Shown here piece by piece: positions 1 to 64,000 of a stretch of DNA of 64,000 bases. The number at the start of each line of letters is the position of its first letter. Positions within the stretch are counted from its first letter, which is position 1. The notes under the pieces are model-generated. The model made no database searches and was not told the DNA's origin. It saw only the letters and a list, made by a program, of their open reading frames with translations. The stretch lies in contig PNAE01000007.1 of NCBI GenBank assembly GCA_003169895.1, forward strand, positions 1,004,314 through 1,068,313, in the 5' to 3' direction. This stretch comes from Gemmatimonadota bacterium (lineage in GTDB: Bacteria > Gemmatimonadota > Gemmatimonadetes > Gemmatimonadales > GWC2-71-9). Position numbers and translations under genes: made by a program.

Positions 1-2
1 AT

Positions 3-527
3 CGCATCGATCCGCAATTATTGGGCATTTCCGCGTACGTGAAACCCAGCGTGGGACTGCAGCTCCTCCGCCAGGAGATCCTCGGGCCCGACGCGTTCGA
101 CGACGCGTTCCGCACGTACATCCGGCGCTGGGCCTTCAGGCACCCGACCCCGGCGGACTTCTTCCGCACCATGGAGGACGCCAGCGGCCGCCGCCTGGAC
201 TGGTTCTGGCGAGAATGGTTCATCGAAAATGATCGCTTTGACCAGGCGATCGACACCGTGGCCACCAGGCAGGCCGGCGATACGCTGCACGTGGCGGTGA
301 TGTATGGCAACCGGATGCGGGGCGTCCTCCCTATTCGCGCCCGGTTCACCTTTGCTGACGGGTCAACCGAGGACTTCAATTACCCGGCCGAGGTCTGGAG
401 CACCAACTCGTCGCGTTACATGCGACGGTATGCGTTCGTGGGCAAGAAACTCGCGAAGATCGAGCTTGACCCGGACCATCGGCTGGTCGACGTGGAGCGG
501 AGCAACAATACGTGGACGGCGAAGTAA
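3..527 (+). CDS. M1-family metallopeptidase, C-terminal part only (5' end outside window)
   Basis: The frame is open from the left edge to TAA at 525-527. The tail ..[30 protein letters not shown].. matches by eye the C-terminal region (..DRHPMPYDFFNTVAQVSGRDLSWFWSSWF..) of the complete HExxH peptidase at 57591-59669. Confidence 0.8.
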
Positions 528-531
528 GAAT

Positions 532-626
532 AGAGCGACAAGAGAGACGAGAGATGAGAGAAATCGATTGGCCGCGCTATCGTTGCTGATCGACGTCTCT
601 CGTCTCTCGTCTCTCGTCTCTCTCCC
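532..626. repeat. Heptad-phased inverted repeat (GAGACGA-type); right arm is 4 perfect CGTCTCT units at 594-621
   Basis: The left arm agagcgacaagagagacgagagatgagaga (532-561) and the cgtctct x4 right arm are separated by a spacer of about 30 nt. The element lies between convergent genes and starts 5 nt after the TAA at 525-527. Confidence 0.75.
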
Positions 627-2004
627 ATTCCCGCCATCCCCCGCCGAGATCGATCACGTCGCTGAATCCAATCCACTCCAGCACCGACGCGCCGATCGCG
701 GAACGGGTGCCGCCCTCGCAATGAACGGCGAGCGGCGTGGTGTGATCCATTGCCGCGAGCGTGCTGGCCAGCGTGCCGAGCGGGTGGTGGGCTGCACCGT
801 TGAGATGGCCGGCGCGCCATTCGCTCAGGTCGCGAACGTCGACGATGAGTCTGCCGTCTCGCTGCAGTCGTGACGCCTCCGCCATCGGAACGCACCGCGT
901 GGCGCGAGCCTCGGGGACGCCCTGTGCCGCGGCAATCACCGCCGGACTGAATGCACCGGCGACGCGATCCAGACCGATCGACGCCAACGCCAGTTGTGCC
1001 TCGAGCGCCGCGCCCGGGTCCGCCGCGATCAGGTAGAGTGCCCGGTCAGCGGGCAGCAGCCAGCCCGCCCAGGTGGTGAAGGTCTTGATGAGCGGCAGGT
1101 TGAGCGTACCGGGTATATGGGCTTCGGCATACGCCTGAAGCGGGCGGATGTCGAGCACCAACCCGTCGCGCAGGGCGCGCGGCAGAGCCGACGCCGCAAG
1201 CTCAGCCGGTGCCGCGCGTACCCCGAGAATGGGTGGACCGTCGCGGTTGATGCGCTTCATGCGCGCGAAGTATGTGGGTGGTGGCGGCTGGCCCTCGAGC
1301 ACGGCGGCGACGAACGCGTCTTCATCGGCAATCTGGAAGGCCCAGTTGGTACGCCGTTCATAGCCAAGCGTGCTGGTGGGAAGCGAGCCCAGTGCCTTGC
1401 CGCAGGCGGAACCGGCACCGTGGCCGGGCCAGATCTGCAGGTAGTCCGGCAGCGGAGCCAGGCGCTGCAACGACCGGAAGAGCGCTCGGGCACTGGGTTC
1501 CTTGCTCTCCGCGATGCCCGCGGCTACTTCCAGCAGGTCGGGGCGGCCGACGTCCCCCACGAAGACAAAGTCGCCGGACAGCAGCGCGACCGGGTCATCG
1601 CTCCGTACCGTGTCCGTGACGATGAACGCCAGATGCTCGGGTGTATGTCCGGGCGTGTGCCTGACGGTGAATCGGACCCGGCCGAGCTCGATGAGATTGC
1701 CGTCCCGGAGTGGCGTCGTGACGTCGTCGGCTGGGTAGCGGTACTGCCAGTCGGCGCCGCCTTCCGCCGACAAGAGCACCGCCGCGCCGGTTGCCGCCGC
1801 GAGTTCGCGCGTGCCCGAGACGAAGTCCGCGTGGATATGGGTTTCGGTCACGCGGGTGATGCGGACGCCCTCCTGTCGTGCAGCATCGACATACGGCGCG
1901 ATGTTGCGACTCGGGTCGACAACGATCGCCTCGCCGGTCGCCTGGCAGGCAATGAGGTAGCCCGCTTGCGCCAGGCGTTCGTCGTAGCAACGGCGAACCA
2001 GCAT
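577..2004 (-). CDS. MBL-fold metallo-hydrolase fused to two rhodanese-like domains (persulfide-dioxygenase/rhodanese-type architecture)
   Basis: 475-aa ORF with an HxHxDH-type motif (THIHADFVSG) in the N-terminal half. Two rhodanese-like modules follow, the last carrying the active-site loop VHCEGGTRS. The final ~15 codons are read from the heptad repeat. Confidence 0.85.
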   Translation of the reverse strand: MLVRRCYDERLAQAGYLIACQATGEAIVVDPSRNIAPYVDAARQEGVRITRVTETHIHADFVSGTRELAAATGAAVLLSAEGGADWQYRYPADDVTTPLRDGNLIELGRVRFTVRHTPGHTPEHLAFIVTDTVRSDDPVALLSGDFVFVGDVGRPDLLEVAAGIAESKEPSARALFRSLQRLAPLPDYLQIWPGHGAGSACGKALGSLPTSTLGYERRTNWAFQIADEDAFVAAVLEGQPPPPTYFARMKRINRDGPPILGVRAAPAELAASALPRALRDGLVLDIRPLQAYAEAHIPGTLNLPLIKTFTTWAGWLLPADRALYLIAADPGAALEAQLALASIGLDRVAGAFSPAVIAAAQGVPEARATRCVPMAEASRLQRDGRLIVDVRDLSEWRAGHLNGAAHHPLGTLASTLAAMDHTTPLAVHCEGGTRSAIGASVLEWIGFSDVIDLGGGWREWERDERRETRDVDQQR

Positions 2005-2006
2005 GC

Positions 2007-2819
2007 TCAGCGCTTCAGCGCGCGTTCAAGGACGGCCGCCAGCCGCACTCCGGCGCGCAGCAGGCGCTCGCGGATTACCGGACGCGCCGCTTCGGCGTAT
2101 CCGGGCGTGATATCCAGCGACGACGGCAGGTTACGGTAAACCATGTCGCGGGCGACGTCGTGCGACTCCATGGCCCATTGCGCCGGCGTGGTGGCGGTCA
2201 GGGCGGCGATGTCGGACCGCTGGCCGATCTGGTCCTCGATCTGGTGAGCGATTTCGCCATCGGTCTGGCCGTACGACAACAACAGCCCGCTGTCCCACAG
2301 CGAATGCAGGTTGGTACGCTTGCCGTCGAACGTGATCTTCAGGTCGTTGCCACCTCGATCGCCCCGTTCGCCCGCATGCAGCGGTTGATGGATGTCGCCG
2401 ACCAGATGCACCACCCACTTCAGCGCCGTCGCACGATCCGCATCGGAGCGGCTGTGGTCGGACAGGATCGCGATCTGCACGTTCAGCGCGGCAACGATGC
2501 ACGCGTCCTCCTTGCAATCGCGCGCCGGCACGTAGCTCGAGGCGGTGGTCTCGATGTCGACATAGTGCCATGGCGCGGTGCCGGGGAGATCGCGGCGCAC
2601 CTCGTCGGCCCAGTTCGCCACATCGGCGAGGGTCTGTCCGCCCAGGAGCCGCCGCGTCTCGTCGGCAGCGGCCGGTGAGAGGCGGTTCATTGCGATCTCC
2701 GCCACGACCCGGTGGCCCAGCGGCCCCCAGCGGAGCGCCGAACTGGCATCGGACACCGCTGGGGTGAGGACGATGGCGGCGGTGACGGCGAGACAGATGG
2801 CACGCGGAAACTGGCGCAT
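2007..2819 (-). CDS. S1/P1-family zinc nuclease, secreted
   Basis: Motifs WGPLGHRVVAEIA, NWADEVR, WHYVDI, HLVGDIHQPLH and GGN. Start chosen at ATG 2819 (MRQFPRAICLAVTAAIVL, signal-like); the ORF is open up to 2873. Confidence 0.85.
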   Translation of the reverse strand: MRQFPRAICLAVTAAIVLTPAVSDASSALRWGPLGHRVVAEIAMNRLSPAAADETRRLLGGQTLADVANWADEVRRDLPGTAPWHYVDIETTASSYVPARDCKEDACIVAALNVQIAILSDHSRSDADRATALKWVVHLVGDIHQPLHAGERGDRGGNDLKITFDGKRTNLHSLWDSGLLLSYGQTDGEIAHQIEDQIGQRSDIAALTATTPAQWAMESHDVARDMVYRNLPSSLDITPGYAEAARPVIRERLLRAGVRLAAVLERALKR

Positions 2820-2918
2820 TCGATGTCCCATTGAGTACGGGTATGGCGAGTGGTGCGATGCCCGCCCGCTCACATGGTATTATGGTCGGGCGGCGGCTGC
2901 GCCGGCAACGGAGACCCA

Positions 2919-3518
2919 ATGACGGCTCGACCAATCCTGACCATCATACTCCTCGCGGCTGCGGCCGGTTCCGCGGCGGGGCAGGATACCCTCCCCGGGT
3001 CGCGGATCACCAACGCCGGCGTCGTTCGCGCCACGGCCGCCACGGATTCGGTCTTCCTTGCCCGGACTCGAATGCGCGATACCGTCGACATTGGTGACTT
3101 CGCGAGCCTCATGCTCGCCAAGATCGGTGCGCCACCGTTCAGTGATTCGCTGGCCTTCAAGGTGACTGCGGATTCCCAGCGCGTCCGGGTTTCCGGCCGC
3201 CTGATGGACTTTCCCGCCGATTCGCGCGCCGAGCTCAGCCCGATCTTTTCGTTCCTCGATTCCACGTCAGTGTTCGTCGCGGAAATCTCGATGCCGCAGG
3301 CCGAGGACGGCATCATGGTCTTCCGGCTCGAACGGCTGACGGTGCGTGGCTTCCCGATCCCGGACCTGCTGGTACTCGCAGCGCTGGAACAATACCGCAA
3401 GCAGTACCCGAAGATGCTCGCCGCCGGCGGCAAGGAATTCCATGTCGAGATCCCGCGCGAGGCCCGGGCCGCCCTGGTCACGAACGGACTGGTACTGGTG
3501 ATGCCGCCGAAGCCTTAG
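2919..3518 (+). CDS. Hypothetical secreted protein
   Basis: Internal ATG at 2919 gives a signal-peptide-like N-terminus, MTARPILTIILLAAAAGSAAGQ. I recognise no family motif. Confidence 0.6.
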   Translation: MTARPILTIILLAAAAGSAAGQDTLPGSRITNAGVVRATAATDSVFLARTRMRDTVDIGDFASLMLAKIGAPPFSDSLAFKVTADSQRVRVSGRLMDFPADSRAELSPIFSFLDSTSVFVAEISMPQAEDGIMVFRLERLTVRGFPIPDLLVLAALEQYRKQYPKMLAAGGKEFHVEIPREARAALVTNGLVLVMPPKP

Positions 3519-3525
3519 CTTTCGT

Positions 3526-4767
3526 GTGATGCACGACCCCTGGGCCGCGCTCCGGCACCGCGACTACCGCCGCTTTCTCACCACCCATTTCGCCACCACG
3601 CTTGGCGTCCAGATCCAGGACGTCATCGTTGCCTGGCAGATGTACCTCGATACCCATGACCCGCTGTCACTCGGCCTGGTGGGACTCGCCGAGGCGCTTC
3701 CCAACATCCTGACGTCGCTGCTCGGCGGGCATGTAGCGGATCGGATGGACCGTCGCAAGCTGGCGCTGATTGCCACCTGGGTTCTGCTCGGCTGTGCGTT
3801 GGTATTGGCCGTGCTGGCGGGGTTCCACGGCCAAGCGAGTCACTGGCGCGTCGTCGGTGTGTACGGCGTGGTCGCGGTCAGCGGCGTAGCGCGCGCCTTC
3901 CTGCAGCCGGCCCGCACGGCACTCGCCGCGTCGATGGTACCCCGGGCAATGCAGCCCAACGCGATCACCTGGCGAAGCACCACCTGGCAGCTGGGTGCGG
4001 TGATCGGGCCGGCGCTCGGTGGTCTGCTCAACGCGGCGGTCGGGTTCCGCGGCAGCTACCTCGCCGATGCCGCCCTCATCGTCGTCGCGTTGTTCGCGCT
4101 CGCCGCGATCGAGTATCGCGGTGCACCGGTGGCGCCCGGTCCTTCCGAGCCGATCCTGCGCTCGTTGACCACCGGGATCCGCTACCTGCGGGGCCAGCAG
4201 GTCCTTCTCGGTGCCATGACGCTGGACCTGTTCTCGGTGCTGTTCGGCGGGGCGGTCGCGCTGCTGCCGATCTTCGTCGCCGACATCCTGCACACCGGCG
4301 TATGGGGCCTCGGGCTCCTGCGGGCGGCGCCCGCCGCTGGCGCACTCGCGATGTCGGTCTACCTGGCATGGCGGCCGCCGATGCAGCATGCCGGTCGGTC
4401 GCTGCTGATCGCGGTCGCCGCATTCGGCGCGTTCACGATCGGCTTCGGCCTCGCGCGCACCGTCTGGCTGTCGTTCGCGTGCCTGGCGGTGAGCGGCGCG
4501 GCCGATATGGTCAGCGTCGTCGTCCGTTCGACGCTGATGCAGCTGCTGGTGCCCAATCACCTGATGGGACGAGTCGCCAGCGTAAACTCGATCTTCATCG
4601 GCTCGAGCAACGAGATCGGTTCGTTCGAGTCCGGCCTCACGGCGCGATTGCTTGGCGCAGTGCCGGCGGTGCTGCTGGGCGGCGGGCTGACGCTCGCCGT
4701 GGTCGGCGGGACGGCGATCTGGGCACCGAAGCTGGGCCGAGTGCGAAGATTGGATGAGGTAAGATAG
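3526..4767 (+). CDS. MFS transporter
   Basis: 413 aa with about 12 hydrophobic segments and an MFS-like loop motif (GGHVADRMDRRK) between TM2 and TM3. Confidence 0.85.
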   Translation: MMHDPWAALRHRDYRRFLTTHFATTLGVQIQDVIVAWQMYLDTHDPLSLGLVGLAEALPNILTSLLGGHVADRMDRRKLALIATWVLLGCALVLAVLAGFHGQASHWRVVGVYGVVAVSGVARAFLQPARTALAASMVPRAMQPNAITWRSTTWQLGAVIGPALGGLLNAAVGFRGSYLADAALIVVALFALAAIEYRGAPVAPGPSEPILRSLTTGIRYLRGQQVLLGAMTLDLFSVLFGGAVALLPIFVADILHTGVWGLGLLRAAPAAGALAMSVYLAWRPPMQHAGRSLLIAVAAFGAFTIGFGLARTVWLSFACLAVSGAADMVSVVVRSTLMQLLVPNHLMGRVASVNSIFIGSSNEIGSFESGLTARLLGAVPAVLLGGGLTLAVVGGTAIWAPKLGRVRRLDEVR

Positions 4768-4976
4768 GGAAGAGAGACGAGAGACGAGAGACGTGAGACG
4801 TGAAACGAGAGACGAGAGACGAGAGACGAGAGACGAGAGAAGAGCCCCCGTCCGTGTCATCCCTCGCGTTGGCTCGGGATGCCAGCACGGCCATGCCGGT
4901 CACGTCTCACGTCTCACGTCTCTCGTCTCTCGTCAATAGTCTCTCGTCTCTCGTCAATAGTCTCTCGTCTCTCGTT
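4768..4976. repeat. Largest heptad-phased inverted repeat (GAGACGA/GAGACGT arrays, ~75-nt arms)
   Basis: The left arm (4768-4844) has about 10 GAGACGA/GAGACGT units. The right arm (4899-4976) has ACGTCTC/TCGTCTC units, including a 21-nt direct duplication tctctcgtctctcgtcaatag x2. The loop carries an ATCCCTCGC..GCTCGGGATG unit. The element starts directly after the TAG at 4765-4767. Confidence 0.85.
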
Positions 4977-5418
4977 GCACCCGCTTCCAATCCATCACGA
5001 CGGCGATCAGGTGCGTCGTGATCGTCACCGCGCTGATCGCGCACCACGGGCAGAACGTCTTCAGGATGATGAATTCGGCATACTTGAGGCGGAGCGTGAA
5101 GATGAACGCCGGAATGACCAGCGCCATCAGGGCCACCGTGATGCGCGGGTCGTCGATCCAGCGTGAGCGCAGGCCGACGAGCGCGGTGATCACGATCAGC
5201 GTATAGCCGACCGTGCCGATGAGCGCGACGTCGACACCGAGGAACCGACCCCATCGGGAGGTCATGGCATATTCGCAGCCGTGGTTCGCGGTGCAGGCGA
5301 GCGCGCCCATGTACCCCAGCTTCCAGAGGTGGAGGTACAGGGCGACCAGACCGGCGATGACAGCCGTCATCGCGATCCAGTGGCGGGGCGTGAAGCCGGT
5401 CGAGGTGGATTGGGTCAC
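4954..5418 (-). CDS. Vitamin K epoxide reductase (VKOR) family membrane protein
   Basis: 154 aa with four hydrophobic segments, a loop Cys pair (CTANHGC) and a CPWC redox motif. The C-terminal ..QRETRDY is read from the repeat arm. Confidence 0.8.
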   Translation of the reverse strand: MTQSTSTGFTPRHWIAMTAVIAGLVALYLHLWKLGYMGALACTANHGCEYAMTSRWGRFLGVDVALIGTVGYTLIVITALVGLRSRWIDDPRITVALMALVIPAFIFTLRLKYAEFIILKTFCPWCAISAVTITTHLIAVVMDWKRVQRETRDY

Positions 5419-5483
5419 AGCACCATTCTACCAGCGGCCGGCACGATCCGGAATCGCCGGCGGTGTAGGTTTCGCCCCCGATC

Positions 5484-7082
5484 ATGCCCGAATCCACTGA
5501 TGGTCTCGCCCGAGCGGCCGTCCCGCGCCGAACCTTTGCCATCATCTCGCATCCCGATGCCGGGAAGACCACCCTGACCGAAAAGCTGCTGCTCTACGGC
5601 GGCGCCATCCACCTCGCCGGGTCGGTCAAGGCGCGCCGCGCCGCTCGGCACGCGATCTCGGACTGGATGGCGCTTGAGCGCCAGCGGGGCATTTCCGTCA
5701 CGTCGAGCGTGCTCCAGTTCCAGTACTCCGGGTACCAGATCAACCTGCTCGATACCCCCGGACACGCCGACTTCTCGGAGGATACCTATCGCACGCTGAT
5801 CGCCGCCGACAGCGCCGTGATGCTCCTCGACAACCGTCGCGGGGTCGAGGAGCGGACCCGCCAGTTGTTCGACGTCTGTCGATTGCGTCGCATGCCGATC
5901 TTCACCTTCGTGAACAAGTGCGACCGGCCGGGCGGCAATCCGCTGGCGCTGGTGAGCGACGTCGAGGCCGACCTCGGTCTCGGCATCTACCCCGTGACCT
6001 GGCCGATCAACACCGGGTCCGGCTTTGTGGGGGTGGCGGATCGCCGCCGGCGCGAAGTGCTGCTGTTCGGCAGGACGGCCGACCATGGCGCCACGCTGGT
6101 CGAGACCCGCCGCATGGCAGTCGATGATGCCGCGCTGGGACTGGTGCTCGGCGAACAGGGCGTTGCCACGTTGCGCGACGAGCTCGACCTGCTCGATCAT
6201 GCGGGACACGCATGGGACGAGGCGGCCGTGCTCGCCGGGACGCTGTCGCCGATGTTCTTCGGTTCGGCGCTATCCAACTTTGGCGTCGAGCCGTTCCTGC
6301 ACGACTTCCTCGATCACGCGCCCGGCCCATTGCCGCGCCCAGCCGTGCCGTGCGAGGTCCTGCCGGATGGCGCCGAGTTCACCGGATTCGTGTTCAAGAT
6401 CCAGGCGAACATGGACCCCAAGCACCGGGACCGCATCGCGTTCGTCCGCGTCTGCTCGGGGCACTTCACCGCCGGCATGACCGTCACGCTGGCGCGCACC
6501 GGGAAGACGCTGCGCCTCGCGCAGCCGCAGCAATTCCTTGCCCGCGAGCGCATCGAAGTGGACGAGGCGTGGCCCGGCGACGTGATCGGCATTCACGACC
6601 GTGGCACGCTCCGCGTGTCGGATTCGCTGTCGATCCGGGGCGACGTCGTGTTCAGCGGGATCCCGCGCTTCGCGCCGCAATACTTCGCGCGGGTCATGGT
6701 GTCCGACCCGTTGCGCCGCAAGCACCTGGACACCGGCCTGCGGCAGCTGGCCGAAGAAGGAGCGGTGCAGGTGTTCTACCAGGAATCGATGGCCGGGCCG
6801 GTGCCGATCGTCGGCGCCGTCGGCCTGCTGCAGTTCGACGTGTTGCTCTTCCGGCTCGACGCCGAGTACGGTGTTCCCTGCAAGCTCGAGCCGTTGCCCT
6901 TCAAGCTCGCCCGCTGGGTGCGCGGCAGCGATACCGCGATCGATGCCGTCGTCGAAGGCCGCTCGCGCATGCGGCTGTACGATGCCCGGGGGAATTCGAT
7001 CCTGCTGTTCGAGGACGAATGGGCACTGCGGCACAGTCTCGAGAAGAGCCAGGGCCTCGAGTTTCTCGAAGTCGCGCCGTGA
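5484..7082 (+). CDS. prfC: Peptide chain release factor 3
   Basis: GTPase motifs ISHPDAGKTTLTEKLL, DTPGHADF and NKCD; length 532 aa; the sequence is RF3-like throughout. Confidence 0.95.
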   Translation: MPESTDGLARAAVPRRTFAIISHPDAGKTTLTEKLLLYGGAIHLAGSVKARRAARHAISDWMALERQRGISVTSSVLQFQYSGYQINLLDTPGHADFSEDTYRTLIAADSAVMLLDNRRGVEERTRQLFDVCRLRRMPIFTFVNKCDRPGGNPLALVSDVEADLGLGIYPVTWPINTGSGFVGVADRRRREVLLFGRTADHGATLVETRRMAVDDAALGLVLGEQGVATLRDELDLLDHAGHAWDEAAVLAGTLSPMFFGSALSNFGVEPFLHDFLDHAPGPLPRPAVPCEVLPDGAEFTGFVFKIQANMDPKHRDRIAFVRVCSGHFTAGMTVTLARTGKTLRLAQPQQFLARERIEVDEAWPGDVIGIHDRGTLRVSDSLSIRGDVVFSGIPRFAPQYFARVMVSDPLRRKHLDTGLRQLAEEGAVQVFYQESMAGPVPIVGAVGLLQFDVLLFRLDAEYGVPCKLEPLPFKLARWVRGSDTAIDAVVEGRSRMRLYDARGNSILLFEDEWALRHSLEKSQGLEFLEVAP

Positions 7083-7087
7083 CCAAG

Positions 7088-7245
7088 GAGAGACGAGAGA
7101 CGTGAGACGTGAGACGTGAGACGTGAACAACGTGGCGGTAGCGTCGTCCTGAGCGAAGGGACCCGTCGCTATGTTCGGGATGATAGCCCTGCAGGCCGTT
7201 CCTTCTCACGTCTCACGTCTCACGTTTCTCGTCTCTCGTCTCTCG
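7088..7245. repeat. Heptad-phased inverted repeat (GAGACGT/GTGAGAC arrays) with a GTCGTCCTGAGCGAAGGGAC unit in the loop
   Basis: Left arm 7088-7127 and right arm 7204-7245, between convergent prfC (stop 7080-7082) and selO (stop 7248-7250). TGA occurs at 7103, 7110, 7117 and 7124, which covers all three frames. Confidence 0.85.
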
Positions 7246-7247
7246 CC

Positions 7248-8759
7248 TTACGAACTGCAGCTGACGGCGATCTCTCGCGCCCATTCAGGCGGCCGCTCCG
7301 CGTACCGCTCCGCCGCCGGGTGTTCGTCGAACGGTGTCTGCAACAGGCGGCGAAGCTCCTCGATCGGCGCATAGTTACCCGCCTGGGCGCCGGCAATCGC
7401 TTCCTGCGCCATCCAGTTACGCAACACGAACTTGGGGTTGGTGCCGAGCATCCGGCCGTGTCGCGCGGTGACGTCGATGCTCTCCCGCAGCACGCGTTGC
7501 GTGTAGCGGGCCAGCCACGCAGTGAGGCGCTCCAGTGCGGGCACCTCGGCGCGCAACGCATCGTTGCGCTGGACATCGCGTGTGCTGTCACCGGCGGCAT
7601 GGTGTGACAGCGCGCGAAAAAAGCGGGTGTAGTCGGCGCGCGTGTCGTGCAGCAGCGCCAGCAGATCGGCCACCAGTACCACGTCACCGGCTTCGGTGCC
7701 CACGAGGCCGAGCTTCGCTCGCATCAGCTGGTCCATCTCGGCCTCGAACGTCCCACGATACTCTTCGAGTGCCGCGACAACCGCAGTTCCGCGCGACGCC
7801 GCCGGGACATCCTGGTCGAGCAGCGGCAGCAGTGCTTCGCCGAGTCGGGCGCAGTTCCACAGTCCGACGCGCGGCTGCTGATCGAACGCGTAGCGCCCGG
7901 CTGGATCGGAATGATTGGGGATGAAGCCGCGGTCGTAGGCGTCCATCCAGGCGTAGGGGCCGTAGTCGAGGGAGATGCCGAGAATTGACATGTTGTCGGT
8001 GTTCAGCACGCCGTGGGCGAAGCCGACCGCAGTCCAAGCCGCCATCAGCCGCGCGGTGCGAGCGACGACTTCGCGGTACCACGCCACGTATCGAGCCGGC
8101 GCGGGCAGCGTGAGCAGGTGGGCAAAGTGCATGTCGATCACGTAGTCGGCGAGTTGCCGCAACGCGGCGTCCTGACCGCGCGACGCGAACAGTTCAAAGG
8201 TGCCGAAGCGCACGTGGGTCGGCGCCACGCGCACGAGCACCGCGCCGGTCTCGACCTGCTCCCGGAATACCGGCGCGTCGCTTCCGATGATCGCCAGCGA
8301 ACGCGTGGTCGAAATGCCCAGGCCGTGCATCGCTTCGCCGGCGAGATACTCGCGTACCGTGGAGCGGAGCACCGCCCGCCCGTCGCCCATCCGCGAAAAG
8401 CGCGTCAAGCCGGCACCCTTGAGCTGCACGTCCCAGCGCTGGTGCCGCGAATTGACGATCTCGCCGAGCAGGATCGCCCGCCCGTCGCCCAACTCCGGCA
8501 CCCACACCCCGAACTGGTGCCCGGCGTAGATTGCGGCAATCGGCTGGGTGCCCGCCAGCGCGAGTTCGCCATTCAATGCCGCGACGAACTCGCGCCGCCC
8601 TCCCTCGCCCGGGTCGAGGTCCAACAGGGCGGCGACGTCGGGGTTGAAGGCCACCAGGGTGGGGTCGGGCAGCGGCGTTGGCCTGACCTGCTGGTAGAAC
8701 GCCTCCGGCAGGCGGGCGAACGAATTGTCCCAGCGCAGGTCTTCCAAGGGTCGGAGCAC
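7248..8759 (-). CDS. selO: Protein adenylyltransferase SelO (YdiU/UPF0061 family)
   Basis: 503 aa with characteristic segments ..FARLPEAFY.., ..GDGRAVLRS..REYL.. and ..HGVLNTDNMSILG..DYGPY. Confidence 0.9.
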   Translation of the reverse strand: MLRPLEDLRWDNSFARLPEAFYQQVRPTPLPDPTLVAFNPDVAALLDLDPGEGGRREFVAALNGELALAGTQPIAAIYAGHQFGVWVPELGDGRAILLGEIVNSRHQRWDVQLKGAGLTRFSRMGDGRAVLRSTVREYLAGEAMHGLGISTTRSLAIIGSDAPVFREQVETGAVLVRVAPTHVRFGTFELFASRGQDAALRQLADYVIDMHFAHLLTLPAPARYVAWYREVVARTARLMAAWTAVGFAHGVLNTDNMSILGISLDYGPYAWMDAYDRGFIPNHSDPAGRYAFDQQPRVGLWNCARLGEALLPLLDQDVPAASRGTAVVAALEEYRGTFEAEMDQLMRAKLGLVGTEAGDVVLVADLLALLHDTRADYTRFFRALSHHAAGDSTRDVQRNDALRAEVPALERLTAWLARYTQRVLRESIDVTARHGRMLGTNPKFVLRNWMAQEAIAGAQAGNYAPIEELRRLLQTPFDEHPAAERYAERPPEWAREIAVSCSS

Positions 8760-8855
8760 GGCGGAAACCTATCCAGCCGTGAAACCAACCTGGGCTCGGC
8801 AACGTTTATATCTGGAACGGGCTCCAACCCGTCTTTCCCCGGCAGGAGCAAGTCG

Positions 8856-9572
8856 ATGACGCCGAAATACTGGGCACGAATCGTCGCGGGCATGCTGGTT
8901 GTCTTCGCCATCGGCATGCTGGCCGCGCGCGGGATTCACAAAGGCAAGGATTTCGTGATGGACAACTTTCCCGCGTCACTCGGGCTGCTCAATGCGCAGT
9001 TCCGTGTCGACGGCGGCCGATTGGGGGATATCCAGCGGCTGCAGTTCATGCGGTCGCATCCGGGGCGGGTCGATTCCGCGGTCATGACGGTGAAGCTGGC
9101 AAGTTCCACGGACGCCAAGCGGCTCGATGGCTGCGCGTTGCGTGTCACGAACGGCCAGCCGTTCGGTAGTCATACCCGATTCCTCTGCGCCTCCAGCGCT
9201 GATTCCGCACGGCTCGGGCTGGTGCCCTTCGGGCACGTCGTGCTGCTGCCCGACGGCAAGCAGGTCACGTTGTTCGTCGCGCGCGACGTGCAAGACGACA
9301 TGCAGCAGCACGCGTATCGCGGCACGGGTGGTAACGACTCCGGCGACGTCGATATCCAGGCGGCTGATGGTCGTTTCCAGATCAGCGTCAATGGCAAGGT
9401 GATCGTGCAGGCGTCAGGGGACTCGAACGGCGGCAGTCTGGTCATCCGCGGCGCCAATGGCCGGCCGATCGTTGAAATCAACGGTGACAGTGCCGGTGGA
9501 TCCGTGAAGGTTACCGATGCGAACGGGAAGACCCGGGTGAACATCAACGGGAAGCAGGACAGCGGAAAGTAG
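8856..9572 (+). CDS. Hypothetical membrane-anchored protein
   Basis: ATG 8856 is preceded by AGGAG (8844-8848). One N-terminal TM segment (IVAGMLVVFAIGMLAA) and a Gly/Asn-rich repetitive C-terminus. The 5' part of ORF 8013-9572 is antisense to selO and was discarded. Confidence 0.6.
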   Translation: MTPKYWARIVAGMLVVFAIGMLAARGIHKGKDFVMDNFPASLGLLNAQFRVDGGRLGDIQRLQFMRSHPGRVDSAVMTVKLASSTDAKRLDGCALRVTNGQPFGSHTRFLCASSADSARLGLVPFGHVVLLPDGKQVTLFVARDVQDDMQQHAYRGTGGNDSGDVDIQAADGRFQISVNGKVIVQASGDSNGGSLVIRGANGRPIVEINGDSAGGSVKVTDANGKTRVNINGKQDSGK

Positions 9573-9585
9573 GGCCACGACGCTC

Positions 9586-11487
<1,902 letters not shown>

Positions 11488-11514
11488 CAGCAGGAGGCGA
11501 TAGATTTCACGGGG

Positions 11515-12240
11515 ATGACCACGTCTATCGACCGACCGCCGGAACCGCAGACCTCAGGCCCCAGGCCTCATGCCCCGCTGTTGCGACACCGCGGACTGGT
11601 GCGGCTGACCCATTGGCTCCATGCCGTGTTTCTTGCCGGCATGATCGGTAGCGGGCTGCAGATCTACACCGCATACGCGCACATCGGCTATCACGGCGAC
11701 ACCTTCGGCGTCCCGAATCCATTCGACGGCACCCGCATGGCGCTCCCGCGGCAGGTGCTGCTGGGGGGGTGGCTCGCCGGTGGTCTACGCTGGCACTTCG
11801 TGCTGGCGTGGCCCTTCGTGCTGACCGGCCTGGCGTACGTGCTGTTCCTGGCGTTTTCGGGCGAATGGCGTGCGCTGCTGTTCCGGCCGCGTGATGTTCC
11901 GGGCGCCGTGCAAATGGGCCGGTACTACCTGCGTGTTCGGCGCGATCATCCGCCGCAAGGCAAGCACAACGCGTTGCAGAAGAGCGCCTACAGCTTCGTG
12001 CTGGTGCTGGCGGTCGTCTCGGTTCTCAGCGGATTTGCGCTTGCCAAGCCGATCCAGCTGTCCTGGCTCACCGCGCTGTTCGGTGGCTACGAGTGGGCTC
12101 GATACTGGCATTTCGTCGCCGTCTGGGCCTTCACCGCATTCATCGTCGTGCACGTGATCGCCGTACTAGCTTCCGACCCGGCGTCGTTGCGTGCAATCAT
12201 CACCGGCCGCTATCGCGGCAGGCATACCGCCGGTGGGTGA
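11515..12240 (+). CDS. Cytochrome b (b561/PhsC-like) membrane subunit
   Basis: 241 aa with 4-5 TM segments and conserved His positions (THWLHA, RWHF, YWHF, VVHV). It is paired with the downstream Moco oxidoreductase. Confidence 0.75.
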   Translation: MTTSIDRPPEPQTSGPRPHAPLLRHRGLVRLTHWLHAVFLAGMIGSGLQIYTAYAHIGYHGDTFGVPNPFDGTRMALPRQVLLGGWLAGGLRWHFVLAWPFVLTGLAYVLFLAFSGEWRALLFRPRDVPGAVQMGRYYLRVRRDHPPQGKHNALQKSAYSFVLVLAVVSVLSGFALAKPIQLSWLTALFGGYEWARYWHFVAVWAFTAFIVVHVIAVLASDPASLRAIITGRYRGRHTAGG

Positions 12241-12946
12241 ATCGCGCCGCATCATTGCCCGCCGGGACTTCCTGCGCGTCGCCGTGCCCGCGCTGCCCGC
12301 GGCCCTGGTCGCGTGCGGCTGGAACGGCGGCAAGCAACTGCAGCCGCTGTTCAATCGCATCATCGCGGCGAACAATCGCCTTGGCGAAGGACTGCAGGCA
12401 GTCACCCACCGCACGGCCGATCCGCGCCAGGTCGACCGGGGGCAGATGCCGGCGTATTTCATCTCCGACACGATGCCAATGCTCGTCGATCCTTCAGGCT
12501 GGCGGCTCCGCGTCGGCGGGTTGGTGCGACAGCCCACCAGCTTCACGCTGCCAATGCTCGCCCAGCTGCCGCATATCGGCTATACCGTTACCCACCACTG
12601 CGTCGAAGGCTGGTCGGTGGTGAAGGCATGGAACGGCGTCCCGTTCACGACCATTGCCGCGTTGGTCGAGCCGCTACCGGCGGCCAGATATGTCCGATTT
12701 GATTCCTTCGACTCGGACTACATGAACGGTTGGGACATTGCCAGCGCGATGCATCCGCAAACGATCCTTGCCGATGCCTTCGAGGGCCGGCCGCTGGCGC
12801 CAATGCACGGTGCGCCGCTCAGGCTGTACTCGCCGATCAAGCTGGGATACAAGCTCACCAAGTACCTGACGACGGTGACGTTCACCGCAGAAAAGCCGGG
12901 CGGGTACTGGGAAGATCAGGGGTATCCGTGGTTCGGTGGGCTTTGA
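12191..12946 (+). CDS. Molybdopterin-dependent oxidoreductase (sulfite-oxidase/MsrP-like catalytic subunit)
   Basis: Tat-like RRDFLR signal and motifs ..VTHHCVEGWS.. and ..HGAPLRLY.P...GYK..K.L. An alternative GTG start at 12233 would overlap the upstream stop (GTGGGTGA). Confidence 0.8.
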   Translation: MQSSPAAIAAGIPPVGESRRIIARRDFLRVAVPALPAALVACGWNGGKQLQPLFNRIIAANNRLGEGLQAVTHRTADPRQVDRGQMPAYFISDTMPMLVDPSGWRLRVGGLVRQPTSFTLPMLAQLPHIGYTVTHHCVEGWSVVKAWNGVPFTTIAALVEPLPAARYVRFDSFDSDYMNGWDIASAMHPQTILADAFEGRPLAPMHGAPLRLYSPIKLGYKLTKYLTTVTFTAEKPGGYWEDQGYPWFGGL

Positions 12947-12947
12947 C

Positions 12948-13319
12948 TCACTTCTTCCCTCTCACCTTTTCAAACGCCCGCCGTTCCTTCTTGCTCGGTT
13001 TCCCGCCGTCGAACTCGAATCCCGGCGCTCGGCGCAGCTGTTCGCGCAGCCGCTCGCGCAGACTGCGTGAGGCCTCGGTTTCCGCATAGAGCGTCGCTGC
13101 CAGTGCCGCCGACCCGCGGTGCTCCGCCGTTTCCGCCACGACGACCGTGTGTTCGAAGGGTGCCAGCCGCACCCGGACTGTGTCGCCGGGTTGCACCGGG
13201 TGTGCCGGCTTGGTGCGCCCACCGTTGAGTTCGACCTTGCCGCCATTGACGGCTTCGGTCGCGGCGGAGCGCGTTTTGAAGAAGCGCGCCGCCCAGAGCC
13301 ATTTGTCGAGACGTGTCAT
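12948..13319 (-). CDS. S4-domain RNA-binding protein (Hsp15/HslR-like)
   Basis: MTRLDKWLWAARFFKTRSAATEAVNGGKVELNG.. is a typical S4 domain, followed by a basic C-terminal tail. The upstream 170 codons of ORF 12948-13835 were discarded as a GC-rich extension. Confidence 0.8.
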   Translation of the reverse strand: MTRLDKWLWAARFFKTRSAATEAVNGGKVELNGGRTKPAHPVQPGDTVRVRLAPFEHTVVVAETAEHRGSAALAATLYAETEASRSLRERLREQLRRAPGFEFDGGKPSKKERRAFEKVRGKK

Positions 13320-13340
13320 GGGTCCGCATATTACTACATC

Positions 13341-15059
13341 TTGACTTCCAATCCGTCGCCTGCCGACGCCGCTGATCCGCGCACCGGCGAGTTCCCGATC
13401 GATCCGGGGCTGACCGCGCCGTCGGCCGAAGGGCTCGGCCGGCTTGCCGTCCCCGGGCCGCGCGTGCTGCTCGCCGGCATCCTGGTCACGCGCCTGATCC
13501 TCGTCGCGCTGGTACTCGGACGCGAGCTGGGACGCGTGGACCCAAAGGTGGGATCGATCGCCCTGGTTGCGGCGGCGGCGGTCGCCGCCTCCGTGTGGCT
13601 CGGCTGGAGAATGCGCCGGCCAACCGATGTCCCGGGCCCGAGCGCCTTGTTGCTGCAGGCTGCCGTTGATGTGGTCGTGATCACGTCGCTGATCTCGTTC
13701 ACGCCGGCCGCGGCCACGTCGGTCGCCGCGCTCTATGTCGCTGCAGTCACGGTCTATGCGCTGCTGCTCCCGGTGGGCCGCGGGCTGCTCGCGGTGGGGT
13801 TCGCCGTCACGTGCTATGTGTGGGTCAGCCTGCACGCTGCCGAGCCCCCGGATGCCCGGTTCTGGACGCAGGTCGCGGTGATTGGCTTCGTCGGCGCGTT
13901 GATCGCCGTCCTCGGCAACCGGCTCACCGATGCATCGCGCGGGCAGCGCGCGCTCGCCGCCGCCTTATTGCAGGCGCGGTTCGAGGCAGATGAGATTCTC
14001 GGTAGCATCCAGTCCGGGGTGATCAGCATTGACGGTGATGGTCGCCTCGGGTATCTCAATCCCCGCGGCCGCAAGATCCTCGGTGGCGGCGCCGGGACGT
14101 TCGTCCCGGGCCAGCCCGCGCTGGACACGCTGCGGGCGCGCTCGCGCGAGCTGTACGACGCCATCACCCGCGGCATTTCGGGCGGCGGCCGCGTGGCGCG
14201 CGCGGAGGCACAGGTCCGGCGCGACGACGGCTCGCTGTTTCCCGTCGGCCTGAGTACCACCACATTCAATCGGCCCGGCAGCAACAGTCGGGTCGTCACG
14301 GCGATCTTTACCGACATCTCCGACCTCAAGCGCCTGCAGGAGTTCCGGCTGCGGGCCGAGCGGTTGGAAGCGGTCGCGGCGCTGAGCGCGTCGTTGGCCC
14401 ATGAGATCCGCAACCCGCTTGCCGCGATCCGCAGCGCCGTCGAACAGCTCGCTCGGTCGGTCGGGCCGGACGAGGATGATCAAACGCTGGCGCGCCTGGT
14501 GCTGCGTGAAAGCGAGCGGCTCAACCGGCTGCTGAGCGAGTTCCTGGACTTCTCGCGGGTGCGCGCCAGCAAGTTCGAGCGCCTCGACCTCACCGAACTG
14601 GTGCGCGACGTGGTGCGAATCACCGGCGAGCATCCCGCGGCAAAGGGCGTGGAGATCGCCGTCGATGGCGGCCCGGTGGAACTGGAGGCCGATGCCGATC
14701 TGATCATCCGCCTCGTGAGCAACCTGCTGCTCAACGCGGCGCAGGCACTCGATGGTCGCGGGCGCATCAGCGTGTCGATTGGTCTCGCGCGCGCGGGTGA
14801 GGGACCCGGCGGCGCCGTCGAGCGGCCGGTGAAGCTGGTGGTGCGGGACAACGGCCCCGGGATTCCGGACTCGGTGCGTGAGCGGCTGTTCGAGCCATTC
14901 GTCACCGGGCGTCACGGCGGGACTGGATTGGGTCTCGCCATCGTGCAGCGAGCGGTGGCGGCGCACCGCGGCGTGATTCTGGTGGATACCGCACCGGGGG
15001 CGGGAACCACCTGGTCGATCTTTCTTCCGGCCACATGGAACAGGGAGGACAGGGGATGA
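13341..15059 (+). CDS. pilS: PilS-like sensor histidine kinase (six TM segments, PAS-like region, HisKA, HATPase)
   Basis: Six hydrophobic segments in the first ~220 aa. H-box SLAHEIRNPL and ATPase boxes NLLLNAAQA, RDNGPGIP and GGTGLGLAIV. The start is uncertain (TTG 13341 chosen, GTG 13464 possible). The gene symbol is inferred from architecture and context only. Confidence 0.75.
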   Translation: MTSNPSPADAADPRTGEFPIDPGLTAPSAEGLGRLAVPGPRVLLAGILVTRLILVALVLGRELGRVDPKVGSIALVAAAAVAASVWLGWRMRRPTDVPGPSALLLQAAVDVVVITSLISFTPAAATSVAALYVAAVTVYALLLPVGRGLLAVGFAVTCYVWVSLHAAEPPDARFWTQVAVIGFVGALIAVLGNRLTDASRGQRALAAALLQARFEADEILGSIQSGVISIDGDGRLGYLNPRGRKILGGGAGTFVPGQPALDTLRARSRELYDAITRGISGGGRVARAEAQVRRDDGSLFPVGLSTTTFNRPGSNSRVVTAIFTDISDLKRLQEFRLRAERLEAVAALSASLAHEIRNPLAAIRSAVEQLARSVGPDEDDQTLARLVLRESERLNRLLSEFLDFSRVRASKFERLDLTELVRDVVRITGEHPAAKGVEIAVDGGPVELEADADLIIRLVSNLLLNAAQALDGRGRISVSIGLARAGEGPGGAVERPVKLVVRDNGPGIPDSVRERLFEPFVTGRHGGTGLGLAIVQRAVAAHRGVILVDTAPGAGTTWSIFLPATWNREDRG

Positions 15060-16438
15060 GCCAGCAGGCATCGGTACTGGTGATCGACGACGAATCGGGA
15101 ATCCTCGATACGCTGCGTATTCTGCTGAAGAAGGAAGGCTTCGAAGTCACCACGGCGCAGGGCGGCAAGGCTGGACTGGACGCGATTCGCGCCAATGCCC
15201 CCGACATCGTGCTCACCGACGTGCGTATGCCGCAGGTGACCGGCCTCGACATCCTGCAGGCGGTGAAGGAGGCCGACCCGATCACGCCGGTATTGCTGAT
15301 GACCGCACAGGCGTCCTTGCAGAGCGCCATCCAGGCGGTCAACGCCGGCGCGTTCTACTATCTGCAGAAGCCGTTCGCCAACGACGAGCTGCTGGCGATC
15401 CTCCGGCGGGCGTGCGAGTTCCGGCAGATCCGGGTCGAGAACAAGCAGCTCAAGCAGGAGATCCGTCGCACGGGCGGCGGGCCCCGCCCGGTGGTGACGC
15501 GGCCCGTCGGCAAGTCGCGGCGCTTCCTCGACGTCCTGCGCTTCGCCGACGTGGTGGCGCCAACCGATTCCACCGTATTGATCGGCGGAGAGAGCGGCAC
15601 CGGCAAGGAAGTGCTGGCCCGCTACATCCACGACGCATCACTGCGAGCCGAAGGGCCGTTCCTGTCGATCAACTGCGGTGCATTGCCGGAGACACTGCTC
15701 GAAAGCGAGCTGTTCGGTCACGTCAAGGGGTCGTTCACCGGCGCCGTGCGTGACAAGCAGGGACTCTTCGCCGCCGCGCGGGGCGGGACGTTCTTCCTCG
15801 ATGAGGTCGGCGAGATGCCGCCCTCCCTGCAGGTGAAGCTGCTGCGGGTGCTGCAGCAGCGGGAAGTGATCCCGGTGGGCGCCACCGAGGCGTTGCCGGT
15901 CGACGTGCGCATCATCGCCGCGACCAACCGCGAACTCGAAGAGGAAGTGCGCCGCGGCAACTTCCGCTCGGACCTGTTCTACCGGCTCAACGTCCTGGCG
16001 ATGGATCTGCCCCCGCTGCGCGACCGGCGCGACGATCTGCTGCTGCTGATCGATCGCTTCCTGCAGGACCTGGCGAGCGATCGTGGCATGGAGGTCAAGG
16101 CGCTGACCGCCGAGGCGCTCGATGCGGTGATGGTATACGAGTGGCCCGGTAACGTCCGGGAACTGCAGAACGCACTCGAGCACGCGACTGTGCTGACCAA
16201 GGGCAGCCTGATCGAGCCGCAGCACCTGCCCGAGCGGATCACGCGCCAGAAGAAGGAACCGCTGGTGGCCGACCGCGCCCAGCCCAATCCGACCCTGGAC
16301 CTGATCGAGCGCGCGTACATCATGTTCGTGCTCCAGGCTGAAGGCGGCAACAAGACGCGCGCCGCCGAGGCGCTGGGCATCGACCCCAGCACGTTGTACC
16401 GCAAGCTTTCGCGCTACGAAGAGGTCGAGGCCACCTAG
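15056..16438 (+). CDS. pilR: PilR-like sigma-54-dependent response regulator (REC-AAA+-Fis HTH)
   Basis: REC domain (VLVIDDE.., DIVLTDVRMP) and AAA+ motifs GESGTGKEV, ESELFGHVKGSFTGA, with a C-terminal HTH. ATG 15056 overlaps the kinase stop (ATGA), and a GGGAGG RBS lies upstream. Confidence 0.85.
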   Translation: MSQQASVLVIDDESGILDTLRILLKKEGFEVTTAQGGKAGLDAIRANAPDIVLTDVRMPQVTGLDILQAVKEADPITPVLLMTAQASLQSAIQAVNAGAFYYLQKPFANDELLAILRRACEFRQIRVENKQLKQEIRRTGGGPRPVVTRPVGKSRRFLDVLRFADVVAPTDSTVLIGGESGTGKEVLARYIHDASLRAEGPFLSINCGALPETLLESELFGHVKGSFTGAVRDKQGLFAAARGGTFFLDEVGEMPPSLQVKLLRVLQQREVIPVGATEALPVDVRIIAATNRELEEEVRRGNFRSDLFYRLNVLAMDLPPLRDRRDDLLLLIDRFLQDLASDRGMEVKALTAEALDAVMVYEWPGNVRELQNALEHATVLTKGSLIEPQHLPERITRQKKEPLVADRAQPNPTLDLIERAYIMFVLQAEGGNKTRAAEALGIDPSTLYRKLSRYEEVEAT

Positions 16439-18430
16439 GTGACCCAGGTCGCCGCGCTCGTCCTGCTGGTGTTCGGCCTGCTGCCGATCGCCAACTGGAT
16501 ACCCGGCGGCCACGATGCGCCATGGTACAGCGAGCGCCTGGCCGGGTGGCTCAGCGGCGGCGGCATCGTGCTCGGCGTCGGCATCATCGCCGCGATCACG
16601 CTACGCCGGCGCCCCGGCTGGTGGCGACCGGGGCTCTGGGCTGGCATCGCTGCCCGCTGGCGCACCGGCAACCGTCGCGCCGATGCCGGCATCGCCCTGG
16701 CGGTGTTCGCCGTGTGCGCGCTGGTCGCGCGGTTCATCCTGTCGGCCAGGCCGCTGCTGATTGATGAGATCATCTCGCTGTACCAGGCACGCATTTTCGC
16801 CTCCGGCCGACTCTGGCTCCCCGCACCGGCATTCACCGAGTTCACCAGTGCGCTGCTCCTGCTCGACGGCCACGGCAAGGTCTACGGCCAGTTTCCCGCG
16901 GGGGGGCCGGCGATGCTCGCCATCGGCACATTGCTGCACGCCGAATGGCTGGTGGGCCCCACCGCAACGGCGATCGGCGCCTACCTGTTCGCGCGGTTGC
17001 TGCGCCGTCTCGACCTGCGGGACGGAACCGCGCTGGCGGCGCTCCTGTTGTATGCCTTCGCACCGTTCACCGTGTTTCTCGGCGGCTCGATGATGAACCA
17101 CGTCACCGAGACCACGTGGCTGCTCGGTGCGGCCCTCGGGCTATCGATTGCAACTGGCAGCGAACGCGCCAATCCCCGCGCTGCGTTCGTCATGGGGTTG
17201 GCATTCGGAATCGCCGCAGCCATTCGCCCGACCGATGCCGCGGCATTCGCGTTACCTGCGGGCGCATGGCTGCTCTGGCGGGCGCGTCGCGGCGTGTCCC
17301 ACGCGCGAGCCATGCTCCTGAGCGGTCTTGGCATCGCGATCCCGCTCACACTGCTGTTCGTCGTGAACGCCCACCAGACCGGCAATCCGTTCCGGTTCGG
17401 CTACGTCGAGCTGTGGGGGAAGTCGCACGAAATCGGATTCCATGCCGCACCGTGGGGAGAGGCGCACACGCCCGTGCGCGGCCTGGAGTTGATCAACCTG
17501 TATTTCCTCCGCCTGCAGGACTACTTCCTCGAGACCGCCGGGCCATCCCTGGTGTTCGCGACAGCCGCGCTCGGTCTGGCGCCGCGGCAGGCCGGAATGG
17601 ACCGCTGGGCGCTCGCTGGCGCAGCGTTCGTTGTGCTGGCGTATTGGGCCTACTGGCACGACGGATTCTACCTCGGACCCCGGTTCATGCTGCCTTTGGC
17701 GCCTTGGCTCGCACTGTGGACGGCGCGCTTGCCGGCGGTGATGGAGTGGCGGCGGATCTCGCCCGCAGTGATCCGAGGGGCCGTGATCGCGGGAAGCCTG
17801 GCGCTGCTGATCGGTGCCGTGACATCGGTCCCGCTCCGAGCAGCGCAGTATCGCCGCAGCAACCTGTCGAAGCGCTTCGACGTCGATTCGGCGGCCGCTG
17901 CCAACGGTGTTCACGACGCGCTGGTCCTGGTTCGCGAGTGGTGGGGCGGTCAGATGGTTGCGCGGATGTGGAGCCTCGGCGTGAGTCGAACGGACGCCGA
18001 GCACTACTACCGGTGGAATGATGCCTGCCGGCTGCAATCCGCGATCACCGCGACGGACCGTGATGCGAGCGGCGCCACTGGGCTCCAGCGTCGTCTCGCT
18101 CCGTTTCGGGCTGACTCAGCCCGCCTCGTCACCAATCGCGTGAATGGGGACAGCGCCGTGCGGGTTGTGCCGGGCGGACCGATCACGGGCGTCTGCCTGC
18201 GCCGGATGGCGGAGGACAGCGCCGGTTTCACAACGTATCCCAGTCTGCTGCTCGCTCGCGGCTATGGCAACGTTTACCTGCGCGATCTGCACGCGCGCGA
18301 CAGCGTGCTCCACCCGTTGGAGTCGCACCGCCCGATCTGGCTGCTGACGCAAGCGCCGGAGATTGGCGCACCGCTGCGCTTCGAGCGCATCCCGGTGGAT
18401 TCGATGCTGCGCGAGTGGCAGAATCAATGA
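16439..18430 (+). CDS. GT-C-fold-like polytopic membrane glycosyltransferase (ArnT/PMT_2-like), paralogue 1
   Basis: 663 aa with about 10-12 TM segments, an acidic first-loop motif LLIDEIISLYQARIF and a large C-terminal soluble domain. GTG 16439 abuts the TAG of the regulator gene. Confidence 0.75.
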   Translation: MTQVAALVLLVFGLLPIANWIPGGHDAPWYSERLAGWLSGGGIVLGVGIIAAITLRRRPGWWRPGLWAGIAARWRTGNRRADAGIALAVFAVCALVARFILSARPLLIDEIISLYQARIFASGRLWLPAPAFTEFTSALLLLDGHGKVYGQFPAGGPAMLAIGTLLHAEWLVGPTATAIGAYLFARLLRRLDLRDGTALAALLLYAFAPFTVFLGGSMMNHVTETTWLLGAALGLSIATGSERANPRAAFVMGLAFGIAAAIRPTDAAAFALPAGAWLLWRARRGVSHARAMLLSGLGIAIPLTLLFVVNAHQTGNPFRFGYVELWGKSHEIGFHAAPWGEAHTPVRGLELINLYFLRLQDYFLETAGPSLVFATAALGLAPRQAGMDRWALAGAAFVVLAYWAYWHDGFYLGPRFMLPLAPWLALWTARLPAVMEWRRISPAVIRGAVIAGSLALLIGAVTSVPLRAAQYRRSNLSKRFDVDSAAAANGVHDALVLVREWWGGQMVARMWSLGVSRTDAEHYYRWNDACRLQSAITATDRDASGATGLQRRLAPFRADSARLVTNRVNGDSAVRVVPGGPITGVCLRRMAEDSAGFTTYPSLLLARGYGNVYLRDLHARDSVLHPLESHRPIWLLTQAPEIGAPLRFERIPVDSMLREWQNQ

Positions 18431-20418
18431 CCCAGGTCGCCGCGCTCATCCTGCTGGTATTTGGTCTGCTGCCGATCGCCAACTGGATTCCCGGCGGCCA
18501 CGATGCGCCATGGTACGGCGAGCGCCTGGCCGGTTGGCTCAGCGGCGGCGGGATAGTGCTTGGCGTGGGCATCATTGCCGCGATCACGTTGCGCCGGAAT
18601 CCCGGGTTGTGGCGATCGGGGGTCTGGGCTGGCGTCGCCGCCCGATGGCGGACCGGCAACCGTCGCGCCGATGCTGGCATCGCCCTGGCCGTGTTCGCCG
18701 TGTGCGCCGTGGTGGCGCGACTGGTGTTTTCCGGCCGGCCGCTGCTGATCGACGAGATCATCTCGCTGTACCAGGCGCGCATCTTCGCCGCCGGCCGACT
18801 GTGGCTCCCCGCGCCGGCGTTCACCGAGTTCACCAGTGCGATGCACCTGCTCGACTGGAACGGCAAGGTCTACGGCCAGTTTCCCGCCGGCGGGCCGGCC
18901 ATGCTCGCCATCGGGACCTTGCTGCACGCCGAATGGCTGGTGGGTCCGGCTGCAACGGCGATTGGAGCGTACCTGTTCGCGCGATTGCTGCGCCATCTCG
19001 ACCTGCGGGACGGAACCGCGCTCGCCGCACTGCTGCTCTATGCATTCGCGCCGTTCACGGTGTTTCTCGGCGGTTCGATGATGAACCACGTCACCGCGAC
19101 TACATGGCTGCTCGGAGCCGCGCTGGGATTGGTGATCGCGACGTCGGACGCGCGGGCACGTCCACGGGCCGCGCTGGCGATGGGATTCGCGTTTGGCGTG
19201 GCGGCGACGATCCGTCCGACCGACGCCGCCGCGTTCGCGATCCCGGCGGCAATCTGGCTGATCTGGCGCGCCCGTGGCGGGTCGGCGCATGTCCGGGCGT
19301 TGCTGCTGAGCGGCGCGGGCGTGGCCATACCGATCGCGCTGCTGCTCTGGGTCAACCTGCATCAGACCGGCAGCCCCTTCCGCTTCGGCTACATCGAGAT
19401 GTGGGGGAAGTCGCACGAAATCGGATTCCACGCCGCACCATGGGGCGAGGCCCACACGCCGGCGCGCGGCATCGAGCTGATCAACCTTTACCTGCTGCGC
19501 TTGCAGGACTACTTCTTCGAGTCCGCCGGCCCCTCGCTGGTGTTCGCGACGCTGGCACTGGGCCTCACCATTCGCCGGCGCGCCTTCGATCGCTGGGCGC
19601 TGGCGGGGTCGGGCCTCCTGCTGGTGGCGTACTTCGCCTATTGGCACGACGGCTTCTACCTGGGTCCGCGTTTCATGCTGCCGCTGGCGCCGTGGCTCGC
19701 GTTGTGGACCGCGCGGCTGCCGGCGGTCCTGGAGGAGCGGCACGTCGCGCCGGCGATCGTGCGCGCAACGGTAGTGGCCGGCGTCACGGCGCTGCTCCTC
19801 GGCGCGGTGGTGGCGGTGCCATTGCGGGCGCGGCAGTATACGAACGGCATGTTGTCGATGCGCTTCGACGTCGATCGCCTTGCCGCCGCGAACGGGGTGC
19901 ACGACGCGGTGGTACTGGTGCGCGAAAGCTGGGGCGGGCAGCTGATGGCCCGGCTCTGGGGTCTGGGTGTCAGTCGGACCGATGCCGAGCATCTCTATCG
20001 AACCAACGATGCGTGTCGCCTGGAACTGACGATCAGTGCCACCGAACGTGACGGCGGCGGGTCCGATGAGCTGCAGCGGCGACTCGCACCCTTCCATGCC
20101 GATTCTGCCCGGGTGAGGGCGGATCGTACGCTGCCCGACACCACGGTGCGGTTCGCGCCCGATGGTCCGCGGGCAGAGCTGTGCCAGCGGCGACTCATCG
20201 AGGACCGCTCCGGCTTCACGCTGTATCCGCCGTTGCTGCTCGCTCGCGGCGCCAACAACATCTTTCTCCGCGACCTGCACGCCCGCGACTCGCTGGTGCT
20301 CGTCCGGTATCCGCAGCGTTCCATCTGGTTGCTGATGAAGGATCCCGCGGTCGGGAGTCCGCTGCGATTCGAGCGGGTTTCACCGGATTCGATGTTGCGC
20401 GAGTGGCAGAGGGATTGA
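18427..20418 (+). CDS. GT-C-fold-like polytopic membrane glycosyltransferase, paralogue 2 (tandem duplicate)
   Basis: About 75-80% identical by eye to 16439-18430, and nearly identical over the first ~230 aa. ATG 18427 overlaps the upstream stop (ATGA). Confidence 0.75.
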   Translation: MTQVAALILLVFGLLPIANWIPGGHDAPWYGERLAGWLSGGGIVLGVGIIAAITLRRNPGLWRSGVWAGVAARWRTGNRRADAGIALAVFAVCAVVARLVFSGRPLLIDEIISLYQARIFAAGRLWLPAPAFTEFTSAMHLLDWNGKVYGQFPAGGPAMLAIGTLLHAEWLVGPAATAIGAYLFARLLRHLDLRDGTALAALLLYAFAPFTVFLGGSMMNHVTATTWLLGAALGLVIATSDARARPRAALAMGFAFGVAATIRPTDAAAFAIPAAIWLIWRARGGSAHVRALLLSGAGVAIPIALLLWVNLHQTGSPFRFGYIEMWGKSHEIGFHAAPWGEAHTPARGIELINLYLLRLQDYFFESAGPSLVFATLALGLTIRRRAFDRWALAGSGLLLVAYFAYWHDGFYLGPRFMLPLAPWLALWTARLPAVLEERHVAPAIVRATVVAGVTALLLGAVVAVPLRARQYTNGMLSMRFDVDRLAAANGVHDAVVLVRESWGGQLMARLWGLGVSRTDAEHLYRTNDACRLELTISATERDGGGSDELQRRLAPFHADSARVRADRTLPDTTVRFAPDGPRAELCQRRLIEDRSGFTLYPPLLLARGANNIFLRDLHARDSLVLVRYPQRSIWLLMKDPAVGSPLRFERVSPDSMLREWQRD

Positions 20419-20421
20419 GGC

Positions 20422-21162
20422 ATGCAGCATGAACAGTTTGTTGCCCATGCTCGGCTCGAAGACCGGCACTGGTGGTTCACCGGCCGGCGCGCGATCCTCA
20501 CTGCGCTGATCCATGCGGTCGCGCCGCCCGGGGCGGGGGTAGCGCTGGTGGATGTGGGCTGCGGCACGGGTGGCAACGCCGCCGCGCTGGCGCGCGAGTA
20601 TCGGGTGCTGGGGCTCGATCCGTCGGCCGATGCCGTTGCGCTGGCGCGGTCGCGCTTTCCTGCCGTGCAGTTCATCCAGACCGACGATCCGGAAGCAGGT
20701 CGCGCCCATCTCGCCCATGGCGGCGTGGTGATCATGACCGACGTGCTGGAGCACGTGGCCGATGATCGCGACCTGCTCGCCCGCGTGATTGCCGTGCTGC
20801 CGGCGGGTGGCCACCTGATCCTCACCGTCCCCGCTGATCCCGGGCTCTGGAGCCGCCACGACACCCAGTTCGGCCACCATCGCCGGTATCGCACCGAGGA
20901 CTTTCGGGCGCTCTGGCATGACGCACCGGTCGAGGAGCGGTTGCTGACGCCATTCAACTCCCGCCTCTGGCCGGTGATCGCCACAATCCGGCGCTTCACG
21001 CACGACAACGGGAGCGATCTGCAGATACCCACGGGCCCCTTGAATGCGGTGCTCCACCGGATCTTCGCCGGCGAAGCGAAGGCGCTCGTCCGGGCGATCG
21101 ATCGTAACACGCCGGTATTTTCGCGCGGCGTGAGTCTCGCCGCGGTGCTGCGCAAGCTGTGA
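20422..21162 (+). CDS. Class I SAM-dependent methyltransferase
   Basis: SAM motif I VDVGCGTGGNA and a Methyltransf_11/23-like layout; 246 aa. Confidence 0.85.
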   Translation: MQHEQFVAHARLEDRHWWFTGRRAILTALIHAVAPPGAGVALVDVGCGTGGNAAALAREYRVLGLDPSADAVALARSRFPAVQFIQTDDPEAGRAHLAHGGVVIMTDVLEHVADDRDLLARVIAVLPAGGHLILTVPADPGLWSRHDTQFGHHRRYRTEDFRALWHDAPVEERLLTPFNSRLWPVIATIRRFTHDNGSDLQIPTGPLNAVLHRIFAGEAKALVRAIDRNTPVFSRGVSLAAVLRKL

Positions 21163-21902
21163 GCGACCTCATCCTGGTTGTGCCGGTGTACAACGAGGCG
21201 TCGCGCCTCGATCCGGCGCCGTGGCTTGAGTTCCTTGCCGCCGATCGATCCCGGGCGCTCATTTTCGTGGACGACGGCAGCGGGGATGGCACGCTCGCTG
21301 TGCTCGAAACCATCCGGGCGGCCGCACCGGCGCAGACCAGCATTCTCGGGCTGCCCGAGAACCGTGGCAAGGCGGAGGCAGTGCGGCACGGGATGCTGCA
21401 GGCGCTGGCTGCGACGGTTCGTTACGCCGGCTTCATCGACGCCGACCTGTCGGCGCCGCTCAGCGAGGTATCGCTGTTGCAGGTGGAGCTTGACGCTCGT
21501 CCGGCGGCGTCAGCGGCGTTCGGCTCGCGAGTCAAGCTACTGGGCCGCCAGATCGTGCGATCGGAGCGGCGCCACTACCTCGGCCGGATCTTCGCCACCT
21601 GCGCGTCGTTCGCATTGTCGCTGCCGGTCTACGATACCCAGTGCGGTCTGAAGTTGTTCCGCAACACGCCGGACGTTCGGGCCGCTTTTGCGACGGCCTT
21701 CCGCAGCAAGTGGATCTTCGACGTGGAATTGCTGGCCCGCCTCGCCGACTCGGCTGGCGCCGATGTGGCGTCGCGCATCCGCGAGGTTCCGCTGCAGCAC
21801 TGGGAAGAGAGAGGCTCCAGCCGGCTGCGCATGCGGGATTTCCTCTTGGCACCGTTTGAGCTGGCACGGATTCGACGACTGTACCCGTACCGCCGGCGGT
21901 AA
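21159..21902 (+). CDS. GT2 glycosyltransferase, polyprenol-phosphate sugar synthase-like (ALG5/DPM1-like)
   Basis: VVPVYNE..FVDDGSGDGT..IDADL..CGLKLF motifs. The start overlaps the upstream stop (GTGA). Confidence 0.85.
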   Translation: MSDLILVVPVYNEASRLDPAPWLEFLAADRSRALIFVDDGSGDGTLAVLETIRAAAPAQTSILGLPENRGKAEAVRHGMLQALAATVRYAGFIDADLSAPLSEVSLLQVELDARPAASAAFGSRVKLLGRQIVRSERRHYLGRIFATCASFALSLPVYDTQCGLKLFRNTPDVRAAFATAFRSKWIFDVELLARLADSAGADVASRIREVPLQHWEERGSSRLRMRDFLLAPFELARIRRLYPYRRR

Positions 21903-21905
21903 CCG

Positions 21906-22241
21906 TCAGCCATTCTTCGGGCTTGGGGTGCGGGGAGTGGCCAGCGCCAATGCCTGGGCCAAGCGCGTCAGGTCGCGTTGCATGCGCCGGATGGTGGCTG
22001 CGGTCGTCGCGAAGTGGAAGAGCGCAAAGATGATAAAAAAATAGAACATCAGGTCGGCGCCGCGTCCAACACCGAGGCGAGCAGCGACACGGTTGGTGAA
22101 CTCGGGATTGAGAATCAGCGCGACGCCGATCGCGGCGAGGCCGAGGTAGGTCACCCGATCGCCGCTGGTACTGCGCAGGCGGAAGATATAAATCGCGAAC
22201 AGTGCCAACAGGACGAGAAGAACAATCTGGGACGGACGCAT
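21906..22241 (-). CDS. Small 4-TM membrane protein (DUF2304-like GT2 partner)
   Basis: 111 aa, hydrophobic, located immediately downstream of a GT2 gene on the same strand. The family assignment is from memory of DUF2304 and is not computed. Confidence 0.65.
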   Translation of the reverse strand: MRPSQIVLLVLLALFAIYIFRLRSTSGDRVTYLGLAAIGVALILNPEFTNRVAARLGVGRGADLMFYFFIIFALFHFATTAATIRRMQRDLTRLAQALALATPRTPSPKNG

Positions 22242-22245
22242 TCGG

Positions 22246-22962
22246 CTACCTCGTTTTGGCGATCAGTAAGTCCCACAGCACGCTGACGGCGTCAATCAGC
22301 CCCTGACCTTTGGAGAGCGAATAGGGCGTGTAGGAGACGCGAACCGGAACCTCCTGGTAGCGTAGTCGCAGCCGCGCCACTTCGGCCTGAATCTCCGAGG
22401 CATGAGCCATGCGATCCTGCTGCAGGACGAGTCGGCTCAACACATCGCAACGAAAGCCGCGCATGCCATTGTGGGTGTCAGTGAGCTTCAGTCCTGTCGT
22501 CCACCGTGCCAGACGGGTGGCAAGGCGCAGCAACACCTTGCGACTTGCGGGGATGCTGCCGAGACCGTCCGGTTCAAGGAACCGGGATCCCAACGTGACA
22601 TCGGCGGTATCGCTCGCTAGCGGCGCGATTAGTCGAGGCACCGCGCTGGGGTCGTGCTGTCCGTCGGCATCGAACGTGACGACGAAGCGCATCGCGGGAT
22701 CGCGACTGGCGTATACAAATCCCGTCGCCAGTGCGGCGCCTTGCCCAACATTCACCGCGTGGCGCAGCACCCACGCACCGGCGGCCAGCGCACAGGCAGC
22801 CGTATCGTCTTCCGATCCGTCGTCGACAACCACAACGTGCCAGTGATCGTCGACCAGGCGGGCCACCACCGTGCCGATGGTCCGTGCTTCCTGATAGGCT
22901 GCAATGACGATCCAGGTCGCCCGCCGGACGAGCTGGTCTGCCGGATTCACGGATGAGGCCAT
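22246..22962 (-). CDS. GT2 glycosyltransferase (polyprenol-phosphate glycosyltransferase-like)
   Basis: Motifs VIAAYQE..VVVDDGSEDDT..FDADGQH. Start set at ATG 22962 (MASSVNP..); the upstream 124 codons of the ORF are an Arg/Gln/His-rich extension. Confidence 0.85.
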   Translation of the reverse strand: MASSVNPADQLVRRATWIVIAAYQEARTIGTVVARLVDDHWHVVVVDDGSEDDTAACALAAGAWVLRHAVNVGQGAALATGFVYASRDPAMRFVVTFDADGQHDPSAVPRLIAPLASDTADVTLGSRFLEPDGLGSIPASRKVLLRLATRLARWTTGLKLTDTHNGMRGFRCDVLSRLVLQQDRMAHASEIQAEVARLRLRYQEVPVRVSYTPYSLSKGQGLIDAVSVLWDLLIAKTR

Positions 22963-22995
22963 CAGTCCAGGGCCCGAAGGGGTGGTGTTGAACTC

Positions 22996-24609
22996 ATGCG
23001 AGATCCACGCCCGCTGGTTGTCCTCGTCCTGCTGCTGCTCGTGGTGCTCGTTGCGCGCAGATGGATCCGCGCCGTACCTGCTCTGCCGCCGTCGATGCGA
23101 CTGCGAGGGGCGGTTGCGGTCGCGGCAGCAGCGTTCACGATGGCTCTCACTGTTTGGGTTTGGGGTGGGCTGAGGGCTCCAGCGGTCGTCGATGACGAGG
23201 CAGCGTACGTGCTGCAGGCCGACCTCTTTGCTCACGGCCGCTGGACCCGCCCGAGTCCGTTGCCATCCTTGTCGTTCACGCAACCAGCTGTGCTGGTGAC
23301 GCCGGTTCTGGCGCCCAAGATGCCACCAGGTCACGCGCTGTTGCTTGCCCCAGGAGCCCTCATCGGCCTGCCGGGACTCATCCCGGTCCTGCTCAGCGGC
23401 GCAACGGCAGCGCTGCTCGTGCTGCTGGTGTGCGAAGTCCAGTCGCCGGCCGTCGCCGTGCTGACGGTGATTGTGTGGCTCACGTTCGCCGGCCAGATGC
23501 GTTGGCGTGCCTCATACTTCTCGGAAATTACTACCGGCATGCTTTGGCTGCTGGGGTGGTGGGCCCTGCTGCGCTGGCGACAGACGCGACGCACCGGGTG
23601 GTTGCTGCTCCTTGCTACGGCCATCGGCTGGGGTGCCATCACCCGACCACTCACCATGCTCGCTTTCGCGCTTCCAATTGGTATTGTCGTTCTGCGCGAC
23701 GTGATCCGCGGGAAGCACTGGCGACAGTTGGCCGGTGCGATGGCCGTAGGTGTTGCCTGCCTCGCGTTGCTACCAATCCAGAACTACGAAGTGCTCGGAA
23801 ACTGGCGGGAGAGTCCGCTGGCGCTGTACACGAGCGAATACATGCCGTTTGACCGAATTGGATTCGGGTTTGACTCTACACCGCCGTCGCTTGGGCTGCC
23901 GGACGACCTGCAAGCAGCGCAGTTGCCGATCATGGCCCGCCATCGGGAGCATCAACCGAGTGCGTTACCACGGGTCCTTGCCACCCGGCTCTGGGAACTT
24001 CGCATGTCGACGTTCGGTGGGTGGCGGGTACTCTGGATTCCCGCGGCGATGGTCGGCGCCGCAATCATCGGTGCATCCGGATGGTTCGCGATCGCGTCGG
24101 GCTTGACGCTTTATTTGGCCTATCTGCTGTACGCCCACGAGCCACACTGGACCGTGTACTATCTCGAGGCGGCGCCGGCGGCCGCCTTCGTCTGCGCGAC
24201 AGGCCTGGCTTGGCTGCTGGCACGTGCTACGGCGGCTCGGCGTGAGCTGCCACTTGCTACCGCCGCAATGGCGGCGCTTGCGATCCTGGCGGCCGGCTGG
24301 CGGGAATTGCACACGGCCCGAACGTTCCGTGCCGGGGCGCAGAAGCCGTTTCGCGCGTTGGAACATGACGTGGCCGCGACAGGCATTCCACACGCCCTCG
24401 TCTTCATTCGTAACTCTGTCGGCCACGACCCGAGCGTCAATTTCGTGCGCAACGTGGCCGACGCTGCGCGCGCGCCAATACTGACCGCATATGATCGAGG
24501 TCCAGCGGACAAGGCCCGCACGATGGCTCATTATCCCGACCGTGCGGTGTTGTACTGGGATGGCGACCTTACGCATCTCGTCGGCCCGACGCGCGACACG
24601 CTTCCATGA
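22996..24609 (+). CDS. GT-C-fold-like polytopic membrane glycosyltransferase
   Basis: 537 aa with more than 10 TM segments, an acidic first-loop motif VVDDEAAYVLQADLF and a KMPPGH loop. Confidence 0.7.
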   Translation: MRDPRPLVVLVLLLLVVLVARRWIRAVPALPPSMRLRGAVAVAAAAFTMALTVWVWGGLRAPAVVDDEAAYVLQADLFAHGRWTRPSPLPSLSFTQPAVLVTPVLAPKMPPGHALLLAPGALIGLPGLIPVLLSGATAALLVLLVCEVQSPAVAVLTVIVWLTFAGQMRWRASYFSEITTGMLWLLGWWALLRWRQTRRTGWLLLLATAIGWGAITRPLTMLAFALPIGIVVLRDVIRGKHWRQLAGAMAVGVACLALLPIQNYEVLGNWRESPLALYTSEYMPFDRIGFGFDSTPPSLGLPDDLQAAQLPIMARHREHQPSALPRVLATRLWELRMSTFGGWRVLWIPAAMVGAAIIGASGWFAIASGLTLYLAYLLYAHEPHWTVYYLEAAPAAAFVCATGLAWLLARATAARRELPLATAAMAALAILAAGWRELHTARTFRAGAQKPFRALEHDVAATGIPHALVFIRNSVGHDPSVNFVRNVADAARAPILTAYDRGPADKARTMAHYPDRAVLYWDGDLTHLVGPTRDTLP

Positions 24610-25298
24610 GCGGTGCCCTGACCGAAAGACCCGCGCCGGCTCCGAAGGCTCTCATCTTCGATGTCGACGGCACGCTGTATCATCACACTCCCGTGCGATT
24701 GCGTCTGGCCGGGCAGCTGCTCGCTCAGCTGATTCGCCGGCCACGCTCCGGCACACGCACCATTCGGGCGCTCCGGGCATATCGCCGTGCGCTGGAAGAT
24801 CTGCGCAACACGCAGGAGAGTGACAGCGTACTCGACGTGTCGGTCGAACTACGCCGACTCGCATCGCGAGCGACCGGAATTCCAGTCGATGAGATCGAGC
24901 GTTACGTGAATGCGTGGATGTTGCGGGCGCCGCTGCCATTGCTGGCGCGCGCGCGCCGTGCCCACGTCGTCGAGGTGTGTGCTGCGGCCCGTTCGCGCCG
25001 GATCCAGCTCGCCGCCTGTTCCGACTATCCCGCCGCCGCGAAGCTCGATGGCCTCGGCCTGAGCGGATTCTTTGATGTCGTGGTCACCGCGCAGGATGCC
25101 GATGTCGGCCGTGTCAAGCCGCATCCGCGCGGCCTGCACATTGTCCTCGCGAGGCTTGGGGTCGCTGCACATGATGCCTGGTATGTCGGCGACCGGGCGG
25201 ATGTGGATGACGGAGCGGCACGCGCGGCGGGTGTCACCTCGGTCATCCTGTCGCGGCGCTATACCATGGCCCATCTCCTGCAGGACATCAGCCGTTGA
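24606..25298 (+). CDS. HAD-superfamily hydrolase (phosphatase-like)
   Basis: Motif I FDVDGTL, motif II ACSD, and motifs III/IV K..GDRADVD. ATGA overlap with the upstream gene. Confidence 0.8.
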   Translation: MSGALTERPAPAPKALIFDVDGTLYHHTPVRLRLAGQLLAQLIRRPRSGTRTIRALRAYRRALEDLRNTQESDSVLDVSVELRRLASRATGIPVDEIERYVNAWMLRAPLPLLARARRAHVVEVCAAARSRRIQLAACSDYPAAAKLDGLGLSGFFDVVVTAQDADVGRVKPHPRGLHIVLARLGVAAHDAWYVGDRADVDDGAARAAGVTSVILSRRYTMAHLLQDISR

Positions 25299-26275
25299 TG
25301 ACCAATGCCACCATATCGACGCCTGCGCGGGGCACGCTCGCTGGTCACCTGGCGATCGCCCGGCTGGATCACTGGTCGAAGAATGTGTTCGTGCTTCCCG
25401 GCGTTGTTGCCGCCCTCGCACTGAACCCCACCGCAAATACTAGCGGTCTTGCCTCACGCTTCGTTCTGGGCGTGCTGTCGGTGTGCCTGATCTCCTCGAG
25501 CAACTACACTCTCAACGAAATCGTCGATGCGCCGTTCGATCTTTATCACCCCGACAAGCGCCATCGCCCGGTGCCGAGCGGCCGGGTCAATCTTCCACTC
25601 GGCTACTTGCAGTGGTTAGTACTTGCGGCCGCCGGTGCGGCACTCGGACTCAAGATCGGTGCGGCCTTCTCGGCCTCGGTCGCGGCGCTCTGGGTGATGG
25701 GATGCGGGTATAACCTGCGGCCATTGCGGACCAAGGATGTACCGTACCTGGATGTACTCACCGAAGCCATCAACAATCCGCTCCGGCTGCTGGCGGGTTG
25801 GTACATTGTCGATGCGCGGGTGTTTCCGCCGGCGACGCTGCTCCTGAGCTACTGGATGGTGGGCTGCTACTTCATGGCGATCAAGCGATTCGCCGAATGC
25901 CGGCAGCTCGGCAACGGGCCGCAGCGGTCGGCGTACCGCCGGTCACTGGCGTTTTTCACGCCCGAACGACTGCTGACCACGGTAATGTTCTACGGAGCAG
26001 CGGCGATGCTGTTCTTTGGCGCGTTCATCATGCGCTATCGCCTCGACCTGATTATTTCGTTCCCACTGGTGGCGCTCGTGATGGCGATGTATCTGCGGCT
26101 GGGGTTCAGGCCGGGAAGTGCCGCGCAACATCCCGAGAAGCTCTATCGCGAACCGGCACTGATGGTCGCGGTATGCGTCTGCGCGCTGGTTATGGGCCTG
26201 CTCTTGTTCGTGCACGTGCCATTGCTCGATACCGTGTTCCCGCCGACTGTTCCGACCGCAGACTGGACTCGTTGA
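25295..26275 (+). CDS. UbiA-family prenyltransferase, decaprenyl-phosphate phosphoribosyltransferase-like
   Basis: About 8-9 TM segments. The Asp-rich motif NYTLNEIVDAPFD followed by HPDKRHRPVPSGRV resembles the DPPR-synthase subfamily pattern (NDxxDxxxD..HP.KR.RP.A.G). Confidence 0.8.
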   Translation: MMTNATISTPARGTLAGHLAIARLDHWSKNVFVLPGVVAALALNPTANTSGLASRFVLGVLSVCLISSSNYTLNEIVDAPFDLYHPDKRHRPVPSGRVNLPLGYLQWLVLAAAGAALGLKIGAAFSASVAALWVMGCGYNLRPLRTKDVPYLDVLTEAINNPLRLLAGWYIVDARVFPPATLLLSYWMVGCYFMAIKRFAECRQLGNGPQRSAYRRSLAFFTPERLLTTVMFYGAAAMLFFGAFIMRYRLDLIISFPLVALVMAMYLRLGFRPGSAAQHPEKLYREPALMVAVCVCALVMGLLLFVHVPLLDTVFPPTVPTADWTR

Positions 26276-26277
26276 CG

Positions 26278-28005
26278 CTATTGCCGGGCGGCCGCGCGCG
26301 TCGCCGGTCGAACCACTTCGAGAACGCCCGCGCAACCGGGAACGCTCTGCAGGCGGTTCGGCGGAATCGTGGTGTCGGCCGGTACTGCGACAACGTACGT
26401 AACGCTCAAGGCGTCCAGAAACTTCGAGCGCTCATCACCGGATAGCTGGGGCCAGTTGTGCGGCAGCTCAAGGCCGATGCGGTCGAGATAGTAGCCCACG
26501 GCATACGCCGCCACGTCGTCGGTGGCCATCAATACCCGTGCGGTGCGCGGTAGGCAGCGGTCAAGATCTCTGATCGGGACACCTGAGATCAGCCCATCAC
26601 GTCCGCCGCGGGAAATGTGTTGCAAGTCCATGAAGTCGGGATGCTGGTGGACAACCTGTTCGGCGTAGAGAGACTTCTTCCACCCCAGTGCGGCGCCGAT
26701 CAGCAGCGGCACCATGGCCATCCTCCGGAATCGGTGCACTGGCGATGTCACCAGCAGTACCAGGCTCCAGAAGGATATGGCGAGGAAAATGGGGGCGAAG
26801 TACCGCAGTTCGAAAAATCCGGTAGTCAATGGACCGGCGAGCTGTGCAATGAACGCCGCGACGATGACGAGCGTCACGCCAACCTGTCGGCTGGTCCATC
26901 GAGCCAAGTTCCCCGGTTGCGTGCGAGTCCACAGGGCAAAGACAGCAAGCAGGGCGGGAGCGAATGCATAGCGCGTGGTGCCGCGCCAGAGCGAACTGGT
27001 GATGCCGGGCAGGTTGTGCGTCACACGCGCCAGCCATTCCGCACCTGCTTCGCGCAAGGTCGGCGGAAACACCGGGTACCAGTTATTCACGAAATTGATG
27101 GCGGCACTCTTCGCGACCATCGCGTTGTCGCTGGCGAACGCAACTCCGAAGGCCACCCGAGAATAGAGCATCCACGGCAGGAGCATCAACGCGACGGCGA
27201 TACCGTAACCTGTCAGCCAGCGAAGCACCCCGCCGCGCTGCCAGGCGAACGGAAGGCCCAACCCGAGGACCACGACGATCGGCGCGCTGTCGAAACGCGT
27301 CATCCAGAGCAATCCAGCCAGCCCACCGACGATCAGCCCGGTTCGAAAACCTGTCTCGCGCAGCCGGGTCAGTGCGATGCCGATGGCGACATAGCAGAGC
27401 AGTGCCGCCGCCATGGACCTCCCGCCGAGTATGTCGTCGAGGAATGGTCCGTAACTGAGGAGTGCAGCCCATATCGCAACCGCCGCGAAGTGCCTGCGTC
27501 CGCGTGCGTGAACGAGCGGACGCAACATGATTGCGATGCAGGGCAGGAGCCCAACGGTGAACACCGCCGCGGTGATGATACCCAGCCACGGACCCAAGCG
27601 AAGCAGGCGTGAGACCAGGAAGAGAATCAGTGGCCACACCGGCGGGAAACTGTCGGCGGCATCGGTGAGGTACTGGTACTGTCGGACCAATGGAATATGG
27701 TATGGTATCGATCCGAACGACCGCGCCAGCAGCAGATAGGCCCAGCTGTCAGGGGTGAGCGGCGGGCGTACGCGAGTGGAGATCAGACCGAGCAAGAGCA
27801 GCAGCCCTGTAGCCAACATGATGATGGCCGCAATGCTCGACCAGCCATAGAGCCGTAAGGTGCTCACCATGCGTAGCAGGCGGCGCACGCGGGAAGTTCG
27901 CGTCACGGAGTCAGCGACAAATCGCCCTCGCGCCGAAGATGACAGGAATGTCAATCGCCCGACGGGAAGTATCGTGCGCACCGTCCGGCGTGTCGAGGGC
28001 CGCAA
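26278..28005 (-). CDS. GT-C-fold-like polytopic membrane protein
   Basis: 575 aa with more than 10 TM segments, a first-loop motif TPDSWAYLLLARSF and SFPPVWPL. An alternative start at ATG 27870 (MVSTLRLYGW..) is possible. Confidence 0.65.
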   Translation of the reverse strand: MRPSTRRTVRTILPVGRLTFLSSSARGRFVADSVTRTSRVRRLLRMVSTLRLYGWSSIAAIIMLATGLLLLLGLISTRVRPPLTPDSWAYLLLARSFGSIPYHIPLVRQYQYLTDAADSFPPVWPLILFLVSRLLRLGPWLGIITAAVFTVGLLPCIAIMLRPLVHARGRRHFAAVAIWAALLSYGPFLDDILGGRSMAAALLCYVAIGIALTRLRETGFRTGLIVGGLAGLLWMTRFDSAPIVVVLGLGLPFAWQRGGVLRWLTGYGIAVALMLLPWMLYSRVAFGVAFASDNAMVAKSAAINFVNNWYPVFPPTLREAGAEWLARVTHNLPGITSSLWRGTTRYAFAPALLAVFALWTRTQPGNLARWTSRQVGVTLVIVAAFIAQLAGPLTTGFFELRYFAPIFLAISFWSLVLLVTSPVHRFRRMAMVPLLIGAALGWKKSLYAEQVVHQHPDFMDLQHISRGGRDGLISGVPIRDLDRCLPRTARVLMATDDVAAYAVGYYLDRIGLELPHNWPQLSGDERSKFLDALSVTYVVAVPADTTIPPNRLQSVPGCAGVLEVVRPATRAAARQ

Positions 28006-28220
28006 GCGAGCGAAACCAGTTGCCGGAGCACGTCGGGCGACGGCGCTCTTTCATCGTCGGCAGCGTCGTACTTCTCTCGTCGAAGGTCATCGTTTAGGTC
28101 CTCTGAGATAGCGGGGCTGTCACCCCGCGGTTCGGATCCTTCTCCCCAGAGAAGTTAGACAACGGGCTTTTTCCTGGAACCAACGGCGATTGAGCGACAC
28201 AGGTATCTGCACAGTATACG

Positions 28221-28325
28221 TCGACCCTGCAAACGTAAACCTCGACCCGGTCGACTCGAACCTCGACGCTGAAAACACGACCCTCGACCCTCTCGACTCA
28301 AACCTCGATCCTGCCGACTTTATTT
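28221..28325. repeat. Five phased 21-nt direct repeats built from TCGAnCC heptads
   Basis: Units tcgaccctgcaaacgtaaacc / tcgacccggtcgactcgaacc / tcgacgctgaaaacacgaccc / tcgaccctctcgactcaaacc / tcgatcctgccgactttattt. They lie directly 3' of the minus-strand stop at 28320-28322, with no inverted partner. Confidence 0.7.
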
Positions 28326-30251
28326 CCGATCCGGCCCACCGTGTGGCGGTGGCGGCGGCGGCGGCGGCGCGAACAGCGCGATCCCCGGTTGTCCCGGTCC
28401 GACGTCCCATTGCACCACTGTACGCCAGTCCGCCGCCCACGCCGGCGGCGTTCCTGCGTGGGGCCAGATCTGCAGCAGCAGGCAAGGGGGGCCGCGGCGC
28501 TCCATGAATCGCGCCGATGCATTGGTGACGCCAACAGCCCGAAAGCGCGCGTCACTTCCCGCATGGCGCACCAGTACCATCGCGCCGTATTCCCAGGCAT
28601 CCGGCCAGGTGTGCATGCCGACGTCGGCGCAGCCGCTGCTGGCGATCCTCTTCGCGACATCCACGTACGGTCGGGCGAGCACCGGGTCGTACATGAAGTA
28701 GCCGAGGTTTCGCGGGGTCGCCAGAATGCTGGGTCGCGGGGTGATCGCCCTGCCAGGGAGCGTCACCAGTGGGCGGGTGTAGTTGAAGAGCGCCTCCGGA
28801 AGCGCGGCCAGCGTGAGCACAACCAGCACGCCGCGCCGTGCCGCCAGCGGAAGGCGCTCAAGCCACAGCGCAACCCACGCCAGCGCCAGTACGAACAGCG
28901 GCGTGTGCAATCGGCTGTGGTAGCTCTGCCACTTCAACTGGGCGCAGAAGATCACGAAGCCCGTGACGACCGCGACGGGGAACCAGAGCCGGACGCCTGT
29001 TGATCTCGCCACGACCAATCCGATCAGGCAGCCGAACACCAGAAGTAGATGGAGCGGATTCGGAGCGGATTCCTCATGAGTGTTCCACGGCGTCGGAATG
29101 AAGTGCGGGTTCCATGTGGTGCGCTGATCATCCGGATTGGCCCCGATCGCACGCGAAACCGTTGCCACGCCATTCGCGACCGCTGCATTGATCCTATCTG
29201 ACGGCGTACCGAAATGGAGCGACAGGTTTCGCAGCACGTTCCCGATTACCTGATTCGGAGCCTTCGTGGTCATGGGAATGTTCCAGACCGGGTCACCACG
29301 AACGTCGCCGAAAACAGCCTGGTTGCGGGCCAGCTGCGGCCCAGCGATCAGCAGGCTAGCCGCCAGCAAAGCCGCGACCAACGAACCAGCCGCGCGACTC
29401 CGTCCTGTCGAAGCAAGCAGCACGATCGCTGGCAACAGCGCCACTCCACCGAACAATACGGCAGTCTGTTTGGTGCCGACTGCCAACCCGAATGACAGCG
29501 CGCAGAGGGTCAGGTCCGTGGAGCGCTGTGGTGTCGAGAGCAAGCGATAGCCGAACGCGCACGCCAGCACCGCCCAGCACGCCGCCGTGACATCAGTCTG
29601 GGTGCCGCTGGCTTGTGCGACCGCCATCGGTAACGTCGCCACGAGCGCCGCCGCCATCGTCGCTGCGGCCCGTCCGCCGCCGAGCGCGCGCGCGAGCAAT
29701 GCCGCGCCGCCACACGCTCCGGCAAACCCGAGCCACTGCACGAAGTTCGCGAAGCGATCCCCGCCGCTGAGTAGTTGGAACTGCAGCACGGCGTATTCCG
29801 ACCACGACGGCATGAACAGTTGCCGGGTGTTCCAGGTCGCGAACGGGTGCAGCGAGCCCTGCTGGATCCACCGTTCCACTCGCACGAGATGGTAGGTGAG
29901 GCCATCGTACGAGTTCGGCGCAGCGATGTACGCAACCAGCCCAGTCAACGCCAACAACAGGACGACTGGCACCAGTTCCTCGATGTGCGACCGCTCGCTG
30001 GCGTGAGGTGCGACACCGATGGAAGCCGTCGATCGCCGCGCGACGACGAGTGCAAGCAGCGTTCCCACGGACCACACGACGGCACTTCCAATCGCGGTGA
30101 GCGCTCCGGCGCCGGACTGGACCTCCGTGCCCACCGCAATCGTAACGCCAAACACGATCAACGCTGCGGCGGCCGACTCGAGCCACTCTCTCCCGGTTCG
30201 CCGGAACGCGAGCGTCCACGCGAGCAGGCTCAGCAACGGAAGAAGGATCAT
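28320..30251 (-). CDS. GT-C-fold-like polytopic membrane protein with poly-Pro C-terminus
   Basis: Start set at ATG 30251 (MILLPLLSLLAW..), overlapping the upstream stop (ATGA). Loop motif NSYDGLTYHLVRVERW and more than 12 TM segments. The C-terminal ..APPPPPPPPHGG is encoded by a (CGG)n tract at ~28346-28370. Confidence 0.7.
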   Translation of the reverse strand: MILLPLLSLLAWTLAFRRTGREWLESAAAALIVFGVTIAVGTEVQSGAGALTAIGSAVVWSVGTLLALVVARRSTASIGVAPHASERSHIEELVPVVLLLALTGLVAYIAAPNSYDGLTYHLVRVERWIQQGSLHPFATWNTRQLFMPSWSEYAVLQFQLLSGGDRFANFVQWLGFAGACGGAALLARALGGGRAAATMAAALVATLPMAVAQASGTQTDVTAACWAVLACAFGYRLLSTPQRSTDLTLCALSFGLAVGTKQTAVLFGGVALLPAIVLLASTGRSRAAGSLVAALLAASLLIAGPQLARNQAVFGDVRGDPVWNIPMTTKAPNQVIGNVLRNLSLHFGTPSDRINAAVANGVATVSRAIGANPDDQRTTWNPHFIPTPWNTHEESAPNPLHLLLVFGCLIGLVVARSTGVRLWFPVAVVTGFVIFCAQLKWQSYHSRLHTPLFVLALAWVALWLERLPLAARRGVLVVLTLAALPEALFNYTRPLVTLPGRAITPRPSILATPRNLGYFMYDPVLARPYVDVAKRIASSGCADVGMHTWPDAWEYGAMVLVRHAGSDARFRAVGVTNASARFMERRGPPCLLLQIWPHAGTPPAWAADWRTVVQWDVGPGQPGIALFAPPPPPPPPHGGPDRK

Positions 30252-31921
30252 GGAACGGAGTCTCGGTGAGTTGTCGTGTGAGTCCCCGACGCGGCAGCGG
30301 CCCGCAACCGCTCCACCCGCTCCCGTTCGGATTGGAACTCGGTCTGGCCCAGGGCCAGCGCCAGAGCGGCATACCGGTCGGCCAGGTCCCACTGGTGCTC
30401 AGTGAGCAGGCACTCGATCAACTTGGCCCGGAGTGACGGAGCCTCCGGCTCCAGCCGCACGCCCGCGGCGAGAACCGGAACCGCGGCCGCACATTGTCCG
30501 TCAGTCCGAAGGAACTGGCCCAAACGTTCGTTGACCTCGTAATCATGCGGCCAGAGTTGCAGGGCATGCCGGAGGTTGGCGATTGCGCGAGGGTGGTCAC
30601 CCGCGCCCTCCCAATACTCGCCGGCGCCCTTCCACGCGCGATATGCCCGCGGCGCATCGTCGGTGAGATCGCTGTAGAAGCGGCGCTGGGTGCTCCAGGT
30701 CGGCACCCGGGTTGCGCTGCGAACACCAAGCACAACCCCCCAGATAACAAGTGCCGCAATCGGGATCCGTACACCCCAGACGTCTCTCGTCTCTCGTCTC
30801 TCGTCTCTCTTGTTGAGCATCGCGCCGAGAGCGATCGCCAGTCCGATGCTTGGCAGGAACAACACCCGCTCCGCCATGACAATCCCGGTTGGCACGAGCA
30901 GGTTGGCGACCGGTGCGAGTGTCACCGCCGCCCACCAAAGCCCGAAGGCGGCGGTTGGTGCGCGGCGTCGCGCAAGCGCAAATAGCGCGATGTATCCGAT
31001 CAGAAGAATCGCGCCGGCGATGTGCCGGGCAGCAACTGGCCCGCCGACCGGAATGCCGGGCGGCCCGTAGTCGGCCTGCAGATGCAGCGGCCAGAACAGC
31101 AGACGCACGTACTCGGGAATGACGCCCAGGAACGTGACGGCGCGCGCTCCGGGCCCAAGTCCGCGGAGCGCCATGGCCGGCGTATCGCCAGCGAAACCGG
31201 TCAGCACGCCGGCACGCACGACGAGCAGCAGCAGCGTAAGCGCCGTCACCGGGACCAGCAGCCGGGCGCGCCTCGCCACTCGGGCGATGCGGATGCCCTT
31301 CTCTCGTCCCTCGTCTCTCGTCTCTCCTGGCGCCAGCAGCCATTCGGCCCCGCCAAGGAGCAGGGGCGCCATGAACCCCTGTTCCTTGGCAGCTATACCA
31401 ATGGCTACTATAGCGAGAAGCGCCAGAACAACACCGGCCGTCACACCGGTACGCCGCGCGTCCAGGTAGATCGATGTGGCAGTCAGCAGTGCCAGTGCAG
31501 TCCACAGCTCCGCCTGACCCACGCCGTTGGCCACCACTTCCACGTGAACGGGGTGCACCAGGAACAGCAGCGTCGCGGCGAGGGCGGGCAGTTCCCGCAC
31601 CGCAAGCCGCCGGAGCAGTGCGTAGAGCGCCAGCCCGCAGCCGAGGTAACCGAGCAGCAGTGTGAGATGAAAAATCCACGGTGCGCCCTGACCCAGGCGC
31701 CATTGCAGCGCAAATCCGGCCACGGTCAGCGGGCGCCACAGCGTGCCGAGCCAGTATGGCGATGCCGCGATGGTATGCCACTGGGTGGGATCGGTGACCC
31801 GCGAATTCTGCACGATGGCCGGCAGGTCGTCATACACGAAGCCGTTGCGAAGGCTCAGCCCCATCGCCAGCGCTACCGCGAGCGCGCAGGCGGCGAACAC
31901 CTCGCGTCGTCGCAACCTCAT
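30248..31921 (-). CDS. TMTC-like membrane protein: GT-C-type TM domain (DUF1736-like) plus C-terminal TPR repeats
   Basis: First-loop motif GFVYDDLPAIVQNSRV, about 9-11 TM segments, and a TPR-like C-terminus (..AYRAWKGAGEYWEGAGDHPRAIANLRHALQLWP..). It contains two in-frame heptad-repeat patches. Confidence 0.8.
   Translation of the reverse strand: MRLRRREVFAACALAVALAMGLSLRNGFVYDDLPAIVQNSRVTDPTQWHTIAASPYWLGTLWRPLTVAGFALQWRLGQGAPWIFHLTLLLGYLGCGLALYALLRRLAVRELPALAATLLFLVHPVHVEVVANGVGQAELWTALALLTATSIYLDARRTGVTAGVVLALLAIVAIGIAAKEQGFMAPLLLGGAEWLLAPGETRDEGREKGIRIARVARRARLLVPVTALTLLLLVVRAGVLTGFAGDTPAMALRGLGPGARAVTFLGVIPEYVRLLFWPLHLQADYGPPGIPVGGPVAARHIAGAILLIGYIALFALARRRAPTAAFGLWWAAVTLAPVANLLVPTGIVMAERVLFLPSIGLAIALGAMLNKRDERRETRDVWGVRIPIAALVIWGVVLGVRSATRVPTWSTQRRFYSDLTDDAPRAYRAWKGAGEYWEGAGDHPRAIANLRHALQLWPHDYEVNERLGQFLRTDGQCAAAVPVLAAGVRLEPEAPSLRAKLIECLLTEHQWDLADRYAALALALGQTEFQSERERVERLRAAAASGTHTTTHRDSVP
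30781..30808. repeat. Four perfect CGTCTCT heptads inside the CDS (encode ..RDERRETRD..)
   Basis: cgtctct x4 at 30781-30808, with no inverted partner nearby. Confidence 0.75.
31298..31326. repeat. Degenerate CGTCTCT heptad patch inside the CDS (encodes ..GETRDEGRE..)
   Basis: cttctct cgtccct cgtctct cgtctct at 31298-31325. Confidence 0.6.
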
Positions 31922-33663
31922 GGCGTCGGTATGCTGTCGACCGGCGGCGGCAGGTTGATCGAGTGCAGCGGTGCGTGCACCCTGTTGGCGCTGTCAGCGA
32001 TCTCGGCGTACAGCGCCAGGGTCTTGTTCTGGACACCGAACGAAGCGCCGAGTCGAGCTTCGGCCGCGGCCTCGCGGTATCGCCCCAGGTACAGCAGGCA
32101 TGCCACTTCCGACGCACGCGCGGTGATATTGCCCGGCACCATCCGCAGGACCTCCTGGTACTCGCGGATGGCGGGATCGCAATGGCCCGCCACGCGATAC
32201 TTGTCGGCGAGGTCGATGTAGACCGGGATTCCCTTCGGAAAGAGGCGGATGGCCCGCCGGTATTCGATCTCGGCGCTGCGCTCCATCTTGACGTCGAACA
32301 GAATCGACCCGTAGGCATGGTGGGCCCGGTAGCTCAGCGGGGCGTCGATGACGCTCTGGAACCAGAGTCCGGCCACATCGTGCCACACGCGCTGGCGCGA
32401 CGCGCTGCGGCTCAACCCCATCGCAAGCAGCACGATCACGCTCGTCGCGACCGCGATCCTGCCCACGGAGCCGCGCCCGTGGATCCAGCTCCCGGCCAGC
32501 CACAGCAGGTCGCCCCCGGCGATCACTACACCCATGCTCGCGAGGAACAGGGTGCGTTCCGCGAGCACGATGCCGGTCGGGACGACGATATTGCTCACCA
32601 GTGACAAGCCGATGGCGGCCCAGAGAATTCCGAAGGTGACTTGTGGGCGGCCTCGCCGGCACACCCACGCGGTCGCGATTGCCAGCAGCAGGAGGGCAGC
32701 GCCGAGTGTCTGCGCGCTGCCCCAATGCGTCGCCGCGACGATTTCCTGCGGTGAGTAGTCGGCGCGCAGATGCGCGGGCCAGACGAACAGCCGGAACCAC
32801 TCCGGCACCACACCAAGCATGGTCAGTGCCCGCCCTCCCATGCCAAGACCGCCCAGCGCTTCAGCGGTAAAGCTGCCCGTGATGTTACCGTGCAGCGCCG
32901 CGCCGCGCACCCCAACGAACGCCACCGCCACGAGCACTAGCGACAGGAACAGCAAGCGCAGCGACGCCAGCCGTTCGCGCCATGGGCGCGGATCCGGAAT
33001 CACCGTGAGCTCGGCGGCTGCCATGAACGCAGGCAGCAGGATCGCATGTTCCTTGAACAGCAAGGCTACGGCAAACCCGCCCGCCATGGCGGCGATCCAG
33101 CGGCCCGTGAGCGGAATTCCGCTGCGGCGCCGATCGATGTACGCCGTCATCAGCAGGGCGAGCAGGAGGCCGACGACGAGTTCCGCCTGGTTGACTGCGA
33201 CCGCCACCGCTTCCACGTGGACGGGGTGAACCGCGAAGAATGCCGCAGCCAGCCATGCGGCACCGGGATTGATCAGGCGCTTGGCCAGCCGGTACACCGC
33301 GAACGTCGTTCCGAGGTAGAGCAGGATGGACACGGTCCAGAACACGACCGGCCGCCCACCGCCGGTGACCCATTCGATCGCGAACATCAGCGACGTGAAC
33401 GGCCGGTACAGGTCTCGCGCGAAAGGCGCCGGCCAATACGCCTGGTTGAAGAACGTCCACGGTCGCGCGAGCGTGTGGACTAGTGGCTGCAGCTTGATAA
33501 TGGGTAGGTCGTCCTGAACCCAGCCGTTGCCCAGGCAGGTCACGGTCGACCCCAGCACCAGCAGGACCAGTGCTGCCGGGGCCGTCCAGTTCGGAAAGCG
33601 CAGGTGGCGCGGATCGGAATTGGTCAGTTGCACGCGCGGCTCCACTGACGAGAAAACTGGCAA
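31918..33663 (-). CDS. TMTC-like membrane protein (GT-C-type TM domain plus TPR repeats), paralogue
   Basis: Motif NGWVQDDLPIIKLQPLV and the same architecture as 30248-31921. TPR-like C-terminus (..YRRAIRLFPKGIPVYIDLADKY..). Its stop overlaps the downstream start (ATGA). Confidence 0.8.
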   Translation of the reverse strand: MPVFSSVEPRVQLTNSDPRHLRFPNWTAPAALVLLVLGSTVTCLGNGWVQDDLPIIKLQPLVHTLARPWTFFNQAYWPAPFARDLYRPFTSLMFAIEWVTGGGRPVVFWTVSILLYLGTTFAVYRLAKRLINPGAAWLAAAFFAVHPVHVEAVAVAVNQAELVVGLLLALLMTAYIDRRRSGIPLTGRWIAAMAGGFAVALLFKEHAILLPAFMAAAELTVIPDPRPWRERLASLRLLFLSLVLVAVAFVGVRGAALHGNITGSFTAEALGGLGMGGRALTMLGVVPEWFRLFVWPAHLRADYSPQEIVAATHWGSAQTLGAALLLLAIATAWVCRRGRPQVTFGILWAAIGLSLVSNIVVPTGIVLAERTLFLASMGVVIAGGDLLWLAGSWIHGRGSVGRIAVATSVIVLLAMGLSRSASRQRVWHDVAGLWFQSVIDAPLSYRAHHAYGSILFDVKMERSAEIEYRRAIRLFPKGIPVYIDLADKYRVAGHCDPAIREYQEVLRMVPGNITARASEVACLLYLGRYREAAAEARLGASFGVQNKTLALYAEIADSANRVHAPLHSINLPPPVDSIPTP

Positions 33664-33779
33664 CGCAGCCCCGACGGGGTGACTCCGGGCTTGCAGAGTT
33701 CAATGCTCGGCACCGGCCAACCGCTGTCGGCTCGGCGCAACAGCGCCCGCCGAACACCTTGTCCGACAACAACTTACTG

Positions 33780-33794
33780 GCAAGCGTTGTGCCG
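33780..33794 (-). promoter_or_regulatory. Candidate sigma-54 promoter for the minus-strand GT-C operon
   Basis: The minus strand reads cGGCAC-AACGC-TTGC, with GG and GC separated by the canonical 10 nt. It lies about 117 nt upstream of ATG 33663. Confidence 0.55.
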
Positions 33795-33810
33795 TGGCAC
33801 CGCTGTTGCA
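33795..33810 (+). promoter_or_regulatory. Sigma-54 promoter motif upstream of the first pilin gene
   Basis: TGGCAC (33795-33800) - cgctg - TTGCA (33806-33810) exactly matches the TGGCAC-N5-TTGCW consensus. It lies 86 nt upstream of ATG 33896. Confidence 0.7.
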
Positions 33811-33895
33811 ATTGGTTTGCCGCGGCAACGCTAGGCTCGGCTCGGACCTGGCGCCAGAGGCCGAGAACCCCAACGCCACCGAACGGAGATCGAAC

Positions 33896-34282
33896 ATGTT
33901 GCGCAATCGCAAGGGCTTTACCCTGATCGAGCTGCTGATCGTAGTCGTGATCATCGGCATCTTGGCGGCCATCGCCATCCCGAAGTTCGCCGCGACGAAG
34001 GACAAGGCGAAGCTCGCTTCGGTCAAGACCGACGTCCGCAACTCGGAGACCGCCGAAGAGGCGTACTTCTCCGACTACGCGACGTACGGCACGTTCACGC
34101 AGCTGCAGACCGCCAGCAACTTCAATCTGTCGAGCGGTAACACGATGACCATCGGGACCAACGTCAGCGGGTATACGACCACCGCAACGAACTCGACGAT
34201 CTCGAGCGGCATCACGACCTGCCACGTGCAGGTTGCGGCGGGCGCGACGTCGGGTGACGACGGCTACATCCGTTGCCCCTGA
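33896..34282 (+). CDS. pilA: Type IV major pilin (type IVa-like)
   Basis: MLRNRKG|FTLIELLIVVVIIGILAAIAIPKF.. is a prepilin leader plus hydrophobic helix with Glu5. C-terminal Cys pair (..TTCHVQ...IRCP). GGAG lies upstream of the ATG. Confidence 0.9.
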   Translation: MLRNRKGFTLIELLIVVVIIGILAAIAIPKFAATKDKAKLASVKTDVRNSETAEEAYFSDYATYGTFTQLQTASNFNLSSGNTMTIGTNVSGYTTTATNSTISSGITTCHVQVAAGATSGDDGYIRCP

Positions 34283-34407
34283 ACTGAAGCACTGCTGAGT
34301 ATCGATCGCGGGGCGTTCGCCGGCCGCTCCAGGCTGACGGGCGCCCCGGGTCGCGAAATGGATCGGAATGTTCAAGACGGATGGAAACTCCGGTGGAGGG
34401 TGACGCC

Positions 34408-34800
34408 ATGGAAGACAACCGCCGGGGTTTCGCGTCCGCCGAAATGCTGGTCGTCCTGTTGCTGATCGGGATACTGGCTGGTGTGGGTCTGCCCTGGTAC
34501 GCGGCAACCAAGGAGAACGTCCGGGTTGCCAGGATGGTCGATGATCTGCGCAATCTGGCGGTCTCCGAGGAAGCCTATTTCGCGGATCACGCGACCTATT
34601 ACCGCGGTGTGCTACCCTCGACCGCGTTGGCATTCCAGCCATCGGCGGGCGTGACCCTGACCATTGACAGCGCCGCCGTGACCGGATGGTCGGCGACCGC
34701 CTCGACCATGGGCACGAGCCAGCATTGCGTGGTATTCTACGGCGACGCCGCGCCGAGTGTTCCCGCGGCGGCCGAGACGCAGGCAGCGTGCACTCGATAG
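34408..34800 (+). CDS. Divergent pilin-like protein
   Basis: MEDNRRG|FASAEMLVVLLLIGILAGVGLP.. keeps Gly-1, Phe+1 and Glu+5 but is otherwise atypical. C-terminal Cys pair. GGAGG lies 10 nt upstream of ATG 34408. Confidence 0.7.
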   Translation: MEDNRRGFASAEMLVVLLLIGILAGVGLPWYAATKENVRVARMVDDLRNLAVSEEAYFADHATYYRGVLPSTALAFQPSAGVTLTIDSAAVTGWSATASTMGTSQHCVVFYGDAAPSVPAAAETQAACTR

Positions 34801-34886
34801 CGAACCATGTCGGTCGGCGAGCGATGCCGGCGGCCAGGAGTGGTCGAAACGGTTTGCATCGCACCACGAAACAGCGAGGCGATGGC

Positions 34887-35273
34887 ATGCGCAACTCACG
34901 TAGCGGCTTCACCCTGATCGAGCTTCTGATTGTGGTCGTGATCATCGGGATCCTGGCAGCCATCGCCATCCCGAAGTTCGCCGCGACCAAGGACAAGGCC
35001 AAGCTGGCGTCAGTCAAGGCGGACGTGCGCAACTCCGAGACCGCCGAAGAGGCCTACTTCTCGGACTTCGCCACCTACGCGGTCTACGCCCAGCTGCAGA
35101 CTGCGACCAACTTGCTCATCTCCCCGGGCAACACCATCAGCATTGCGACGAACGCCAGCGGTTACACGGTTACCGCGACGAACAGTTCGATCTCGACCGG
35201 CATCACCAGCTGTCAGGTTCAGGTGGGCGCCGGGGCGACGACTGGGATTGACGGGCAGATCAAGTGCCCGTGA
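34887..35273 (+). CDS. Type IV major pilin paralogue
   Basis: MRNSRSG|FTLIELLIVVVIIGILAAIAIPKFAATKDKAKLASVK.. is almost identical to the first pilin over ~55 aa, with a divergent C-terminal half and a conserved Cys pair. Confidence 0.9.
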   Translation: MRNSRSGFTLIELLIVVVIIGILAAIAIPKFAATKDKAKLASVKADVRNSETAEEAYFSDFATYAVYAQLQTATNLLISPGNTISIATNASGYTVTATNSSISTGITSCQVQVGAGATTGIDGQIKCP

Positions 35274-35327
35274 CAAGTGAGACGTAAGCGGTGAAAGGTG
35301 AAAGGGGTGTCGTCCCTCTCACTTCCG
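35272..35327. repeat. Heptad-phased array (GTGAGAC/GTAAGCG/GTGAAAG units) directly after the pilin stop
   Basis: tgacaa gtgagac gtaagcg gtgaaag gtgaaag gggtgtcgtccctctcacttcc. The tip motif GGGgTGTCGTCCC is shared with the hslV-hslU element. Self-complementarity is weak. Confidence 0.6.
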
Positions 35328-35413
35328 ACTATTTCGATCCTCTCCGCGTCATTTCCGCCCCTCGATAAGCATCGATTCCCGGCATTGTGCGGCGTCGCCT
35401 GCCGGAGCTGCCC

Positions 35414-35701
35414 ATGCTGGTGTCGTCGCGTCGTGGTGAGACCCTCATTGAATTGATCGTCGCGCTGGTGGTCCTGGAGCTGGTCGGTGCGGCCGCGCTC
35501 GCGGCGGTACTCACCGCCGAGCGCCTCGACCGGCACGCCACGCGCGGCGCCGCGGAGGACGCGGCGCGGTGGCAGCGCTACCGGGAGCTGGAGACGCTCT
35601 CGTCGTGCGTGAATGCGCCGGCGCCGGATACGATCCCGCTGGTATTTCCCCCAACCGTCGATCGGCCTACGCTGCCGACGGCGGGGCGATGCGGACGATG
35701 A
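35414..35701 (+). CDS. Minor-pilin-like protein (prepilin-type N-terminal domain)
   Basis: MLVSSRRG|ETLIELIVALVVLELVGAAAL.. with GGAG 6 nt upstream of ATG 35414. GTG 35387 is an alternative start. Confidence 0.65.
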   Translation: MLVSSRRGETLIELIVALVVLELVGAAALAAVLTAERLDRHATRGAAEDAARWQRYRELETLSSCVNAPAPDTIPLVFPPTVDRPTLPTAGRCGR

Positions 35702-36426
35702 GCCGCCGCGGCGCTCGTCCCGAGTACCGCGAGGGATTCACGCTGGTCGAATTACTCCTTGGCCTCACCGTCCTCGGCATCGTCGCTGGAACGGCGACGG
35801 CGGTGGTACTGGGGATATCGCGCGTGGCGACCCGCGCGACCCGATCGCTGGTCGCCGACCGCGCCCTGCAATCCCTGCAGGTCTTCCTGCGGCAGGAACT
35901 GCGCGATGCGACCAACGCGGACGTCGCGGTGATGGCCCCGACGCGGGTCGCGCTCGCGCGGCCAATCGGTGAGGCGATGGTGTGTGCCGCCAGTGACACG
36001 GCGATCCTGGTCGCTGACTCGGCCTGGACGGGGACCCGCTGGCCCGAACCGGGACGGGATGATGCCTGGTTGCTGGTGGATCCCGTCGCGGCGGTCTGGC
36101 AGGCGGCGGCGATCGTCGCCGTCGCGGCCGATCAGTGTCCTGGCGACCTCGCGCCGGCCATCCGTCTCTCCATATCGGCCCCGCCAACGGGTACAGTGGT
36201 TGTTCGCATCATGGAGCCAGTGGAACTCAGCGCATACCGGTCGGGAATTGCCGACTGGTTCGGGCTGACGCCGGCCAATCACGCCGCCGCGGTACAGCCA
36301 TTCGCCGGACCGCTCACGCCGGGCACTGCCCGGTGGGTGCTGTACGCCGACCGCCTCGAAACCGCTGTGCAGCCCAATGGCGCCGCGGCGACAATCATCC
36401 CGATACCACTGGCGGCCGGGCCATGA
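35689..36426 (+). CDS. Minor-pilin-like protein (prepilin-type N-terminal domain)
   Basis: ..PEYREG|FTLVELLLGLTVLGIVAGTATAVV.. The start is ATG 35689 or 35698; the latter overlaps the upstream stop (ATGA). Confidence 0.7.
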   Translation: MRTMSRRGARPEYREGFTLVELLLGLTVLGIVAGTATAVVLGISRVATRATRSLVADRALQSLQVFLRQELRDATNADVAVMAPTRVALARPIGEAMVCAASDTAILVADSAWTGTRWPEPGRDDAWLLVDPVAAVWQAAAIVAVAADQCPGDLAPAIRLSISAPPTGTVVVRIMEPVELSAYRSGIADWFGLTPANHAAAVQPFAGPLTPGTARWVLYADRLETAVQPNGAAATIIPIPLAAGP

Positions 36427-36860
36427 GGGACCCGGCCAGAAACGCCACTCGCGGCGTCGCGCTGGTGATGGCATTGGTCGTCGCCGTGCTGATCGAATCA
36501 CTTACCCTGCTGGCGCTGCATGCCGCAATCATCCATGTCCGGCTCGTTGCGGACGAACGCCAGCGCATCGAGGGTCAACTTGTCATATCGACCGCGCTGG
36601 CCACGGCGCGAGTTGCCTACCGTGCCGACCTCGACACGATGAGCGACGGTGGCGTGCTCGACCTGCCCACTGTCACGCGCGTGGACGGATGGTCATGGCG
36701 GGCGCAAGCGACGCGTGCCGGGGCGGTCATTCGCCTGGTCGCGGTGGCCGAACGCCGGTCGGCGGATGGCACCGTGTTCGCTGCGCATCGCGCCAGTCTC
36801 CTGCTGGCTCGTGATAGCGCCGATACTGTCCGGGTGTTAGGCCATCGGCCTCGCTTCTGA
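36423..36860 (+). CDS. PilX-like minor pilin / pilus assembly protein
   Basis: MRDPARNATRGVALVMALVVAVLIESLTLLAL.. is a PilX-N-like hydrophobic segment. ATG overlaps the upstream stop (ATGA). Confidence 0.6.
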   Translation: MRDPARNATRGVALVMALVVAVLIESLTLLALHAAIIHVRLVADERQRIEGQLVISTALATARVAYRADLDTMSDGGVLDLPTVTRVDGWSWRAQATRAGAVIRLVAVAERRSADGTVFAAHRASLLLARDSADTVRVLGHRPRF

Positions 36861-36866
36861 ATCGGT

Positions 36867-36882
36867 TGGCACGGGGAGTGCT
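36867..36882 (+). promoter_or_regulatory. Candidate sigma-54 promoter upstream of pilM
   Basis: TGGCACGgggaGTGCT has GG (36868-9) and GC (36880-1) at canonical spacing. The -12 box GTGCT deviates from TTGCW. It lies 160 nt upstream of ATG 37044. Confidence 0.45.
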
Positions 36883-37043
36883 ACCTACCAATTCTGAAAC
36901 TCGCGGCCGCGGCCCGTTCCGGGTCGGCAGGACCAAAGCCAAGTGGTTACTTTGCAAAGGGTTACTCGGTCATACCTGGTTCGAGGTCTGGACTTCGGGC
37001 AGCGTACGTTGCGAGCACCCTCCACCGCACAATCCGGGCTCCT

Positions 37044-38087
37044 ATGGCGCTCTTCCCGCGTTCGCGTTCCACGGTCGGGCTCGACATCGGCAGCGGCTAC
37101 ATCAAGGCGGTGATCATCAATCACGCCTCGGGTCAGCCGGTGCTGGAAAAGGTGGCACTGTCCCGCGTTCCCGACGACGCAATCGTCGAGGGCGAGGTGA
37201 TGGATCCCACCGTTGTCGCCAACGCCGTGCGCACACTGCTGACCGACGCCCAGATCAAGGCGAAGGAAGTTGTCGTCGCCGTGGGCGGGCGCGACGTGAT
37301 CATCAAGAAGATCCAGATGGATCGAATGAAGGAAGCCGAGGCGCGCGAGGTGATTCGCTGGGAAGCGGATCAGCACGTGCCGTTCGATCCCGAGAACGTC
37401 GAACTCGACTTCCAGATCCTCGATCCCGACGGCGACGGCCTGCAGATGCAGGTGCTCCTCGTCGCGGCGAAGCGCGAACTGGTGGAGTCGAAGCTGACGC
37501 TGCTCGCCGAGATCGGGCTGGACGCCAGCATCATCGACGTCGAAGCCTTCGCGTTGCACAACGCATTCGAGCGCAACTACCCTGACGCGATGCGCGGCGT
37601 CGTGGCGCTGGCCAACGTGGGCCACGAGACGACCACCGTCAACCTGCTCGAAGACGGCGTGCCGGTGCTGACGCGTGACCTGCCGATCGGCGTGCGTCGG
37701 CTGCGGGAAGACCTGCAGCGCGAGCGCGGCATGGCAAGCGAGGCCGCCGACCGGGTGGTGCGCGGCAGCGACCTCGATCCCGCGCTGGCGCCACACGTCG
37801 CATCGCGCGGTGGGGAACTGGCGCTCGGGATCGAGCGCGCCGCTGCGTTCCTGCAGACGTCCAATCGCCCGGTCGGCTCATTGGCGCGCGTCTACCTCAC
37901 CGGCGGCGGGTCACGGGTGCCCGGTTTGGCGGGGGTGCTTGCCGACCGGTTGCGCGTGCCGGTAACGCAGGCGCATCCGGTGGAACGGCTCGACGTCGCG
38001 CCCGGCGCGTTCGACGGCATTAACGTCGACGAAGTGTCGCCGCTGCTGATGCTTCCCGTCGGTCTTGCCCTGCGGACGATCGCATGA
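37044..38087 (+). CDS. pilM: Type IV pilus assembly ATPase-like protein PilM
   Basis: Actin-like fold signature VGLDIGSGYIKAV.. and ..IDVEAFAL.N.; 347 aa; first gene of the pilMNOPQ order. Confidence 0.9.
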   Translation: MALFPRSRSTVGLDIGSGYIKAVIINHASGQPVLEKVALSRVPDDAIVEGEVMDPTVVANAVRTLLTDAQIKAKEVVVAVGGRDVIIKKIQMDRMKEAEAREVIRWEADQHVPFDPENVELDFQILDPDGDGLQMQVLLVAAKRELVESKLTLLAEIGLDASIIDVEAFALHNAFERNYPDAMRGVVALANVGHETTTVNLLEDGVPVLTRDLPIGVRRLREDLQRERGMASEAADRVVRGSDLDPALAPHVASRGGELALGIERAAAFLQTSNRPVGSLARVYLTGGGSRVPGLAGVLADRLRVPVTQAHPVERLDVAPGAFDGINVDEVSPLLMLPVGLALRTIA

Positions 38088-38100
38088 GGAACCCCACGTC

Positions 38101-38790
38101 ATGATCAGCATCAATCTCAAGCCCGGCGCGAAGCGACAGCCATCCGGCGGCAGTGGATTTGCCGACCTGGGGGAGCGCCTCCGCGCCCTCGGCCAGAAGG
38201 TCAGGGAGCCAGGACTGGTGGTGGCGGGCGGCACCTGGCTGGTCGCCATCGTGGTGATCGGCGCACTCTTCCTCCACACCCAGTCGCGCCTCAACACGCT
38301 CGAACCGGCGATGCAGCACGCCCAGGATGAATACCAGCGGTATCACGGCTTCGTCATGGCCAAGCGGCGCGAAGAGCGCATCCGCGACTCGATCCTGACG
38401 CAAATCGGGACGATTTCCGCGGTGGACCAGGACCGCTATACCTGGTCGCACCTGCTCGACGAGATCGCCGGCGCGGTTCCAGAATTCACCTGGCTCACCA
38501 ACATCGCGCCGGTGACGGCGGCGGTGAACGTGTCGACCCTGACCGATTCGACGACGGCGGCGCCCGTGATCGTGCTGATCGCCGGCCAGACCAACGACCT
38601 GCAGAACTACACCGCGTTCCTGCGGCGCCTCGGCGAGAGCCACTGGCTCACCGACGTGGTTCCCGTGAAGACCGAGACGATCATCGATCACAACCGACCG
38701 GTCGTGTCATTCACGGTGCAGGCGACGTTTACCCGCGCCGACTCGAGCCGGATCCAGACCGTGCCGATCCTCGAATCGACGGTGAGGTAG
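38101..38790 (+). CDS. pilN: Type IV pilus assembly protein PilN
   Basis: MISINLKPG.. N-terminal motif, a single TM segment, and position after pilM. Confidence 0.85.
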   Translation: MISINLKPGAKRQPSGGSGFADLGERLRALGQKVREPGLVVAGGTWLVAIVVIGALFLHTQSRLNTLEPAMQHAQDEYQRYHGFVMAKRREERIRDSILTQIGTISAVDQDRYTWSHLLDEIAGAVPEFTWLTNIAPVTAAVNVSTLTDSTTAAPVIVLIAGQTNDLQNYTAFLRRLGESHWLTDVVPVKTETIIDHNRPVVSFTVQATFTRADSSRIQTVPILESTVR

Positions 38791-38792
38791 TC

Positions 38793-39416
38793 ATGGGCGA
38801 AAACTCGAAGACCGTCCCGATCGTCCTGACGCTGCTCGCGGTGCTGGTGGCATACGCTGCCTGGTCCGGCGACGGCATCTCGCTCATCGGCATGTCCGGC
38901 ATCAAGCCGAGAATGGTGTATGCCGACTCGATGCGCGATTCGCTCAAGGTGCTGCAGGCGCGGATCGACACCGCCAAGCGGGACATCGCGAAGGAGTCGG
39001 TCGAGGACGTCACGAAGCGGGTAGGCGCGTATCGCGGGTCGCTCGCACTTCTGCGCACGCTGGTGCCCGAGCAGCGCGAAGTGAACAACATGCTCGACGA
39101 CGTGAACATGCGCTCGCGGGTGCGTGGCGTGCGGATGACCGGCTTCAAGCCGGAGGCACCGCTGCCCGGGCCGGCGCCGTTCGATACCTACGGTTACGAT
39201 TTCGTCGTCGTCGGCCGCTACCACCAGGTGGCCGAGTTCCTGACCGACATCGCATCCCTGCGCCGGATCATGGTGCCCGGTGACGTGAAGCTGGTCGCGG
39301 CGAGCCAGGCGCAAGGCCGGGCGTTCGGCGACACGACTGCCATGCTCGAGGCCCACTTCACCGTCCGCACCTATGTCAAGTCGAAGGCGGCGGAGGACTC
39401 GACCCATGCGAAATAG
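38793..39416 (+). CDS. pilO: Type IV pilus assembly protein PilO
   Basis: Single TM segment plus coiled coil plus ferredoxin-like C-terminus (..YDFVVVGRYHQVAEFLTDIASL.RI.). Confidence 0.85.
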   Translation: MGENSKTVPIVLTLLAVLVAYAAWSGDGISLIGMSGIKPRMVYADSMRDSLKVLQARIDTAKRDIAKESVEDVTKRVGAYRGSLALLRTLVPEQREVNNMLDDVNMRSRVRGVRMTGFKPEAPLPGPAPFDTYGYDFVVVGRYHQVAEFLTDIASLRRIMVPGDVKLVAASQAQGRAFGDTTAMLEAHFTVRTYVKSKAAEDSTHAK

Positions 39417-39927
39417 GTCGACTCTGCTGGCGCCTGCCGTGCTGCTGCTGATGGCGTGCAGCGGCGGTGCCGCGTCGAGCACGGCGGCCGCGACGGCCAA
39501 GGCCGATTCCGCAGCCAAGGACTCGGTGGCGAAGGCGGCGCCCGCCAAGAAGGCGGTCGTCGTGCATCACCCGATCGACACCGTTGCGGCCGCGGGCATG
39601 CGCCCGCTGGTGCGCGAGACCTACACCTACGAAGGCAGTGCGCGCGACCCGTTCCAGCCGCTGGTCGCGCCGGTGGAACTGGGCCCCGAACTCGCCGATC
39701 TGCGGCTCGTGGCGATCCTGTACGATGACCGTGATCCGGCCGGCAGCCTCGCGACCTTTCGTGATATCGGCAACGATCGTCGCTTCACTGTGGCACCCGG
39801 TCAGCGCATCGGACGTATCACGGTGGTGAGCGTCGGCCGGAACAATGTGAAGTTGCGCGAGGACGAGTTCGGCACCGCGCGCGATCAGACCTATGCGCTC
39901 CGCAAACCGGAGGACCAGAGACCATGA
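39406..39927 (+). CDS. pilP: PilP-like lipoprotein
   Basis: Lipobox LLLMAC, an Ala/Lys-rich linker, an RDPF motif, and position between pilO and pilQ. Confidence 0.75.
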   Translation: MRNRSTLLAPAVLLLMACSGGAASSTAAATAKADSAAKDSVAKAAPAKKAVVVHHPIDTVAAAGMRPLVRETYTYEGSARDPFQPLVAPVELGPELADLRLVAILYDDRDPAGSLATFRDIGNDRRFTVAPGQRIGRITVVSVGRNNVKLREDEFGTARDQTYALRKPEDQRP

Positions 39928-41702
39928 TGCTTCGATCCCTCTCATGGGCGTTGCTGCCCGTGCTTCTTGGCGTCGGCTCCCATCCCGCCAGTCCAGCGCC
40001 CGAAGGGCAGGTCAGCGCCGTGTCGCTCTCAAGCGCCGGCGGGACTGCGCGGCTCGCCATCGCGGTCGATCGCGGCGTGAGCGTGCACCAGACCCGGATG
40101 CAGAATCCCGATCGGCTGGTGCTCGATTTCGAGCCCGCGCTCAAGGGCGAATTCGCCGCGTATGACGGACAGCATCGCGGCAATGTCGCGGACATCCGGG
40201 TCAACCAGTACAAGGCGAACGTCGTGCGCGTCGTGGTCGAGTTCGACCGGTTGCCCGACTTCAAGGTCGAGCAGGGGATCGACGGCACCGTGACCGTGGC
40301 ATTCGCCGACAAGCCGTTCGATAGCTGGGATGCAAGCGCCCGCCGGTCCACCGCCGCCCGCCGCCCGGCCGACGCGCCGGCCGACGAGCGGCCGGTCATC
40401 CGGAGCGAACCGGAGGCGCTGCTCATCGGCTTCTCGCGACTCAACCAGCAGGACAGCTCGCGGTTCGACGTGACTTGGGACAAGACCCCGATCGAGGATG
40501 CGCTGAACCAGCTTGCCGTTCGCTCCGGCCGCTCGATCGTGCCCGGCAAGAACGTGACCGGCACCGTGTCGATGACCATCAAGAACAAGACCTGGGGCGA
40601 GATCTTCCAGGCCCTGCTGGCGCAGCAGGGCCTCTCCGCCACGGTCATGGCGGGCGACATCATCCGGGTCGATTCGCCGGGTGAACTGTCCAAGCTCGAC
40701 TCGATCGAGGTGCTGACCCAGGCGGTGGTCCGGCTGAACTATGCCAAGGCCGCCGAGATGGCCAACAACGTCACCAAGATGATGACCAAGAACCGCGGGT
40801 CGGTGACGCCAGATACGTCCACCAACTCGCTTATCCTGGTCGATACCCGTACCCGCATCGACGCGATCCGGCAGTTCGTCGAAGCCCTCGACCTCAAGAC
40901 GCCGACCATCGCGATCCAGGCACGGCTGATCTTCGTCGACCGCACCGATCTCCAGCAGCTCGGCGTGAAGTACGACATCGGCACGGCGAACCAGTTCTTC
41001 AATAATATCGTCCAACGCACTGACCCGACTACCGGCCAGCCGTATAACCCCAACACGAACGTCGTCAACCTCGGCGGCAACAGCGTGTCCGCCATTTCAA
41101 ACGCGGACGCGTTGATCTCGGGCTCGGCCCTGGACCTGGTGTTCTCGACCGCGATCGGCGGGTTTTCCATCACCTCGTTCCTCAGTGCGCTCGAGCAGGT
41201 CCAGCTTACCGATGTTGAGGCGCAGCCGATCGTGCACGTGCTGGACAATCGCCAGGCGCAGCTGATCTCGGGCGAGCAGACGCCGGTACGCGTGATCGAC
41301 GCGTCGTCGTTCGGCCAGATCAATCAGGCACCGCGCGCCAACGTGCAGTTCAAGGAGACCGGCATCAAGCTGACCGCCACGCCGCACGTCACGGCCAACC
41401 GGCAGATCCTGATGGACCTCGACGTCGAGCGTTCGTCAATCCAGCTGCTCGCCTCGGTCGATCTTGGCTTCAACATTCCGATTCAGCACGGTATCACCAA
41501 GCTGCTCGTCAATGACGGCGAAACCGCCGTGATTGCCGGCCTCACCGTCACGACGGTGACCAAGAACCGGACCGGGATTCCGCTGCTCGGCCGCCTGCCG
41601 TTCATCGGCAACCTGTTCTCGTTCTCAACGAACTCCGAACACCGGCAGGACCTGATCATCCTCGTGACGCCCCGTATCATGGACGATCCGATAGGAAACT
41701 GA
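39924..41702 (+). CDS. pilQ: Type IV pilus secretin PilQ (AMIN domain plus secretin)
   Basis: N-terminal AMIN-like domain, an STN/secretin_N region, and a secretin C-terminus ..GIPLLGRLPFIGNLFS......L.ILVTPRI. Confidence 0.92.
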   Translation: MMLRSLSWALLPVLLGVGSHPASPAPEGQVSAVSLSSAGGTARLAIAVDRGVSVHQTRMQNPDRLVLDFEPALKGEFAAYDGQHRGNVADIRVNQYKANVVRVVVEFDRLPDFKVEQGIDGTVTVAFADKPFDSWDASARRSTAARRPADAPADERPVIRSEPEALLIGFSRLNQQDSSRFDVTWDKTPIEDALNQLAVRSGRSIVPGKNVTGTVSMTIKNKTWGEIFQALLAQQGLSATVMAGDIIRVDSPGELSKLDSIEVLTQAVVRLNYAKAAEMANNVTKMMTKNRGSVTPDTSTNSLILVDTRTRIDAIRQFVEALDLKTPTIAIQARLIFVDRTDLQQLGVKYDIGTANQFFNNIVQRTDPTTGQPYNPNTNVVNLGGNSVSAISNADALISGSALDLVFSTAIGGFSITSFLSALEQVQLTDVEAQPIVHVLDNRQAQLISGEQTPVRVIDASSFGQINQAPRANVQFKETGIKLTATPHVTANRQILMDLDVERSSIQLLASVDLGFNIPIQHGITKLLVNDGETAVIAGLTVTTVTKNRTGIPLLGRLPFIGNLFSFSTNSEHRQDLIILVTPRIMDDPIGN

Positions 41703-41705
41703 ATG

Positions 41706-41784
41706 ACGTGAGAGGTAAGACGTAAGAGGGGATCTCCACGCACGACGGAGATCCCCTCTTACGTCTCACCTCTCACCTCTTACC
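41706..41784. repeat. Heptad-phased hairpin (GTGAGAG/GTAAGAC/GTAAGAG units) with a perfect 19-bp core stem
   Basis: gacgtaagaggggatctcc (41719-41737) and ggagatcccctcttacgtc (41747-41765) flank a 9-nt loop. The stem extends about 11 bp further with 2 mismatches. The element fills the pilQ-aroC spacer. Confidence 0.85.
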
Positions 41785-41791
41785 TTCCGTC

Positions 41792-43033
41792 ATGCACCTC
41801 CGCTTCACCACCGCCGGCGAATCCCATGGCAAGGCGCTGGTGGTGATCGTCGAAGGCATCCCTGCCGGCCTGCCGATCACCTCCGCCGCGGTTGACCGCG
41901 ACCTCGGCCGCCGCATGCAAGGCTATGGTCGTGGCGCCCGGATGAAAATCGAGGCCGACCGGATTGAATGGCTTTCCGGCGTGCGCGCCGGTGAGACGCT
42001 CGGCTCGCCGATCGCGATGTTGATCCCCAATCGCGACTGGGCCAACTGGCAGGACGTCATGGCCGCGGAAGGAACACCCGGTGAGCCACGGCGCCGGCGC
42101 GTCACCAGGCCCAGGCCGGGGCACGCCGATCTCGTCGGCGTGCTGAAGTACGACCGGGTCGATGCGCGCGACATCCTGGAGCGCGCTTCGGCGCGCGAGA
42201 CGACCGCGCGCGTCGCCGCCGGTGCGGTCGCGCGCCGCCTGCTCGATGCGCTGGGCGTCGAGATCGGCTCGCACCTCGTGTCCCTCGGCGGCATTCGCGC
42301 CAACGCTCCATCGCCCCTGCCGACACCACTCAACGACGCCAGCGACGCATCGCCGGTTCGGACGCTCGATGGCACCGCCGAGGCGGCGATCGTCGCGCGC
42401 ATCGACCAGGCCAAGAAGGACGGCGATACGCTCGGCGGCGAGGTCGAAGTTGTCGCGCGTGGCTTGCCGGTGGGACTCGGCAGTCACGTAAGTTGGGATC
42501 GCAAACTCGACGGGCGGTTGGCGGGCATGCTGATGTCGATTCCCGCGGTGAAGGGCGTCGAGATTGGCCTCGGCTTCGAGGCCGCGCGACGACCGGGATC
42601 GCTGGTACACGATCCAATCGTGTCGGCGTCTCACCACGACCATCCTCGGGCCGTCTCCGATCCACGCGCCGGCTTCCGCCGCCTCGGCAACAACGCGGGC
42701 GGACTCGAAGGCGGCATGACAACCGGCGAGCCGCTGGTGGTGCGGGTCGCGATGAAGCCGATCGCCACCTTGATGTCGCCGCTCAGGACGGTGAACCTCG
42801 CGACCGGCGGCGAGGCAAGCGCCCAAAGCGAACGCTCCGACGTCACCGCGGTGCCTGCGATGGGCGTCATTGCGGAGGCGTTGGTGGCGCTGGTACTTGC
42901 CGATGCGATGCTCGAGAAGTTCGGCGGCGATGCGCTGACCGAAACTCGCCGCAATCTCGAGTCCTACCTTGCCGCCGCCGGCCGGCGCTGGGACGCAATT
43001 CGCGCCCAGGCGGCCGATCCGGAGGCCGACTGA
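41792..43033 (+). CDS. aroC: Chorismate synthase
   Basis: [21 protein letters not shown].., GRSSARET-like ([12 protein letters not shown]) and other AroC signatures; 413 aa. Confidence 0.95.
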
Positions 43034-43050
43034 GCCAGCCGCGCCCGATC

Positions 43051-43554
43051 GTGCTGATCGGGTTGTCCGGGGCAGGCAAGACGAGCGTCGCCCCGCACGC
43101 GGCTCGCCTCCTCAATTCGGCCTGGTGCGACCTCGACCAGCGTGTGGTCGCACAGGCTGGGCTGTCCATTCCCGAGATCTTTGTCGCCCACGGCGAGGCT
43201 CACTTCCGCAAGCTGGAGCGGGCGGCAATGGCGGCAGCTCTCGCCGAGGCACCGCAGGTGATTGCGACCGGCGGGGGATGGGCCGCGGAGCCCGGCAATC
43301 TGGCCGCCATAGCGGGCCGCACGCTGGTGATCTATCTGTCGCTGTCGCCGATTGAAGCGGGCCGCCGGCTCGGGGGCCTTCGTGACCGTCCGCTGCTGGA
43401 GGTTGAATCACCGGAACGGCGCATGACGGAGCTGTTGGCCGTGCGCGAGCGTTGGTACCGGCTCGCGGATATCGAGATTGCCGTCGGCGAGGCATCACCA
43501 GACGTGGTCGCAGCTGGCATCGCGACCGCGGCGCGTCAATACGGGGGCTGGTGA
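43051..43554 (+). CDS. aroK: Shikimate kinase
   Basis: (V)LIGLSGAGKTSV P-loop at the N-terminus and ..IFV.HGEAHFRKLE... GTG 43051 is the only canonical start downstream of the aroC stop in this frame. Confidence 0.8.
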   Translation: MLIGLSGAGKTSVAPHAARLLNSAWCDLDQRVVAQAGLSIPEIFVAHGEAHFRKLERAAMAAALAEAPQVIATGGGWAAEPGNLAAIAGRTLVIYLSLSPIEAGRRLGGLRDRPLLEVESPERRMTELLAVRERWYRLADIEIAVGEASPDVVAAGIATAARQYGGW

Positions 43555-43601
43555 CGCTTTCGGCTTGCCGGGGGAGGGACCGATAGGCTATTAGTGGGGG
43601 A

Positions 43602-43670
43602 CGACAACGGCTCGGCCGTTGTCATCCCGAGCGAAGCGCCGGCACCGCCGGCGCGAAGTTGTGGGATCTC
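43602..43670. repeat. Structured element containing a GTCATCCCGAGCGAAGCG half-unit
   Basis: gacaacggc-tcg-gccgttgtc (9-bp stem), then atcccgagcgaagcGCCGGCaccGCCGGCgcgaagttgtgggat (8-bp GC stem flanked by ATCCC/GGGAT). It lies upstream of topA. Confidence 0.5.
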
Positions 43671-43731
43671 AATCCTGAACCCGCATTGAGGTCCTTCGAC
43701 TCCGCGAGTGCTGACACTTATAAAGGATTCG

Positions 43732-46395
43732 ATGGCCAAGAAGACCGCAGCAGCGAAACCGAAGCGCGCCAAGCGAGTCACCCAGTCCGGTGGCCTCGGC
43801 CGCTCGCTCGTAATCGTCGAGTCGCCGACCAAGGCACGCACGATTCGCGATTTCCTGCCTGACGGGTTCACCGTGGCGGCCTCGATGGGTCACGTCCGCG
43901 ACCTGCCGTCGGACGCCAAGGAGATTCCCGCCAAGTACAAGGGACAGGACTGGGCCCGGTTCGGGGTCGACGTAGCGAATGATTTCCAGCCATTGTACGT
44001 GGTGCCCAGCGACAAGAAGGCGGTCGTCAAGGAGTTGAAGGAAGAGCTGAAGCATGCCGACACGCTCTACCTGGCCACCGACGAAGACCGCGAAGGCGAG
44101 AGCATCTCCTGGCATCTACTCGATGTGCTGCAGCCCCGCATTCCGGTGCGGCGCATGGTGTTCCACGAGATCACCCGCGAGGCGATCCAGGAAGCGCTCG
44201 CACACACGCGCGATGTCGACCAGAACCTGGTGCGTGCGCAGGAAACGCGACGGATCCTCGACCGGCTGGTCGGCTACACGCTGTCACCGCTGCTGTGGAA
44301 GAAGGTGGCGTTCGGCCTGTCCGCCGGGCGGGTGCAGTCGGTCGCCACGCGCCTGATCGTCGACCGCGAACGGGAACGGCTCGCCTTCCGCGCGGGCAGC
44401 TATTGGGATCTGTCGGCGGCGCTCGAGCACGGCACGGCACCATTCGAAGCCGGGATGATCGCGCTCGATGGCAAACGCCTCGCCACCGGCAAGGACTTCG
44501 ACGAGCAGACTGGCCAGCTCAGTCCGGGCGCCGACGTGGTCCTGCTCGACGAGGCGACGGCGAAGGCACTCGTCGGCACCCTTCGCGAGGCGAGCTGGAA
44601 GGTGATCAGCGTCGAGCAGACGCCGCGAACCCTCCGGCCATATGCGCCGTTCACCACGTCAACGCTGCAGCAGGAAGCCAACCGCAAGCTGCGCTACTCC
44701 GCCAAGCAGACGATGCAGATCGCGCAGCGCCTGTACGAGCGCGGCTACATCACCTACATGCGTACCGATTCGGTGGCGCTGTCGGACCAGGCGATCACCG
44801 CCGCCCGTTCGCTGGTGCAGGGGCTCTACGGCATGGAATACCTGCCGGACCAGCCGCGGCGCTATGCCAACAAGGTCGCCAACGCGCAGGAGGCGCACGA
44901 GGCGATCCGTCCCGCCGGCAGTGTGTTCCGTACGCCCGACCAGACCGGACTGGAGGACAATGAACTCGCGTTGTACGACCTCATCTGGAAGCGCACCGTC
45001 GCGTCGCAGATGAAGGATGCGCGCAAGACCTCCACGGCCGTGGAGCTCGCCGTCCTGAACGCGACCTTCAAGGCGAACGGCCTGCGCACGGATTTCCCGG
45101 GGTTTCTGCGCGCGTACGTCGAGGGCTCGGATGATCCGGAAGCGGCGCTCGAGGATCGCGACACGCCGCTGCCGCCGCTGGCAGCGGGCGACACCCCGGT
45201 ATGCACGGGGCTCGAGCCGGTCGGCCACGAGACCAAGCCGCCGGCCCGCTTCACCGAAGCGTCGCTGGTCAAGACACTCGAGGAAAACGGCGTCGGTCGC
45301 CCGTCGACCTACGCGAGCATCATCGGCACCATCGTCGATCGCGGCTACGTGGTGCGCCAGGGGCAGGCGCTCGTACCGACATTTACCGCGTTCGCCGTCA
45401 CCGATCTGCTCAAGCAGCATTTCGGTCACCTTGTCGACGTGGAATTTACGAAGGGCATGGAAGACCGCCTCGACGAGATCGCCGCGGGCGACGCCGAACA
45501 CCTGAGTTACTTGCGTGAGTTCTATCTCGGCGAACAAGGACTGCAGCAGGAAACAGCGCGCGGCGAAAAGGAGATCAAGCCCTCGGAAGCGCGGACCGTG
45601 GCGCTCGCTGGTCTCGGCGCGACCGTGCGCATCGGCCGGTTCGGCCCGTACGTGGAACGCGAGGACGGCGACACGCCGCTGCGGGCATCGTTGCCCAAGG
45701 ACGCGACCCCCGCGGACATCACGGCCGAGCGTGTGGATGCGCTGCTGCGCCAGCGCGCCGAGGGCCCGGCGTCCGTCGGTATCCACCCGGACACGGCCGA
45801 ACCGATCTACCTGCTCGACGGCCAGTACGGTCCGTACGTGCAGCTCGGCGAAGGGGAACCGAAGAAGAAGCCGAAGCGTGCGTCACTGCCCAAGGGTGTC
45901 AAGCCCGACGAAGTGACGCTCGACATGGCGGTCGGCCTGTTGTCGCTGCCGCGCACGCTGGGGCTGCATCCCGAGACGCAGCGCCCCGTCAAGGCCGGCC
46001 TCGGTCGGTTCGGACCGTACGTGTTGCACGATCTCGGCAAGGGTGAAGCCGAATTCCGGTCGCTCAAGGCCGGCGACGATGTTCTGAGCGTGACCCATGA
46101 GCGTGCGCTGCAATTGCTCGCCGAGCCGAAGGCAATCCGCGGGCGCCGTGGAGCCGCGGCCGTGCCGCTGCGCGAACTCGGATCGCATCCGGCGGACCAG
46201 CAACCGATCCAGTTGTTCGAGGGAAAGTACGGACCATACGTCAAGCACGGTGCCTTGAATGCGTCGCTGCCGAAAGGCGCCGACATGCAGGCGTTTTCGC
46301 TCGATCAGGCGGTGGCACTCCTGGCGGAACGCGGCAAGGCGCCTCAGGGAAAGCGTCGTGGCGCTGTTCGGCGGCGGCCCGCGCCGACGTCGTGA
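43732..46395 (+). CDS. topA: DNA topoisomerase I
   Basis: Toprim SLVIVESPTKARTI and DEDREGE, with four C-terminal G(R/Q/K)(F/Y)GPYV repeats. Start set at ATG 43732 (MAKKTAAAKPK). Confidence 0.95.
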   Translation: MAKKTAAAKPKRAKRVTQSGGLGRSLVIVESPTKARTIRDFLPDGFTVAASMGHVRDLPSDAKEIPAKYKGQDWARFGVDVANDFQPLYVVPSDKKAVVKELKEELKHADTLYLATDEDREGESISWHLLDVLQPRIPVRRMVFHEITREAIQEALAHTRDVDQNLVRAQETRRILDRLVGYTLSPLLWKKVAFGLSAGRVQSVATRLIVDRERERLAFRAGSYWDLSAALEHGTAPFEAGMIALDGKRLATGKDFDEQTGQLSPGADVVLLDEATAKALVGTLREASWKVISVEQTPRTLRPYAPFTTSTLQQEANRKLRYSAKQTMQIAQRLYERGYITYMRTDSVALSDQAITAARSLVQGLYGMEYLPDQPRRYANKVANAQEAHEAIRPAGSVFRTPDQTGLEDNELALYDLIWKRTVASQMKDARKTSTAVELAVLNATFKANGLRTDFPGFLRAYVEGSDDPEAALEDRDTPLPPLAAGDTPVCTGLEPVGHETKPPARFTEASLVKTLEENGVGRPSTYASIIGTIVDRGYVVRQGQALVPTFTAFAVTDLLKQHFGHLVDVEFTKGMEDRLDEIAAGDAEHLSYLREFYLGEQGLQQETARGEKEIKPSEARTVALAGLGATVRIGRFGPYVEREDGDTPLRASLPKDATPADITAERVDALLRQRAEGPASVGIHPDTAEPIYLLDGQYGPYVQLGEGEPKKKPKRASLPKGVKPDEVTLDMAVGLLSLPRTLGLHPETQRPVKAGLGRFGPYVLHDLGKGEAEFRSLKAGDDVLSVTHERALQLLAEPKAIRGRRGAAAVPLRELGSHPADQQPIQLFEGKYGPYVKHGALNASLPKGADMQAFSLDQAVALLAERGKAPQGKRRGAVRRRPAPTS

Positions 46396-47738
46396 ACATC
46401 ACCGTGGTCGGCGGTGGCCTCGCCGGCTGCGAGGCCGCCTGGGCGCTGGCGGAGCGTGGCATCAACGTGACGATTTGCGAGATGCGGCCGGTCGTGCGCA
46501 CCGCCGCGCACCAGACCGATCGACTGGGTGAGTTGGTATGCAGCAATTCCTTCAAGTCCATCGAACTCCACAATGCGCACGGCCTGCTCAAGGCCGAACT
46601 CCGCGACCTGGGCTCGTTGCTGCTGCCCCTGGCCGACGAGGCGCGCGTCCCGGGTGGTGCCGCCCTCGCGGTTGATCGCGAGGTGTTTTCGTCGCTCGTG
46701 CACACACGGGTCAGTGCCCATCCGCTCATCCGGATCGAGCGCCAGGAGGCCACGGCGCTGCCCGGGACTGGCATCGTTGCGACTGGGCCGCTGACCTCCG
46801 ACGCGTTCGCAGCGGCGATTGCGGCGCGCCTGGGCCGAAGCGCGCTGGCGTTCTACGATGCAATTGCGCCGATCGTCAGCGCCGACTCGCTGGATCACGG
46901 CGAGCTCTACGCCAAGTCGCGCTGGGGCAAGGGCGACGGCGACGACTACCTCAATGCTCCGCTGACGCGCGAACAATACGAGGCATTCATCGACGCGCTG
47001 ACGGCCGCCGACCAGTTTCACGGACACGAGTTCGACGACGCGGCGTATTTCGAGGGCTGCCTGCCGGTCGAGGAAATGGCACGGCGCGGCCGCGAGACGC
47101 TGCGGTTCGGGCCGATGAAGCCGATCGGTCTGCACGACCCCCGAACCGGCCGCGAACCGTACGCGGCGGTGCAGCTCCGCCGGGAGGACAAGGCGGGCCA
47201 GATGTGGAACCTGGTGGGGTTCCAGACCCGCCTCCGTATCCCGGAGCAGCAGCGCGTCTTCCGGACGATTCCCGGCCTCGCGCAAGCCGAGTTCTTCCGC
47301 TACGGCAGCGTACATCGCAACAGTTACATCAACGCGCCGGCGTCACTCGGCCCGGCGTTGACGCCCAAGGATGGTGCGCCGGTGTTCTTCGCCGGGCAGC
47401 TCACCGGCGTTGAGGGCTACACCGAATCGATCGGCACCGGGTTGCTCGCCGGCATCAACCTGGCGCGCGTGCTGGCCGGTGATGCCCCGGTGGTACCTCC
47501 ACCGACCACCATGCTGGGCGGGTTGTTCCGCTACCTGCATGATGCCGACCCGGCGCACTTTCAGCCGATGAACGCCAACTTCGGCTTGCTCGATCCGATC
47601 CAGGGCATCAGGAAGGCGGATCGCAAGCAGGCGCTGGTTGCCCGGGCCCGCACTGATTTCGCGGCGTGGCTGGACGAATTGCGCCTGCCGCCGGGTTCGT
47701 CGACTGCGCGCAGAATCGGCGCGGCGTCGGCGGTGTAG
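46392..47738 (+). CDS. trmFO: Methylenetetrahydrofolate-tRNA-(uracil-5-)-methyltransferase TrmFO
   Basis: FAD motif VVGGGLAGCEAAW, ..ELVCSNS.. and the Gid/TrmFO-like sequence throughout; 448 aa. Confidence 0.92.
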   Translation: MNITVVGGGLAGCEAAWALAERGINVTICEMRPVVRTAAHQTDRLGELVCSNSFKSIELHNAHGLLKAELRDLGSLLLPLADEARVPGGAALAVDREVFSSLVHTRVSAHPLIRIERQEATALPGTGIVATGPLTSDAFAAAIAARLGRSALAFYDAIAPIVSADSLDHGELYAKSRWGKGDGDDYLNAPLTREQYEAFIDALTAADQFHGHEFDDAAYFEGCLPVEEMARRGRETLRFGPMKPIGLHDPRTGREPYAAVQLRREDKAGQMWNLVGFQTRLRIPEQQRVFRTIPGLAQAEFFRYGSVHRNSYINAPASLGPALTPKDGAPVFFAGQLTGVEGYTESIGTGLLAGINLARVLAGDAPVVPPPTTMLGGLFRYLHDADPAHFQPMNANFGLLDPIQGIRKADRKQALVARARTDFAAWLDELRLPPGSSTARRIGAASAV

Positions 47739-48695
47739 ATGCCGCGCAAGCCAGCCGTTCAGCCACAAGCGCCGACTGCCGGACGCCCCATGGTCGACGA
47801 GTTCCTGACCCATCTCGAGAAGGCGCGCGACCAATCGCCGCATACGGTCAAGGCGTATCGGCGAGACCTCGGTGCGTTCAGCGATTTCCTCGATCGCCGT
47901 CACGGGCGGACCGATTGGACCTTCGCCGGTGTGGACCGGCTGGTACTGCGCGGCTTCCTCGGCGAAATGGAACGCCGCGGCCTGGCCAAGCGTTCAGCCG
48001 CGCGGGCGCTGTCGGCGCTGCGATCGTTCTATCGCTGGATGCACGTGCATTACGACATCGACATCCCGGCGATCCGTTCGATCCGGACGCCACGCCTCGA
48101 GAAGCGGTTACCGGGGTACCTGCTGCGGGAGCAGGTGGACCGCCTGTTCGCGCACGCGGAAGCTCTCGCAGAGTCCGACGACCTGGACGCGGTGCGCGAC
48201 CTTGCGATGCTGGAACTGTTCTATTCATCGGGCCTGCGGCTCTCCGAGCTTCAGATGCTTGACGTGCACCAGCTGGATCTGCTGAGCGATCAGGTCAAGG
48301 TGCTGGGCAAGGGACGCAAGGAGAGGATTATCCCGGTCGGGACGCGCGCGAGTCTGGCGCTCAGGCGCTACCTTGTGATGCGCGAGCCGCTCGTCAAGCT
48401 GGCGGCGGCCGATCGGCACGCGGTGTTCGTCGGGCGGCGCGGCAAGCGGCTGAGTCCGGTGACGGTGCAGCGGCACATGCACCGGCTTTACGACGCGATC
48501 GGCGCGAACGGGATGCATACGCATTCGATGCGGCATTCGTTCGCGACCCATCTGCTCGACGCCGGCGCCGACTTGCGGGCGGTGCAGGAGCTGCTTGGCC
48601 ACGCCTCGCTGGCGACGACGCAGATCTATACGCACACTTCGGTGGAGCGATTGAAGCAGGTGTACCACCAGGCGCATCCGAGGGCGAGGAAGTGA
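47739..48695 (+). CDS. xerC: Tyrosine recombinase XerC/XerD family
   Basis: N-terminal SAM-like domain and catalytic residues in ..GLRLSEL.., [12 protein letters not shown] and ..QIYTHTS... Conserved position upstream of hslVU. Confidence 0.85.
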
Positions 48696-48710
48696 TGAGC
48701 ACAGATCTTG

Positions 48711-48775
48711 TCATCCCGAGCGAAGCGAGGGATCGGCCCGCCGCATAGCGATCCCTCGCTTCGCTCGGGATGACA
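48711..48775. repeat. Perfect 25-bp inverted repeat GTCATCCCGAGCGAAGCGAGGGATC / GATCCCTCGCTTCGCTCGGGATGAC
   Basis: Arms at 48711-48735 and 48751-48775 with a 15-nt loop, between xerC and hslV. Related half-units occur at 43619-43636, 4858-4883 and 7143-7162. Confidence 0.85.
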
Positions 48776-48792
48776 ACGATGAAAGGCGATTC

Positions 48793-49338
48793 ATGACCGA
48801 ATTCCATGGAACAACCATCCTGGCCGTCCGCAAGAACCGCCGCGTCGCCCTCGGCGGCGACGGCCAGGTCTCCATCGACGCGACGATCGTCAAGGCGCAC
48901 GCCAACAAGGTGCGCACCCTCAAGGGCGGCCGTATTCTGGCCGGATTTGCGGGGTCGGTCGCCGACGCGCTCACACTATTCGAGCGCTTCGAGGAGAAGT
49001 TCGACCGCTATCCCGGTAACCTCACCCGCGCCGCGACGGAGCTGGCCAAGGACTGGCGCAGTGACCGCTACTTGCGCCGGCTGGAAGCGTTGCTGGTGGT
49101 CGCCGATCTCGACCACGTGTTTCTGCTGAGCGGAACCGGAGAGCTGATCGAGCCGGACGACGGCATCATGGCCGTGGGATCCGGTGGCACCTACGCTCTG
49201 GCCGCCGCACGCGCCTTGTATCCGGACGAGCAGATGGAGGCGCGCGCCATCGTGGAGCGGAGCTTGCAGATCGCGAGCGAGATCTGCGTGTTTACCAACG
49301 CCAACGTGACGATACTGGAATTGGGTAAAGAGGCGTGA
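48793..49338 (+). CDS. hslV: ATP-dependent protease subunit HslV
   Basis: [13 protein letters not shown].. (catalytic Thr after processing) and ..GGDGQVS...(IV)K..A.K(VR)..; 181 aa. Confidence 0.95.
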
Positions 49339-49410
49339 AGAGTGCAAGGTGAAAGGTGAAAGGGATGTGATGTCGTCCCGTTTTACCTCTTACCTTTCAC
49401 CTTTCACGCC
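49332..49410. repeat. Heptad-phased imperfect hairpin (GTGAAAG units) filling the hslV-hslU spacer
   Basis: The left arm ggcgtgaagagtgcaaggtgaaaggtgaaaggga includes the hslV stop. The reverse complement of the right arm is ggcgtgaaaggtgaaaggtaagaggtaaaacggg. About 26 of 34 positions are complementary by hand count. Confidence 0.8.
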
Positions 49411-49424
49411 TTAGCTTCTCCCGC

Positions 49425-50804
49425 ATGACCGCGACGCCTCCCGTCACACCCGAACCGTTGCCCTGGCTCGAAGAACTCCCTCCTCGCCAGATCGTCGCCG
49501 AGCTGGATCGCTATATCGTCGGGCAGGGCGCGGCGAAGAAGGCGATCGCCATCGCGATCCGCAACCGGTGGCGGCGGTCCCAGGCGCCAGAAGGGATCCG
49601 TGACGAGATCACACCCAGCAACATCATCCTGATCGGCCCCACGGGCGTCGGGAAGACCGAGATCGCGCGCCGACTCGCGCGGCTTGCGGGCGCGCCGTTC
49701 GTCAAGGTCGAGGCGTCCAAGTTCACCGAGGTGGGCTACGTGGGCCGCGACGTGGAATCGATGGTGCGTGACCTGGTGGATGCCGCGATTTCACTGGTTC
49801 GCGCCGAGCGTGAGGACGAGGTATGGCCGCACGCCGAGGAGCGCGCGACCGAACGCCTGCTGGACCTGCTGCTGCCAGCCGCGGCGGCCGAAGACGTGGA
49901 TCCCGCGCTTAAGGAGCGCCGCAAGGCATCGCGCGCGAAGCTCAAGCAGCAGCTGATTGATGGCAAGCTCGACGACCGCGAAGTCGACATCGAAGTCACG
50001 CCGATGAACTATCCCAACCCCGACAGCATGCAGCCGCCGGGTGGGATGGAAGGCCCCGAGTCGGCGTTCACCGATTGGCTGATGGACATGCTGCCCAAGA
50101 AGAAGAAGCGGCGCAGCGCCAAGGTGCCCGAAGCCCGGCGCATTCTGGAAGACGAGGAGTTGCGCAAGCTGGTCGACATGGATGAAACCGTAAATGAGGC
50201 GCTCGACCGGGTCGAGAACCACGGCATCATTTTCATCGATGAAATCGACAAGATCGCCGGCGAGCGGAATACCACCGGGCCCGACGTGTCACGCGAAGGC
50301 GTGCAGCGCGACCTCCTGCCGGTGGTGGAAGGGTCCACGGTGCAGACGCGGTATGGCTATGTGCGCACCGACCACATCCTTTTCGTGGCGGCGGGCGCGT
50401 TCCACGTGTCGAAGCCCTCGGATCTGATCCCGGAGCTGCAAGGCCGGTTTCCCATCAGGGTCGAACTCGAGCCGCTGACGGAAAAGGATTTCGTGCGGAT
50501 TCTCACCGAGCCGGAGAACGCGCTCACCAAGCAGTATTCAGCGCTGGTTGCGGCGGAGAAGTGCAAACTCGACTTCACCGCGGATGCGATCGATGAAATT
50601 GCCCGCACGGCGTGGATCGCCAACGACCGGATGGAGAACATCGGTGCGCGCCGGCTGCACACGGTGATGTCTGCCCTGGTCGAGGACTTGCTCTTCGATC
50701 TGCCCGACGGCTCGGAGCGGACGATCACCATCACTGCCGAGGACGTGAAGCAGCGGTTGGCCAGCGTGGTGCAGAACGACGACTTGCGGAAGTACATCCT
50801 GTAA
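49425..50804 (+). CDS. hslU: ATP-dependent protease ATPase subunit HslU
   Basis: ..IV.ELD.YI.GQ..AK..., Walker A GPTGVGKTEIARRLA, and Walker B IIFIDEIDKI. Confidence 0.95.
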   Translation: MTATPPVTPEPLPWLEELPPRQIVAELDRYIVGQGAAKKAIAIAIRNRWRRSQAPEGIRDEITPSNIILIGPTGVGKTEIARRLARLAGAPFVKVEASKFTEVGYVGRDVESMVRDLVDAAISLVRAEREDEVWPHAEERATERLLDLLLPAAAAEDVDPALKERRKASRAKLKQQLIDGKLDDREVDIEVTPMNYPNPDSMQPPGGMEGPESAFTDWLMDMLPKKKKRRSAKVPEARRILEDEELRKLVDMDETVNEALDRVENHGIIFIDEIDKIAGERNTTGPDVSREGVQRDLLPVVEGSTVQTRYGYVRTDHILFVAAGAFHVSKPSDLIPELQGRFPIRVELEPLTEKDFVRILTEPENALTKQYSALVAAEKCKLDFTADAIDEIARTAWIANDRMENIGARRLHTVMSALVEDLLFDLPDGSERTITITAEDVKQRLASVVQNDDLRKYIL

Positions 50805-50920
50805 CGCCCTCGCGTGCTTGTCTGGCTTCCTGGTTCGTTCTCTACCTATTGAACGCTGCTGATCCATCCATCGAGCCGCTACGCCGGTGGTGAAATTCAA
50901 ACCTTGCAAGAGGAGGGGTC

Positions 50921-51304
50921 ATGCGTGGTCGACAGCTCTGGTACAGTGGCATCGCAACCGGCCTGCTGCTGATTGCAGCGGGTGCGTGCGGCAGCAACAA
51001 CACTGACAACGGGTCTGCGACGTGCCAGACATCACTGGACTACGAAAGCGCTGGCGCCGCCTCCGTCAATAGTCCTGCCACCGGCGTGCTGACCTTCACC
51101 GGCCAGTTCTACACCACGGAATCGATGATTCTTGGCTACACGGACAACGCCGGTGCGCACCATTCAACGCCGATCACCCCGACAAGCGATCGGACCTCGC
51201 TGAGTTTCACCGGACTTCCTTCAGGCGTCCGGACTTATACCGTCACCATATCGTGTGAGGCAGGTCAGGATAGTCGCACCACCGGTAACTTCAGCGTCAA
51301 ATAG
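50921..51304 (+). CDS. Hypothetical lipoprotein
   Basis: Lipobox LLLIAAGAC. AGGAGG lies upstream of the ATG. No family recognised. Confidence 0.6.
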   Translation: MRGRQLWYSGIATGLLLIAAGACGSNNTDNGSATCQTSLDYESAGAASVNSPATGVLTFTGQFYTTESMILGYTDNAGAHHSTPITPTSDRTSLSFTGLPSGVRTYTVTISCEAGQDSRTTGNFSVK

Positions 51305-51319
51305 CCGCCGAAGGCGACG

Positions 51320-51722
51320 TCACTTCATCCGCTGCCCGCCCTTCATCACAAAGACTACCCCGCTCGGTTGCCGTAATATCGGCCAGCGGGTCACCGCGCA
51401 CCGCAATCAGATCGGCCAGTTTGCCGGTCGCGATCTCGCCCCGGTCGCTCCTGCCAAGCAGGTCCGCCGCATTCAGCGTCGCGGTGCGAATGGCGTCGAG
51501 CGGCGACATCCCCGCCGCTGTGTACTTGCTGAATTCCTTCGCGTTCATCCCGTGCGGCAGCACCGCGGCATCGGTGCCGAAGGCGATCTTCACCCCCGCC
51601 GCGACGGCTTTCCGGAACGACGCTTCGGCGAGCGGCATGACCTGATCCATCTTGGCGCGGATGGCCGGCGGCAGGTTGTTGCGGTCGACAGCGGCGTCGT
51701 AAGTGCGGCCGAACTGGCCCAC
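51320..51722 (-). pseudogene. Amidohydrolase-family gene remnant (N-terminally truncated, frameshifted near the 3' end)
   Basis: Only the last ~135 codons of a ~400-aa family are present (..VKIAFGTDAAVLPHG.NA.EF......GMSPLDAIR.AT.NAA.LLG...RG.I..GKLADLIAV.GDPLADI). The expected ending VVFVMKGGQRMK* is readable in the +1 frame after the run cgggg (~51350). Confidence 0.65.
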
Positions 51723-51846
51723 TACCTCGCAGCGACTCGAGATTCGTGCTATGATCCGGGTACGCGTGCTTTTCGAGTGGGGCTACTTCTGTGGAGCGAA
51801 GGGCAAAGTGACAATGACCGATCCAGCGGCGGTCAGGTAGTCACCG

Positions 51847-52257
51847 ATGACCAGGCTATGGGGCATGATCGCATCGGCCGGATTGCTCGTCGGCTGCACA
51901 ATGTTCGAGGATCAACCGTCGTTGCTCATCGGTGCGTGGGGTGGACCGGACATGCTGGTCGTCGGCTCGCCGGGTGGCGCTATCGTGCAGATGGCATGCG
52001 GGCATGTGGCCATTGACCGTCCGCTGCGGCTCGATCAGCCATCCGGATTTGTGGCCGCCGGCACCTACGCGCCGTTGAGCAACAACGGGCTGGGACAATT
52101 CGCCGTGCGCGTCATGGTGAGCGCGACGTCAGCCCGCGATACCGCGCTCGTGAAGGTTCAGACGATTTACCAGGGAGTGTGGCGCGGAGACGAAACGTTT
52201 CGCGTGGTCCGCGGCCAGTCAATCAGCTATCCCGACGGCAGGCTCTGCGCGGACTGA
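51847..52257 (+). CDS. Hypothetical lipoprotein
   Basis: Lipobox LLVGC (MTRLWGMIASAGLLVGCTMF..). No family recognised. Confidence 0.55.
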   Translation: MTRLWGMIASAGLLVGCTMFEDQPSLLIGAWGGPDMLVVGSPGGAIVQMACGHVAIDRPLRLDQPSGFVAAGTYAPLSNNGLGQFAVRVMVSATSARDTALVKVQTIYQGVWRGDETFRVVRGQSISYPDGRLCAD

Positions 52258-52615
52258 GGTTCGCGCCGTCCGCTCGCCCGCGTCCGTCCGCTCCACCTAT
52301 CCCTCCCAGTTCGCATGCCTGAGCATGCCGCGTGCCGTGCTGCGAAGCCGCGCATCGGTATAGCTGCGGCCCGGCAGTTGGCGCCGGGGTTGCTGCCGCC
52401 GGGCTGAACACGACGACATTTCGGGCGCTGTCCCAGGCCGCGAGCAATTCAGGATCATCCGGGAACCGCGAGCGGATCAGGCCGTCGCTGCAATCGCAAC
52501 CGGGCGTCAGAATGCCTCGCTCTCGCGTTTTCCAGCTCATTCCCGTTGCACCGTCCGCAGTAGATTGCTACTGTTCGATTCGTCGTCCCGGACCGTTCAC
52601 AGAGGCGAGCCACAC

Positions 52616-52837
52616 GTGGCACCAAGACGGACAACCCGCACATCGGCGAAGACTGGCAAAACGGTAGTCCGCTCAACGGTCTCCGGGAAGTTCCTGACGA
52701 AGGCCGATGCCACACGGGCGGCCAAAGCCGCGAAAGAGGCCTTCGCCGGCAAGTCCGGCAAACGGTCCTCGACATGGAAGCCCGGCGGTCGTCAGTGGGA
52801 CCGGTTCCTCGGTCACTTCGGCATCGCAGCCAAATAG
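52616..52837 (+). CDS. Small basic hypothetical protein
   Basis: GTG 52616 is preceded by AGAGG. The protein is Lys/Arg/Ala/Thr-rich (..RTSAKTGKTVVRSTVSGKFLTKADATRAAKAAKEAF..). Coding status is uncertain; TTG 52565 is an alternative start. Confidence 0.35.
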   Translation: MAPRRTTRTSAKTGKTVVRSTVSGKFLTKADATRAAKAAKEAFAGKSGKRSSTWKPGGRQWDRFLGHFGIAAK

Positions 52838-52889
52838 CCCGTTCGCCAAGACGATTTTCCACTAGTGACCCGGGCACACCGGAGGCCCT

Positions 52890-53507
52890 TTGCCGGCGTA
52901 CGCTCGCTCGGTTTTCCTCAACGTTCCATTTGACGCTCGCTATCGAAAGCTCCTCAACGCGCTGATCTTCGGCGTACAGGACTGCGGTCTTGTTGCTCGC
53001 TGTGCACTGGAAACGGATGACGGCGGCGAAGTGAGGATCGACAAGCTCTACCGCATCATCGAGAAGTGCCGGCTCGGCATCCACGATCTTTCGCGCACGA
53101 CTCTCGACCGCAAGAACCGCCTTCCTCGTTTCAACATGCCGTTCGAGTTGGGCCTCTTTCTCGGCGCAAAGCGCTACGGCGAAGGAAGCCAGAAGCGGAA
53201 GTCCTGCCTGATTCTTGACCGCGAACGCTACCGGGTCCAGGCCTTCTGTTCAGACATCGCCGGACAGGACATCCGTGCGCACAATAACGACGTAGCCGAT
53301 GCGCTCGCGGCAGTGCGCACATGGTTGCAGGCTGCGCTCCCCGGGAGTCCGTCACTTCCTGGATCAAGCGGATTGTTCAACCGCTACCTCGATTTCGTTC
53401 AACAACTGCCGTTCATGTGCCGCACAAACAAATTGACATCTCACGCACTGACATTCCTGGATTTTCGGGAATTGGTCGACGCCTGGATTCTCGAGAATCC
53501 GCGATAG
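52890..53507 (+). CDS. Orphan protein with a TIR-like / nucleoside-2-deoxyribosyltransferase-like (flavodoxin-fold) N-terminal pattern
   Basis: 205 aa. The pattern SVFLNVPFD..Y..L..........G......LE.DDGG.VRIDKLYRIIEKCRLGIHDLS........RFNMPFELGLFLG resembles the strand-helix layout and conserved Glu of TIR/NDT-type domains. This was assigned by eye only. Local GC is visibly lower. Confidence 0.55.
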   Translation: MPAYARSVFLNVPFDARYRKLLNALIFGVQDCGLVARCALETDDGGEVRIDKLYRIIEKCRLGIHDLSRTTLDRKNRLPRFNMPFELGLFLGAKRYGEGSQKRKSCLILDRERYRVQAFCSDIAGQDIRAHNNDVADALAAVRTWLQAALPGSPSLPGSSGLFNRYLDFVQQLPFMCRTNKLTSHALTFLDFRELVDAWILENPR

Positions 53508-53641
53508 CGAACAAGGCGGAGCTGGGCAACGGAGGTTCTGCGACTCAGGTCCGCCGCTAACCCTCCGGACAGACTTCTCCCTTCTTAGTCGACGGTGTAT
53601 CCTCCACCTGCCATTCTGGCCGATCCCCAACCGGGTGGAGC

Positions 53642-54544
53642 ATGGGCAAGCGCGACTTTCTTTCCTTTAGTGATGTTTCGCGCGCGGAGTGCCAGGCGAT
53701 CCTCGACCTCGCTCTCCGCATGAAATCGGGCGGATACACCGACCGCCCGCTCACCGGACAGACGCTCGCTCTGATCTTCGCCAAGAGCAGCACCCGAACC
53801 CGGGTTTCCTTCGAAGTCGGTGCCCGCCAACTCGGCGCCGACGCTCTCTTTCTATCGACCAACGACATGCAGCTCGGCCGCGGCGAGCCGATCCGGGACA
53901 CGGCGCGCGTGCTGTCGCGCTATGTCAACGGCATCATGATCCGCACCTTCGCCCAGAGTGACGTCGAGGAATTGGCGCGCTTCGCCAGCATCCCGATCAT
54001 CAACGGCCTCACCGACCTGCTCCACCCCTGCCAGCTGCTGGCCGACCTGCTCACGGTGCTGGAAGAGTTCGGCTCGCTCGACCGCCGGATCGTTGCCTGG
54101 ATCGGCGATGGCAACAACATGGCGAATTCCTGGATTGAAGCGGCCGGCCTGTTCGGCTTCGAGTTGCGGCTCGCGTGTCCCGAAGGCTATGAGCCCAACC
54201 GTGACATCTTCGAGGCGAACGCCAAGCGTACCAGGCTCGTGATGACGGAGGATCCGGTCGAGGCCGTCGCCGGTGCGCACGTCGTGAACACCGATGTCTG
54301 GGCGTCGATGGGGCAGGAATCGGAGGCGGAGGCGCGGCGACAGGCGTTCATGGGATACTGCGTTGACGACCAGTTGCTGGCCGCGGCCTCGCCCGACGCC
54401 ATCGTCCTCCATTGCCTGCCGGCACATCGCGGCGAAGAGATCAGCGAAGCCGTGCTTGAAGGCCCGCGCTCACGCGTGTGGAACGAGGCCGAGAATCGCT
54501 TGCACGCGCAGAAGGCGCTGCTCGCCACGCTGATGGGTGCATGA
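53642..54544 (+). CDS. argF: Ornithine carbamoyltransferase
   Basis: Motifs SSTRTRVSFE, HPCQLLADL and HCLPAHRGEE; 300 aa. Confidence 0.92.
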   Translation: MGKRDFLSFSDVSRAECQAILDLALRMKSGGYTDRPLTGQTLALIFAKSSTRTRVSFEVGARQLGADALFLSTNDMQLGRGEPIRDTARVLSRYVNGIMIRTFAQSDVEELARFASIPIINGLTDLLHPCQLLADLLTVLEEFGSLDRRIVAWIGDGNNMANSWIEAAGLFGFELRLACPEGYEPNRDIFEANAKRTRLVMTEDPVEAVAGAHVVNTDVWASMGQESEAEARRQAFMGYCVDDQLLAAASPDAIVLHCLPAHRGEEISEAVLEGPRSRVWNEAENRLHAQKALLATLMGA

Positions 54545-55548
54545 CGCAAGCCATGCCCGATACGTCGCTGAGTCTCGCCGACGGCTATCGCGCGCTGGTC
54601 AGCGGCGCGGGGAGCTGGACCGCCAGCGGCCTGGGGCAATTCGAGGTCGCCGGTGCCGACGCGCGCGCGTTCGTCAACCGGATCGCCACCGCCGACCTGT
54701 CGGTGCTGGAGCCCGGCCGGTTCGTCCATTCACTGCTGATGCGCGACGATGCGTCCATCCTGGATCGCGTCACCATCTACCGGTTTCCGGAACGGGTGAT
54801 GCTGCTGGTCGATGGGGCGCAGCGGGAAGAGGCATGGAAACACATCGTCGCTCGAAAGCGGGGCAACGTGCGCCTGCGCGACATTTCCGCCGATATGGGC
54901 ATCGTCGCGGTACGTGGTCCGGCCACGGTCGCTCGGCTCGCACCGTTGCTTTCGCCGTGTCCCGGTGAACCAGGAGACGTCATTAACGCGCGTCTTGCCG
55001 GCATCGACGTGTTTGCAGCGCGGGCGACGCTCGACGGGCCGGATGGTATCGACCTCTACTGCCGGGTTCGCGACCTCGCGTCGCTGCAGACCACGCTGCT
55101 CAAGGCGGGCGTACTCCCGGTGACCGACGCCGATTGGCGGCTCAACCGCCTCGAGTGGGGCGTCGCCAGTGTGGGCGTCGAAATAGATCCCGGTGATACG
55201 CCGGTGGAAGCCGGACTTGAACACCTCGTCGCCGAAGGCAAGGGTGCGCCATTCCCGGGCGAAACCGCGCTGGAGTCGCGGCGCCGCACCGGGGCGATCA
55301 AACGGCTGGTCGGGTTCCACCTCACCGCTGGCACGATACCGCCGCAGGCGTCGCGAGTGAGCGTGGCCGGGATCATGGTCGATCGCGTCCGGTCGATCGG
55401 TCAGTCGCCGCGCGTCGGTGTGATCGGCATGACAGCGGTTCCGACGACCGCGGACGCTCCAGCGACACTGCTGACGGTGACGTCCGGCGATCAAACCTGG
55501 TCGGCAAAGGTCGTGCGTCGCCCATTCGTCACTCGGGCGGTGACGTGA
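54541..55548 (+). CDS. GcvT/YgfZ-family folate-binding (aminomethyltransferase-like) protein
   Basis: ..G.FEV.G.DA..F.NR..T.D.. opening and the GcvT-like domain order. ATG 54541 overlaps the argF stop (ATGA). Confidence 0.7.
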   Translation: MTQAMPDTSLSLADGYRALVSGAGSWTASGLGQFEVAGADARAFVNRIATADLSVLEPGRFVHSLLMRDDASILDRVTIYRFPERVMLLVDGAQREEAWKHIVARKRGNVRLRDISADMGIVAVRGPATVARLAPLLSPCPGEPGDVINARLAGIDVFAARATLDGPDGIDLYCRVRDLASLQTTLLKAGVLPVTDADWRLNRLEWGVASVGVEIDPGDTPVEAGLEHLVAEGKGAPFPGETALESRRRTGAIKRLVGFHLTAGTIPPQASRVSVAGIMVDRVRSIGQSPRVGVIGMTAVPTTADAPATLLTVTSGDQTWSAKVVRRPFVTRAVT

Positions 55549-56027
55549 GCGTGCGCCTCGCCATACTCACCGTCTCCGACGCATGCGCGGCCGGCACGCG
55601 CGAAGACCGCTCGGGTACTGCGATCGCCGCCTGGGCGCGCGAGCAGGGGCACGAGATCGTCGCGCACGCCACCGTGCCCGATGAAGCCCACCGCATTGCG
55701 ACGCAGTTGATCCGGTGGGCCGACGACGGCGACGTGAGCCTCGTGCTCACCACCGGCGGCACCGGCCTCGGGCCGCGCGACGTGACGCCGGAAGCCACCC
55801 GCGCGGTGATCGAGCGCGAGGCGACCGGGCTGGCGGAAGCCTTGCGCAGTGCGGGTTTGCGCCAGACACCGCGCGCTGCGCTGTCGCGCGGCGTGGCCGG
55901 AACTCGCGCCCGCACGTTGATCGTCAACCTCCCTGGTTCGACCACCGGCGTCCGCGACGGCCTGGCCACGCTTGCACCGCTGGTCGACCACATCGCGGCA
56001 CTCCTCCGCGGCGAAACGGAGCACTGA
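55545..56027 (+). CDS. mog: Molybdenum cofactor biosynthesis protein MogA/MoaB family
   Basis: ..AILTVSD......R.D.SG... and LVLTTGGTG.GPRDVTPEAT; 160 aa. Confidence 0.85.
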   Translation: MSVRLAILTVSDACAAGTREDRSGTAIAAWAREQGHEIVAHATVPDEAHRIATQLIRWADDGDVSLVLTTGGTGLGPRDVTPEATRAVIEREATGLAEALRSAGLRQTPRAALSRGVAGTRARTLIVNLPGSTTGVRDGLATLAPLVDHIAALLRGETEH

Positions 56028-56030
56028 GGG

Positions 56031-57563
56031 ATGCCGGCGCGCGTCGTCATCACGCTCGCAGATCTCGAGACCGCCGTGCCGCTCGACCGTGCCCTCGACG
56101 CGGCCGGCATCGAGTCCGCAGTGGTTGCCTCGGCCGACGAAGGCCGTGACGCAATCCGTCGGCACCATCCTTCGCTGCTGGTGTTGACCGGCGCGGTGCA
56201 CGAGCCGTCGGCGGCGCAACTCGCCACGTACGCCCGCGATCATGAAGTCGCCATTCTGGCGTTGCTCGAACCCACCGACTCCGGGCGGGCCGCATCGTTC
56301 GCCGTCACGGAAGTGCAGACCAAGCCGGTCGCGACGGATGAGCTGGTCGCCACGGCACGCCGCATGGTGGATCGCCGGGAACTGCAGCGGCGCACCGGCA
56401 TCTTTGGCGAAAGCGCGGCGATCCAGGAAGTGCTCGTCAAGATCGAGCAGATGGCGCCGGTGTCGAGCACGGTGCTGATCCAGGGCGAGTCCGGCACCGG
56501 CAAGGAATTGGTCGCGAAGGGCATTCACGATCTTTCGCCTCGGCGCGGCCGCCCGTTCATCGCGGTGAACTGTGCCGCGTTGCCCGAGACGCTGCTCGAA
56601 AGCGAGCTGTTTGGCCACGAGAAGGGCGCCTTTACCGGGGCGGCCGAGCGTCGTCTGGGCCGGTTCGAACTGGCCGACACGGGAACGATCTTTCTCGACG
56701 AGATCGGCGAGATTCCGTCGTCGGTGCAGGTGAAGTTGCTGCGGGTGCTCGAGACGCGGTCGTTCTTCCGCGTCGGCGGCGTGCAGCCGATCAAGGTCGA
56801 CGTGCGAGTGGTCGCCGCGACCAACCGCGCGCTCAAGGATCGCGTCGCGGTGGGCGAGTTCCGCGACGACCTGTTCTACCGCCTCAACGTGCTCTCGATC
56901 TATCTCCCGCCGTTACGCCAGCGCCGTGAGGACATTCCGCTGCTGGTCAAGCGTTTCGTGCGCGAGTTCGCCGCCCAGCATGAACGCACGTTCCCGGGCA
57001 TTTCCGCCGAGGCGATGCAGCGGCTGATGCAGGCGCCGTGGCCCGGCAATGTCCGCCAACTGCGCAACCTGATCGAATCCATGGTGGTCCTCGCGCCGCG
57101 CAACGAGATCCGGGCCAGCGACATTCCGGCCGACGTGATGGAAGGCGGCGGCACGCTCCTGCCGATGCGTATCGCGCCGCCGGAGTTCCGCGGCCGCCCG
57201 ATCGGCGGGCCGGAATTCGAGTTCATCCTGCGGTCACTGATGGAGCTGCGATCCCAGCTGGAGGCGCTGCGCCGCCGGATCGACGAGCCGCGCAACGACG
57301 TGCAGGTGATCGAAGTGAGCAATCCTGCTGCTCCGATCGCCTTGCCGGTCGCACCCCTCGGCCCGACTCCGGCCGAGGAGCTCGAGACGGTGCCGGCGCC
57401 GGTGGTCCTCTACCATTCCGGCATGACGATGGCGGAGATCGAGCGGGCCGCCATCGAGGTCGTCCTCAAGGAGTACGCCGGTAACCGGCGCAAGGCGGCG
57501 CAGGTGCTGGGGATCGGGGAACGGACGCTGTACCGGAAGTTGAAGGAGTACGGGCTAGGGTGA
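56031..57563 (+). CDS. Sigma-54-dependent transcriptional activator with a degenerate receiver-like N-terminal domain
   Basis: AAA+ motifs GESGTGKELV, ESELFGHEKGAFTGA and a C-terminal Fis-type HTH. In the N-terminal domain, ..SLLVLTG.. sits where the phospho-acceptor Asp is expected. Confidence 0.88.
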   Translation: MPARVVITLADLETAVPLDRALDAAGIESAVVASADEGRDAIRRHHPSLLVLTGAVHEPSAAQLATYARDHEVAILALLEPTDSGRAASFAVTEVQTKPVATDELVATARRMVDRRELQRRTGIFGESAAIQEVLVKIEQMAPVSSTVLIQGESGTGKELVAKGIHDLSPRRGRPFIAVNCAALPETLLESELFGHEKGAFTGAAERRLGRFELADTGTIFLDEIGEIPSSVQVKLLRVLETRSFFRVGGVQPIKVDVRVVAATNRALKDRVAVGEFRDDLFYRLNVLSIYLPPLRQRREDIPLLVKRFVREFAAQHERTFPGISAEAMQRLMQAPWPGNVRQLRNLIESMVVLAPRNEIRASDIPADVMEGGGTLLPMRIAPPEFRGRPIGGPEFEFILRSLMELRSQLEALRRRIDEPRNDVQVIEVSNPAAPIALPVAPLGPTPAEELETVPAPVVLYHSGMTMAEIERAAIEVVLKEYAGNRRKAAQVLGIGERTLYRKLKEYGLG

Positions 57564-57590
57564 CGATAGACCTCCCGACGGGCTCAGGCC

Positions 57591-59669
57591 TCAGGGTCCC
57601 CGCCCGACCCACACGTTGTTCGCCCGGTCGACATCAGGATACAATTGGTCCGGATCGATCTCGACGCGCGACACGCCCGCACCCCGGGCGACCACCGCCG
57701 TCAGTTGGCGGCGGCCGGTCAGCCAGCCGTCGACTGGCAGAGTCATGCGCTCGACCTTCCCGCCCGTGCGCGTGACGGCGAGAATCACCGGCATGGGGGC
57801 GAGTCCCCGGTCGACGATCGTGATCGCAACCGAATCGCCGGTCACCGCCACCGAGCCGATCGCCTGGTCGAGTGGCCACGCCTGATAGAACCAGCTGCTC
57901 CAGAACCACGACAGGTCGCGGCCGGACACCTGTGCTACGGTGTTGAAGAAGTCGTATGGCATCGGGTGCCTGTCGATCCAGCGCTTGCCGTACGTGACCA
58001 GCGCCTGGTGCAGGGTATCGGGCCCGAGCATCGCGCTGAGTGCCGCCAGCACCTGCGCCGTCTTGTCGTAGTAGATCACCAGGTAGAGGTCTTCCGGAAA
58101 CTCGTCGCCGTGCAGCATGAGCGGCGCATCATGGCCGGCGCTCGCGGCGGCAAGGTACAGCGCACGCTGACCATGCTCGGAATCGTTGCGCCGGCCACCG
58201 GTCCGATTCTCGCCGTAGAGCGCCCGCATTCCCTGGGCAACGTCGAACTGGGTGAAGCCTTCGTCCATCCACGGGTAGCGCGTTTCGTTCGAACCGACCT
58301 GCATCGGGAACCACATGTGTCCGGTTTCGTGCATGAGGTCGCCGGCGAGCGATAGCGTGTCGGCCCACGGCTGCATCAGGGTCATCATCGGGTATTCCAT
58401 GCCACCACTGTCGAGCACGCCTTCCATGGATGTCATCGCCGGATAGGGATACTCCCAGAGCCAGGTCGACATCTGCGAAATTGCGTCCCGGGTGAACCGG
58501 GCGCCGCCGATTCGCCACGCGGCCGCCGCGGCCGTGAGCCGGAAGCACGAGTTGATGTCGACGGTGTCGGCGGCCGCGCCGCCGGAATCGACTAGGGCGC
58601 GCGTGGCGTCCCAGGCATATTTGTCGCTGGTGCCCCAGGCGAAGTCGCGGACGTCGTGCGCGGTGAAGTGCCACATCGCGGTGTTACCGCCCGGAGCAAA
58701 CGCCGCGGCCGCGGCATCGCCCGGTGTGACGATACGCACCACGCGTCCCGTCCGCCGTGCGGTGGCAAGGCTGTCGCGGCCGCTCTGCGAGAGCACCGCC
58801 GACGCGTTCTGCAGCGTGCCGGTGGCGCCCACCACCCACCGCCTCGGCACGGTGATTTCGACGTCGTAGTCGGCAGGGTCCATGTAGAACTCCGCCTCGA
58901 GCAGGTACGGATCGGTGACCCAGCCGTCGACGTCGTCATAGACGGCGATCTCCGGATACCAGTATCCCATGAAGTAGACGTTGCCCTCGCGTCCCTGGCG
59001 ACCGTCGGCCGGTGACGGGGGCGGCGTATACGACCATTGCACCGCCAGCGAGAGCGAGTGGCCGGGAGCCAGCGGCGCGATCAGCTGGATCGTCATCACC
59101 GTACCGTCCACCGCGTACTGCCCGGGCTCTGGCCGGCGATTCGGCGCGGCGGTGATCGGCATCGCCGCATTGCGGTCGGTGACGGCCGCGACAGCGCGTC
59201 CGTCGATCGCCACGGCACCGAGTGTGATGCCGCCGGTGATCGGAACCGGCTGACGGCGCGGGACGCCGGGCGCGAAGGCGTTCTGCCGCAGGTAGACGGC
59301 GATGCTGCGAAGGGTATCGGGCGACTGGTTGCGGTACGCCGCGGTCTCGCTGCCGGTGACGCGATGGACACTGGGGTCGAGCGACACACGAATGCGGTAT
59401 TGCGGATGCTGGACCCAGTATCCGGGCCCGGGTTCACCGGTGCGCGTCCGGGTGCCGCGAGCCACGGCGCGCGAATACTCCGCCGACTCGAACACGGGAC
59501 CCGGAACCGGTCGCGGCGCGAGCTGCGTCGCCGCCGGGTCGACGGCCGGAGCGGGGCGAGTCTGGGCGCCGAGTGGCGCGTGGAGCAGCAGTGCCAGGGC
59601 AGCGGCTGCGCGCAGGTCCCGCGAAACGACGCGACGCGTCACGAAGCGATTCCTCGGGCTATGGACCAC
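57591..59669 (-). CDS. M1-family zinc metallopeptidase, secreted
   Basis: HETGH-x18-E (HETGHMWFPMQVGSNETRYPWMDEGFTQF), a signal-like N-terminus, 692 aa. Confidence 0.9.
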   Translation of the reverse strand: MVHSPRNRFVTRRVVSRDLRAAAALALLLHAPLGAQTRPAPAVDPAATQLAPRPVPGPVFESAEYSRAVARGTRTRTGEPGPGYWVQHPQYRIRVSLDPSVHRVTGSETAAYRNQSPDTLRSIAVYLRQNAFAPGVPRRQPVPITGGITLGAVAIDGRAVAAVTDRNAAMPITAAPNRRPEPGQYAVDGTVMTIQLIAPLAPGHSLSLAVQWSYTPPPSPADGRQGREGNVYFMGYWYPEIAVYDDVDGWVTDPYLLEAEFYMDPADYDVEITVPRRWVVGATGTLQNASAVLSQSGRDSLATARRTGRVVRIVTPGDAAAAAFAPGGNTAMWHFTAHDVRDFAWGTSDKYAWDATRALVDSGGAAADTVDINSCFRLTAAAAAWRIGGARFTRDAISQMSTWLWEYPYPAMTSMEGVLDSGGMEYPMMTLMQPWADTLSLAGDLMHETGHMWFPMQVGSNETRYPWMDEGFTQFDVAQGMRALYGENRTGGRRNDSEHGQRALYLAAASAGHDAPLMLHGDEFPEDLYLVIYYDKTAQVLAALSAMLGPDTLHQALVTYGKRWIDRHPMPYDFFNTVAQVSGRDLSWFWSSWFYQAWPLDQAIGSVAVTGDSVAITIVDRGLAPMPVILAVTRTGGKVERMTLPVDGWLTGRRQLTAVVARGAGVSRVEIDPDQLYPDVDRANNVWVGRGP

Positions 59670-61046
59670 CAGAACGTAATCGGGTGCGAAATCGAAACCC
59701 CGGCATCGTCGTCATCTCCCGCATCTTGCACCCGCCGGGTGTTCTCGCTGGCGCTCGCGATCGGCACCGGCATCGCGTTCGGGATCGTGCCGGCACTCGA
59801 TGCCGCCCGGAGCGATCTCAATGCGTCACTCCGGGAGGGCGGACGCGGAGCCAGCGGTGGCCGGGGCGGCATGCGCACCCGCCGGACGCTTGTGGTCACT
59901 CAGATCAGTCTCGCCGTGATGCTCCTCATCGGGGCAGGCCTGCTGCTGCGGAGTTTCGCGGAACTCACCCGGGTACGACTTGGTTTCGATCCGTCACACG
60001 TGCTCACGGCGCAGCTGCGTGCCGCCGGCGACGTGTACGACTCGGCCGCCGCCGTCAACCGGCTCTTCGACGGCGTGCTCGATGGCATCCGCGGCACCCC
60101 GGGAATCCTGACCGTCGGCGGTGCGACGCTGCTGCCGACGCAGGGCCGGGTCGGGACATCGGCCCGAGTGGAAGGGGAGCCGGTCGATGAAGCGAATCTC
60201 CCCGACCTGGGATACGTCGCGGTGCGCGGCGACTACTTCCAGGCGATGAAGATTCCGCTCAAGGCGGGGCGCAACTATACCGTGTCGGACGCTGTCGGCG
60301 CGCCGAAGGTCGCGATCCTCAACGAGACGGGGGCGCGGCTGCTCTTTCCCCACGGCGACGCGATCGGACACCGGATCCGGATCGGGCCGAATCCCAACAG
60401 CGAACCGATGCAGATCATCGGCATCGTCGGCGACGTTCGCGACGAACGCCTGGATATTCCGACCGGAGCGATGCTCTATGCCAATCACCGGCAGGAGGCG
60501 TGGGACCAGACGCTCAACATCGTGGTCCGGACGTCGGGGGCGCCGGAGACTGCGATCACGGCGCTCCGCCGGTCGCTGCGCGCCGCCGACCCGTCGCTCG
60601 CGCTGCGCGACATCCAGACCATGGAACAGGTGGTGGGTTCCAGCCTTGCGTCACGCCGATTCGCGCTGGGATTGATCTGGTGTTTCGCCGCGATCGCGCT
60701 GCTCCTCGCGGCGGTTGGCATCCATGGCGTGCTCGCATACACGGTGACCAGCCGCACCCGCGAGTTCGGCGTGCGGCTGGCTCTCGGCGCCACCACGGGA
60801 AGCGTGCTGCGGCTGGTGCTGCGCCAGGGCATCACCTGGTCGCTGGCGGGGCTGGCAGTCGGCATCGCCGGAGCGATTGCCGGCGGCCGGCTGCTGGCGG
60901 GCTCGCTGTACCGGGTGAGCGTGATCGATGGCGCCACGTACGGCGCCGTTGCGGCGGGCCTCCTGCTGATCGTCGTGGCTGCGTGCCTGATACCGGGGGC
61001 ACGGGCCACGCGCGTCGATCCGGCCGCGAGCATGCGCGCGGAGTAG
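59661..61046 (+). CDS. FtsX-like ABC transporter permease, C-terminal half only (5'-truncated relative to the duplicated ADOP/MacB-like family)
   Basis: Recognisable similarity begins at ..VFSLALAIGTGIAFGIVPALDAARSDLNASLREGGRG..RRTLVVTQISLAVMLLIGAGLL.RSF (GTG 59739). This is the mid-protein TM4-linker-TM5 segment of the family. The second periplasmic and FtsX domains follow, ending ..ARATRVDPAASMRAE. No coding space remains for the N-terminal half. Confidence 0.7.
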   Translation: MDHQNVIGCEIETPASSSSPASCTRRVFSLALAIGTGIAFGIVPALDAARSDLNASLREGGRGASGGRGGMRTRRTLVVTQISLAVMLLIGAGLLLRSFAELTRVRLGFDPSHVLTAQLRAAGDVYDSAAAVNRLFDGVLDGIRGTPGILTVGGATLLPTQGRVGTSARVEGEPVDEANLPDLGYVAVRGDYFQAMKIPLKAGRNYTVSDAVGAPKVAILNETGARLLFPHGDAIGHRIRIGPNPNSEPMQIIGIVGDVRDERLDIPTGAMLYANHRQEAWDQTLNIVVRTSGAPETAITALRRSLRAADPSLALRDIQTMEQVVGSSLASRRFALGLIWCFAAIALLLAAVGIHGVLAYTVTSRTREFGVRLALGATTGSVLRLVLRQGITWSLAGLAVGIAGAIAGGRLLAGSLYRVSVIDGATYGAVAAGLLLIVVAACLIPGARATRVDPAASMRAE

Positions 61047-61190
61047 ACCGCCCTCGGCTCCGGGCTCTGGGCTAGCCCGTCTAAGTCTTGTTCTCACAAG
61101 CTCTTGGATCGCCCCACATATTGACACTTCTCAATTGGTTCGCCAACTTGCCAATGCGCCAATTCCGCTCACCATTACCCGAAGGCCGTA

Positions 61191-62879
61191 TTGCGCCTCA
61201 CCGTCGATCCGTCCCGATGCGTCGCATGCCTGGCGTGTGTACGCGTTTGCCCGACTGATGCCATCGCGCTGCCGCCCGAGGCGCGCGTGGTGGAGATCGT
61301 CGAACAGGACTGCATCCGGTGTGGTGAGTGCATCCCGGCCTGTCCTCACGACGCCATCGCGGCGACCGGTGCGGCGGAGCAGGCCCTCGCCATCGCCGAG
61401 GCGGGCGATGGCGCGTTCATCCTGGCGCCGGAGGCCGTAGCTCACTTCCATCCGGCCACGCCGGAACAGCTGGTCAACGCCTGTTATGAAGCCGGCTTCC
61501 GTATCGTTTCACGCGGCGTCATTGGTGACGAGCTTGTGGCGCAGGAATACCTCAGATTGTGGGAGGATCCCGACTGGGGCACCTTGGTGCGCTCGACCGA
61601 TCCGGTGGTCGTTGCCGCCATCACGGCGCACTATCCGGAGCTGGTGCCCTATCTGGCGCCGGTGACGACGCCAAGCGCCGCTGAGGCTCGATTCCTGCGG
61701 AGCTTGCATGGGGATACGCTTCCGGTCGTGTATGCCGGGGTCAGCGCGGTGGCAAGTGTCAAGGAACTTGACGCCACCTTGACCTTCCGGGACTTGGAGC
61801 AGCTCTTTGCATTGCGGGAAGTGCGGCCGGAATCGCTGCCGCTGACCTTCTCCCGCCTCCCCCTCGAAACCCGCCGGCATGCGTCGGTGGCTGGGGGTCT
61901 GGCGCTGGAGATGGTGGTGACTGGCTCGTCGCGGGGGCGGCGGCTGCTCACCGTGCGCGGTCTGGAGACGCTGCCTGCATTGGCTCGTGCCGTGGGGCAC
62001 GACCATATCGATCTGGGCTTTGTGGACCTGTTGTCGCACGCCGGTGCCCTGGGGCATCCGGCGGCGGGACCGAAGCAGGACCTGTATCGCCGCCGGATGC
62101 TGGTGCAGCAGTACGAGCCGGCGCGAAGCCGCACCCCGGTGCTGCCGAGCGATTCGGGAGGAGTATCGGTCACTGCGGTATTTCCTTTCGGGGAACACCG
62201 TACGCCGCCGGACGCCGTGGCGGTGCGCGCGATCCTCGAGGCGATCGGCACCGGGCCGAATGGCAAGCCGTGGGATTGCCGGGCGTGCGGCTATCCATCG
62301 TGTCACCGGTTCGCCCAGGCCGCAGCACTCGGGCGCGCGTCGCTCCGGCAATGCGTGCCGTGGTTGTCGAAGCGGGCCGACGATGCGTCGCGTGACGCGA
62401 GCACCGACGCGCTGACCGGATTGGCGAGCTACCGGTCGTTGCAGCAGCGGTTGTCGCACGAGATGGAGCGGAGCAAGCGCAGCGGTGATTCGTTCGCGGT
62501 GCTGTTCCTCGATCTCGACCGGCTCAAGGAGCTGAACGACCGCTATGGGCACGAGCGCGGCAACCTGGTGTTGCGGGTCGTGGCGGACGAAATGCGGCGG
62601 ACCATCCGTGCCACCGACCTGGCGGCGCGGTACGGGGGTGATGAATTCGTGGCACTGCTGACCCGGACCGATCGCGCCGGTGCGTTGCGCGTCGCCGATG
62701 CGGTGCGTGAAGGGGTGGAAACGGCCGGACGCAAGCTCGGGTTTCTGGCGGGGCAGATCACCGTGAGCATCGGTGTGGCGGAGTATGATCCGTCGAGCCC
62801 GAGTGAAGGGGCCTTGCTGGAGCAGGCGGATCGAGCGCTGTACTTGGCGAAGGCCGCTGGTCGCAACAATATCGCGTAG
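61191..62879 (+). CDS. Fe-S / degenerate [FeFe]-hydrogenase-like sensor domain fused to a GGDEF diguanylate cyclase
   Basis: Two CxxCxxCxxxCP ferredoxin motifs at the N-terminus. A Fe_hyd_lg_C-like region with the H-cluster Cys positions replaced. A C-x2-C-x4-C-x16-C cluster (CRACGYPSCHRF...QC). A GGDEF domain with intact GGDEF and an RxxD I-site (RATDLAARYGGDEF). Confidence 0.85.
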   Translation: MRLTVDPSRCVACLACVRVCPTDAIALPPEARVVEIVEQDCIRCGECIPACPHDAIAATGAAEQALAIAEAGDGAFILAPEAVAHFHPATPEQLVNACYEAGFRIVSRGVIGDELVAQEYLRLWEDPDWGTLVRSTDPVVVAAITAHYPELVPYLAPVTTPSAAEARFLRSLHGDTLPVVYAGVSAVASVKELDATLTFRDLEQLFALREVRPESLPLTFSRLPLETRRHASVAGGLALEMVVTGSSRGRRLLTVRGLETLPALARAVGHDHIDLGFVDLLSHAGALGHPAAGPKQDLYRRRMLVQQYEPARSRTPVLPSDSGGVSVTAVFPFGEHRTPPDAVAVRAILEAIGTGPNGKPWDCRACGYPSCHRFAQAAALGRASLRQCVPWLSKRADDASRDASTDALTGLASYRSLQQRLSHEMERSKRSGDSFAVLFLDLDRLKELNDRYGHERGNLVLRVVADEMRRTIRATDLAARYGGDEFVALLTRTDRAGALRVADAVREGVETAGRKLGFLAGQITVSIGVAEYDPSSPSEGALLEQADRALYLAKAAGRNNIA

Positions 62880-62910
62880 GACTGACGACGTTCTCGGGAA
62901 GGGACACGCC

Positions 62911-63651
62911 GTGACTGCTTCACCGCATTTTTTTGACGCCTCCGCCTCGCGACCAGGTGGCGCACCCGTGGATCCCGCAGCCGACCCTTGGGGGGTGCGG
63001 CGCGCCGAGAACCTGCTCACGTCGCTCGAGGGCATCCTCTCGGCGCGGGTGGTGACGACGCCGCTGGGCGAGGTGAGCGAGATCCACATCCTCGCCAACG
63101 CCGGGCAGCACGCCAAGCAGGTGGTGCGCAACGTGGAGTCGGCGTTGCTGGCGCACCTGGGGCTCAAGGTCGATCACCGCAAGATCTCCGTGGCCGCCAC
63201 GGCCGACGTGAAGCCATTGCAGGCGCTCGATCTTGGCGCGGTGCGCGCCCGGGCGGGCCAGCGGGTGGTGTTGTTCGAGGAGTTGGCGATGGCGACGGTG
63301 CCGCATGCGCGCCGGCTGACGGCGACGGTGACGCTGGCGGCCGAGGGGCGCACCGAGACGGTGACCGAGGAAGGCCCCGACACGCAGCGGAACCGGATGG
63401 AGACGGCGGCTCGCGCGGCGGTGGTGGCGCTGGGCCGGTTGTTCGACGCGCAGTCGCTGGCGCTGGAAGGCGCCCAGGCGATCGAGCTGTTCGACCGGAG
63501 CCTGGCACTGGTGGGTGTGCTGGTGAGCGGTACGCGTGATTCGCGGCTGCTCGTGGGGACGGCCGAGGTGCGGGAGAGCATGGAACACGCGGCGGTGTAT
63601 GCGGTGCTCGACGCCACCAATCGGTGGTCTGTGGCGCATCGCCCGAGGTGA
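62911..63651 (+). CDS. Hypothetical protein
   Basis: GTG 62911 lies 32 nt after the GGDEF gene stop. 246 aa, with high third-position GC. No family recognised. Confidence 0.5.
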   Translation: MTASPHFFDASASRPGGAPVDPAADPWGVRRAENLLTSLEGILSARVVTTPLGEVSEIHILANAGQHAKQVVRNVESALLAHLGLKVDHRKISVAATADVKPLQALDLGAVRARAGQRVVLFEELAMATVPHARRLTATVTLAAEGRTETVTEEGPDTQRNRMETAARAAVVALGRLFDAQSLALEGAQAIELFDRSLALVGVLVSGTRDSRLLVGTAEVRESMEHAAVYAVLDATNRWSVAHRPR

Positions 63652-64000
63652 TCGATGGGCGTTGCGCGAGGAATTCGAGGATAAAGGGAGCTGGGCGCGG
63701 CGCCAAGAGTCCGATAACGAAGCGATGATCGGTGCAAGGGCGCGCCATGCGACGCCCGTACACCAGAGAGCATAAAGCGGTCGACGCCCGCGCGACGATG
63801 CGGGCAGCACGGTTGATGATTGGCGCTCGCGGGGTGATGCGGGCATCACAGCGGAAATGAAAGGAAAAATCGGGGGGAAATCCCAGAGATCCGGCTTTGA
63901 GCGGAGTAGAGCGGCAAAAAATAGCGAAGCGTCCGGTGAACCATAGCGGGGTTCGCCACTCGTCGTAGGACTTTGGCAGTGTGACGGGAGGTGACGCAAA

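Follow-up and report, generated by a model that had tools for sequence, protein, structure and literature searches.

The tandem 7-nt arrays in this 64,000-nt window (the whole stretch of Gemmatimonadales DNA, phylum Gemmatimonadota, analysed here, numbered from its first nucleotide) are a further instance of the bacterial heptanucleotide-SSR phenomenon and not a new kind of element. The initial annotation, which recognised no described element in them, was wrong as to kind, intergenic heptanucleotide SSRs being a class already described. We consider it reasonably probable that they are heptamer SSRs made by slippage on 3'-end hairpins, for which we infer a function, probably as U-tract-free structures of bidirectional termination or processing.

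Organization of the main site

The site at 4768-4976 is composed and flanked as follows:

3526-4767, + strand: upstream convergent gene, MFS transporter (Pfam MFS_3/MFS_1), with its stop codon adjoining the 5' arm
4772-4844, + strand: purine-rich 5' arm, (GAGAGAC) x10.4, 92% matches (TRF)
4845-4902: core or loop of 58 nt, with an inner imperfect palindrome at about 4854-4888 (CATCCC...GGGATG)
4903-4975, - strand: pyrimidine-rich 3' arm, (CGTCTCT) x10.4, 80% (TRF); GAGACGA-type on the - strand
4918-4975: 21-nt higher-order repeat x2.8 within the 3' arm, 100% matches (TRF)
4954-5418, - strand: downstream convergent gene, VKOR family (Pfam VKOR, match ending at residue 139 of 154)

These features bear out the initial description of the site, which gave it about 10 units per arm, an internal 21-nt duplication and a distinct palindrome in the loop. 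The 5' arm follows the TAG stop codon of the MFS gene after 4 nt and consists of GAGAGAC/GAGACGA units with the variants GAGACGT and GTGAAAC. A search for an identical MFS protein returned no entry. In the 3' arm, the exact 21-nt repeat is made of two TCTCTCG units and one TCAATAG unit; the latter provides the TGA stop codon of the VKOR gene (4954-4956, - strand), whose last codons also fall within the arm. The inverted arms span 76 nt and are 82% complementary, and the inverted-repeat pairs at this site include many alternative registers, as had been predicted from the periodicity of the arms. Folding of the interval 4760-4985 gave -129.7 kcal/mol (z -10.5) for RNA of the + strand, -134.8 kcal/mol (z -9.8) for RNA of the - strand and -73.4 kcal/mol (z -9.7) for DNA; the folding-energy check proposed in the initial annotation thus returns a z of about -10 in all three forms. 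A motif search relates the inner palindrome to the REP-like GTCATCCYGAGCGAAG family. When cores were compared, that of the orthologous site in relative L001 scored 50 and the REP-like core of L003 scored 20.

Other sites in the window

The remaining arrays and one related palindrome are listed below:

532-626: hairpin of the 4768 type (TRF); fold -62.4 kcal/mol, z -8.7
7088-7245: hairpin of the 4768 type with GAGACGA/GAGACGT arms (TRF); fold -106.3, z -12.3
28207-28319, - strand: direct period-21 array of TCGACCC-type heptamers, purine-rich on the - strand (TRF)
about 30781-30809, - strand: in-frame (AGAGACG)x4 array encoding KRDERRETRD (TRF)
about 31300-31326, - strand: second in-frame array, encoding ETRDEGRE (TRF, translation)
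35272-35327: marginal member, 2.3 GGTGAAA units (TRF); weak stem, z -0.4
about 41705-41785: hairpin of GTAAGAG/GTGAGAG/GTAAGAC units (TRF); fold -58.1, z -10.9
48710-48774: perfect REP-like palindrome (GTCATCCCGAGCGAAGCGAGGGATC plus complement); fold -70.5
49332-49410: hairpin of GTGAAAG units (TRF); fold -50, z -10.8

Nine sites had been listed initially, six of them as inverted hairpins. Five strong hairpins stand by fold z (532, 4768, 7088, ~41705 and 49332, with z from -8.7 to -12.3); the count is five rather than six because the site at 35272-35327, which is marginal, has only 2.3 units and a z of -0.4. The 28221 site is a direct array, a hairpin at 28221-28325 not being significant by folding (z -0.8 / -0.6), and it begins immediately past the stop codon of gene 28320-30392 (- strand). 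Those at ~30781 and ~31300 are single arrays, both inside a glycosyltransferase-like ORF (30248-31921, - strand; Pfam).

Convergent genes flank the hairpins at 532-626 (M1-peptidase and rhodanese/MBL; Pfam) and 7088-7245 (prfC and selO); the core of the former is a palindrome of its own, and that of the latter contains the REP-like motif GTCGTCCTGAGCGAAGGGA. Co-directional secretin and chorismate synthase genes (Pfam) lie on either side of ~41705-41785. The hairpin at 49332-49410 is found between hslV-like and hslU-like genes (Pfam), its first unit containing the hslV stop codon. The whole spacer upstream of hslV is occupied by the palindrome at 48710-48774, which belongs to one family with the inner cores of the arrays at 4768 and 7088; the motif of this family had 5 matches vs 0.11 expected.

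The statement that the arrays are not REP-like accordingly holds for the arms and fails for the nested cores at 4768 and 7088, which are variants of the palindrome GTCATCCYGAGCGAAG. Membership in the REP/BIME (REPIN) class was itself rejected: the arms are variable periodic arrays, and a REP-like palindrome is present in some cores only. A CRISPR-like nature had rightly been discounted, the units being 7 nt long, contiguous and spacer-free. The same is true of the canonical hairpin-plus-T-run terminator, a T-run being missing after hairpins of the GAGACGA type. The broader claim that there is no U tract applies to these sites and not to those of the GTGAAAG type, whose 3' arms are U-rich (49362-49379 then GTTTTACC, flagged by the terminator scan). 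The core of 49332 plus GTTTTACC looks like a small intrinsic terminator; it is the only match to that class, and membership of the arrays in it was rejected, although their location past the stop codon does fit. GAGACG is the site of BsmBI/Esp3I; an explanation based on this site was dropped, as other units of the family lack it.

Frequency, units and placement

Chance level was set by 30 dinucleotide shuffles of the window. TRF returned 17 period-7 rows in the window vs a shuffle mean of 2.5 (maximum 6), or about 7-fold more, and 5 period-21 rows vs 0.1. The tandem heptamer arrays are thus real and, in the window, above the shuffled expectation. In an unbiased 208 kb of Gemmatimonadota DNA, period 7 accounted for 34 TRF rows (score >=40) vs at most 9 for any other period. 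With the exception of the TCGACCC type, all heptamer units match G-W-R-A-R-A-S, which vindicates their assignment to one loose family.

Seven of the nine window sites are intergenic, and the start of an array lies at about -3 to +18 nt relative to the upstream stop codon. Hairpins occur at convergent (10) and co-directional (12) junctions and at no divergent one (n=22; heuristic gene calls). In the window, the clear convergent junctions with a spacer of more than 30 nt are array hairpins in three cases out of three. Among 147 arrays there are 32 inverted pairs, and in 30 of these the purine arm is 5' and the pyrimidine arm 3', so that a transcript coming from either side meets purine arm, core and pyrimidine arm in this order.

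Variation among relatives

Relatives were gathered via RF3. At the 4768 site, the window and L001 agree fully in the flanks (100% identity) and differ by indels of precisely 5 units (35 nt) and 6 units (42 nt); the 7088 site shows a difference of +14 nt (2 units), again with identical flanks. The comparison of copy number suggested by the initial annotation therefore yields whole-unit length differences (35, 42 and 14 nt), read from short-read metagenome assemblies prone to array collapse. In relatives 98-99% identical, the unit type at one site is replaced by another: at the M1/rhodanese site, the GAGACGA-type arms of the window correspond to GTGAAAG arms in L001. At the hslV-hslU site, the window has GTGAAAG units, L126 has GAGACGA, L130 GGCGAAC and L149 GCGAGAA; this spacer has a long hairpin, of heptamer or REP type, in many lineages, with its sequence wholly turned over. 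Syntenic sites in L002, L197 and L199 have neither spacer nor array, indicating that the structure is dispensable. Array-rich lineages are the window, L001, L003 and L198; L002, L197 and L199 are array-free sisters. At its M1 site, L002 carries a simple R-to-Y hairpin that ends in a T-rich stretch, possibly the unexpanded state; the terminator-like core of 49332 would also suit such a state. In L198, 21-nt palindromes are interspersed in (GGTGAAM)n, forming a palindrome/heptamer mosaic.

Beyond Gemmatimonadota, (GAGACGA)n is found in many phyla, and some of the examples there are single, unpaired, purine-rich arrays on the sense strand after stop codons. In a Bacillota MAG, three places (L087 twice, L121) carry copies of one element whose termini are (GAGACGA)4 and whose core is conserved. 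Sorting of the cross-phylum matches by ORF was given up: stop-free arrays combined with high GC create long spurious ORFs, making 'inside ORF' calls unreliable. The unit as a conserved cross-phylum binding site was also rejected, viral contigs having (GAGACGA)4 at 7 loci vs 8 for the reverse and 6 for the shuffled sequence. Many of the (GAGACGA)n matches in MAGs fall at the ends of contigs, and short-read assemblers mishandle such arrays, but the likelihood that the arrays are an assembly or sequencing artefact is negligible: independent ENA, JGI and NCBI assemblies have them at orthologous sites, and they also occur within complete genomes or long contigs of isolates (Sorangium, Pseudoalteromonas).

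The turnover of units bears on whether the arrays bind a sequence-specific protein (nucleoid, regulatory or RNA-binding) that reads 7-nt units on DNA or RNA. Such proposals have been published for TAACTGA repeats (PMC4679880). The strict 7-nt phasing, the 21-nt repeats (21 bp being two helical turns) and the strong purine bias (24 of 39 units with 6/7 purines) would all suit a binding array. However, at least 18 unit classes are present among these 39 arrays, the four unit types of the hslV-hslU site replace one another in close relatives, and other close relatives lack arrays. The unit sequence is thus unconserved and offers no single recognition sequence, which makes this reading most unlikely.

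Presence/absence polymorphism, and whole replacement at one site between relatives of 98% identity, would also be expected of a non-autonomous MITE or REP/REPIN element with heptamer arrays as terminal inverted repeats and its transposase elsewhere in the genome. The position in 3' intergenic spacers, the REP-like character of some cores, the L198 mosaic and the repeated Bacillota element point the same way. Against this, 23 Gemmatimonadota hairpin cores vary from 5 to 115 nt and are unrelated except for orthologues and the REP-like subset, which argues against a MITE; arm length changes between strains by unit multiples, unlike that of TIRs; and the junctions show no visible target-site duplication. 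A mobile origin is therefore very unlikely.

Independence of the two arms

The two arms are independent arrays of one unit and not base-for-base mirror copies. Their unit order is no better mirrored, and they are no better complementary, than when the order is permuted, so that the sharing of a unit suffices and no further selection is needed. Copying of an entire arm by fold-back or template switching is not supported by the same comparison of unit order. Sense RNA was the more stable in 6 of 14 co-directional hairpins, with a mean difference of -1 kcal/mol; the two strands being alike, an RNA-specific wobble signature is missing, and strand-specific selection at the RNA level via G-U wobble was discarded. 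Stop trinucleotides occur in 16 of 39 units vs 23% expected (the arrays are not independent of one another), a hint that units are seeded at stop codons.

These observations accord with a neutral origin, in which heptamer slippage is a mutational trait of these lineages, arrays survive only where inserting 7 nt does no harm (directly at or past stop codons), the hairpin has no function, and two sense-strand purine-rich arrays at convergent genes pair as inverted arms automatically. The patchy, dispensable distribution, the single unpaired sense-strand arrays after stop codons (28207-28319; other phyla) and the in-frame arrays in tolerant protein loops fit equally well, and work on the Xanthomonas analogue revealed no function (PMC4692102). 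Neutrality does not explain, however, why co-directional hairpins (~41705, 49332, L126, L130, L149) share a rare unit in both arms, the second of which immediately precedes the next start codon. Moreover, the 30/32 polarity and the lack of divergent junctions suggest a transcription-related constraint, and the hslV-hslU spacer keeps some long hairpin in many lineages despite sequence turnover. We regard a wholly neutral origin as rather unlikely, though deserving of real weight.

Comparison with known systems

The closest known case is that of the intergenic heptameric SSRs of Xanthomonas. GGGAATC repeats form about 186 arrays per genome, 89-93% of them intergenic (Rehm et al. 2015, PMC4692102), with 70-75 convergent inverted pairs per genome capable of forming stem-loops. 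Their mean distance from the end of the upstream ORF is 28 nt, and they lie much nearer to it than to the next ORF. They are under-represented at divergent junctions, are associated with housekeeping genes, and vary in length and sequence among close species at the same gene pairs (PMC4692102). The arrays described here have in common with them the tandem 7-nt units, the intergenic position near the 3' end of the upstream ORF, the avoidance of divergent junctions, the convergent inverted pairs and the whole-unit length variation between relatives. They differ in their Gemmatimonadota host, in the coexistence of several unit types that swap at one site, in touching stop codons and in the REP-like palindromes nested in some cores. 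Unlike GGGAATC, the units GAGACGA, GAGACGT, GTGAAAG and GTAAGAG are free of GGG runs; without G-tracts, no G-quadruplex or i-motif is expected.

Over-represented heptanucleotide SSRs were described as a class by Mrazek, Guo & Shah 2007 (as summarised in PMC4679880 and PMC4692102). In that survey, 7-nt units are, as here, over-represented among 5-11-nt SSRs, a slippage origin is proposed, and abundance is lineage-specific and phylogenetically scattered; it is not reported to describe inverted pairing, polarity or stop-codon abutment, as seen here, and no coverage of Gemmatimonadota was found. For the 7-nt step, the one published suggestion invokes some property of the replicative polymerase (Mrazek 2007, via PMC4679880 and PMC4692102). 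The possibility raised initially, that the arrays would turn out to be a named family with a defined mobilisation mechanism, fell away, since the class has no known mobilisation mechanism.

Cyanobacterial and Beggiatoaceae heptamer repeats are more distant relatives in kind. The former (STRR, or tandem heptameric repeats), reportedly the subject of work by Mazel in 1990 and Elhai in 2008, are said to have small dispersed repeats embedded in them. They would resemble the present arrays in being intergenic heptamers with small nested hairpin elements (here the REP-like cores and the L198 palindromes) and differ in units and phylum and in being, reportedly, mostly direct. The TAACTGA repeats of Beggiatoaceae occur as hundreds of sets per genome, in 2-6 direct copies (MacGregor 2015, PMC4679880); they closely precede start codons, and a single case in 170 is inverted (PMC4679880). 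Likewise built of 7-nt units, intergenic and patchy in phylogenetic spread, the arrays here are, in contrast, inverted pairs just past stop codons.

Like REP/BIME sequences and bidirectional intrinsic terminators, the arrays are extragenic palindromes found at gene 3' ends and at convergent junctions, for which termination and 3'-end mRNA protection are plausible. The A-tract/stem/U-tract of bidirectional intrinsic terminators has the same purine-to-pyrimidine polarity. Unlike REP/BIME, however, the arms consist of periodic SSRs that vary in length and unit, rather than of a conserved 20-40-nt palindrome; unlike intrinsic terminators, their stems are of 30-75 bp vs 5-15 bp, and GAGACGA-type copies have no T-run. 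A literature search found no description of Gemmatimonadota heptamer repeats or of the exact unit strings. An Rfam scan of the window gave no match at gathering level, only sub-threshold eukaryotic miRNA-precursor models of the kind matched by generic long hairpins, and a tRNA scan gave nothing relevant.

A model for the origin and role of the arrays

The reading favoured here, slippage-made SSRs on 3'-end hairpins with a probable role in termination or processing, can be cast as a sequence of steps. A short 3'-end hairpin, either a simple stem such as that of L002 or a REP-like palindrome, would supply complementary seeds on both flanks. Replication slippage would enlarge each flank in 7-nt steps, and the multiple pairing registers of the periodic arms may promote more slippage; the 21-nt higher-order repeat in the 3' arm of the 4768 site also speaks for slippage. 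The resulting 30-75-bp stem would work in RNA as a bidirectional 3'-end element for termination, RNase III-type processing or protection. Its purine-to-pyrimidine polarity could be a high-GC analogue of the A-tract/stem/U-tract layout, in which the pyrimidine-rich 3' arm would yield what is established as the weakest class of RNA:DNA hybrid.

Canonical hairpin-plus-T-run terminators were not in excess in 40 kb (6 vs 8.7 expected, and 6 vs 11.1), so that something else must mark 3' ends. Many cores are 40-115 nt long and non-palindromic and thus form large loops, poor for classical termination. Also counting against a terminator role is the hairpin between hslV and hslU, where a strong terminator is unexpected; these genes normally form a single operon.

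A bolder version, which we consider improbable, supposes a lineage-specific, active process with a 7-nt ruler that builds self-extending, strictly purine-to-pyrimidine hairpins, which would serve these high-GC bacteria as their principal bidirectional terminators or processing sites independent of a U tract. A polymerase, or an activity of repair or template switching, might provide the ruler, as might an enzyme not yet recognised. If this were true, a single 7-nt ruler would account for the heptamer SSRs known from Xanthomonas, cyanobacteria and Beggiatoaceae, and for (GAGACGA)n in its many phyla.

In practical terms, the arrays break short-read assemblies, as the many matches at contig ends indicate, and they lengthen or shorten the C-termini of annotated proteins (here VKOR and rhodanese). 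Heptanucleotide repeats have reportedly been on record as a peculiarity of some bacterial genomes since 1990 and 2007. To this the Gemmatimonadota case adds a set of constraints, namely polarity, contact with stop codons, absence from divergent junctions, indels in unit multiples, replacement of unit type at one site between strains 98-99% identical, and on/off distribution among close lineages. Together, these make the question of heptamer repeats testable.

Heptamer arrays form hairpins at gene 3' ends

Arrays of 7-nt units proved commoner in the window (66% GC) than shuffled-sequence expectation. The tandem-repeat finder (TRF) returned 17 period-7 rows against a mean of 2.5 (maximum 6) in 30 dinucleotide-preserving shuffles of the window, and 5 period-21 rows against 0.1. 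In 208 kb of Gemmatimonadota DNA picked via proteins rather than repeats, 34 rows with TRF scores of at least 40 had period 7, 9 had period 21 and 6 had period 14, with no other period exceeding 7 rows. The feature is a real one and far from random. The initial annotation had placed at least nine sites in one family and described six as inverted-array hairpins; five are strong hairpins (z from -8.7 to -12.3), whereas the sixth, at 35272, is marginal, and three others are a direct array of a different unit and two single arrays in coding sequence.

Heptamer sites in the window
532: strong hairpin; M1 peptidase / rhodanese-MBL genes, convergent
4768: strong hairpin; MFS / VKOR genes, convergent
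7088: strong hairpin; prfC / selO, convergent
41706: strong hairpin; secretin gene, then aroC, co-directional
49332: strong hairpin; hslV, then hslU, co-directional
35272: marginal site; 2.3 units, z -0.4
28221: direct period-21 array of a different unit; does not fold
30781 and 31298: single arrays, coding

The single arrays, (AGAGACG)n at 30781-30809 and 31300-31326, are in frame within the minus-strand ORF 30248-31921 and translate to charged runs (KRDERRETRD and ETRDEGRE, respectively) of its product, a membrane protein resembling glycosyltransferases (DUF6056/TPR). Heptamer slippage thus reaches coding sequence too. The interval 22000-32000 has a lower GC content (0.63-0.65 versus 0.66-0.69 elsewhere), carries PMT_2/TPR glycosyltransferase-like genes and may be an acquired surface-polysaccharide island. 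A (GGC)x8 run lies at 28345-28369.

The genes flanking the hairpins are ordinary housekeeping genes; the best named relatives of the window's RF3 gene are from Gemmatimonadales MAGs. On a heuristic gene map, the three clear convergent junctions with spacers longer than 30 nt are the window's three convergent array hairpins, the remaining convergent junctions having array-free spacers of 2-27 nt. Relative to the upstream stop codon, arrays begin at about -3 to +18 nt in most of the 21 hairpins examined. With gene calls again heuristic, Gemmatimonadota hairpins occupied 10 convergent, 12 co-directional and no divergent junctions; several are orthologues of one another, and removal of these duplicates left about 7, 9 and 0. 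A set of 147 period-7 arrays yielded 32 inverted pairs, with the purine-rich arm 5' in 30. This purine-to-pyrimidine polarity reads identically from either strand and so is genuine, not an artefact of orientation. The arrays are restricted to gene 3' ends and their polarity is fixed.

The hairpin at 4768-4976

In the sequence of 4500-5250, the upstream gene's TAG stop (4765-4767) is followed by about 10 GAGAGAC/GAGACGA-type heptamers, a 58-nt core and about 10 CGTCTCT-type heptamers.

Arrays and folds at the 4768 site
4772-4844: 5' array, TRF period 7, 10.4 copies, 92% matches
4903-4975: 3' array, TRF period 7, 10.4 copies, 80% matches
4918-4975: higher-order array, TRF period 21, 2.8 copies, 100% matches
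4760-4985, plus strand: RNA fold, -129.7 kcal/mol, z -10.5
4760-4985, minus strand: RNA fold, -134.8 kcal/mol, z -9.8
4760-4985: DNA fold, -73.4 kcal/mol, z -9.7

The repeat finder gave inverted arms of 76 nt with 82% complementarity and 17 additional arm pairings in other registers, bearing out the suggestion that many registers are available. An inner palindrome, CATCCC...GGGATG, forms within the loop in all three folds. The VKOR stop codon is provided by a TCAATAG variant unit of the 3' array. The final codons of VKOR are array-encoded, as are those of the rhodanese protein at the 532 site; wherever a unit contains no stop codon, the adjacent ORF extends into the array.

Arms are independent arrays; some cores are REP-like

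The units are strongly purine/pyrimidine-asymmetric, with six of seven positions purine in 24 of 39. Complementarity between arms does not exceed that obtained with one arm's unit order permuted. Each arm is thus an independent array of the shared unit rather than a base-for-base mirror copy of the other. Cores range from 5 to 115 nt among 23 hairpins and show no sequence kinship except between orthologues and within a REP-like subset; a MITE was rejected on the ground that cores are unrelated between hairpins.

Matches in the window to the motif GTCATCCYGAGCGAAGSGA of the REP-like family (GTCATCCYGAGCGAAGCGAGGGATC) number 5, where 0.11 would be expected.

REP-like matches in the window
48710-48774: perfect 65-nt palindrome, two motif copies, fold -70.5 kcal/mol; fills the spacer before hslV
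43621-43639: match
7143-7161: match
4854-4888: variant

One GTCATCCYGAGCGAAGSGA copy lies inside the 7088 core, and the 4768 core, a weaker form, resembles the REP-like core of L003, a relative syntenic around prfC. Orthologous spacers in L003 (9297-9432) and in the metagenome loci L127, L128 and L134 hold the family too. The loop palindrome thus belongs to a second, REP-like family: it was rightly described as distinct from the arms, but it is a member of these genomes' REP-like family, and the description "not REP-like" fits the arms but not some of the cores.

Turnover around prfC and in the hslV-hslU spacer

Synteny around prfC was compared in six relatives. In L001, RF3 is 99% identical and the flanks of the 4768 site are 100% identical to the window; as assembled (assemblies may collapse arrays), its left arm is shorter by 35 nt (5 units) and its right arm by 42 nt (6 units), the core differing by four substitutions and one 1-nt indel. 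The left arm of L001 at the 7088 site is longer by 14 nt (2 units), and a 79-nt deletion takes out the right arm. At the M1/rhodanese site the L001 arms are GTGAAAG, against GAGACGA-type in the window. Arrays are present in L003 (87%), and L198 (77%) is rich in arrays with other units (GAGAGAA, GGTGAAA, AGGTCGT x11); L002 (87%), L197 (81%) and L199 (67%) have none, and their convergent genes abut or overlap.

In L198 (Gemmatimonadales GCA_033764135.1), the palindrome GGCGCGGCAGAGCCGCGCGGG (21 nt) and a long REP-like core are set among (GGTGAAM)n heptamers at 8854-9176 and 3947-4097, giving a composite, BIME-like architecture. Short-read MAG contigs often end within (GAGACGA)n arrays (L003 11603-11718, L015 1-127), indicating that such repeats fragment assemblies; the L003 contig stops 26 nt past a 12-unit array downstream of prfC.

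The hslV-hslU spacer, compared with relatives from metagenomes, turns over in a pattern like that around prfC.

Content of the hslV-hslU spacer
Window: GTGAAAG arms
L126 (HslV 98%): GAGACGA arms
L130: GGCGAAC arms
L149: GCGAGAA arms
L127, L128, L134: REP-like palindromes
More distant lineages: no spacer

L126 and the window are identical on both sides of a sharply bounded patch: identity stops 12 codons short of the hslV stop and resumes 14 nt ahead of the hslU start. The patch (window 49296-49410, L126 3522-3690) includes the hairpin, which is wholly different, and the last 12 hslV codons, at about 70% identity; its sequence suggests recombination import or local hypermutation around the hairpin. 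L129 (an 85% relative) fills the hslV-hslU spacer in a further way: at 10540-10700 a unit of about 27 nt, GGGGCGAACCGTGATTGTTGTAG, is repeated in tandem (x4), and the array terminates in a hairpin with a T-run.

Relation to known heptanucleotide repeats

According to the accounts of Mrazek et al. 2007 in PMC4679880 and PMC4692102, heptanucleotides are the most abundant class among long SSRs of repeat-rich prokaryotes, and a polymerase-related slippage preference was proposed. Xanthomonas carries about 186 GGGAATC arrays per genome, 89-93% of them intergenic and on average 28 nt past the upstream ORF, with 70-75 convergent inverted pairs and depletion from divergent junctions; array length and sequence differ between Xcc and Xac, and no function was found (Rehm et al. 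2015, PMC4692102). The present arrays were initially not recognised as a described element; their kind is in fact known, as intergenic heptanucleotide SSRs, and the Xanthomonas arrays share their anatomy. Unlike these, the Gemmatimonadota units are non-G4, several and interchangeable, and the arrays abut stop codons, have cores with nested REP-like palindromes and occur in a new phylum. Beggiatoaceae carry TAACTGA repeats in direct orientation, located upstream of start codons (PMC4679880). A literature search found no mention of the present unit strings or of heptamer repeats in Gemmatimonadota. Mazel reportedly described cyanobacterial STRRs in 1990, and Elhai in 2008 is said to have described small dispersed repeats embedded in cyanobacterial heptamer arrays.

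At least 120 stretches of a species-representative genome collection contain (GAGACGA)4; they come from Gemmatimonadota (many matches per MAG), complete Sorangium genomes, Fibrobacter, Planctomycetota, Kapaibacteria, Bacteroidales, Vibrionaceae and others. Most arrays beyond Gemmatimonadota are direct and lack an inverted partner; the examples inspected are frequently preceded by a stop codon, their sense strand being the purine-rich one. In viral contigs, control heptamers of equal composition are as frequent, so the unit itself is not special; it is the 7-nt period that recurs.

The Bacillota MAG WQYD01 has a repeated element bounded by (GAGACGA)4 and (TCGTCTC)4, which lie about 95 nt apart (L087 3717-3870 and 7020-7170, L121 3178-3330). 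Its core, read at L087 3717 and L121, is conserved (gataaggaat...cgacttacgacttacgaatgatagaggtatcaat); in contrast to the Gemmatimonadota hairpins, this element does look MITE-like in sequence. A Candidatus Kapaibacterium MAG (VEQR01000065; L055 ~7540-7830) has a very long mixed heptamer array of about 40-50 units alternating AGTGACA, AGTGACG and GAGACGA, then (AATCAGT)n. In Sorangium cellulosum So ce26, arrays of GTTCAC/TGAACG-type units, inverted in L072, adjoin (GAGACGA)7-10 arrays at L072 and L059; a complete genome therefore carries several such sites.

Origin and possible function

These heptanucleotide SSR arrays gain and lose whole units, turning over far faster than adjacent genes. A short 3'-end hairpin could have supplied complementary flanks, each then amplified separately by replication slippage, and shifted pairing of the periodic arms would stabilise slipped intermediates. 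Candidate starting states are seen in L002, whose M1 site has a plain stem with a T-rich tail, and in the 49332 hairpin, whose core is small and terminator-like.

By analogy, the hairpins may act as RNA 3'-end elements working from both directions: where bidirectional intrinsic terminators have an A-tract, stem and U-tract, the arrays have a purine tract, stem and pyrimidine tract. RNA:DNA hybrids formed by pyrimidine-rich nascent RNA belong to the weakest class, and stems of 30-75 bp are natural RNase III substrates. Canonical hairpin-plus-T-run terminators were not above chance in a pattern scan of 40 kb of the window. Against a function stand the hairpin within the hslVU pair, the large non-palindromic loops of many copies and the sister lineages without arrays; RNA stability at co-directional sites showed no sense bias (6/14). 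The arrays might equally be a neutral by-product and the hairpin functionless, a reading about evenly balanced against a terminator or processing role. That they are slippage-driven heptamer SSRs is close to certain; slippage combined with a terminator or processing function is, taken as a whole, somewhat favoured.

An Rfam family was rejected as the identity of the arrays, and their exclusion from CRISPRs and canonical terminators was upheld. They are best filed in a known, mechanistically unexplained class, intergenic heptanucleotide SSRs with inverted pairing. The kind of element itself is known; the new constraints on it are polarity, stop-codon abutment and strain-level unit swapping.

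What the first reader, a model, noticed from the sequence alone, without database searches (positions are those of the whole stretch)
7080..7250. Heptad arrays start within a few nt of stop codons and place stops in all three frames
Every intergenic copy begins 10 nt or less from a stop codon:
- TAA 525-527, array from 532
- TAG 4765-4767, array from 4768
- TGA 7080-7082, array from 7088
- TGA 35271-35273, array from 35272
- TGA 41700-41702, array from 41706
- TGA 49336-49338, which lies inside the arm
- minus-strand TAA 28320-28322, array from 28319 downward
- selO stop 7248-7250, arm ends at 7245
Units of the GTGAGAC, GTAAGAG and GTGAAAG types contain TGA or TAA. Because 7 is not a multiple of 3, three consecutive units give a stop in each frame. 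For example, TGA occurs at 7103, 7110, 7117 and 7124, and the mirror-image TCA occurs at 7206, 7213 and 7220 for the minus strand. This looks like a frame-independent stop cassette coupled to a hairpin, or an element that targets gene 3' ends.
Basis: partly seen in the sequence, partly recalled or inferred. Interest (0 to 1): 0.6.

Follow-up and report, generated by a model that had tools for sequence, protein, structure and literature searches.

The report
Stop-codon-anchored hairpins with heptad-repeat arms
In this soil Gemmatimonadales chromosome, long hairpins whose two arms are 7-base microsatellites sit directly behind gene ends; they are a new member of a published but unexplained class of bacterial heptamer repeats and most likely mark transcript ends, and they are not a device for supplying stop codons.

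Summary
The coordinates and the closeness to stop codons are correct. Five strong hairpins (528-630, 4768-4975, 7088-7245, 41703-41791, 49331-49411) and two one-armed arrays begin 0-10 nt after a gene's stop.

The "stops in all three frames" part holds for only 5 of 10 arms. The commonest unit, GAGAGAC, has no stop on either strand, and two genes are actually translated into arrays. A stop cassette is therefore rejected.

What is there:
- Heptad-microsatellite hairpins with a fixed polarity: purine-rich arm 5', pyrimidine-rich arm 3'. In 185,579 genomes this order gave 15 loci and the reverse order gave 0.
- No U-tract follows them, and they vary strongly between strains.
- At the orthologous hslV-hslU junction, some relatives have overlapping genes and no hairpin. 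Others have hairpins built from different units.
- All nine relatives with a structure there, and none of 17 without, carry a leaderless-type -10 box in front of hslU.

Best reading (inferred, not shown): slippage-driven hairpins that define transcript 3' ends and transcription-unit boundaries in both directions.

The closest precedent is the GGGAATC heptamer repeats of Xanthomonas (Rehm 2015). These show the same stop proximity and inverted pairs, and their function is unknown.

The parts
528..630 (.). Heptad-arm hairpin between convergent genes (M1-peptidase-like gene, stop TAA 525-527, and the minus-strand MBL-rhodanese gene). Purine arm about 532-561, loop 562-593, pyrimidine arm 594-624 (CGTCTCT x4).
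   Evidence: (dG -62.6, z -10.6). The minus-strand ORF 577-2004 is translated through the right arm.
4768..4975 (.). Largest heptad-arm hairpin, between the MFS transporter gene (stop TAG 4765-4767) and the minus-strand VKOR gene. Purine arm 4768-4845 (11 units, mostly GAGAGAC). Loop 4846-4899 carries a degenerate GTCATCCC...GGGATG palindrome. Pyrimidine arm 4900-4975 has a 21-nt higher-order repeat.
   Evidence: (dG -128.5, z -14.3). The VKOR stop (4954-4956) lies inside the arm. In a ~99% identical strain the 70-nt loop is replaced by 28 other letters.
7083..7247 (.). The hairpin of the finding. It fills the whole prfC-selO convergent spacer. Purine arm 7088-7126 (GAGAGAC x2, GTGAGAC x3), loop 7127-7203 with a degenerate GTCGTCCTGAGCGAAG...GGGATGA core, pyrimidine arm 7204-7245.
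   Evidence: (dG -108.4, z -10.6). In strain X7, 7081-7205 is replaced by 60 letters and the right arm is 14 nt (2 units) shorter.
35274..35312 (+). Degenerate, essentially one-armed purine-rich heptad array (GTGAGAC, GTAAGCG, GTGAAAG x2) directly after the stop of a pilin-like gene.
   Evidence: (no significant fold, z +1.3).
41703..41791 (+). Heptad-arm hairpin filling the pilQ-aroC spacer (units GTGAGAG/GTAAGAC/GTAAGAG). The last unit of the 3' arm supplies TACCTT (41781-41786), a -10-like box 5 nt before the aroC ATG (41792).
   Evidence: (dG -59.0, z -9.8).
49331..49411 (+). Heptad-arm hairpin (unit GGTGAAA) between hslV and hslU. Its base includes the last hslV codons and the stop TGA 49336-49338.
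   Evidence: dG -50.0, z -6.8. Identical in four contigs of the same strain. Compared with orthologous sites.
49412..49427 (+). TAGCTT -10-like hexamer, 7 nt, then the hslU ATG (49425): a leaderless-type promoter directly after the hairpin.
   Evidence: TAnnnT at -11 to -13 in 9 of 9 orthologous spacers with a hairpin or palindrome, and in 0 of 17 without.
28207..28319 (-). One-armed period-21/7 array, G/purine-rich on the sense (minus) strand, directly after the stop (28320-28322) of a PMT_2-type glycosyltransferase gene. It is not a hairpin.
   Evidence: z -0.3/-0.4.
30781..30809 (-). Intragenic (GAGAGAC)x4 array, purine-rich on the sense strand, translated as KRDERRETRDV inside a membrane glycosyltransferase/TPR protein.
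31300..31326 (-). Second intragenic heptad array in the same gene, translated as GETRDEGRE.

Best explanation
These are hairpin-forming heptad microsatellites: two inverted arrays of a 7-nt unit. The arrays grow, shrink and change unit by replication slippage, while the two arms stay complementary.

They sit in the unconstrained DNA directly behind stop codons. The purine-rich arm is always 5' and the pyrimidine-rich arm always 3'. This polarity reads the same on both strands.

Proposed working (inferred): whichever strand is transcribed, the RNA folds into a very stable 23-80 bp stem with no U-tract. While the 3' arm is being made, the RNA:DNA hybrid in the polymerase is pyrimidine-RNA on purine-DNA, the weakest class of hybrid. 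The purine arm can therefore win the RNA back. The result is either transcript release or a stable 3' end that exonucleases cannot pass.

The element thus marks a transcription-unit boundary in both directions. That fits its place between convergent genes, and between tandem genes where the downstream gene carries its own leaderless-type promoter.

Stop codons inside some units are a by-product of unit sequence.

Shown: structure, location, polarity, turnover and the promoter correlation. Inferred: termination or 3'-end protection, and the hybrid-stability reason for the polarity.
For: Structure:
- Five hairpins have z -6.8 to -14.3.
- Period 7 dominates: 36 arrays against 8 of period 6, 4 of period 8 and none of other periods 4-12, in 212 kb not selected for heptads.

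Location:
- All 7 window elements start within 10 nt past a stop, and none lies in the 7 divergent spacers.
- Elsewhere about 36 of 44 abut a 3' end.
- A Fibrobacter example lies between convergent genes, 9 nt after a TAA.

Polarity:
- The exact-pattern scan of 185,579 genomes found 15 loci in the purine-to-pyrimidine order and 0 in the reverse order.
- All unseeded Gemmatimonadales hairpins have purine content of at least 0.65 in the 5' arm, apart from one neutral case at 0.56.
- Single arrays next to stops are purine-rich on the sense strand in 12 cases against 2.

Pairing kept through turnover: at the orthologous hslV-hslU site, six species carry six different units (GGTGAAA, GAGGAGG, GGATGAT, GAGAGAA-type, GAGAAGC, GAGAGAA/AAG), each with a complementary arm.

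Boundary role:
- Among hslV-hslU spacers, 9 of 9 with a hairpin or palindrome have TAnnnT 11-13 nt before the hslU ATG. Among those without, 0 of 17 do, and most of those have overlapping ATGA/GTGA genes.
- aroC and selO show the same -10-like box.

No competing signal: canonical hairpin-plus-U-tract terminators are at or below chance in 20 kb (6 found, 8.7 expected, all of them inside genes).

Weak RNA hint: a metatranscriptome contig covering hslV ends at 49355, inside the 5' arm. Coverage of prfC fades at its hairpin.

From established knowledge, not tested here: pyrimidine-RNA/purine-DNA hybrids are the least stable class (Roberts and Crothers 1992).
Against: - There is no direct evidence of termination. 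The RNA data are low-depth assembled contigs, and these also break at repeats.
- The elements are dispensable. Close relatives lack them at the same site, and presence is scattered across the HslVU tree.
- They differ between ~99% identical strains, which looks more like neutral turnover than a tuned signal.
- G-U-type mismatches are not enriched on the sense strand (about 8 against 17 A-C type). There is therefore no RNA-specific signature, although the numbers are small.
- At least one verified hairpin lies between divergent genes (L191:381-559), and two more are apparent.
- Sorangium carries the reverse polarity, with long spacers.
- From memory, not tested: mycobacterial RNA polymerase was reported to need a U-tract for intrinsic termination. 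That argues against release by U-less hairpins and favours the 3'-end-protection version.
Confidence: 0.5

Rival explanations
1. The elements are neutral or selfish palindromic microsatellites. The arrays exist only because polymerase slippage favours 7-nt units and because hairpin-templated repair keeps the arms alike. Position and polarity reflect where such DNA is tolerated (behind stops, purine-rich on the sense strand), not a function. Any effect on transcripts is incidental.
For: - Gain and loss are rapid among close relatives, and strains differ.
- They occur inside genes and overrun gene ends.
- An example exists in a divergent spacer.
- There is no sense-strand G-U excess.
- Mrazek 2007 (as summarised in PMC4679880) concluded that long 5-11 nt repeats may reflect a tendency to expand rather than a role.
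- Rehm 2015 found no regulatory role.
Against: - A 15:0 polarity and a 12:2 sense-strand bias need a directional cause.
- The perfect association with a separate promoter for hslU shows that the element at least behaves as an operon break.
- Stems of -50 to -130 kcal/mol cannot be invisible to RNA polymerase, ribosomes and RNases.
Confidence: 0.3
2. The arrays exist to place stop codons in all three frames on both strands behind genes, catching read-through or frameshifted ribosomes.
For: Arms at 7088, 35272, 41706, 4900-4975(-) and 7204-7245(-) do carry stops in all three frames.
Against: - GAGAGAC units have no stops.
- 5 of 10 window arms and most arms elsewhere lack three-frame coverage.
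- T-free arms occupy the orthologous site.
- Two genes are extended into arrays.
- Three-frame coverage follows arithmetically from any TGA-containing heptad.
Confidence: 0.03
3. The arrays are binding sites for a sequence-tolerant, repeat-reading protein on DNA or RNA, such as a nucleoid protein or a global regulator. A role of this kind was proposed for the heptanucleotide elements of Geobacter and the TAACTGA repeats of Beggiatoaceae.
For: - Heptanucleotide arrays drawn as strand-switching pairs were annotated as putative global regulator sites in Geobacter metallireducens (PMC2700814).
- Three units equal 21 bp, or two helical turns, and 21-nt super-repeats occur.
Against: Unit sequence differs from locus to locus and from species to species at the same site. 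No single recognition sequence exists. No candidate protein was identified.
Confidence: 0.07
4. The element is a mobile element (MITE- or REP-like) that inserts at stop codons. The heptad arrays would be its terminal inverted repeats, and the GTCATCCYGAGCG palindrome its core.
For: - Presence and absence at one orthologous site are clean, with exact boundaries (L136 against L133).
- A multicopy palindrome (GTCATCCYGAGCG...) sits in the loops of many hairpins.
- The arrays are high-copy in metagenome k-mers.
Against: - There is no target-site duplication.
- Loops are unrelated between copies, and several hairpins have no core.
- Arm units differ per locus.
- No transposase lies nearby in the window.
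Confidence: 0.05
5. The function lies in non-B DNA structure: cruciform, H-DNA, or G-quadruplex as proposed for the Xanthomonas repeats. The structure would act on replication, recombination or genome stability.
For: - Long perfect inverted repeats and purine/pyrimidine asymmetry favour cruciforms and triplexes.
- Rehm 2015 showed G4 formation for GGGAATC oligonucleotides.
Against: - GAGAGAC, GTGAGAC and GGATGAT units have no G-runs, so G4 cannot be the common factor.
- The C in every heptad breaks the homopurine mirror symmetry that H-DNA needs.
- A DNA-only role does not explain the sense-strand rule for single arrays.
Confidence: 0.05

Closest known systems
GGGAATC / GGGGA(C/T)T heptameric repeats of Xanthomonas and Nostoc (Rehm et al. 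2015, PLoS One, PMC4692102)
   Same: - 7-nt tandem units with variable copy number.
- 70-75 of about 185 sites per genome are convergent inverted pairs able to form stem-loops.
- The G-rich copy lies on the sense strand 0-50 bp after the stop codon or overlaps it, and the C-rich copy lies before the next ORF.
- They are under-represented between divergent ORFs.
- Length and sequence vary between close relatives at the same gene pairs.
- Function is unresolved.
   Different: - The units here (GAGAGAC, GTGAGAC, GTAAGAG, GGTGAAA) have no G-tracts, so the G-quadruplex reading cannot apply.
- The phylum is different (Gemmatimonadota, with relatives in Fibrobacterota, Acidobacteriota and others).
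- There is no preference for four units.
- The hairpin form is the rule here rather than a minority.
Long simple sequence repeats of 5-11 nt (Mrazek, Guo and Shah 2007, as summarised in PMC4679880)
   Same: Heptanucleotide units are the commonest class. They occur mostly in free-living bacteria with large genomes. Polymerase slippage is the suggested origin. Period 7 dominates here as well.
   Different: That survey did not describe, as far as the summary goes, the paired inverted arrangement, the stop-codon anchoring or the polarity.
REP/BIME extragenic palindromes of enterobacteria
   Same: They are multicopy extragenic hairpins at gene 3' ends and between convergent genes. They are known (from memory: Liang, Rudd and Deutscher 2015) to affect translation when within about 15 nt of a stop, and to protect mRNA 3' ends.
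   Different: REPs share one ~35-nt consensus and are tied to RAYT transposases. Here the arms are microsatellites whose unit differs per locus. The separate GTCATCCYGAGCG palindrome in this genome (48706-48778) is the more REP-like element.
Intrinsic (Rho-independent) terminators, including proposed U-less 'I-shaped' terminators of GC-rich bacteria
   Same: A stable GC-containing hairpin sits just downstream of a stop codon, and its symmetric form works for convergent genes.
   Different: There is no U-tract. Stems are 23-80 bp rather than 5-14, and loops reach 77 nt. Termination activity is untested.
TAACTGA direct repeats of marine Beggiatoaceae (MacGregor 2015, PMC4679880) and the heptanucleotide elements of Geobacter metallireducens (PMC2700814)
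   Same: They are intergenic heptamer arrays with a sporadic phylogenetic spread. TAACTGA also carries stops. The Geobacter class-3 sites are drawn as strand-switching pairs of five heptads.
   Different: TAACTGA arrays are direct repeats placed just upstream of start codons, with one fixed unit. Here the arrays are inverted pairs just downstream of stops, with variable units.

Membership tests
Intergenic heptameric SSRs with inverted pairs (Rehm 2015 class; Mrazek LSSR5-11) | Head-to-tail tandem copies (at least 2) of a 7-nt unit | tested here: met
   TRF and my own period-7 detector: 3-11 units per arm.
Intergenic heptameric SSRs with inverted pairs (Rehm 2015 class; Mrazek LSSR5-11) | Period 7 over-represented relative to neighbouring periods | tested here: met
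   36 arrays of period 7 against 8 (period 6), 4 (period 8) and 0 (other periods 4-12) in 212 kb of unseeded Gemmatimonadales DNA.
Intergenic heptameric SSRs with inverted pairs (Rehm 2015 class; Mrazek LSSR5-11) | Two arrays in convergent (inverted) orientation close together | tested here: met
   Five pairs in the window and dozens in other genomes.
Intergenic heptameric SSRs with inverted pairs (Rehm 2015 class; Mrazek LSSR5-11) | Purine/G-rich copy on the sense strand within 50 bp after, or overlapping, the stop codon | tested here: met
   7 of 7 in the window; about 36 of 44 hairpins elsewhere; single arrays 12:2.
Intergenic heptameric SSRs with inverted pairs (Rehm 2015 class; Mrazek LSSR5-11) | Under-represented between divergent ORFs | tested here: inconclusive
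   0 of 7 divergent spacers in the window hold one, although they make up 31% of intergenic bases. By that share alone p is about 0.07. Elsewhere 3 of 44 are apparent divergent cases, one of them verified.
Intergenic heptameric SSRs with inverted pairs (Rehm 2015 class; Mrazek LSSR5-11) | Copy number and sequence vary between close relatives at the same locus | tested here: met
   Strain X7 and orthologous hslV-hslU spacers.
G-quadruplex-forming GGGNATC repeat family (narrow sense) | Four or more G3 tracts per array | tested here: not met
   The units GAGAGAC/GTGAGAC/GTAAGAG contain no GGG.
Canonical intrinsic terminator | Short GC-rich stem-loop followed by a U-tract | tested here: not met
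   No T-run follows any hairpin. The consensus scan finds none at these sites.
Canonical intrinsic terminator | RNA 3' ends form at the element in vivo or in vitro | not testable with these tools
   Only low-depth assembled metatranscriptome contigs were available.
REP/BIME | One conserved imperfect-palindrome consensus shared by all copies | tested here: not met
   Arms differ in unit and length between loci, and loops are unrelated.
REP/BIME | Associated RAYT (Y1 transposase) in the genome | not tested
   The whole genome is not available. None of the window genes scanned is a RAYT.
MITE | Terminal inverted repeats with target-site duplication and a conserved interior | tested here: not met
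   There is no duplication at the L133/L136 presence/absence boundary, and interiors are unrelated.
   Only 5 of 10 arms in the window do so, 37 of 57 arms elsewhere have no stop at all, and ORFs read into arrays.
Any Rfam family | Match at gathering score | tested here: not met
   0 hits in 64 kb on both strands.

The most novel reading that the evidence does not exclude
Purine-to-pyrimidine heptad hairpins are a distinct class of bidirectional transcript-end signal that needs no U-tract and spans several phyla. The role of the U-tract is taken by the weak pyrimidine-RNA/purine-DNA hybrid of the 3' arm. Microsatellite slippage lets cells create, tune and delete operon boundaries quickly, each time paired with a leaderless promoter for the downstream gene.
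Probability: 0.25. Interest if true: 0.75.

Novelty: new member of a known kind. Interest (0 to 1): 0.45.

Why it matters
Heptamer repeats are the commonest long microsatellites in free-living bacteria. Their function was still called unknown in the one detailed study (Rehm 2015).

This window shows that the same architecture exists in Gemmatimonadota with units that cannot form G-quadruplexes. That architecture is an inverted pair, a purine arm on the stop codon and fast turnover. Relatives occur in Fibrobacterota, Acidobacteriota, Planctomycetota, Chloroflexota and others. The G-quadruplex explanation is therefore not the common factor. The strict arm polarity and the link to a separate downstream promoter point to transcription instead.

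If the terminator reading is right, it would explain how GC-rich phyla without canonical terminators end their transcripts. It would also show how operons can be split and re-fused on short evolutionary timescales.

Two practical consequences follow. These arrays break short-read assemblies, and they lengthen or alter the C-terminal ends of annotated proteins.

Tried and rejected
- **Rfam at gathering scores:** nothing in the window. There are also no tRNAs.
- **Literature search for the exact array strings and for the GTCATCC... palindrome:** no relevant paper.
- **G-U against A-C mismatch asymmetry, as a test for RNA-level selection:** no sense-strand excess, with small numbers. Inconclusive.
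- **RNA evidence:** only one soil metatranscriptome holds this organism, as low-depth contigs. Three peat metatranscriptomes from the source study gave nothing. The Fibrobacter locus is found only at 28% or less of words, in assembled contigs. No coverage profile could be obtained.
- **Strain comparison through exact-protein look-up of HslV:** it returned four contigs of the same strain with identical spacers, so it was uninformative.
- **Idea that the array is seeded by, or in register with, the stop codon:** in register at L130 and L133 but not at 7080, 41700 or L129. Dropped.
- **Shine-Dalgarno-like reading of the purine arm:** rejected, because GAGAGAC has no GG.
- **G-quadruplex and H-DNA:** rejected as general explanations, because there are no G-runs and a C interrupts each heptad.
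- **MITE:** rejected, because there is no target duplication and interiors are unrelated.
- **Crude ORF-length gene calling for the ~50% GC Fibrobacter loci:** unreliable, because the stop-free arrays fuse ORFs. Those loci were left out of the context statistics.

Full report
**What is in the sequence**

The window is a GC-rich (about 66%) stretch of ordinary chromosome. It comes from an uncultured Gemmatimonadales bacterium of peat and soil. The best HslV identity to any species genome is 94%, and the DNA is found in peat, soil and permafrost metagenomes.

Five of them are pairs of inverted arrays that fold into very stable hairpins on either strand:

| Hairpin | Location | dG (kcal/mol) | z |
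|---|---|---|---|
| 528-630 | between the M1-peptidase-like and MBL-rhodanese genes | -62.6 | -10.6 |
| 4768-4975 | between the MFS and VKOR genes | -128.5 | -14.3 |
| 7083-7247 | between prfC and selO | -108.4 | -10.6 |
| 41703-41791 | between pilQ and aroC | -59.0 | -9.8 |
| 49331-49411 | between hslV and hslU | -50.0 | -6.8 |

The copies at 35272 and 28207-28319 do not fold better than shuffled sequence. They are one-armed arrays. Two further arrays lie inside a gene (30781-30809 and 31300-31326).

The units differ by locus: GAGAGAC, GTGAGAC, GTGAAAC, GTAAGAC/GTAAGAG and GGTGAAA. Rfam finds nothing.

**Checking the observation**

All the stop codons and all the TGA and TCA positions quoted are correct. 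They are the stops of real genes (gene calls, Pfam support).

Only 5.9% of intergenic bases lie within 10 nt past a stop, yet all seven elements start there. In this compact genome, however, the element fills its spacer. Other convergent pairs are 2, 3 and 27 nt apart with nothing between them, so the window alone cannot separate 'anchored at the stop' from 'is the spacer'.

Other genomes can. Among about 44 such hairpins in GC-rich loci, about 36 have a gene 3' end within about 20 nt of the stem base. In tandem spacers the stop side is the closer one in 16 of 21. This includes cases with 50-200 nt of spare room on the start side. Proximity to stops is therefore real.

The three-frame-stop part is only partly true. 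It holds for 5 of 10 arms in the window, and it follows automatically once a unit contains TGA.

**Why it is not a stop cassette**

GAGAGAC and its complement have no stop in any frame. Orthologous hairpins in relatives include arms with no T at all (L130 and L145).

Two minus-strand genes read into arrays rather than being stopped by them:
- The MBL-rhodanese protein ends ...WERDERRETRDVDQQR*, with its stop in the loop.
- The VKOR protein ends ...QRETRDY* inside the arm.
- A third gene carries KRDERRETRDV and GETRDEGRE as internal insertions.

**A fixed polarity**

In every hairpin of the window the purine-rich arm comes first and the pyrimidine-rich arm second. This order is unchanged by reverse complementation, so it is a property of the element and not of the strand chosen.

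I tested it with two equally strict patterns over one genome for each of 185,579 species:
- GAGAGAC x2, 8-38 nt, GTCTCTC x2 gave 15 loci, in Gemmatimonadota, Chloroflexota, Planctomycetota, Brocadiaceae and Flavobacteriales.
- The reverse order gave none.

Among loci brought in by a plain (GAGAGAC)x3 scan, about 26 hairpins have purine first. These include many from Fibrobacter, and some from Acidobacteriota and Nitrospirota. Five have the reverse order, four of them in Sorangium, where spacers are long and there are extra inner hexamer repeats.

Hairpins found without any seed, in loci fetched through HslV, all have 5' arms with purine content of at least 0.65, apart from one neutral case at 0.56. 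Single arrays next to a stop are purine-rich on the sense strand in 12 cases against 2. The underlying rule is therefore 'purine-rich RNA directly after the stop'. A purine-to-pyrimidine hairpin satisfies that rule for both genes of a convergent pair.

**Turnover**

I fetched the hslV-hslU junction in about 27 Gemmatimonadales genomes.
- Most of the loci without a structure, among them L125, L131, L136, L144 and L148, have overlapping ATGA or GTGA genes. The others have spacers of about 2-34 nt with no structure.
- Others have a hairpin that starts 0-5 nt after the hslV stop, built from a different unit in each: GAGGAGG, GGATGAT, GAGAGAA-type, GAGAAGC and GGTGAAA. In every case the arms are complementary and the purine arm comes first.

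On an HslV+HslU tree, presence and absence are interleaved even within tight clades.

Between strains about 99% identical in the flanking genes, three changes are seen:
- The loop of the 4768 element is replaced (70 nt by 28 unrelated letters).
- Positions 7081-7205 are replaced by 60 letters.
- The right arm of the 7088 element is 14 nt, exactly two units, shorter.

Short-read assemblies break at the arrays. Period 7 is by far the commonest repeat period in 212 kb of unseeded DNA from this order.

**A link to transcription units**

All nine orthologous hslV-hslU spacers that carry a hairpin or palindrome have a TAnnnT hexamer 11-13 nt before the hslU ATG (TAGATT, TAGCTT, TATCTT or TAGGTT). 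None of the 17 without a structure has one. The spacing is that of a -10 box for a leaderless mRNA.

The same box precedes aroC (TACCTT, supplied by the last unit of the arm), selO and other genes of the window. Wherever the hairpin is present, hslU appears to have its own promoter. Wherever it is absent, hslU is translationally coupled to hslV.

Canonical hairpin-plus-U-tract terminators are not above chance in this DNA, and none of the heptad hairpins is followed by a T-run.

**Most likely working**

I read these as slippage-driven hairpins that define transcript ends in both directions.

The polarity has a physical rationale from established knowledge. Hybrids of pyrimidine-rich RNA on purine-rich DNA are the least stable class. 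While the 3' arm is in the polymerase, the hybrid is therefore weak, and the competing RNA-RNA stem with the purine arm is very strong. This is the role a U-tract plays in ordinary terminators.

Alternatively, or in addition, the stem is simply the point at which 3' exonucleases stop after termination further downstream.

All of this is inference. The only RNA data are low-depth metatranscriptome contigs. One of them ends at 49355, inside the 5' arm of the hslV hairpin. Coverage of prfC fades at its hairpin. Assembly breaks would look the same.

Several points count against a tuned function:
- the elements are dispensable and hypervariable
- one verified copy lies between divergent genes (L191)
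- there is no excess of G-U-type mismatches on the sense strand

The main rival is that they are neutral, self-expanding palindromic microsatellites, filtered by what the cell tolerates.

**Comparison with what is known**

Heptanucleotide units are the commonest long microsatellites in bacteria (Mrazek 2007, as summarised in PMC4679880).

The closest match is the GGGAATC repeat family of Xanthomonas (Rehm et al. 2015, PMC4692102):
- about 185 sites per genome, 70-75 of them convergent inverted pairs
- the G-rich copy on the sense strand within 50 bp of the stop or overlapping it
- rarity between divergent ORFs
- variation between close relatives
- function 'still to be elucidated'

The authors favoured G-quadruplexes. 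The units here have no G-runs, so that cannot be the shared principle.

The elements resemble REP sequences in position and intrinsic terminators in shape, but they fail the defining features of both. They have no common consensus and no U-tract.

I therefore file them as a new member of the known, functionally unexplained class of stop-proximal inverted heptamer repeats. What this analysis adds is the polarity rule, the turnover at one orthologous site and the promoter correlation.

**Caveats**

- Gene calls outside the window rest on my own codon model, and most are unverified.
- The (GAGAGAC)x3 loci are biased towards that unit, though not towards either polarity.
- The counts were tallied by eye from the table.

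Noticed in passing
window 48706-48778 (xerC-hslV spacer); degenerate copies at 4855-4882 and 7143-7188; also L113, L127, L129, L133, L134, L183, L191, and the Fibrobacter and Chryseobacterium loci L015, L039, L044, L063: A perfect palindrome with ~28-31-nt arms, TTGTCATCCCGAGCGAAGCGAGGGATCG...CGATCCCTCGCTTCGCTCGGGATGACAA (dG -66.6). This is a different, REP-like multicopy repeat found across phyla. It often sits in the loop of heptad hairpins, so many elements are composite: heptad arms around this core. Its k-mers are very abundant in a soil metatranscriptome (depth 174). No paper holding the sequence was found.
   Followed up: partly
window 49412-49427, 41781-41794, 8757-8772 (minus), 3511-3528, 5418-5432 (minus): TAnnnT hexamers lie 5-7 nt before ATG or GTG start codons, with almost no Shine-Dalgarno motifs. 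This suggests that the organism makes wide use of leaderless mRNAs.
   Followed up: partly
window 30248-31900 (minus): A glycosyltransferase/TPR membrane protein carries two heptad arrays in frame (KRDERRETRDV and GETRDEGRE). The same RDERRETRD peptide forms the C-terminal tail of the MBL-rhodanese protein (577-2004). Intragenic arrays are purine-rich on the sense strand in 8 cases against 2 across loci.
   Followed up: partly
L036:296-559, L111:4331-4645, L024, L078 (Sorangium): Sorangium has large palindromes of the opposite polarity, with the pyrimidine arm first. They have inner GTGAAC/GTTCAC hexamer arrays and ~125-nt spacers, making them an exception to the polarity rule.
   Followed up: partly
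window 43732-50804: The gene order topA - trmFO(gid) - xerC - hslV - hslU is the same as the Bacillus topA-gid-codV-clpQ-clpY cluster. Here it is interrupted by a REP-like palindrome before hslV and a heptad hairpin after it.
   Followed up: no
L142:3060-3150: At the hslV-hslU site one genome has a one-armed array of period 8 (CCGTCTTT), pyrimidine-rich on the sense strand just before hslU. It has no partner arm and no TAnnnT box.
   Followed up: no
L191:381-559: A heptad hairpin (GGTGAAT / GGTGAGG units around the REP-like core) lies between two divergently transcribed genes. It is followed by TACGAT, 5 nt, then ATG. This shows that the elements are not strictly confined to 3' ends.
   Followed up: yes
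window 4400-8900 in runs X1, X7, X11: Metagenome contigs end or jump at the arrays, and k-mer depth there rises 10- to 30-fold. These repeats are a systematic cause of assembly breaks, and possibly of chimeric joins, in soil metagenome-assembled genomes.
   Followed up: no

Follow-up and report, generated by a model that had tools for sequence, protein, structure and literature searches.

A candidate pilin glycosylation system enclosed by the regulator and subunit genes of a type IV pilus locus in a soil Gemmatimonadales bacterium

Based on gene content, conserved gene order, and profile and structure searches, we consider it somewhat probable that a type IV pilus locus of an uncultured soil Gemmatimonadales bacterium possesses its own lipid-carrier-dependent glycosylation system, with the pilins as main acceptor. 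A block of genes for sugar-attaching membrane enzymes and sugar-donor enzymes is enclosed there by the genes of a type IV pilus regulator and of the pilus subunits; the role of the pilins as acceptors is suggested by gene order and composition. The system appears to be of a known kind, here in an unusually large form. A sequence-only reading of this DNA had been aware of no description of such a locus, and our search of the literature likewise found none.

Gene content of the block

Within the window (the whole stretch of DNA analysed, 64,000 nucleotides), the PilS/PilR-like pair (13341-16438) and the three pilin genes (33896-35273) are separated by genes for seven polytopic membrane proteins (G1 to G7), two family-2 glycosyltransferases (GT2), a DUF2304 protein, a UbiA-family enzyme, a HAD phosphatase and a methyltransferase (Table 1). 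The gene set listed by the sequence-only reading is complete, no gene lying more than a few codons from where it had been placed. The region from 21.9 to 30.3 kb is a lower-GC, variable insert that holds two complete donor-plus-transferase modules. It accounts for three of the seven GT-C genes and for two donor branches out of three, and the middle of the block is clearly a hot spot for insertions.

Table 1. Features of the pilus and glycosylation locus (positions in the window)
Feature	Position	Strand	Evidence or remark
PilS-like sensor histidine kinase	13341..15059	+	Pfam PAS, HisKA, HATPase_c, preceded by six N-terminal hydrophobic segments
PilR-like sigma-54-dependent response regulator	15035..16438	+	Pfam REC, Sigma54_activat (AAA+), HTH_8
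G1, GT-C-fold glycosyltransferase of an uncharacterised Gemmatimonadota-wide family	16439..18430	+	AF2 model, Foldseek, D109-E110 motif
G2, tandem paralogue of G1	18427..20418	+	76% identity to G1; ATG overlaps G1 stop
SAM-dependent methyltransferase	20422..21162	+	Pfam Methyltransf_23/12/25/11
GT2a, soluble family-2 glycosyltransferase	21159..21902	+	Pfam Glycos_transf_2; belongs to the conserved core
DUF2304 small membrane protein, Rv3632-type partner of GT2b	21906..22241	-	Pfam PF10066, E 1.8e-19
GT2b, PpgS-like polyprenyl-phosphate (N-acetyl)hexosamine-type synthase	22246..22962	-	NCBIfam PpgS model; best PDB relatives ArnC, DPMS
G3, GT-C-like, distant paralogue of G1/G2	22996..24609	+	Profile homology; PMT_2 below cut-off
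HAD-family phosphatase	24606..25298	+	Pfam and NCBIfam HAD matches; overlaps G3 stop and UbiA start
UbiA-family polyprenyl-phosphate phosphoribosyltransferase-like enzyme	25295..26275	+	Pfam UbiA
G4, polytopic membrane protein, probable GT-C	26278..27870	-	Invariant PPLxPDSW motif after first TM segment
G5, PMT_2-type GT-C without TPR domain	28320..30251	-	Pfam PMT_2, 30.9 bits; start overlaps G6 stop
G6, TPR-bearing GT-C, paralogue of G7	30248..31921	-	34% identical to G7, E 7e-52; TPR_19/TPR_14 matches
G7, TPR-bearing PMT_2-type GT-C	31918..33633	-	PMT_2 28.8 bits and TPR; divergent from the major pilin gene
Sigma-54 promoter motif TGGCAC-N5-TTGC	33795..33809	+	Perfect match; faces pilin, 87 nt upstream of Pil1 start codon
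Pil1, major type IV pilin, 128 aa	33896..34282	+	Pfam N_methyl, NCBIfam IV_pilin_GFxxxE
Pil2, divergent pilin-like protein	34408..34800	+	G|FASAEML; L001 and L002 orthologues match N_methyl
Pil3, Pil1 paralogue	34887..35273	+	About 80% DNA identity to Pil1
Three minor-pilin-like genes	35414-35701, 35689-36426, 36423-36860	+	Public gene calls and N_methyl matches
pilM, pilN, pilO, pilP-like gene, pilQ secretin	37044..41702	+	Pfam PilM_2, PilN, PilO, Secretin

All seven polytopic proteins had been taken for GT-C enzymes. For six of them (G1, G2, G3, G5, G6 and G7) this is supported by a structure model, Pfam or profile homology; G4 is only a probable member. The AF2 model for G1/G2 (pLDDT 81.5) resembles ALG12, ALG9, PglB, ArnT, AftA and EmbB, the first five being retrieved by Foldseek with the G1 model at probability 1.0. 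The start of G2 is placed at 18427 rather than 18415, because the stop codon of G1 overlaps this ATG (ATGA); in NCBIfam, G2 weakly matches the LA_3751/LA_3752 putative glycosyltransferase. The G3 and G1 profiles align over 384 columns (hhalign, 98.3%, E 1.7e-14). G4 yielded a poor structure model and no significant hhalign result, and its family of 485 relatives includes proteins with a fused N-terminal GT2 domain and others with sub-threshold PMT_2 matches. G5 and G7 are 643 and 571 residues long in the public gene calls, and the TPR region of G7 (431-524) has structural matches in OGT and in consensus TPRs. The acidic first-loop motifs picked out from the sequence are genuine and conserved: in G1, D109/E110 is invariant in the alignment and found in 87 of the 88 intact homologues, and D67-E68 of G3, P40-D41-S42-W43 of G4 and Q40-D41-D42 of G7 are also invariant.

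Domain and profile searches bore out each of the donor-side genes. The best PDB matches to the profile of GT2a (20 orthologues) are ArnC, GtrB and DPMS, across the N-terminal 112 residues only, and it is probably a polyprenyl-phosphate sugar synthase. GT2b reaches 208.8 bits with the NCBIfam PpgS model, whose cut-off is 370, and so is not a PpgS equivalog; together with the DUF2304 gene and G3 it moves as a cassette in eight related loci, and the methyltransferase is found in part of the related loci. The nearest PDB relative of the UbiA-family protein is the DPPR synthase of M. tuberculosis (8j8j, E 3.3e-8, nearly full length), its match to the NCBIfam DPPR synthase models (82 bits) being below cut-off, and the HAD protein is a probable phosphoribose phosphatase. 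A TfpW-like donor made by UbiA/DprE-type enzymes had been put forward as precedent. The UbiA-type enzyme is indeed present, but no DprE1/DprE2 genes were found at the locus, so that this branch is predicted to supply a ribofuranose donor, not the arabinose of the TfpW type.

The three type IV pilin genes are likewise confirmed, and are followed by the three minor-pilin-like genes and pilMNOPQ. Serine and threonine make up 30.8% of the globular part of Pil1 and 25.3% of that of Pil3, as compared with 10.0% in the other proteins of the window.

Ties between the block and the pilus genes

The stop codon of pilR (TAG, 16436-16438) is followed without a gap by the GTG start of G1 (16439), as a direct reading of the junction confirms, and the same abutment occurs in L001, L002 and L086. 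Orthologues of the PilR-like regulator occupy the same position in 33 related loci, with 80-95% identity. The PilS-like kinase has only generic NtrB/AtoS-type matches in NCBIfam, below cut-off; its orthologues in L171 and L089, where the gene order is the same, match PF25323 (6TM_PilS). Of the sigma-54 motifs proposed to be shared by the pilin gene and the divergent GT-C operon, the one facing the pilin stands, being perfect and recurring equally far upstream of the first pilin gene in some 30 related loci, whereas the abutting minus-strand motif that faces the GT-C operon has one mismatch and was seen in this window only, among the relatives compared. Over the whole window, sigma-54 motifs occur at chance level (6 found, 5.6 expected).

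A physical and evolutionary link of the block to pilSR and the pilins, as the sequence-only reading supposed, is seen in many Gemmatimonadales genomes. Among 79 related species loci, 33 have a G1-like GT-C gene immediately after pilR; when at least 8 kb of downstream sequence is available (20 loci), pilins are present in 18 and a G7-like TPR-bearing GT-C in 19. The picture of a large pilus locus with seven GT-C genes and three donor branches describes this window, where all seven genes are present, but what travels with the pilus genes is restricted to a core of G1(/G2), GT2a, sometimes the methyltransferase, and G7(/G6). None of the 79 related genome loci has a UbiA, HAD or G4 gene, and G5 was seen among related loci only in L075 and L059. 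In L088, G7/G6-like genes accompany pilins and pilMNOPQ without pilSR or G1; the tie between TPR-bearing GT-C and pilin is thus independent of the pilSR arm. In one clade (L033, L055 and L073), a G1-like gene is directly followed by a sigma-54-driven pilin gene, amid housekeeping genes. L086 has pilSR, G1 and many glycosylation genes, and no pilin within 10 kb. The identity of G7 co-varies with that of the pilin globular domain when PilR and G1 are controlled (partial Mantel r = 0.65, p = 0.0002, n = 20), which could reflect nothing beyond the joint transfer of adjacent genes. The wider neighbourhood (SelO, ABC-F, MsrQP-like genes, S4) is syntenic in relatives as well, so that at this depth conserved order is weak evidence of function.

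Proposed function and alternatives

In its make-up the block corresponds to the periplasmic-face glycosylation toolkit envisaged earlier, with GT-C transferases and enzymes making polyprenyl-phosphate-linked sugars. Judging from family membership, three enzymes would load sugars onto polyprenyl phosphate at the cytoplasmic face: GT2a would produce a hexose-type donor, which the adjacent methyltransferase may modify; GT2b, with its DUF2304 partner, a PpgS-like, HexNAc-type donor; and UbiA with the HAD phosphatase would convert PRPP into polyprenyl-phospho-ribofuranose. The donors would then be flipped to the periplasmic face, although no flippase gene was found in the block, and the GT-C enzymes may move the sugars onto serine and threonine residues of the pilin ahead of assembly. 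Recognition of the protein would most likely fall to the TPR-bearing G7/G6, with their TfpW architecture and their place next to the pilin gene; G1/G2/G3, G4 and G5 would act as priming enzymes at other sites, or extend and branch the glycan. PilS/PilR and sigma-54 would drive the pilin from the conserved TGGCAC-N5-TTGC promoter, a step partly shown here; G1, G2, the methyltransferase and GT2a are translationally coupled to pilS-pilR and thus would be made together with the regulators. What lies between the conserved arms would be a swap-in island, whose content, varying by species, fits glycan diversification, for instance against pilus-specific phages as in Pseudomonas.

We regard as unlikely a general periplasmic protein O-glycosylation, in which many Ser/Thr-rich exported proteins would be modified, the pilins being one substrate or a minor one and the position beside the pilus genes a matter of history or co-regulation. 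PMT_2- and TPR-bearing GT-Cs do include protein O-mannosyltransferases of broad specificity, as known from the PMT and TMTC families, and seven transferases seem many for one acceptor of 120 residues. G1-family genes are also common in Gemmatimonadota away from pilus genes: outside the pilSR-linked clade, 14 of 20 genome loci lie away from them, and none of 80 metagenome loci has a pilin within 6 kb. Occurrence at non-pilus loci, which the sequence-only reading would have held against a pilus function, is thus seen in part, for the G1 family outside that clade. However, the type of G7 co-varies with that of the pilin, the G7/G6 pair remains beside the pilins even without pilSR and G1, and in over 30 species the translation of G1 is coupled to that of pilR.

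Slightly less credible is a role in envelope glycan modification, by which the block would decorate LPS, an O-antigen-like polymer or an exopolysaccharide through a three-component route, and would neighbour, or be co-regulated with, the pilus genes as pili and surface glycans act together. The characterised relatives of the donor modules, all but the Pseudomonas one, have glycans or lipids as their targets (lipid A for ArnC/ArnT, arabinogalactan for PpgS/Rv3779, and O antigen both for GtrB/GtrC and for C. youngae ORF15/ORF12), the lower-GC insert resembles a horizontally acquired glycan-modification cassette, and the island in L086 has no pilins nearby. Yet Wzx, Wzy, WaaL, ABC-exporter and initiating-transferase genes are absent from the block in Pfam searches, none of the seven GT-C-like proteins matches the ArnT equivalog in NCBIfam, the TPR domains of G6 and G7 suggest protein recognition, and the ties to pilR and the pilins hold over many genomes. 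The absence of any functional link, in which gene order would be inherited and the glycosylation genes would simply have entered a permissive site that separates two pilus operons, is highly improbable: the flanking housekeeping genes are also syntenic, the block centre is an insertion hot spot and the second sigma-54 motif is unconserved, but the pilR/G1 abutment is preserved in distant relatives, GT-C genes are paired with pilins in independent arrangements too (L088 and the L055 clade), and G7 and pilin co-vary (p = 0.0002).

Comparison with known systems

The proposed pilin glycosylation system shares features with several known ones. TfpO/PilO and PglL, Wzy_C-type enzymes by which a glycan preassembled on undecaprenyl pyrophosphate is transferred in a single step, also glycosylate pilins in the periplasm and may be encoded beside pilA; in contrast, the block has no Wzy_C protein (Pfam). 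The PMT (GT39) and TMTC O-mannosyltransferases resemble it in their PMT_2-type membrane domain, in the acidic residue pair of the first extracytoplasmic loop, in their polyprenyl-phosphate-sugar donor and Ser/Thr acceptors and, in the TMTC type, in the TPR domain. However, G5 and G7 are barely above the PMT_2 cut-off in Pfam (26.1 bits), G6 is below it, and MIR domains are absent. The mycobacterial PpgS (Rv3631)/Rv3632/Rv3779 system, which places galactosamine on arabinogalactan, is a similarly compact cassette of GT2 polyprenyl-phosphate-HexNAc-type synthase, DUF2304 partner and GT-C; here GT2b falls short of a PpgS equivalog, G3, a member of the G1 family, is likened to Rv3779 by cassette make-up, and the phylum and presumed acceptor differ.

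In Citrobacter youngae O1/O2, the PRP-PPPRS ORF15 (a HAD fused to a UbiA domain), a flippase and the GT-C ORF12 act on O antigen (PMC11127046). The HAD and UbiA genes and the adjacent GT-C-like G4 and G5 match this enzyme set, and the absence of an epimerase leads, by comparison with these pentofuranose systems, to the prediction of a ribofuranose donor. The differences are that HAD and UbiA are split into two overlapping genes, that the flippase gene is lacking, and that the proposed acceptor is pilin.

The arabinosylation of group IV pilins in P. aeruginosa (PilA-TfpW-TfpX and the PsPA7_6245-6251 D-Araf pathway) relies on TfpW. This GT-C enzyme combines 11 TM segments with a periplasmic TPR domain, its gene lies in a pilin-accessory cassette, and its donor is supplied by a UbiA-type enzyme. 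Both systems have a GT-C with a C-terminal periplasmic TPR beside the major pilin gene, the likeness of G6/G7 to TfpW being one of architecture; a UbiA-type polyprenyl-phosphate phosphoribosyltransferase with a phosphatase on the donor side; a pilin controlled by PilSR and sigma-54; and a pilin and accessory gene that move as a cassette. In the window, no TfpX-like or GtrA-like gene is recognised, and without DprE1/E2 ribose is predicted in place of arabinose. The TPR-bearing GT-C genes are transcribed away from the pilin gene rather than lying downstream of it, the donor genes lie within the pilus locus and are unlinked in Pseudomonas, GT-C genes number up to seven as against one, and a second, unrelated GT-C family (G1) is joined to the pilSR operon.

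Organization and conservation of the locus

Drawing on public gene calls, lists of ORFs and scans against Pfam and NCBIfam, we have confirmed, with only small changes of start codon, the gene content and order from which the sequence-only reading had proposed a pilus-linked glycosylation system: seven polytopic, GT-C-like membrane proteins (G1-G7) and two family-2 glycosyltransferases (GT2a, GT2b) are encoded between pilSR and the genes for the major pilin Pil1, the divergent Pil2 and the Pil1 paralogue Pil3. G1 had been placed right after the pilR-like stop codon, and indeed the TAG of pilR immediately precedes the GTG start of G1, while the ATG of G2 overlaps the G1 stop. Within co-directional runs, most adjacent genes overlap by 4 nt or are spaced by a few bases, and the segments from pilS to GT2a, from G3 to UbiA and from G7 to G5 therefore look like operons. 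The genes aroC, topA, trmFO, xerC and hslU are located 3' of pilMNOPQ. The window, from an uncultured Gemmatimonadales bacterium, has a high GC content (~0.67), and three public metagenome contigs share 16-22 kb stretches of the locus at 99.995-100% identity.

Coordinates of the features discussed (positions in the window unless a related locus is named)
Feature	Position	Strand
Cytochrome b561 and molybdopterin oxidoreductase pair (MsrQP-like)	11515-12946	+
S4/Hsp15-like	12948-13400	-
PilS-like kinase	13341-15059	+
PilR-like sigma-54 activator	15035-16438	+
G1	16439-18430	+
G2	18427-20418	+
Methyltransferase	20422-21162	+
GT2a	21159-21902	+
DUF2304	21906-22241	-
GT2b	22246-22962	-
G3	22996-24609	+
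HAD phosphatase	24606-25298	+
UbiA	25295-26275	+
G4	26278-27870	-
G5	28320-30251	-
G6	30248-31921	-
G7	31918-33633	-
Pil1	33896-34282	+
Pil2	34408-34800	+
Pil3	34887-35273	+
Three minor-pilin-like genes	35414-36860	+
pilMNOPQ	37044-41702	+
Second sigma-54 activator	56031-57563	+
Ferredoxin/[FeFe]-hydrogenase/GGDEF protein	61191-62879	+
Spermine/spermidine synthase domain protein, L170	8858-11893	
Extra sigma-54 response regulator, L088	7514-8842	
Extra sigma-54 response regulator, L089	7446-8780	
Extra sigma-54 response regulator, L171	5710-7050	
Extra sigma-54 response regulator, L029	about 19890-21221	

A scan of one genome per species yielded 79 loci with a G1 relative, in Gemmatimonadota only. 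A pilR gene lies directly 5' of the G1-like gene in 33 of them, and among the 20 pilR-G1 loci with at least 8 kb of downstream sequence, 18 contain pilins and 19 a G7-like gene. Look-ups of individual homologues found a window-like order also in L001, L002, L089 and L171; in L170 the order agrees as far as the G7-like gene, where the contig ends, which explains why no pilins are seen there. Inserted between pilR and the GT2-G1 pair of L170 is a gene for a spermine/spermidine synthase domain protein of 1011 aa. The locus can thus be described as two conserved arms, pilS-pilR-G1(/G2)-(methyltransferase)-GT2a and (G6)-G7-pilins, separated by a stretch that varies by genome. The cassette GT2b-DUF2304-G3 is present in nine loci (L004, L005, L009, L012, L013, L026, L029, L031 and L086) and G5 in two. 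UbiA, HAD and G4 occur in none of the 79, with a G4 relative in the same island of L086. The co-occurrence of the block with pilSR and pilins, proposed as a check on the reading, stands for the two arms but not for the middle as a whole. With seven GT-C-like genes, the window holds the largest version seen, relatives having two to five. The insert at 21.9-30.3 kb has a GC content of 0.626-0.647, against 0.66-0.69 in its flanks, which is consistent with horizontal acquisition.

The surroundings contain further genes of interest. The MsrQP-like pair and the S4/Hsp15-like gene just 5' of pilS are syntenic in relatives. The second sigma-54 activator, 20 kb downstream of the pilus locus, combines an AAA+ sigma-54 domain with HTH_8 and has no Pfam receiver-domain match at E <= 1e-4. 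A 562-aa protein unites 4Fe-4S ferredoxin domains, the C-terminal domain of an [FeFe]-hydrogenase large subunit and a GGDEF diguanylate cyclase, and may be a c-di-GMP synthase sensing redox state or H2.

Membrane transferases and their predicted lipid-carrier donors

The GT-C fold of G1 and G2 (76% identity) is supported by structure modelling. The AlphaFold2 model of G1, built on an alignment of 27 homologues (mean pLDDT 81.5, pTM 0.82), retrieved ALG12 from the PDB with Foldseek (E 9.5e-6, TM 0.43/0.58, probability 1.0), together with ALG9, PglB, AglB, ALG3, ArnT, AftA, DPY19 and EmbB, likewise at probability 1.0; AftD and Pmt4 are also in the list, and the high-probability PDB matches are all GT-C enzymes. 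The suggested kinship with folds such as ArnT and PglB is thereby corroborated for G1. A PDB sequence search with the G1 and G3 profiles gave no matches; the placement of G1 came only from its structure model. The acidic first-loop motif noticed in the sequence is also confirmed in G1: D109-E110, within Leu-Ile-Asp-Glu, is invariant in the 27 homologues and kept in 87 of 88 intact ORFs. This loop probably faces the periplasm, because the preceding loop is Arg-rich. At many loci, G1-like genes are adjoined by a polyprenyl-phosphate-type GT2 gene.

Profile comparison of the G3 family (A4) with the G1 family (A1) by hhalign (98.3%, E 1.7e-14, 384 columns; DE and T/I-R-P motifs aligned) indicates that G3 is a distant member of the G1 family. 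Public calls give G3 either 466 or 537 aa; strain variation was rejected, and the discrepancy is a gene-calling difference since the DNA is 100% identical. Profile searches with PMT_2 (Pfam cut-off 26.1), proposed as a check on the GT-C assignments, succeeded for G5 (30.9 bits) and G7 (28.8 bits), but G3 remained under the cut-off (E 3.2e-4) and G6 had no match of its own. G6 is a paralogue of G7 (34% identical), and both carry C-terminal TPR repeats (TPR_2/14/19); the TPR region of G7 (431-524) has OGT and consensus TPR structures among its matches. The best 120 G7 homologues are from Gemmatimonadota only. The C-terminus of G5 (28320-28360) contains a run of eight prolines, PPPPPPPPHGGPDRK.

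More elusive is G4, whose model with eight homologues is unusable (pLDDT 48.8) and whose hhalign comparisons with the G1, G3 and G7 profiles are not significant. In the G4-G1 alignment (E 0.19), the PDSW/IDE and TRFD/IRPxD motifs are colinear. An exhaustive profile search found 485 G4 relatives; 3 of 10 remote relatives tested match PMT_2 at E 4e-5 to 9e-4, below threshold, and four tested relatives (P0270, P0277, P0279 and P0332; 775-816 aa) have an N-terminal GT2 domain, which would combine donor synthase and transferase in a single polypeptide. Of the seven GT-C-like proteins originally recognized, six are therefore supported by model, profile, PMT_2 match or paralogy (G1, G2, G3, G5, G6 and G7), while G4 is only a probable GT-C enzyme.

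Three putative donor branches accompany these transferases. GT2b matches the NCBIfam PpgS model over its full length (208.8 bits, E 7e-62) but stays under the equivalog threshold (370), and the solved structures closest to it are those of ArnC and dolichol-phosphate mannose synthase. PpgS is the mycobacterial polyprenyl-phospho-GalNAc synthase, whose gene adjoins Rv3632; next to GT2b lies the DUF2304 gene (Pfam, E 1.8e-19), which encodes the sole small membrane protein of the block. The case for GT2a is weaker than that for GT2b: a profile of 20 orthologues has ArnC, GtrB and DPMS as its top matches, over the N-terminal half only. The best PDB relative of UbiA is the decaprenyl-phosphate phosphoribosyltransferase (DPPR synthase) of M. 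tuberculosis (8j8j, E 3.3e-8), and the alignment covers the N-[DE]-xx-D-xxx-D...HPxKRxRP motif; UbiA scores 82 bits with the NCBIfam DPPR synthase models, whose cut-offs are 207-474, and its top NCBIfam match, PRK08238, covers positions 184-385 of a 482-position model. The HAD gene, encoding a putative phosphoribose phosphatase, overlaps the UbiA start by 4 nt. In Citrobacter youngae, ORF15 is a fused phosphatase-synthase making polyprenyl-phospho-ribofuranose for a periplasmic GT-C enzyme (PMC11127046), and to judge from their sequences HAD and UbiA reproduce it as a split counterpart. The sequence-only reading had invoked the Pseudomonas arabinose precedent with its DprE-type enzyme; this part is not borne out, as no DprE1/DprE2 epimerase (FAD-oxidase, SDR) was found among the scanned window ORFs, though one may be encoded elsewhere in the genome. 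Because no such epimerase was found in the window, the pentose donor is predicted to be ribose and not the arabinose of Pseudomonas. No GtrA or SMR flippase was found in the window, and a small ORF in the G4-G5 gap was rejected as a flippase since it is not hydrophobic.

Linkage to the pilins and their promoter

The reading to which we incline, with some reserve, is that the pilins are glycosylated by a lipid-carrier-dependent GT-C system of their own locus. In a set of 20 loci, the sequence identity of G7 rises with that of the pilin globular domain when PilR and G1 identity are controlled for (partial Mantel r = 0.65, p = 0.0002), a pattern reminiscent of pilin-accessory cassettes in Pseudomonas. 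Ser and Thr together make up 30.8% of the globular part of Pil1 and 25.3% of that of Pil3, against 10.0% in the other window proteins. Pil1 (34150-34215) and Pil3 (35140-35205) also contain an Asn-x-Ser/Thr in a T/S-N-x-[ST]-I-[ST] context, recurring at an equivalent position in most of the major pilins aligned from the 20 loci; this is not a strict N-glycosylation sequon, as L037 and L007 have Asn-Pro-Thr.

A general protein O-glycosylation system, which we consider unlikely, has to be weighed against this reading in view of the distribution of the G1 family. Relatives of G1 without an adjacent pilR gene (42-50% identical) occupy 30 of the 79 loci, and 14 of the 20 with enough flanking sequence have no pilin anywhere in the locus. 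A metagenome scan with an L055-type seed recovered 80 loci, of which three have pilR and none a pilin within 6 kb. G1 thus belongs to a general Gemmatimonadota GT-C family, often encoded after a GT2 gene, of which only one branch is wired to pilus genes. Occurrence of the block at non-pilus loci, which would have spoken against a pilus role, is accordingly real for the G1 family at large, while the pilR-linked loci with enough flank mostly contain pilins (18/20). In L033, L055 and L073, a G1-like gene is directly followed by a sigma-54-driven pilin amid 2-oxoglutarate dehydrogenase, PIG-L and nucleotidase genes. These loci are mutually syntenic and hence one event, and a widespread two-gene cassette of G1-like gene and pilin was rejected, since the three loci count only once and none of the 80 metagenome loci has a pilin within that distance. 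Modification of an envelope glycan is a shade less likely again; L086 bears on it, having no pilin within 10 kb of its pilSR, its G1 and an extended series of glycosylation genes. That there is no functional link at all is very improbable. Conserved gene order alone is weak evidence, because the housekeeping genes flanking the locus are likewise syntenic in relatives, and the G7-pilin co-variation could come from the mere joint exchange of adjacent genes; yet genomes with the G6+G7 pair but distant PilR and G1 have the pilin type of the window, L088 combines a G7/G6-like pair with pilins and pilMNOPQ without an adjacent pilSR-G1 arm, and the clade of L033, L055 and L073 pairs a G1-like gene with a pilin in a setting of its own.

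The PilS-like protein has six hydrophobic segments, as read from its sequence, and PilS/PilR-like domains were found by Pfam. The 6TM_PilS model matches the orthologues in L171 and L089 and leaves the window protein unmatched at E <= 0.01; PilS/PilR-specific NCBIfam models do not exist, and the two proteins gave only generic NtrBC/AtoSC matches below cut-off. A perfect TGGCAC-N5-TTGC sits 87 nt upstream of the Pil1 start, and the same sigma-54 motif is found at the same distance from the first pilin in about 30 relatives. This conservation fits PilR-sigma-54 control of the pilin, as established in Pseudomonas. The GT-C operon and the pilin gene had also been thought to diverge from shared sigma-54 motifs, but only the pilin-facing motif is conserved: the abutting minus-strand motif, which faces the GT-C operon, deviates at one position and is absent from relatives, and a promoter common to both operons was rejected, the other minus-strand matches being palindromic reverse readings of the pilin promoter. 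Scans for sigma-70 promoters and intrinsic terminators around the pilins gave nothing above chance. Pil3, a duplicate of Pil1 (~80% DNA identity), lacks a separate sigma-54 motif; in relatives, such pilins occur in one to four tandem copies, some of which do have one. Some relatives also encode, between the major and minor pilins, an extra sigma-54 response regulator (~29% identical to PilR) with no counterpart there in the window.

Proposed route and relation to known systems

Building on the demonstrated family membership of the enzymes and the linkage of their genes, we infer an acceptor, sugars, an order of action and a regulation of the GT-C operons. Three polyprenyl-phosphate sugars would be made at the cytoplasmic face and then flipped to the periplasm, although no GtrA or SMR flippase gene was found in the window. 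There, GT-C enzymes would move the sugars onto pilin Ser/Thr residues before assembly, the TPR-bearing G7 and G6 being the likely protein-recognising enzymes and the G1 family and cassette enzymes adding or extending further sugars. A more elaborate version, which as a whole we hold to be doubtful, is that a mixed glycan is built directly on the pilin in the periplasm by up to seven GT-C enzymes in sequence, using polyprenyl-phosphate monosaccharides of three kinds (hexose type, HexNAc type and ribofuranose, perhaps methylated); the process would resemble the mycobacterial synthesis of arabinogalactan and lipoarabinomannan, with a protein as the acceptor. The exchangeable middle island would then produce pilus glycan serotypes across the Gemmatimonadales, and glycosylation capacity would track the membrane pilin pool sensed by PilS, since a new GT-C family is hard-wired in the pilS-pilR operon.

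Glycosylated pilins are known from a few proteobacterial pathogens, where each pilin has a single transferase and the modification influences how the pilus functions and how the cell resists phages and evades immunity. The sequence-only reading was aware of no description of such a locus, and full-text literature searches likewise turned up no work on pili or their glycosylation in Gemmatimonadota, nor on a pilR-GT-C operon. If the proposed pilin glycosylation is true, the pili of a widespread soil phylum, on which there has been hardly any experimental work, are glycosylated by a lipid-carrier-dependent route that is modular and much larger; for G1, a new GT-C family of hundreds of members that share an invariant Asp-Glu, there is then a candidate substrate open to testing; the locus is a naturally occurring case of transferases wired into a pilS-pilR operon; and the recently defined pentofuranose three-component pathway extends, outside Pseudomonas, to an acceptor that is a protein. 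For glycoengineering, the variable island also offers a set of donor/transferase pairs.

Of the known systems, the Pseudomonas group IV PilA-TfpW-TfpX cassette, whose D-Araf pathway is unlinked, comes closest. TfpW combines 11 TM segments with a TPR domain in the periplasm (bioRxiv 10.1101/2020.04.19.049825), and, compared with this architecture as described, G6 and G7 are alike in joining a GT-C membrane domain to C-terminal TPRs; the G7 gene, moreover, adjoins the major pilin gene and travels with it. However, G7 is divergent from the pilin, whereas TfpW is encoded downstream of it, and the present locus has more GT-C genes, includes the donor genes, joins a second GT-C family to pilSR and has a variable middle island, while epimerase and flippase genes were not found in the window. 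The pentofuranose three-component pattern would be matched by HAD, UbiA as a putative phosphoribosyltransferase and a GT-C enzyme, the small flippase (GtrA or SMR) not being found in the block. The PpgS/Rv3632/Rv3779 pattern has the same module layout as the PpgS-like GT2b, DUF2304 and G3, which move together in nine loci.
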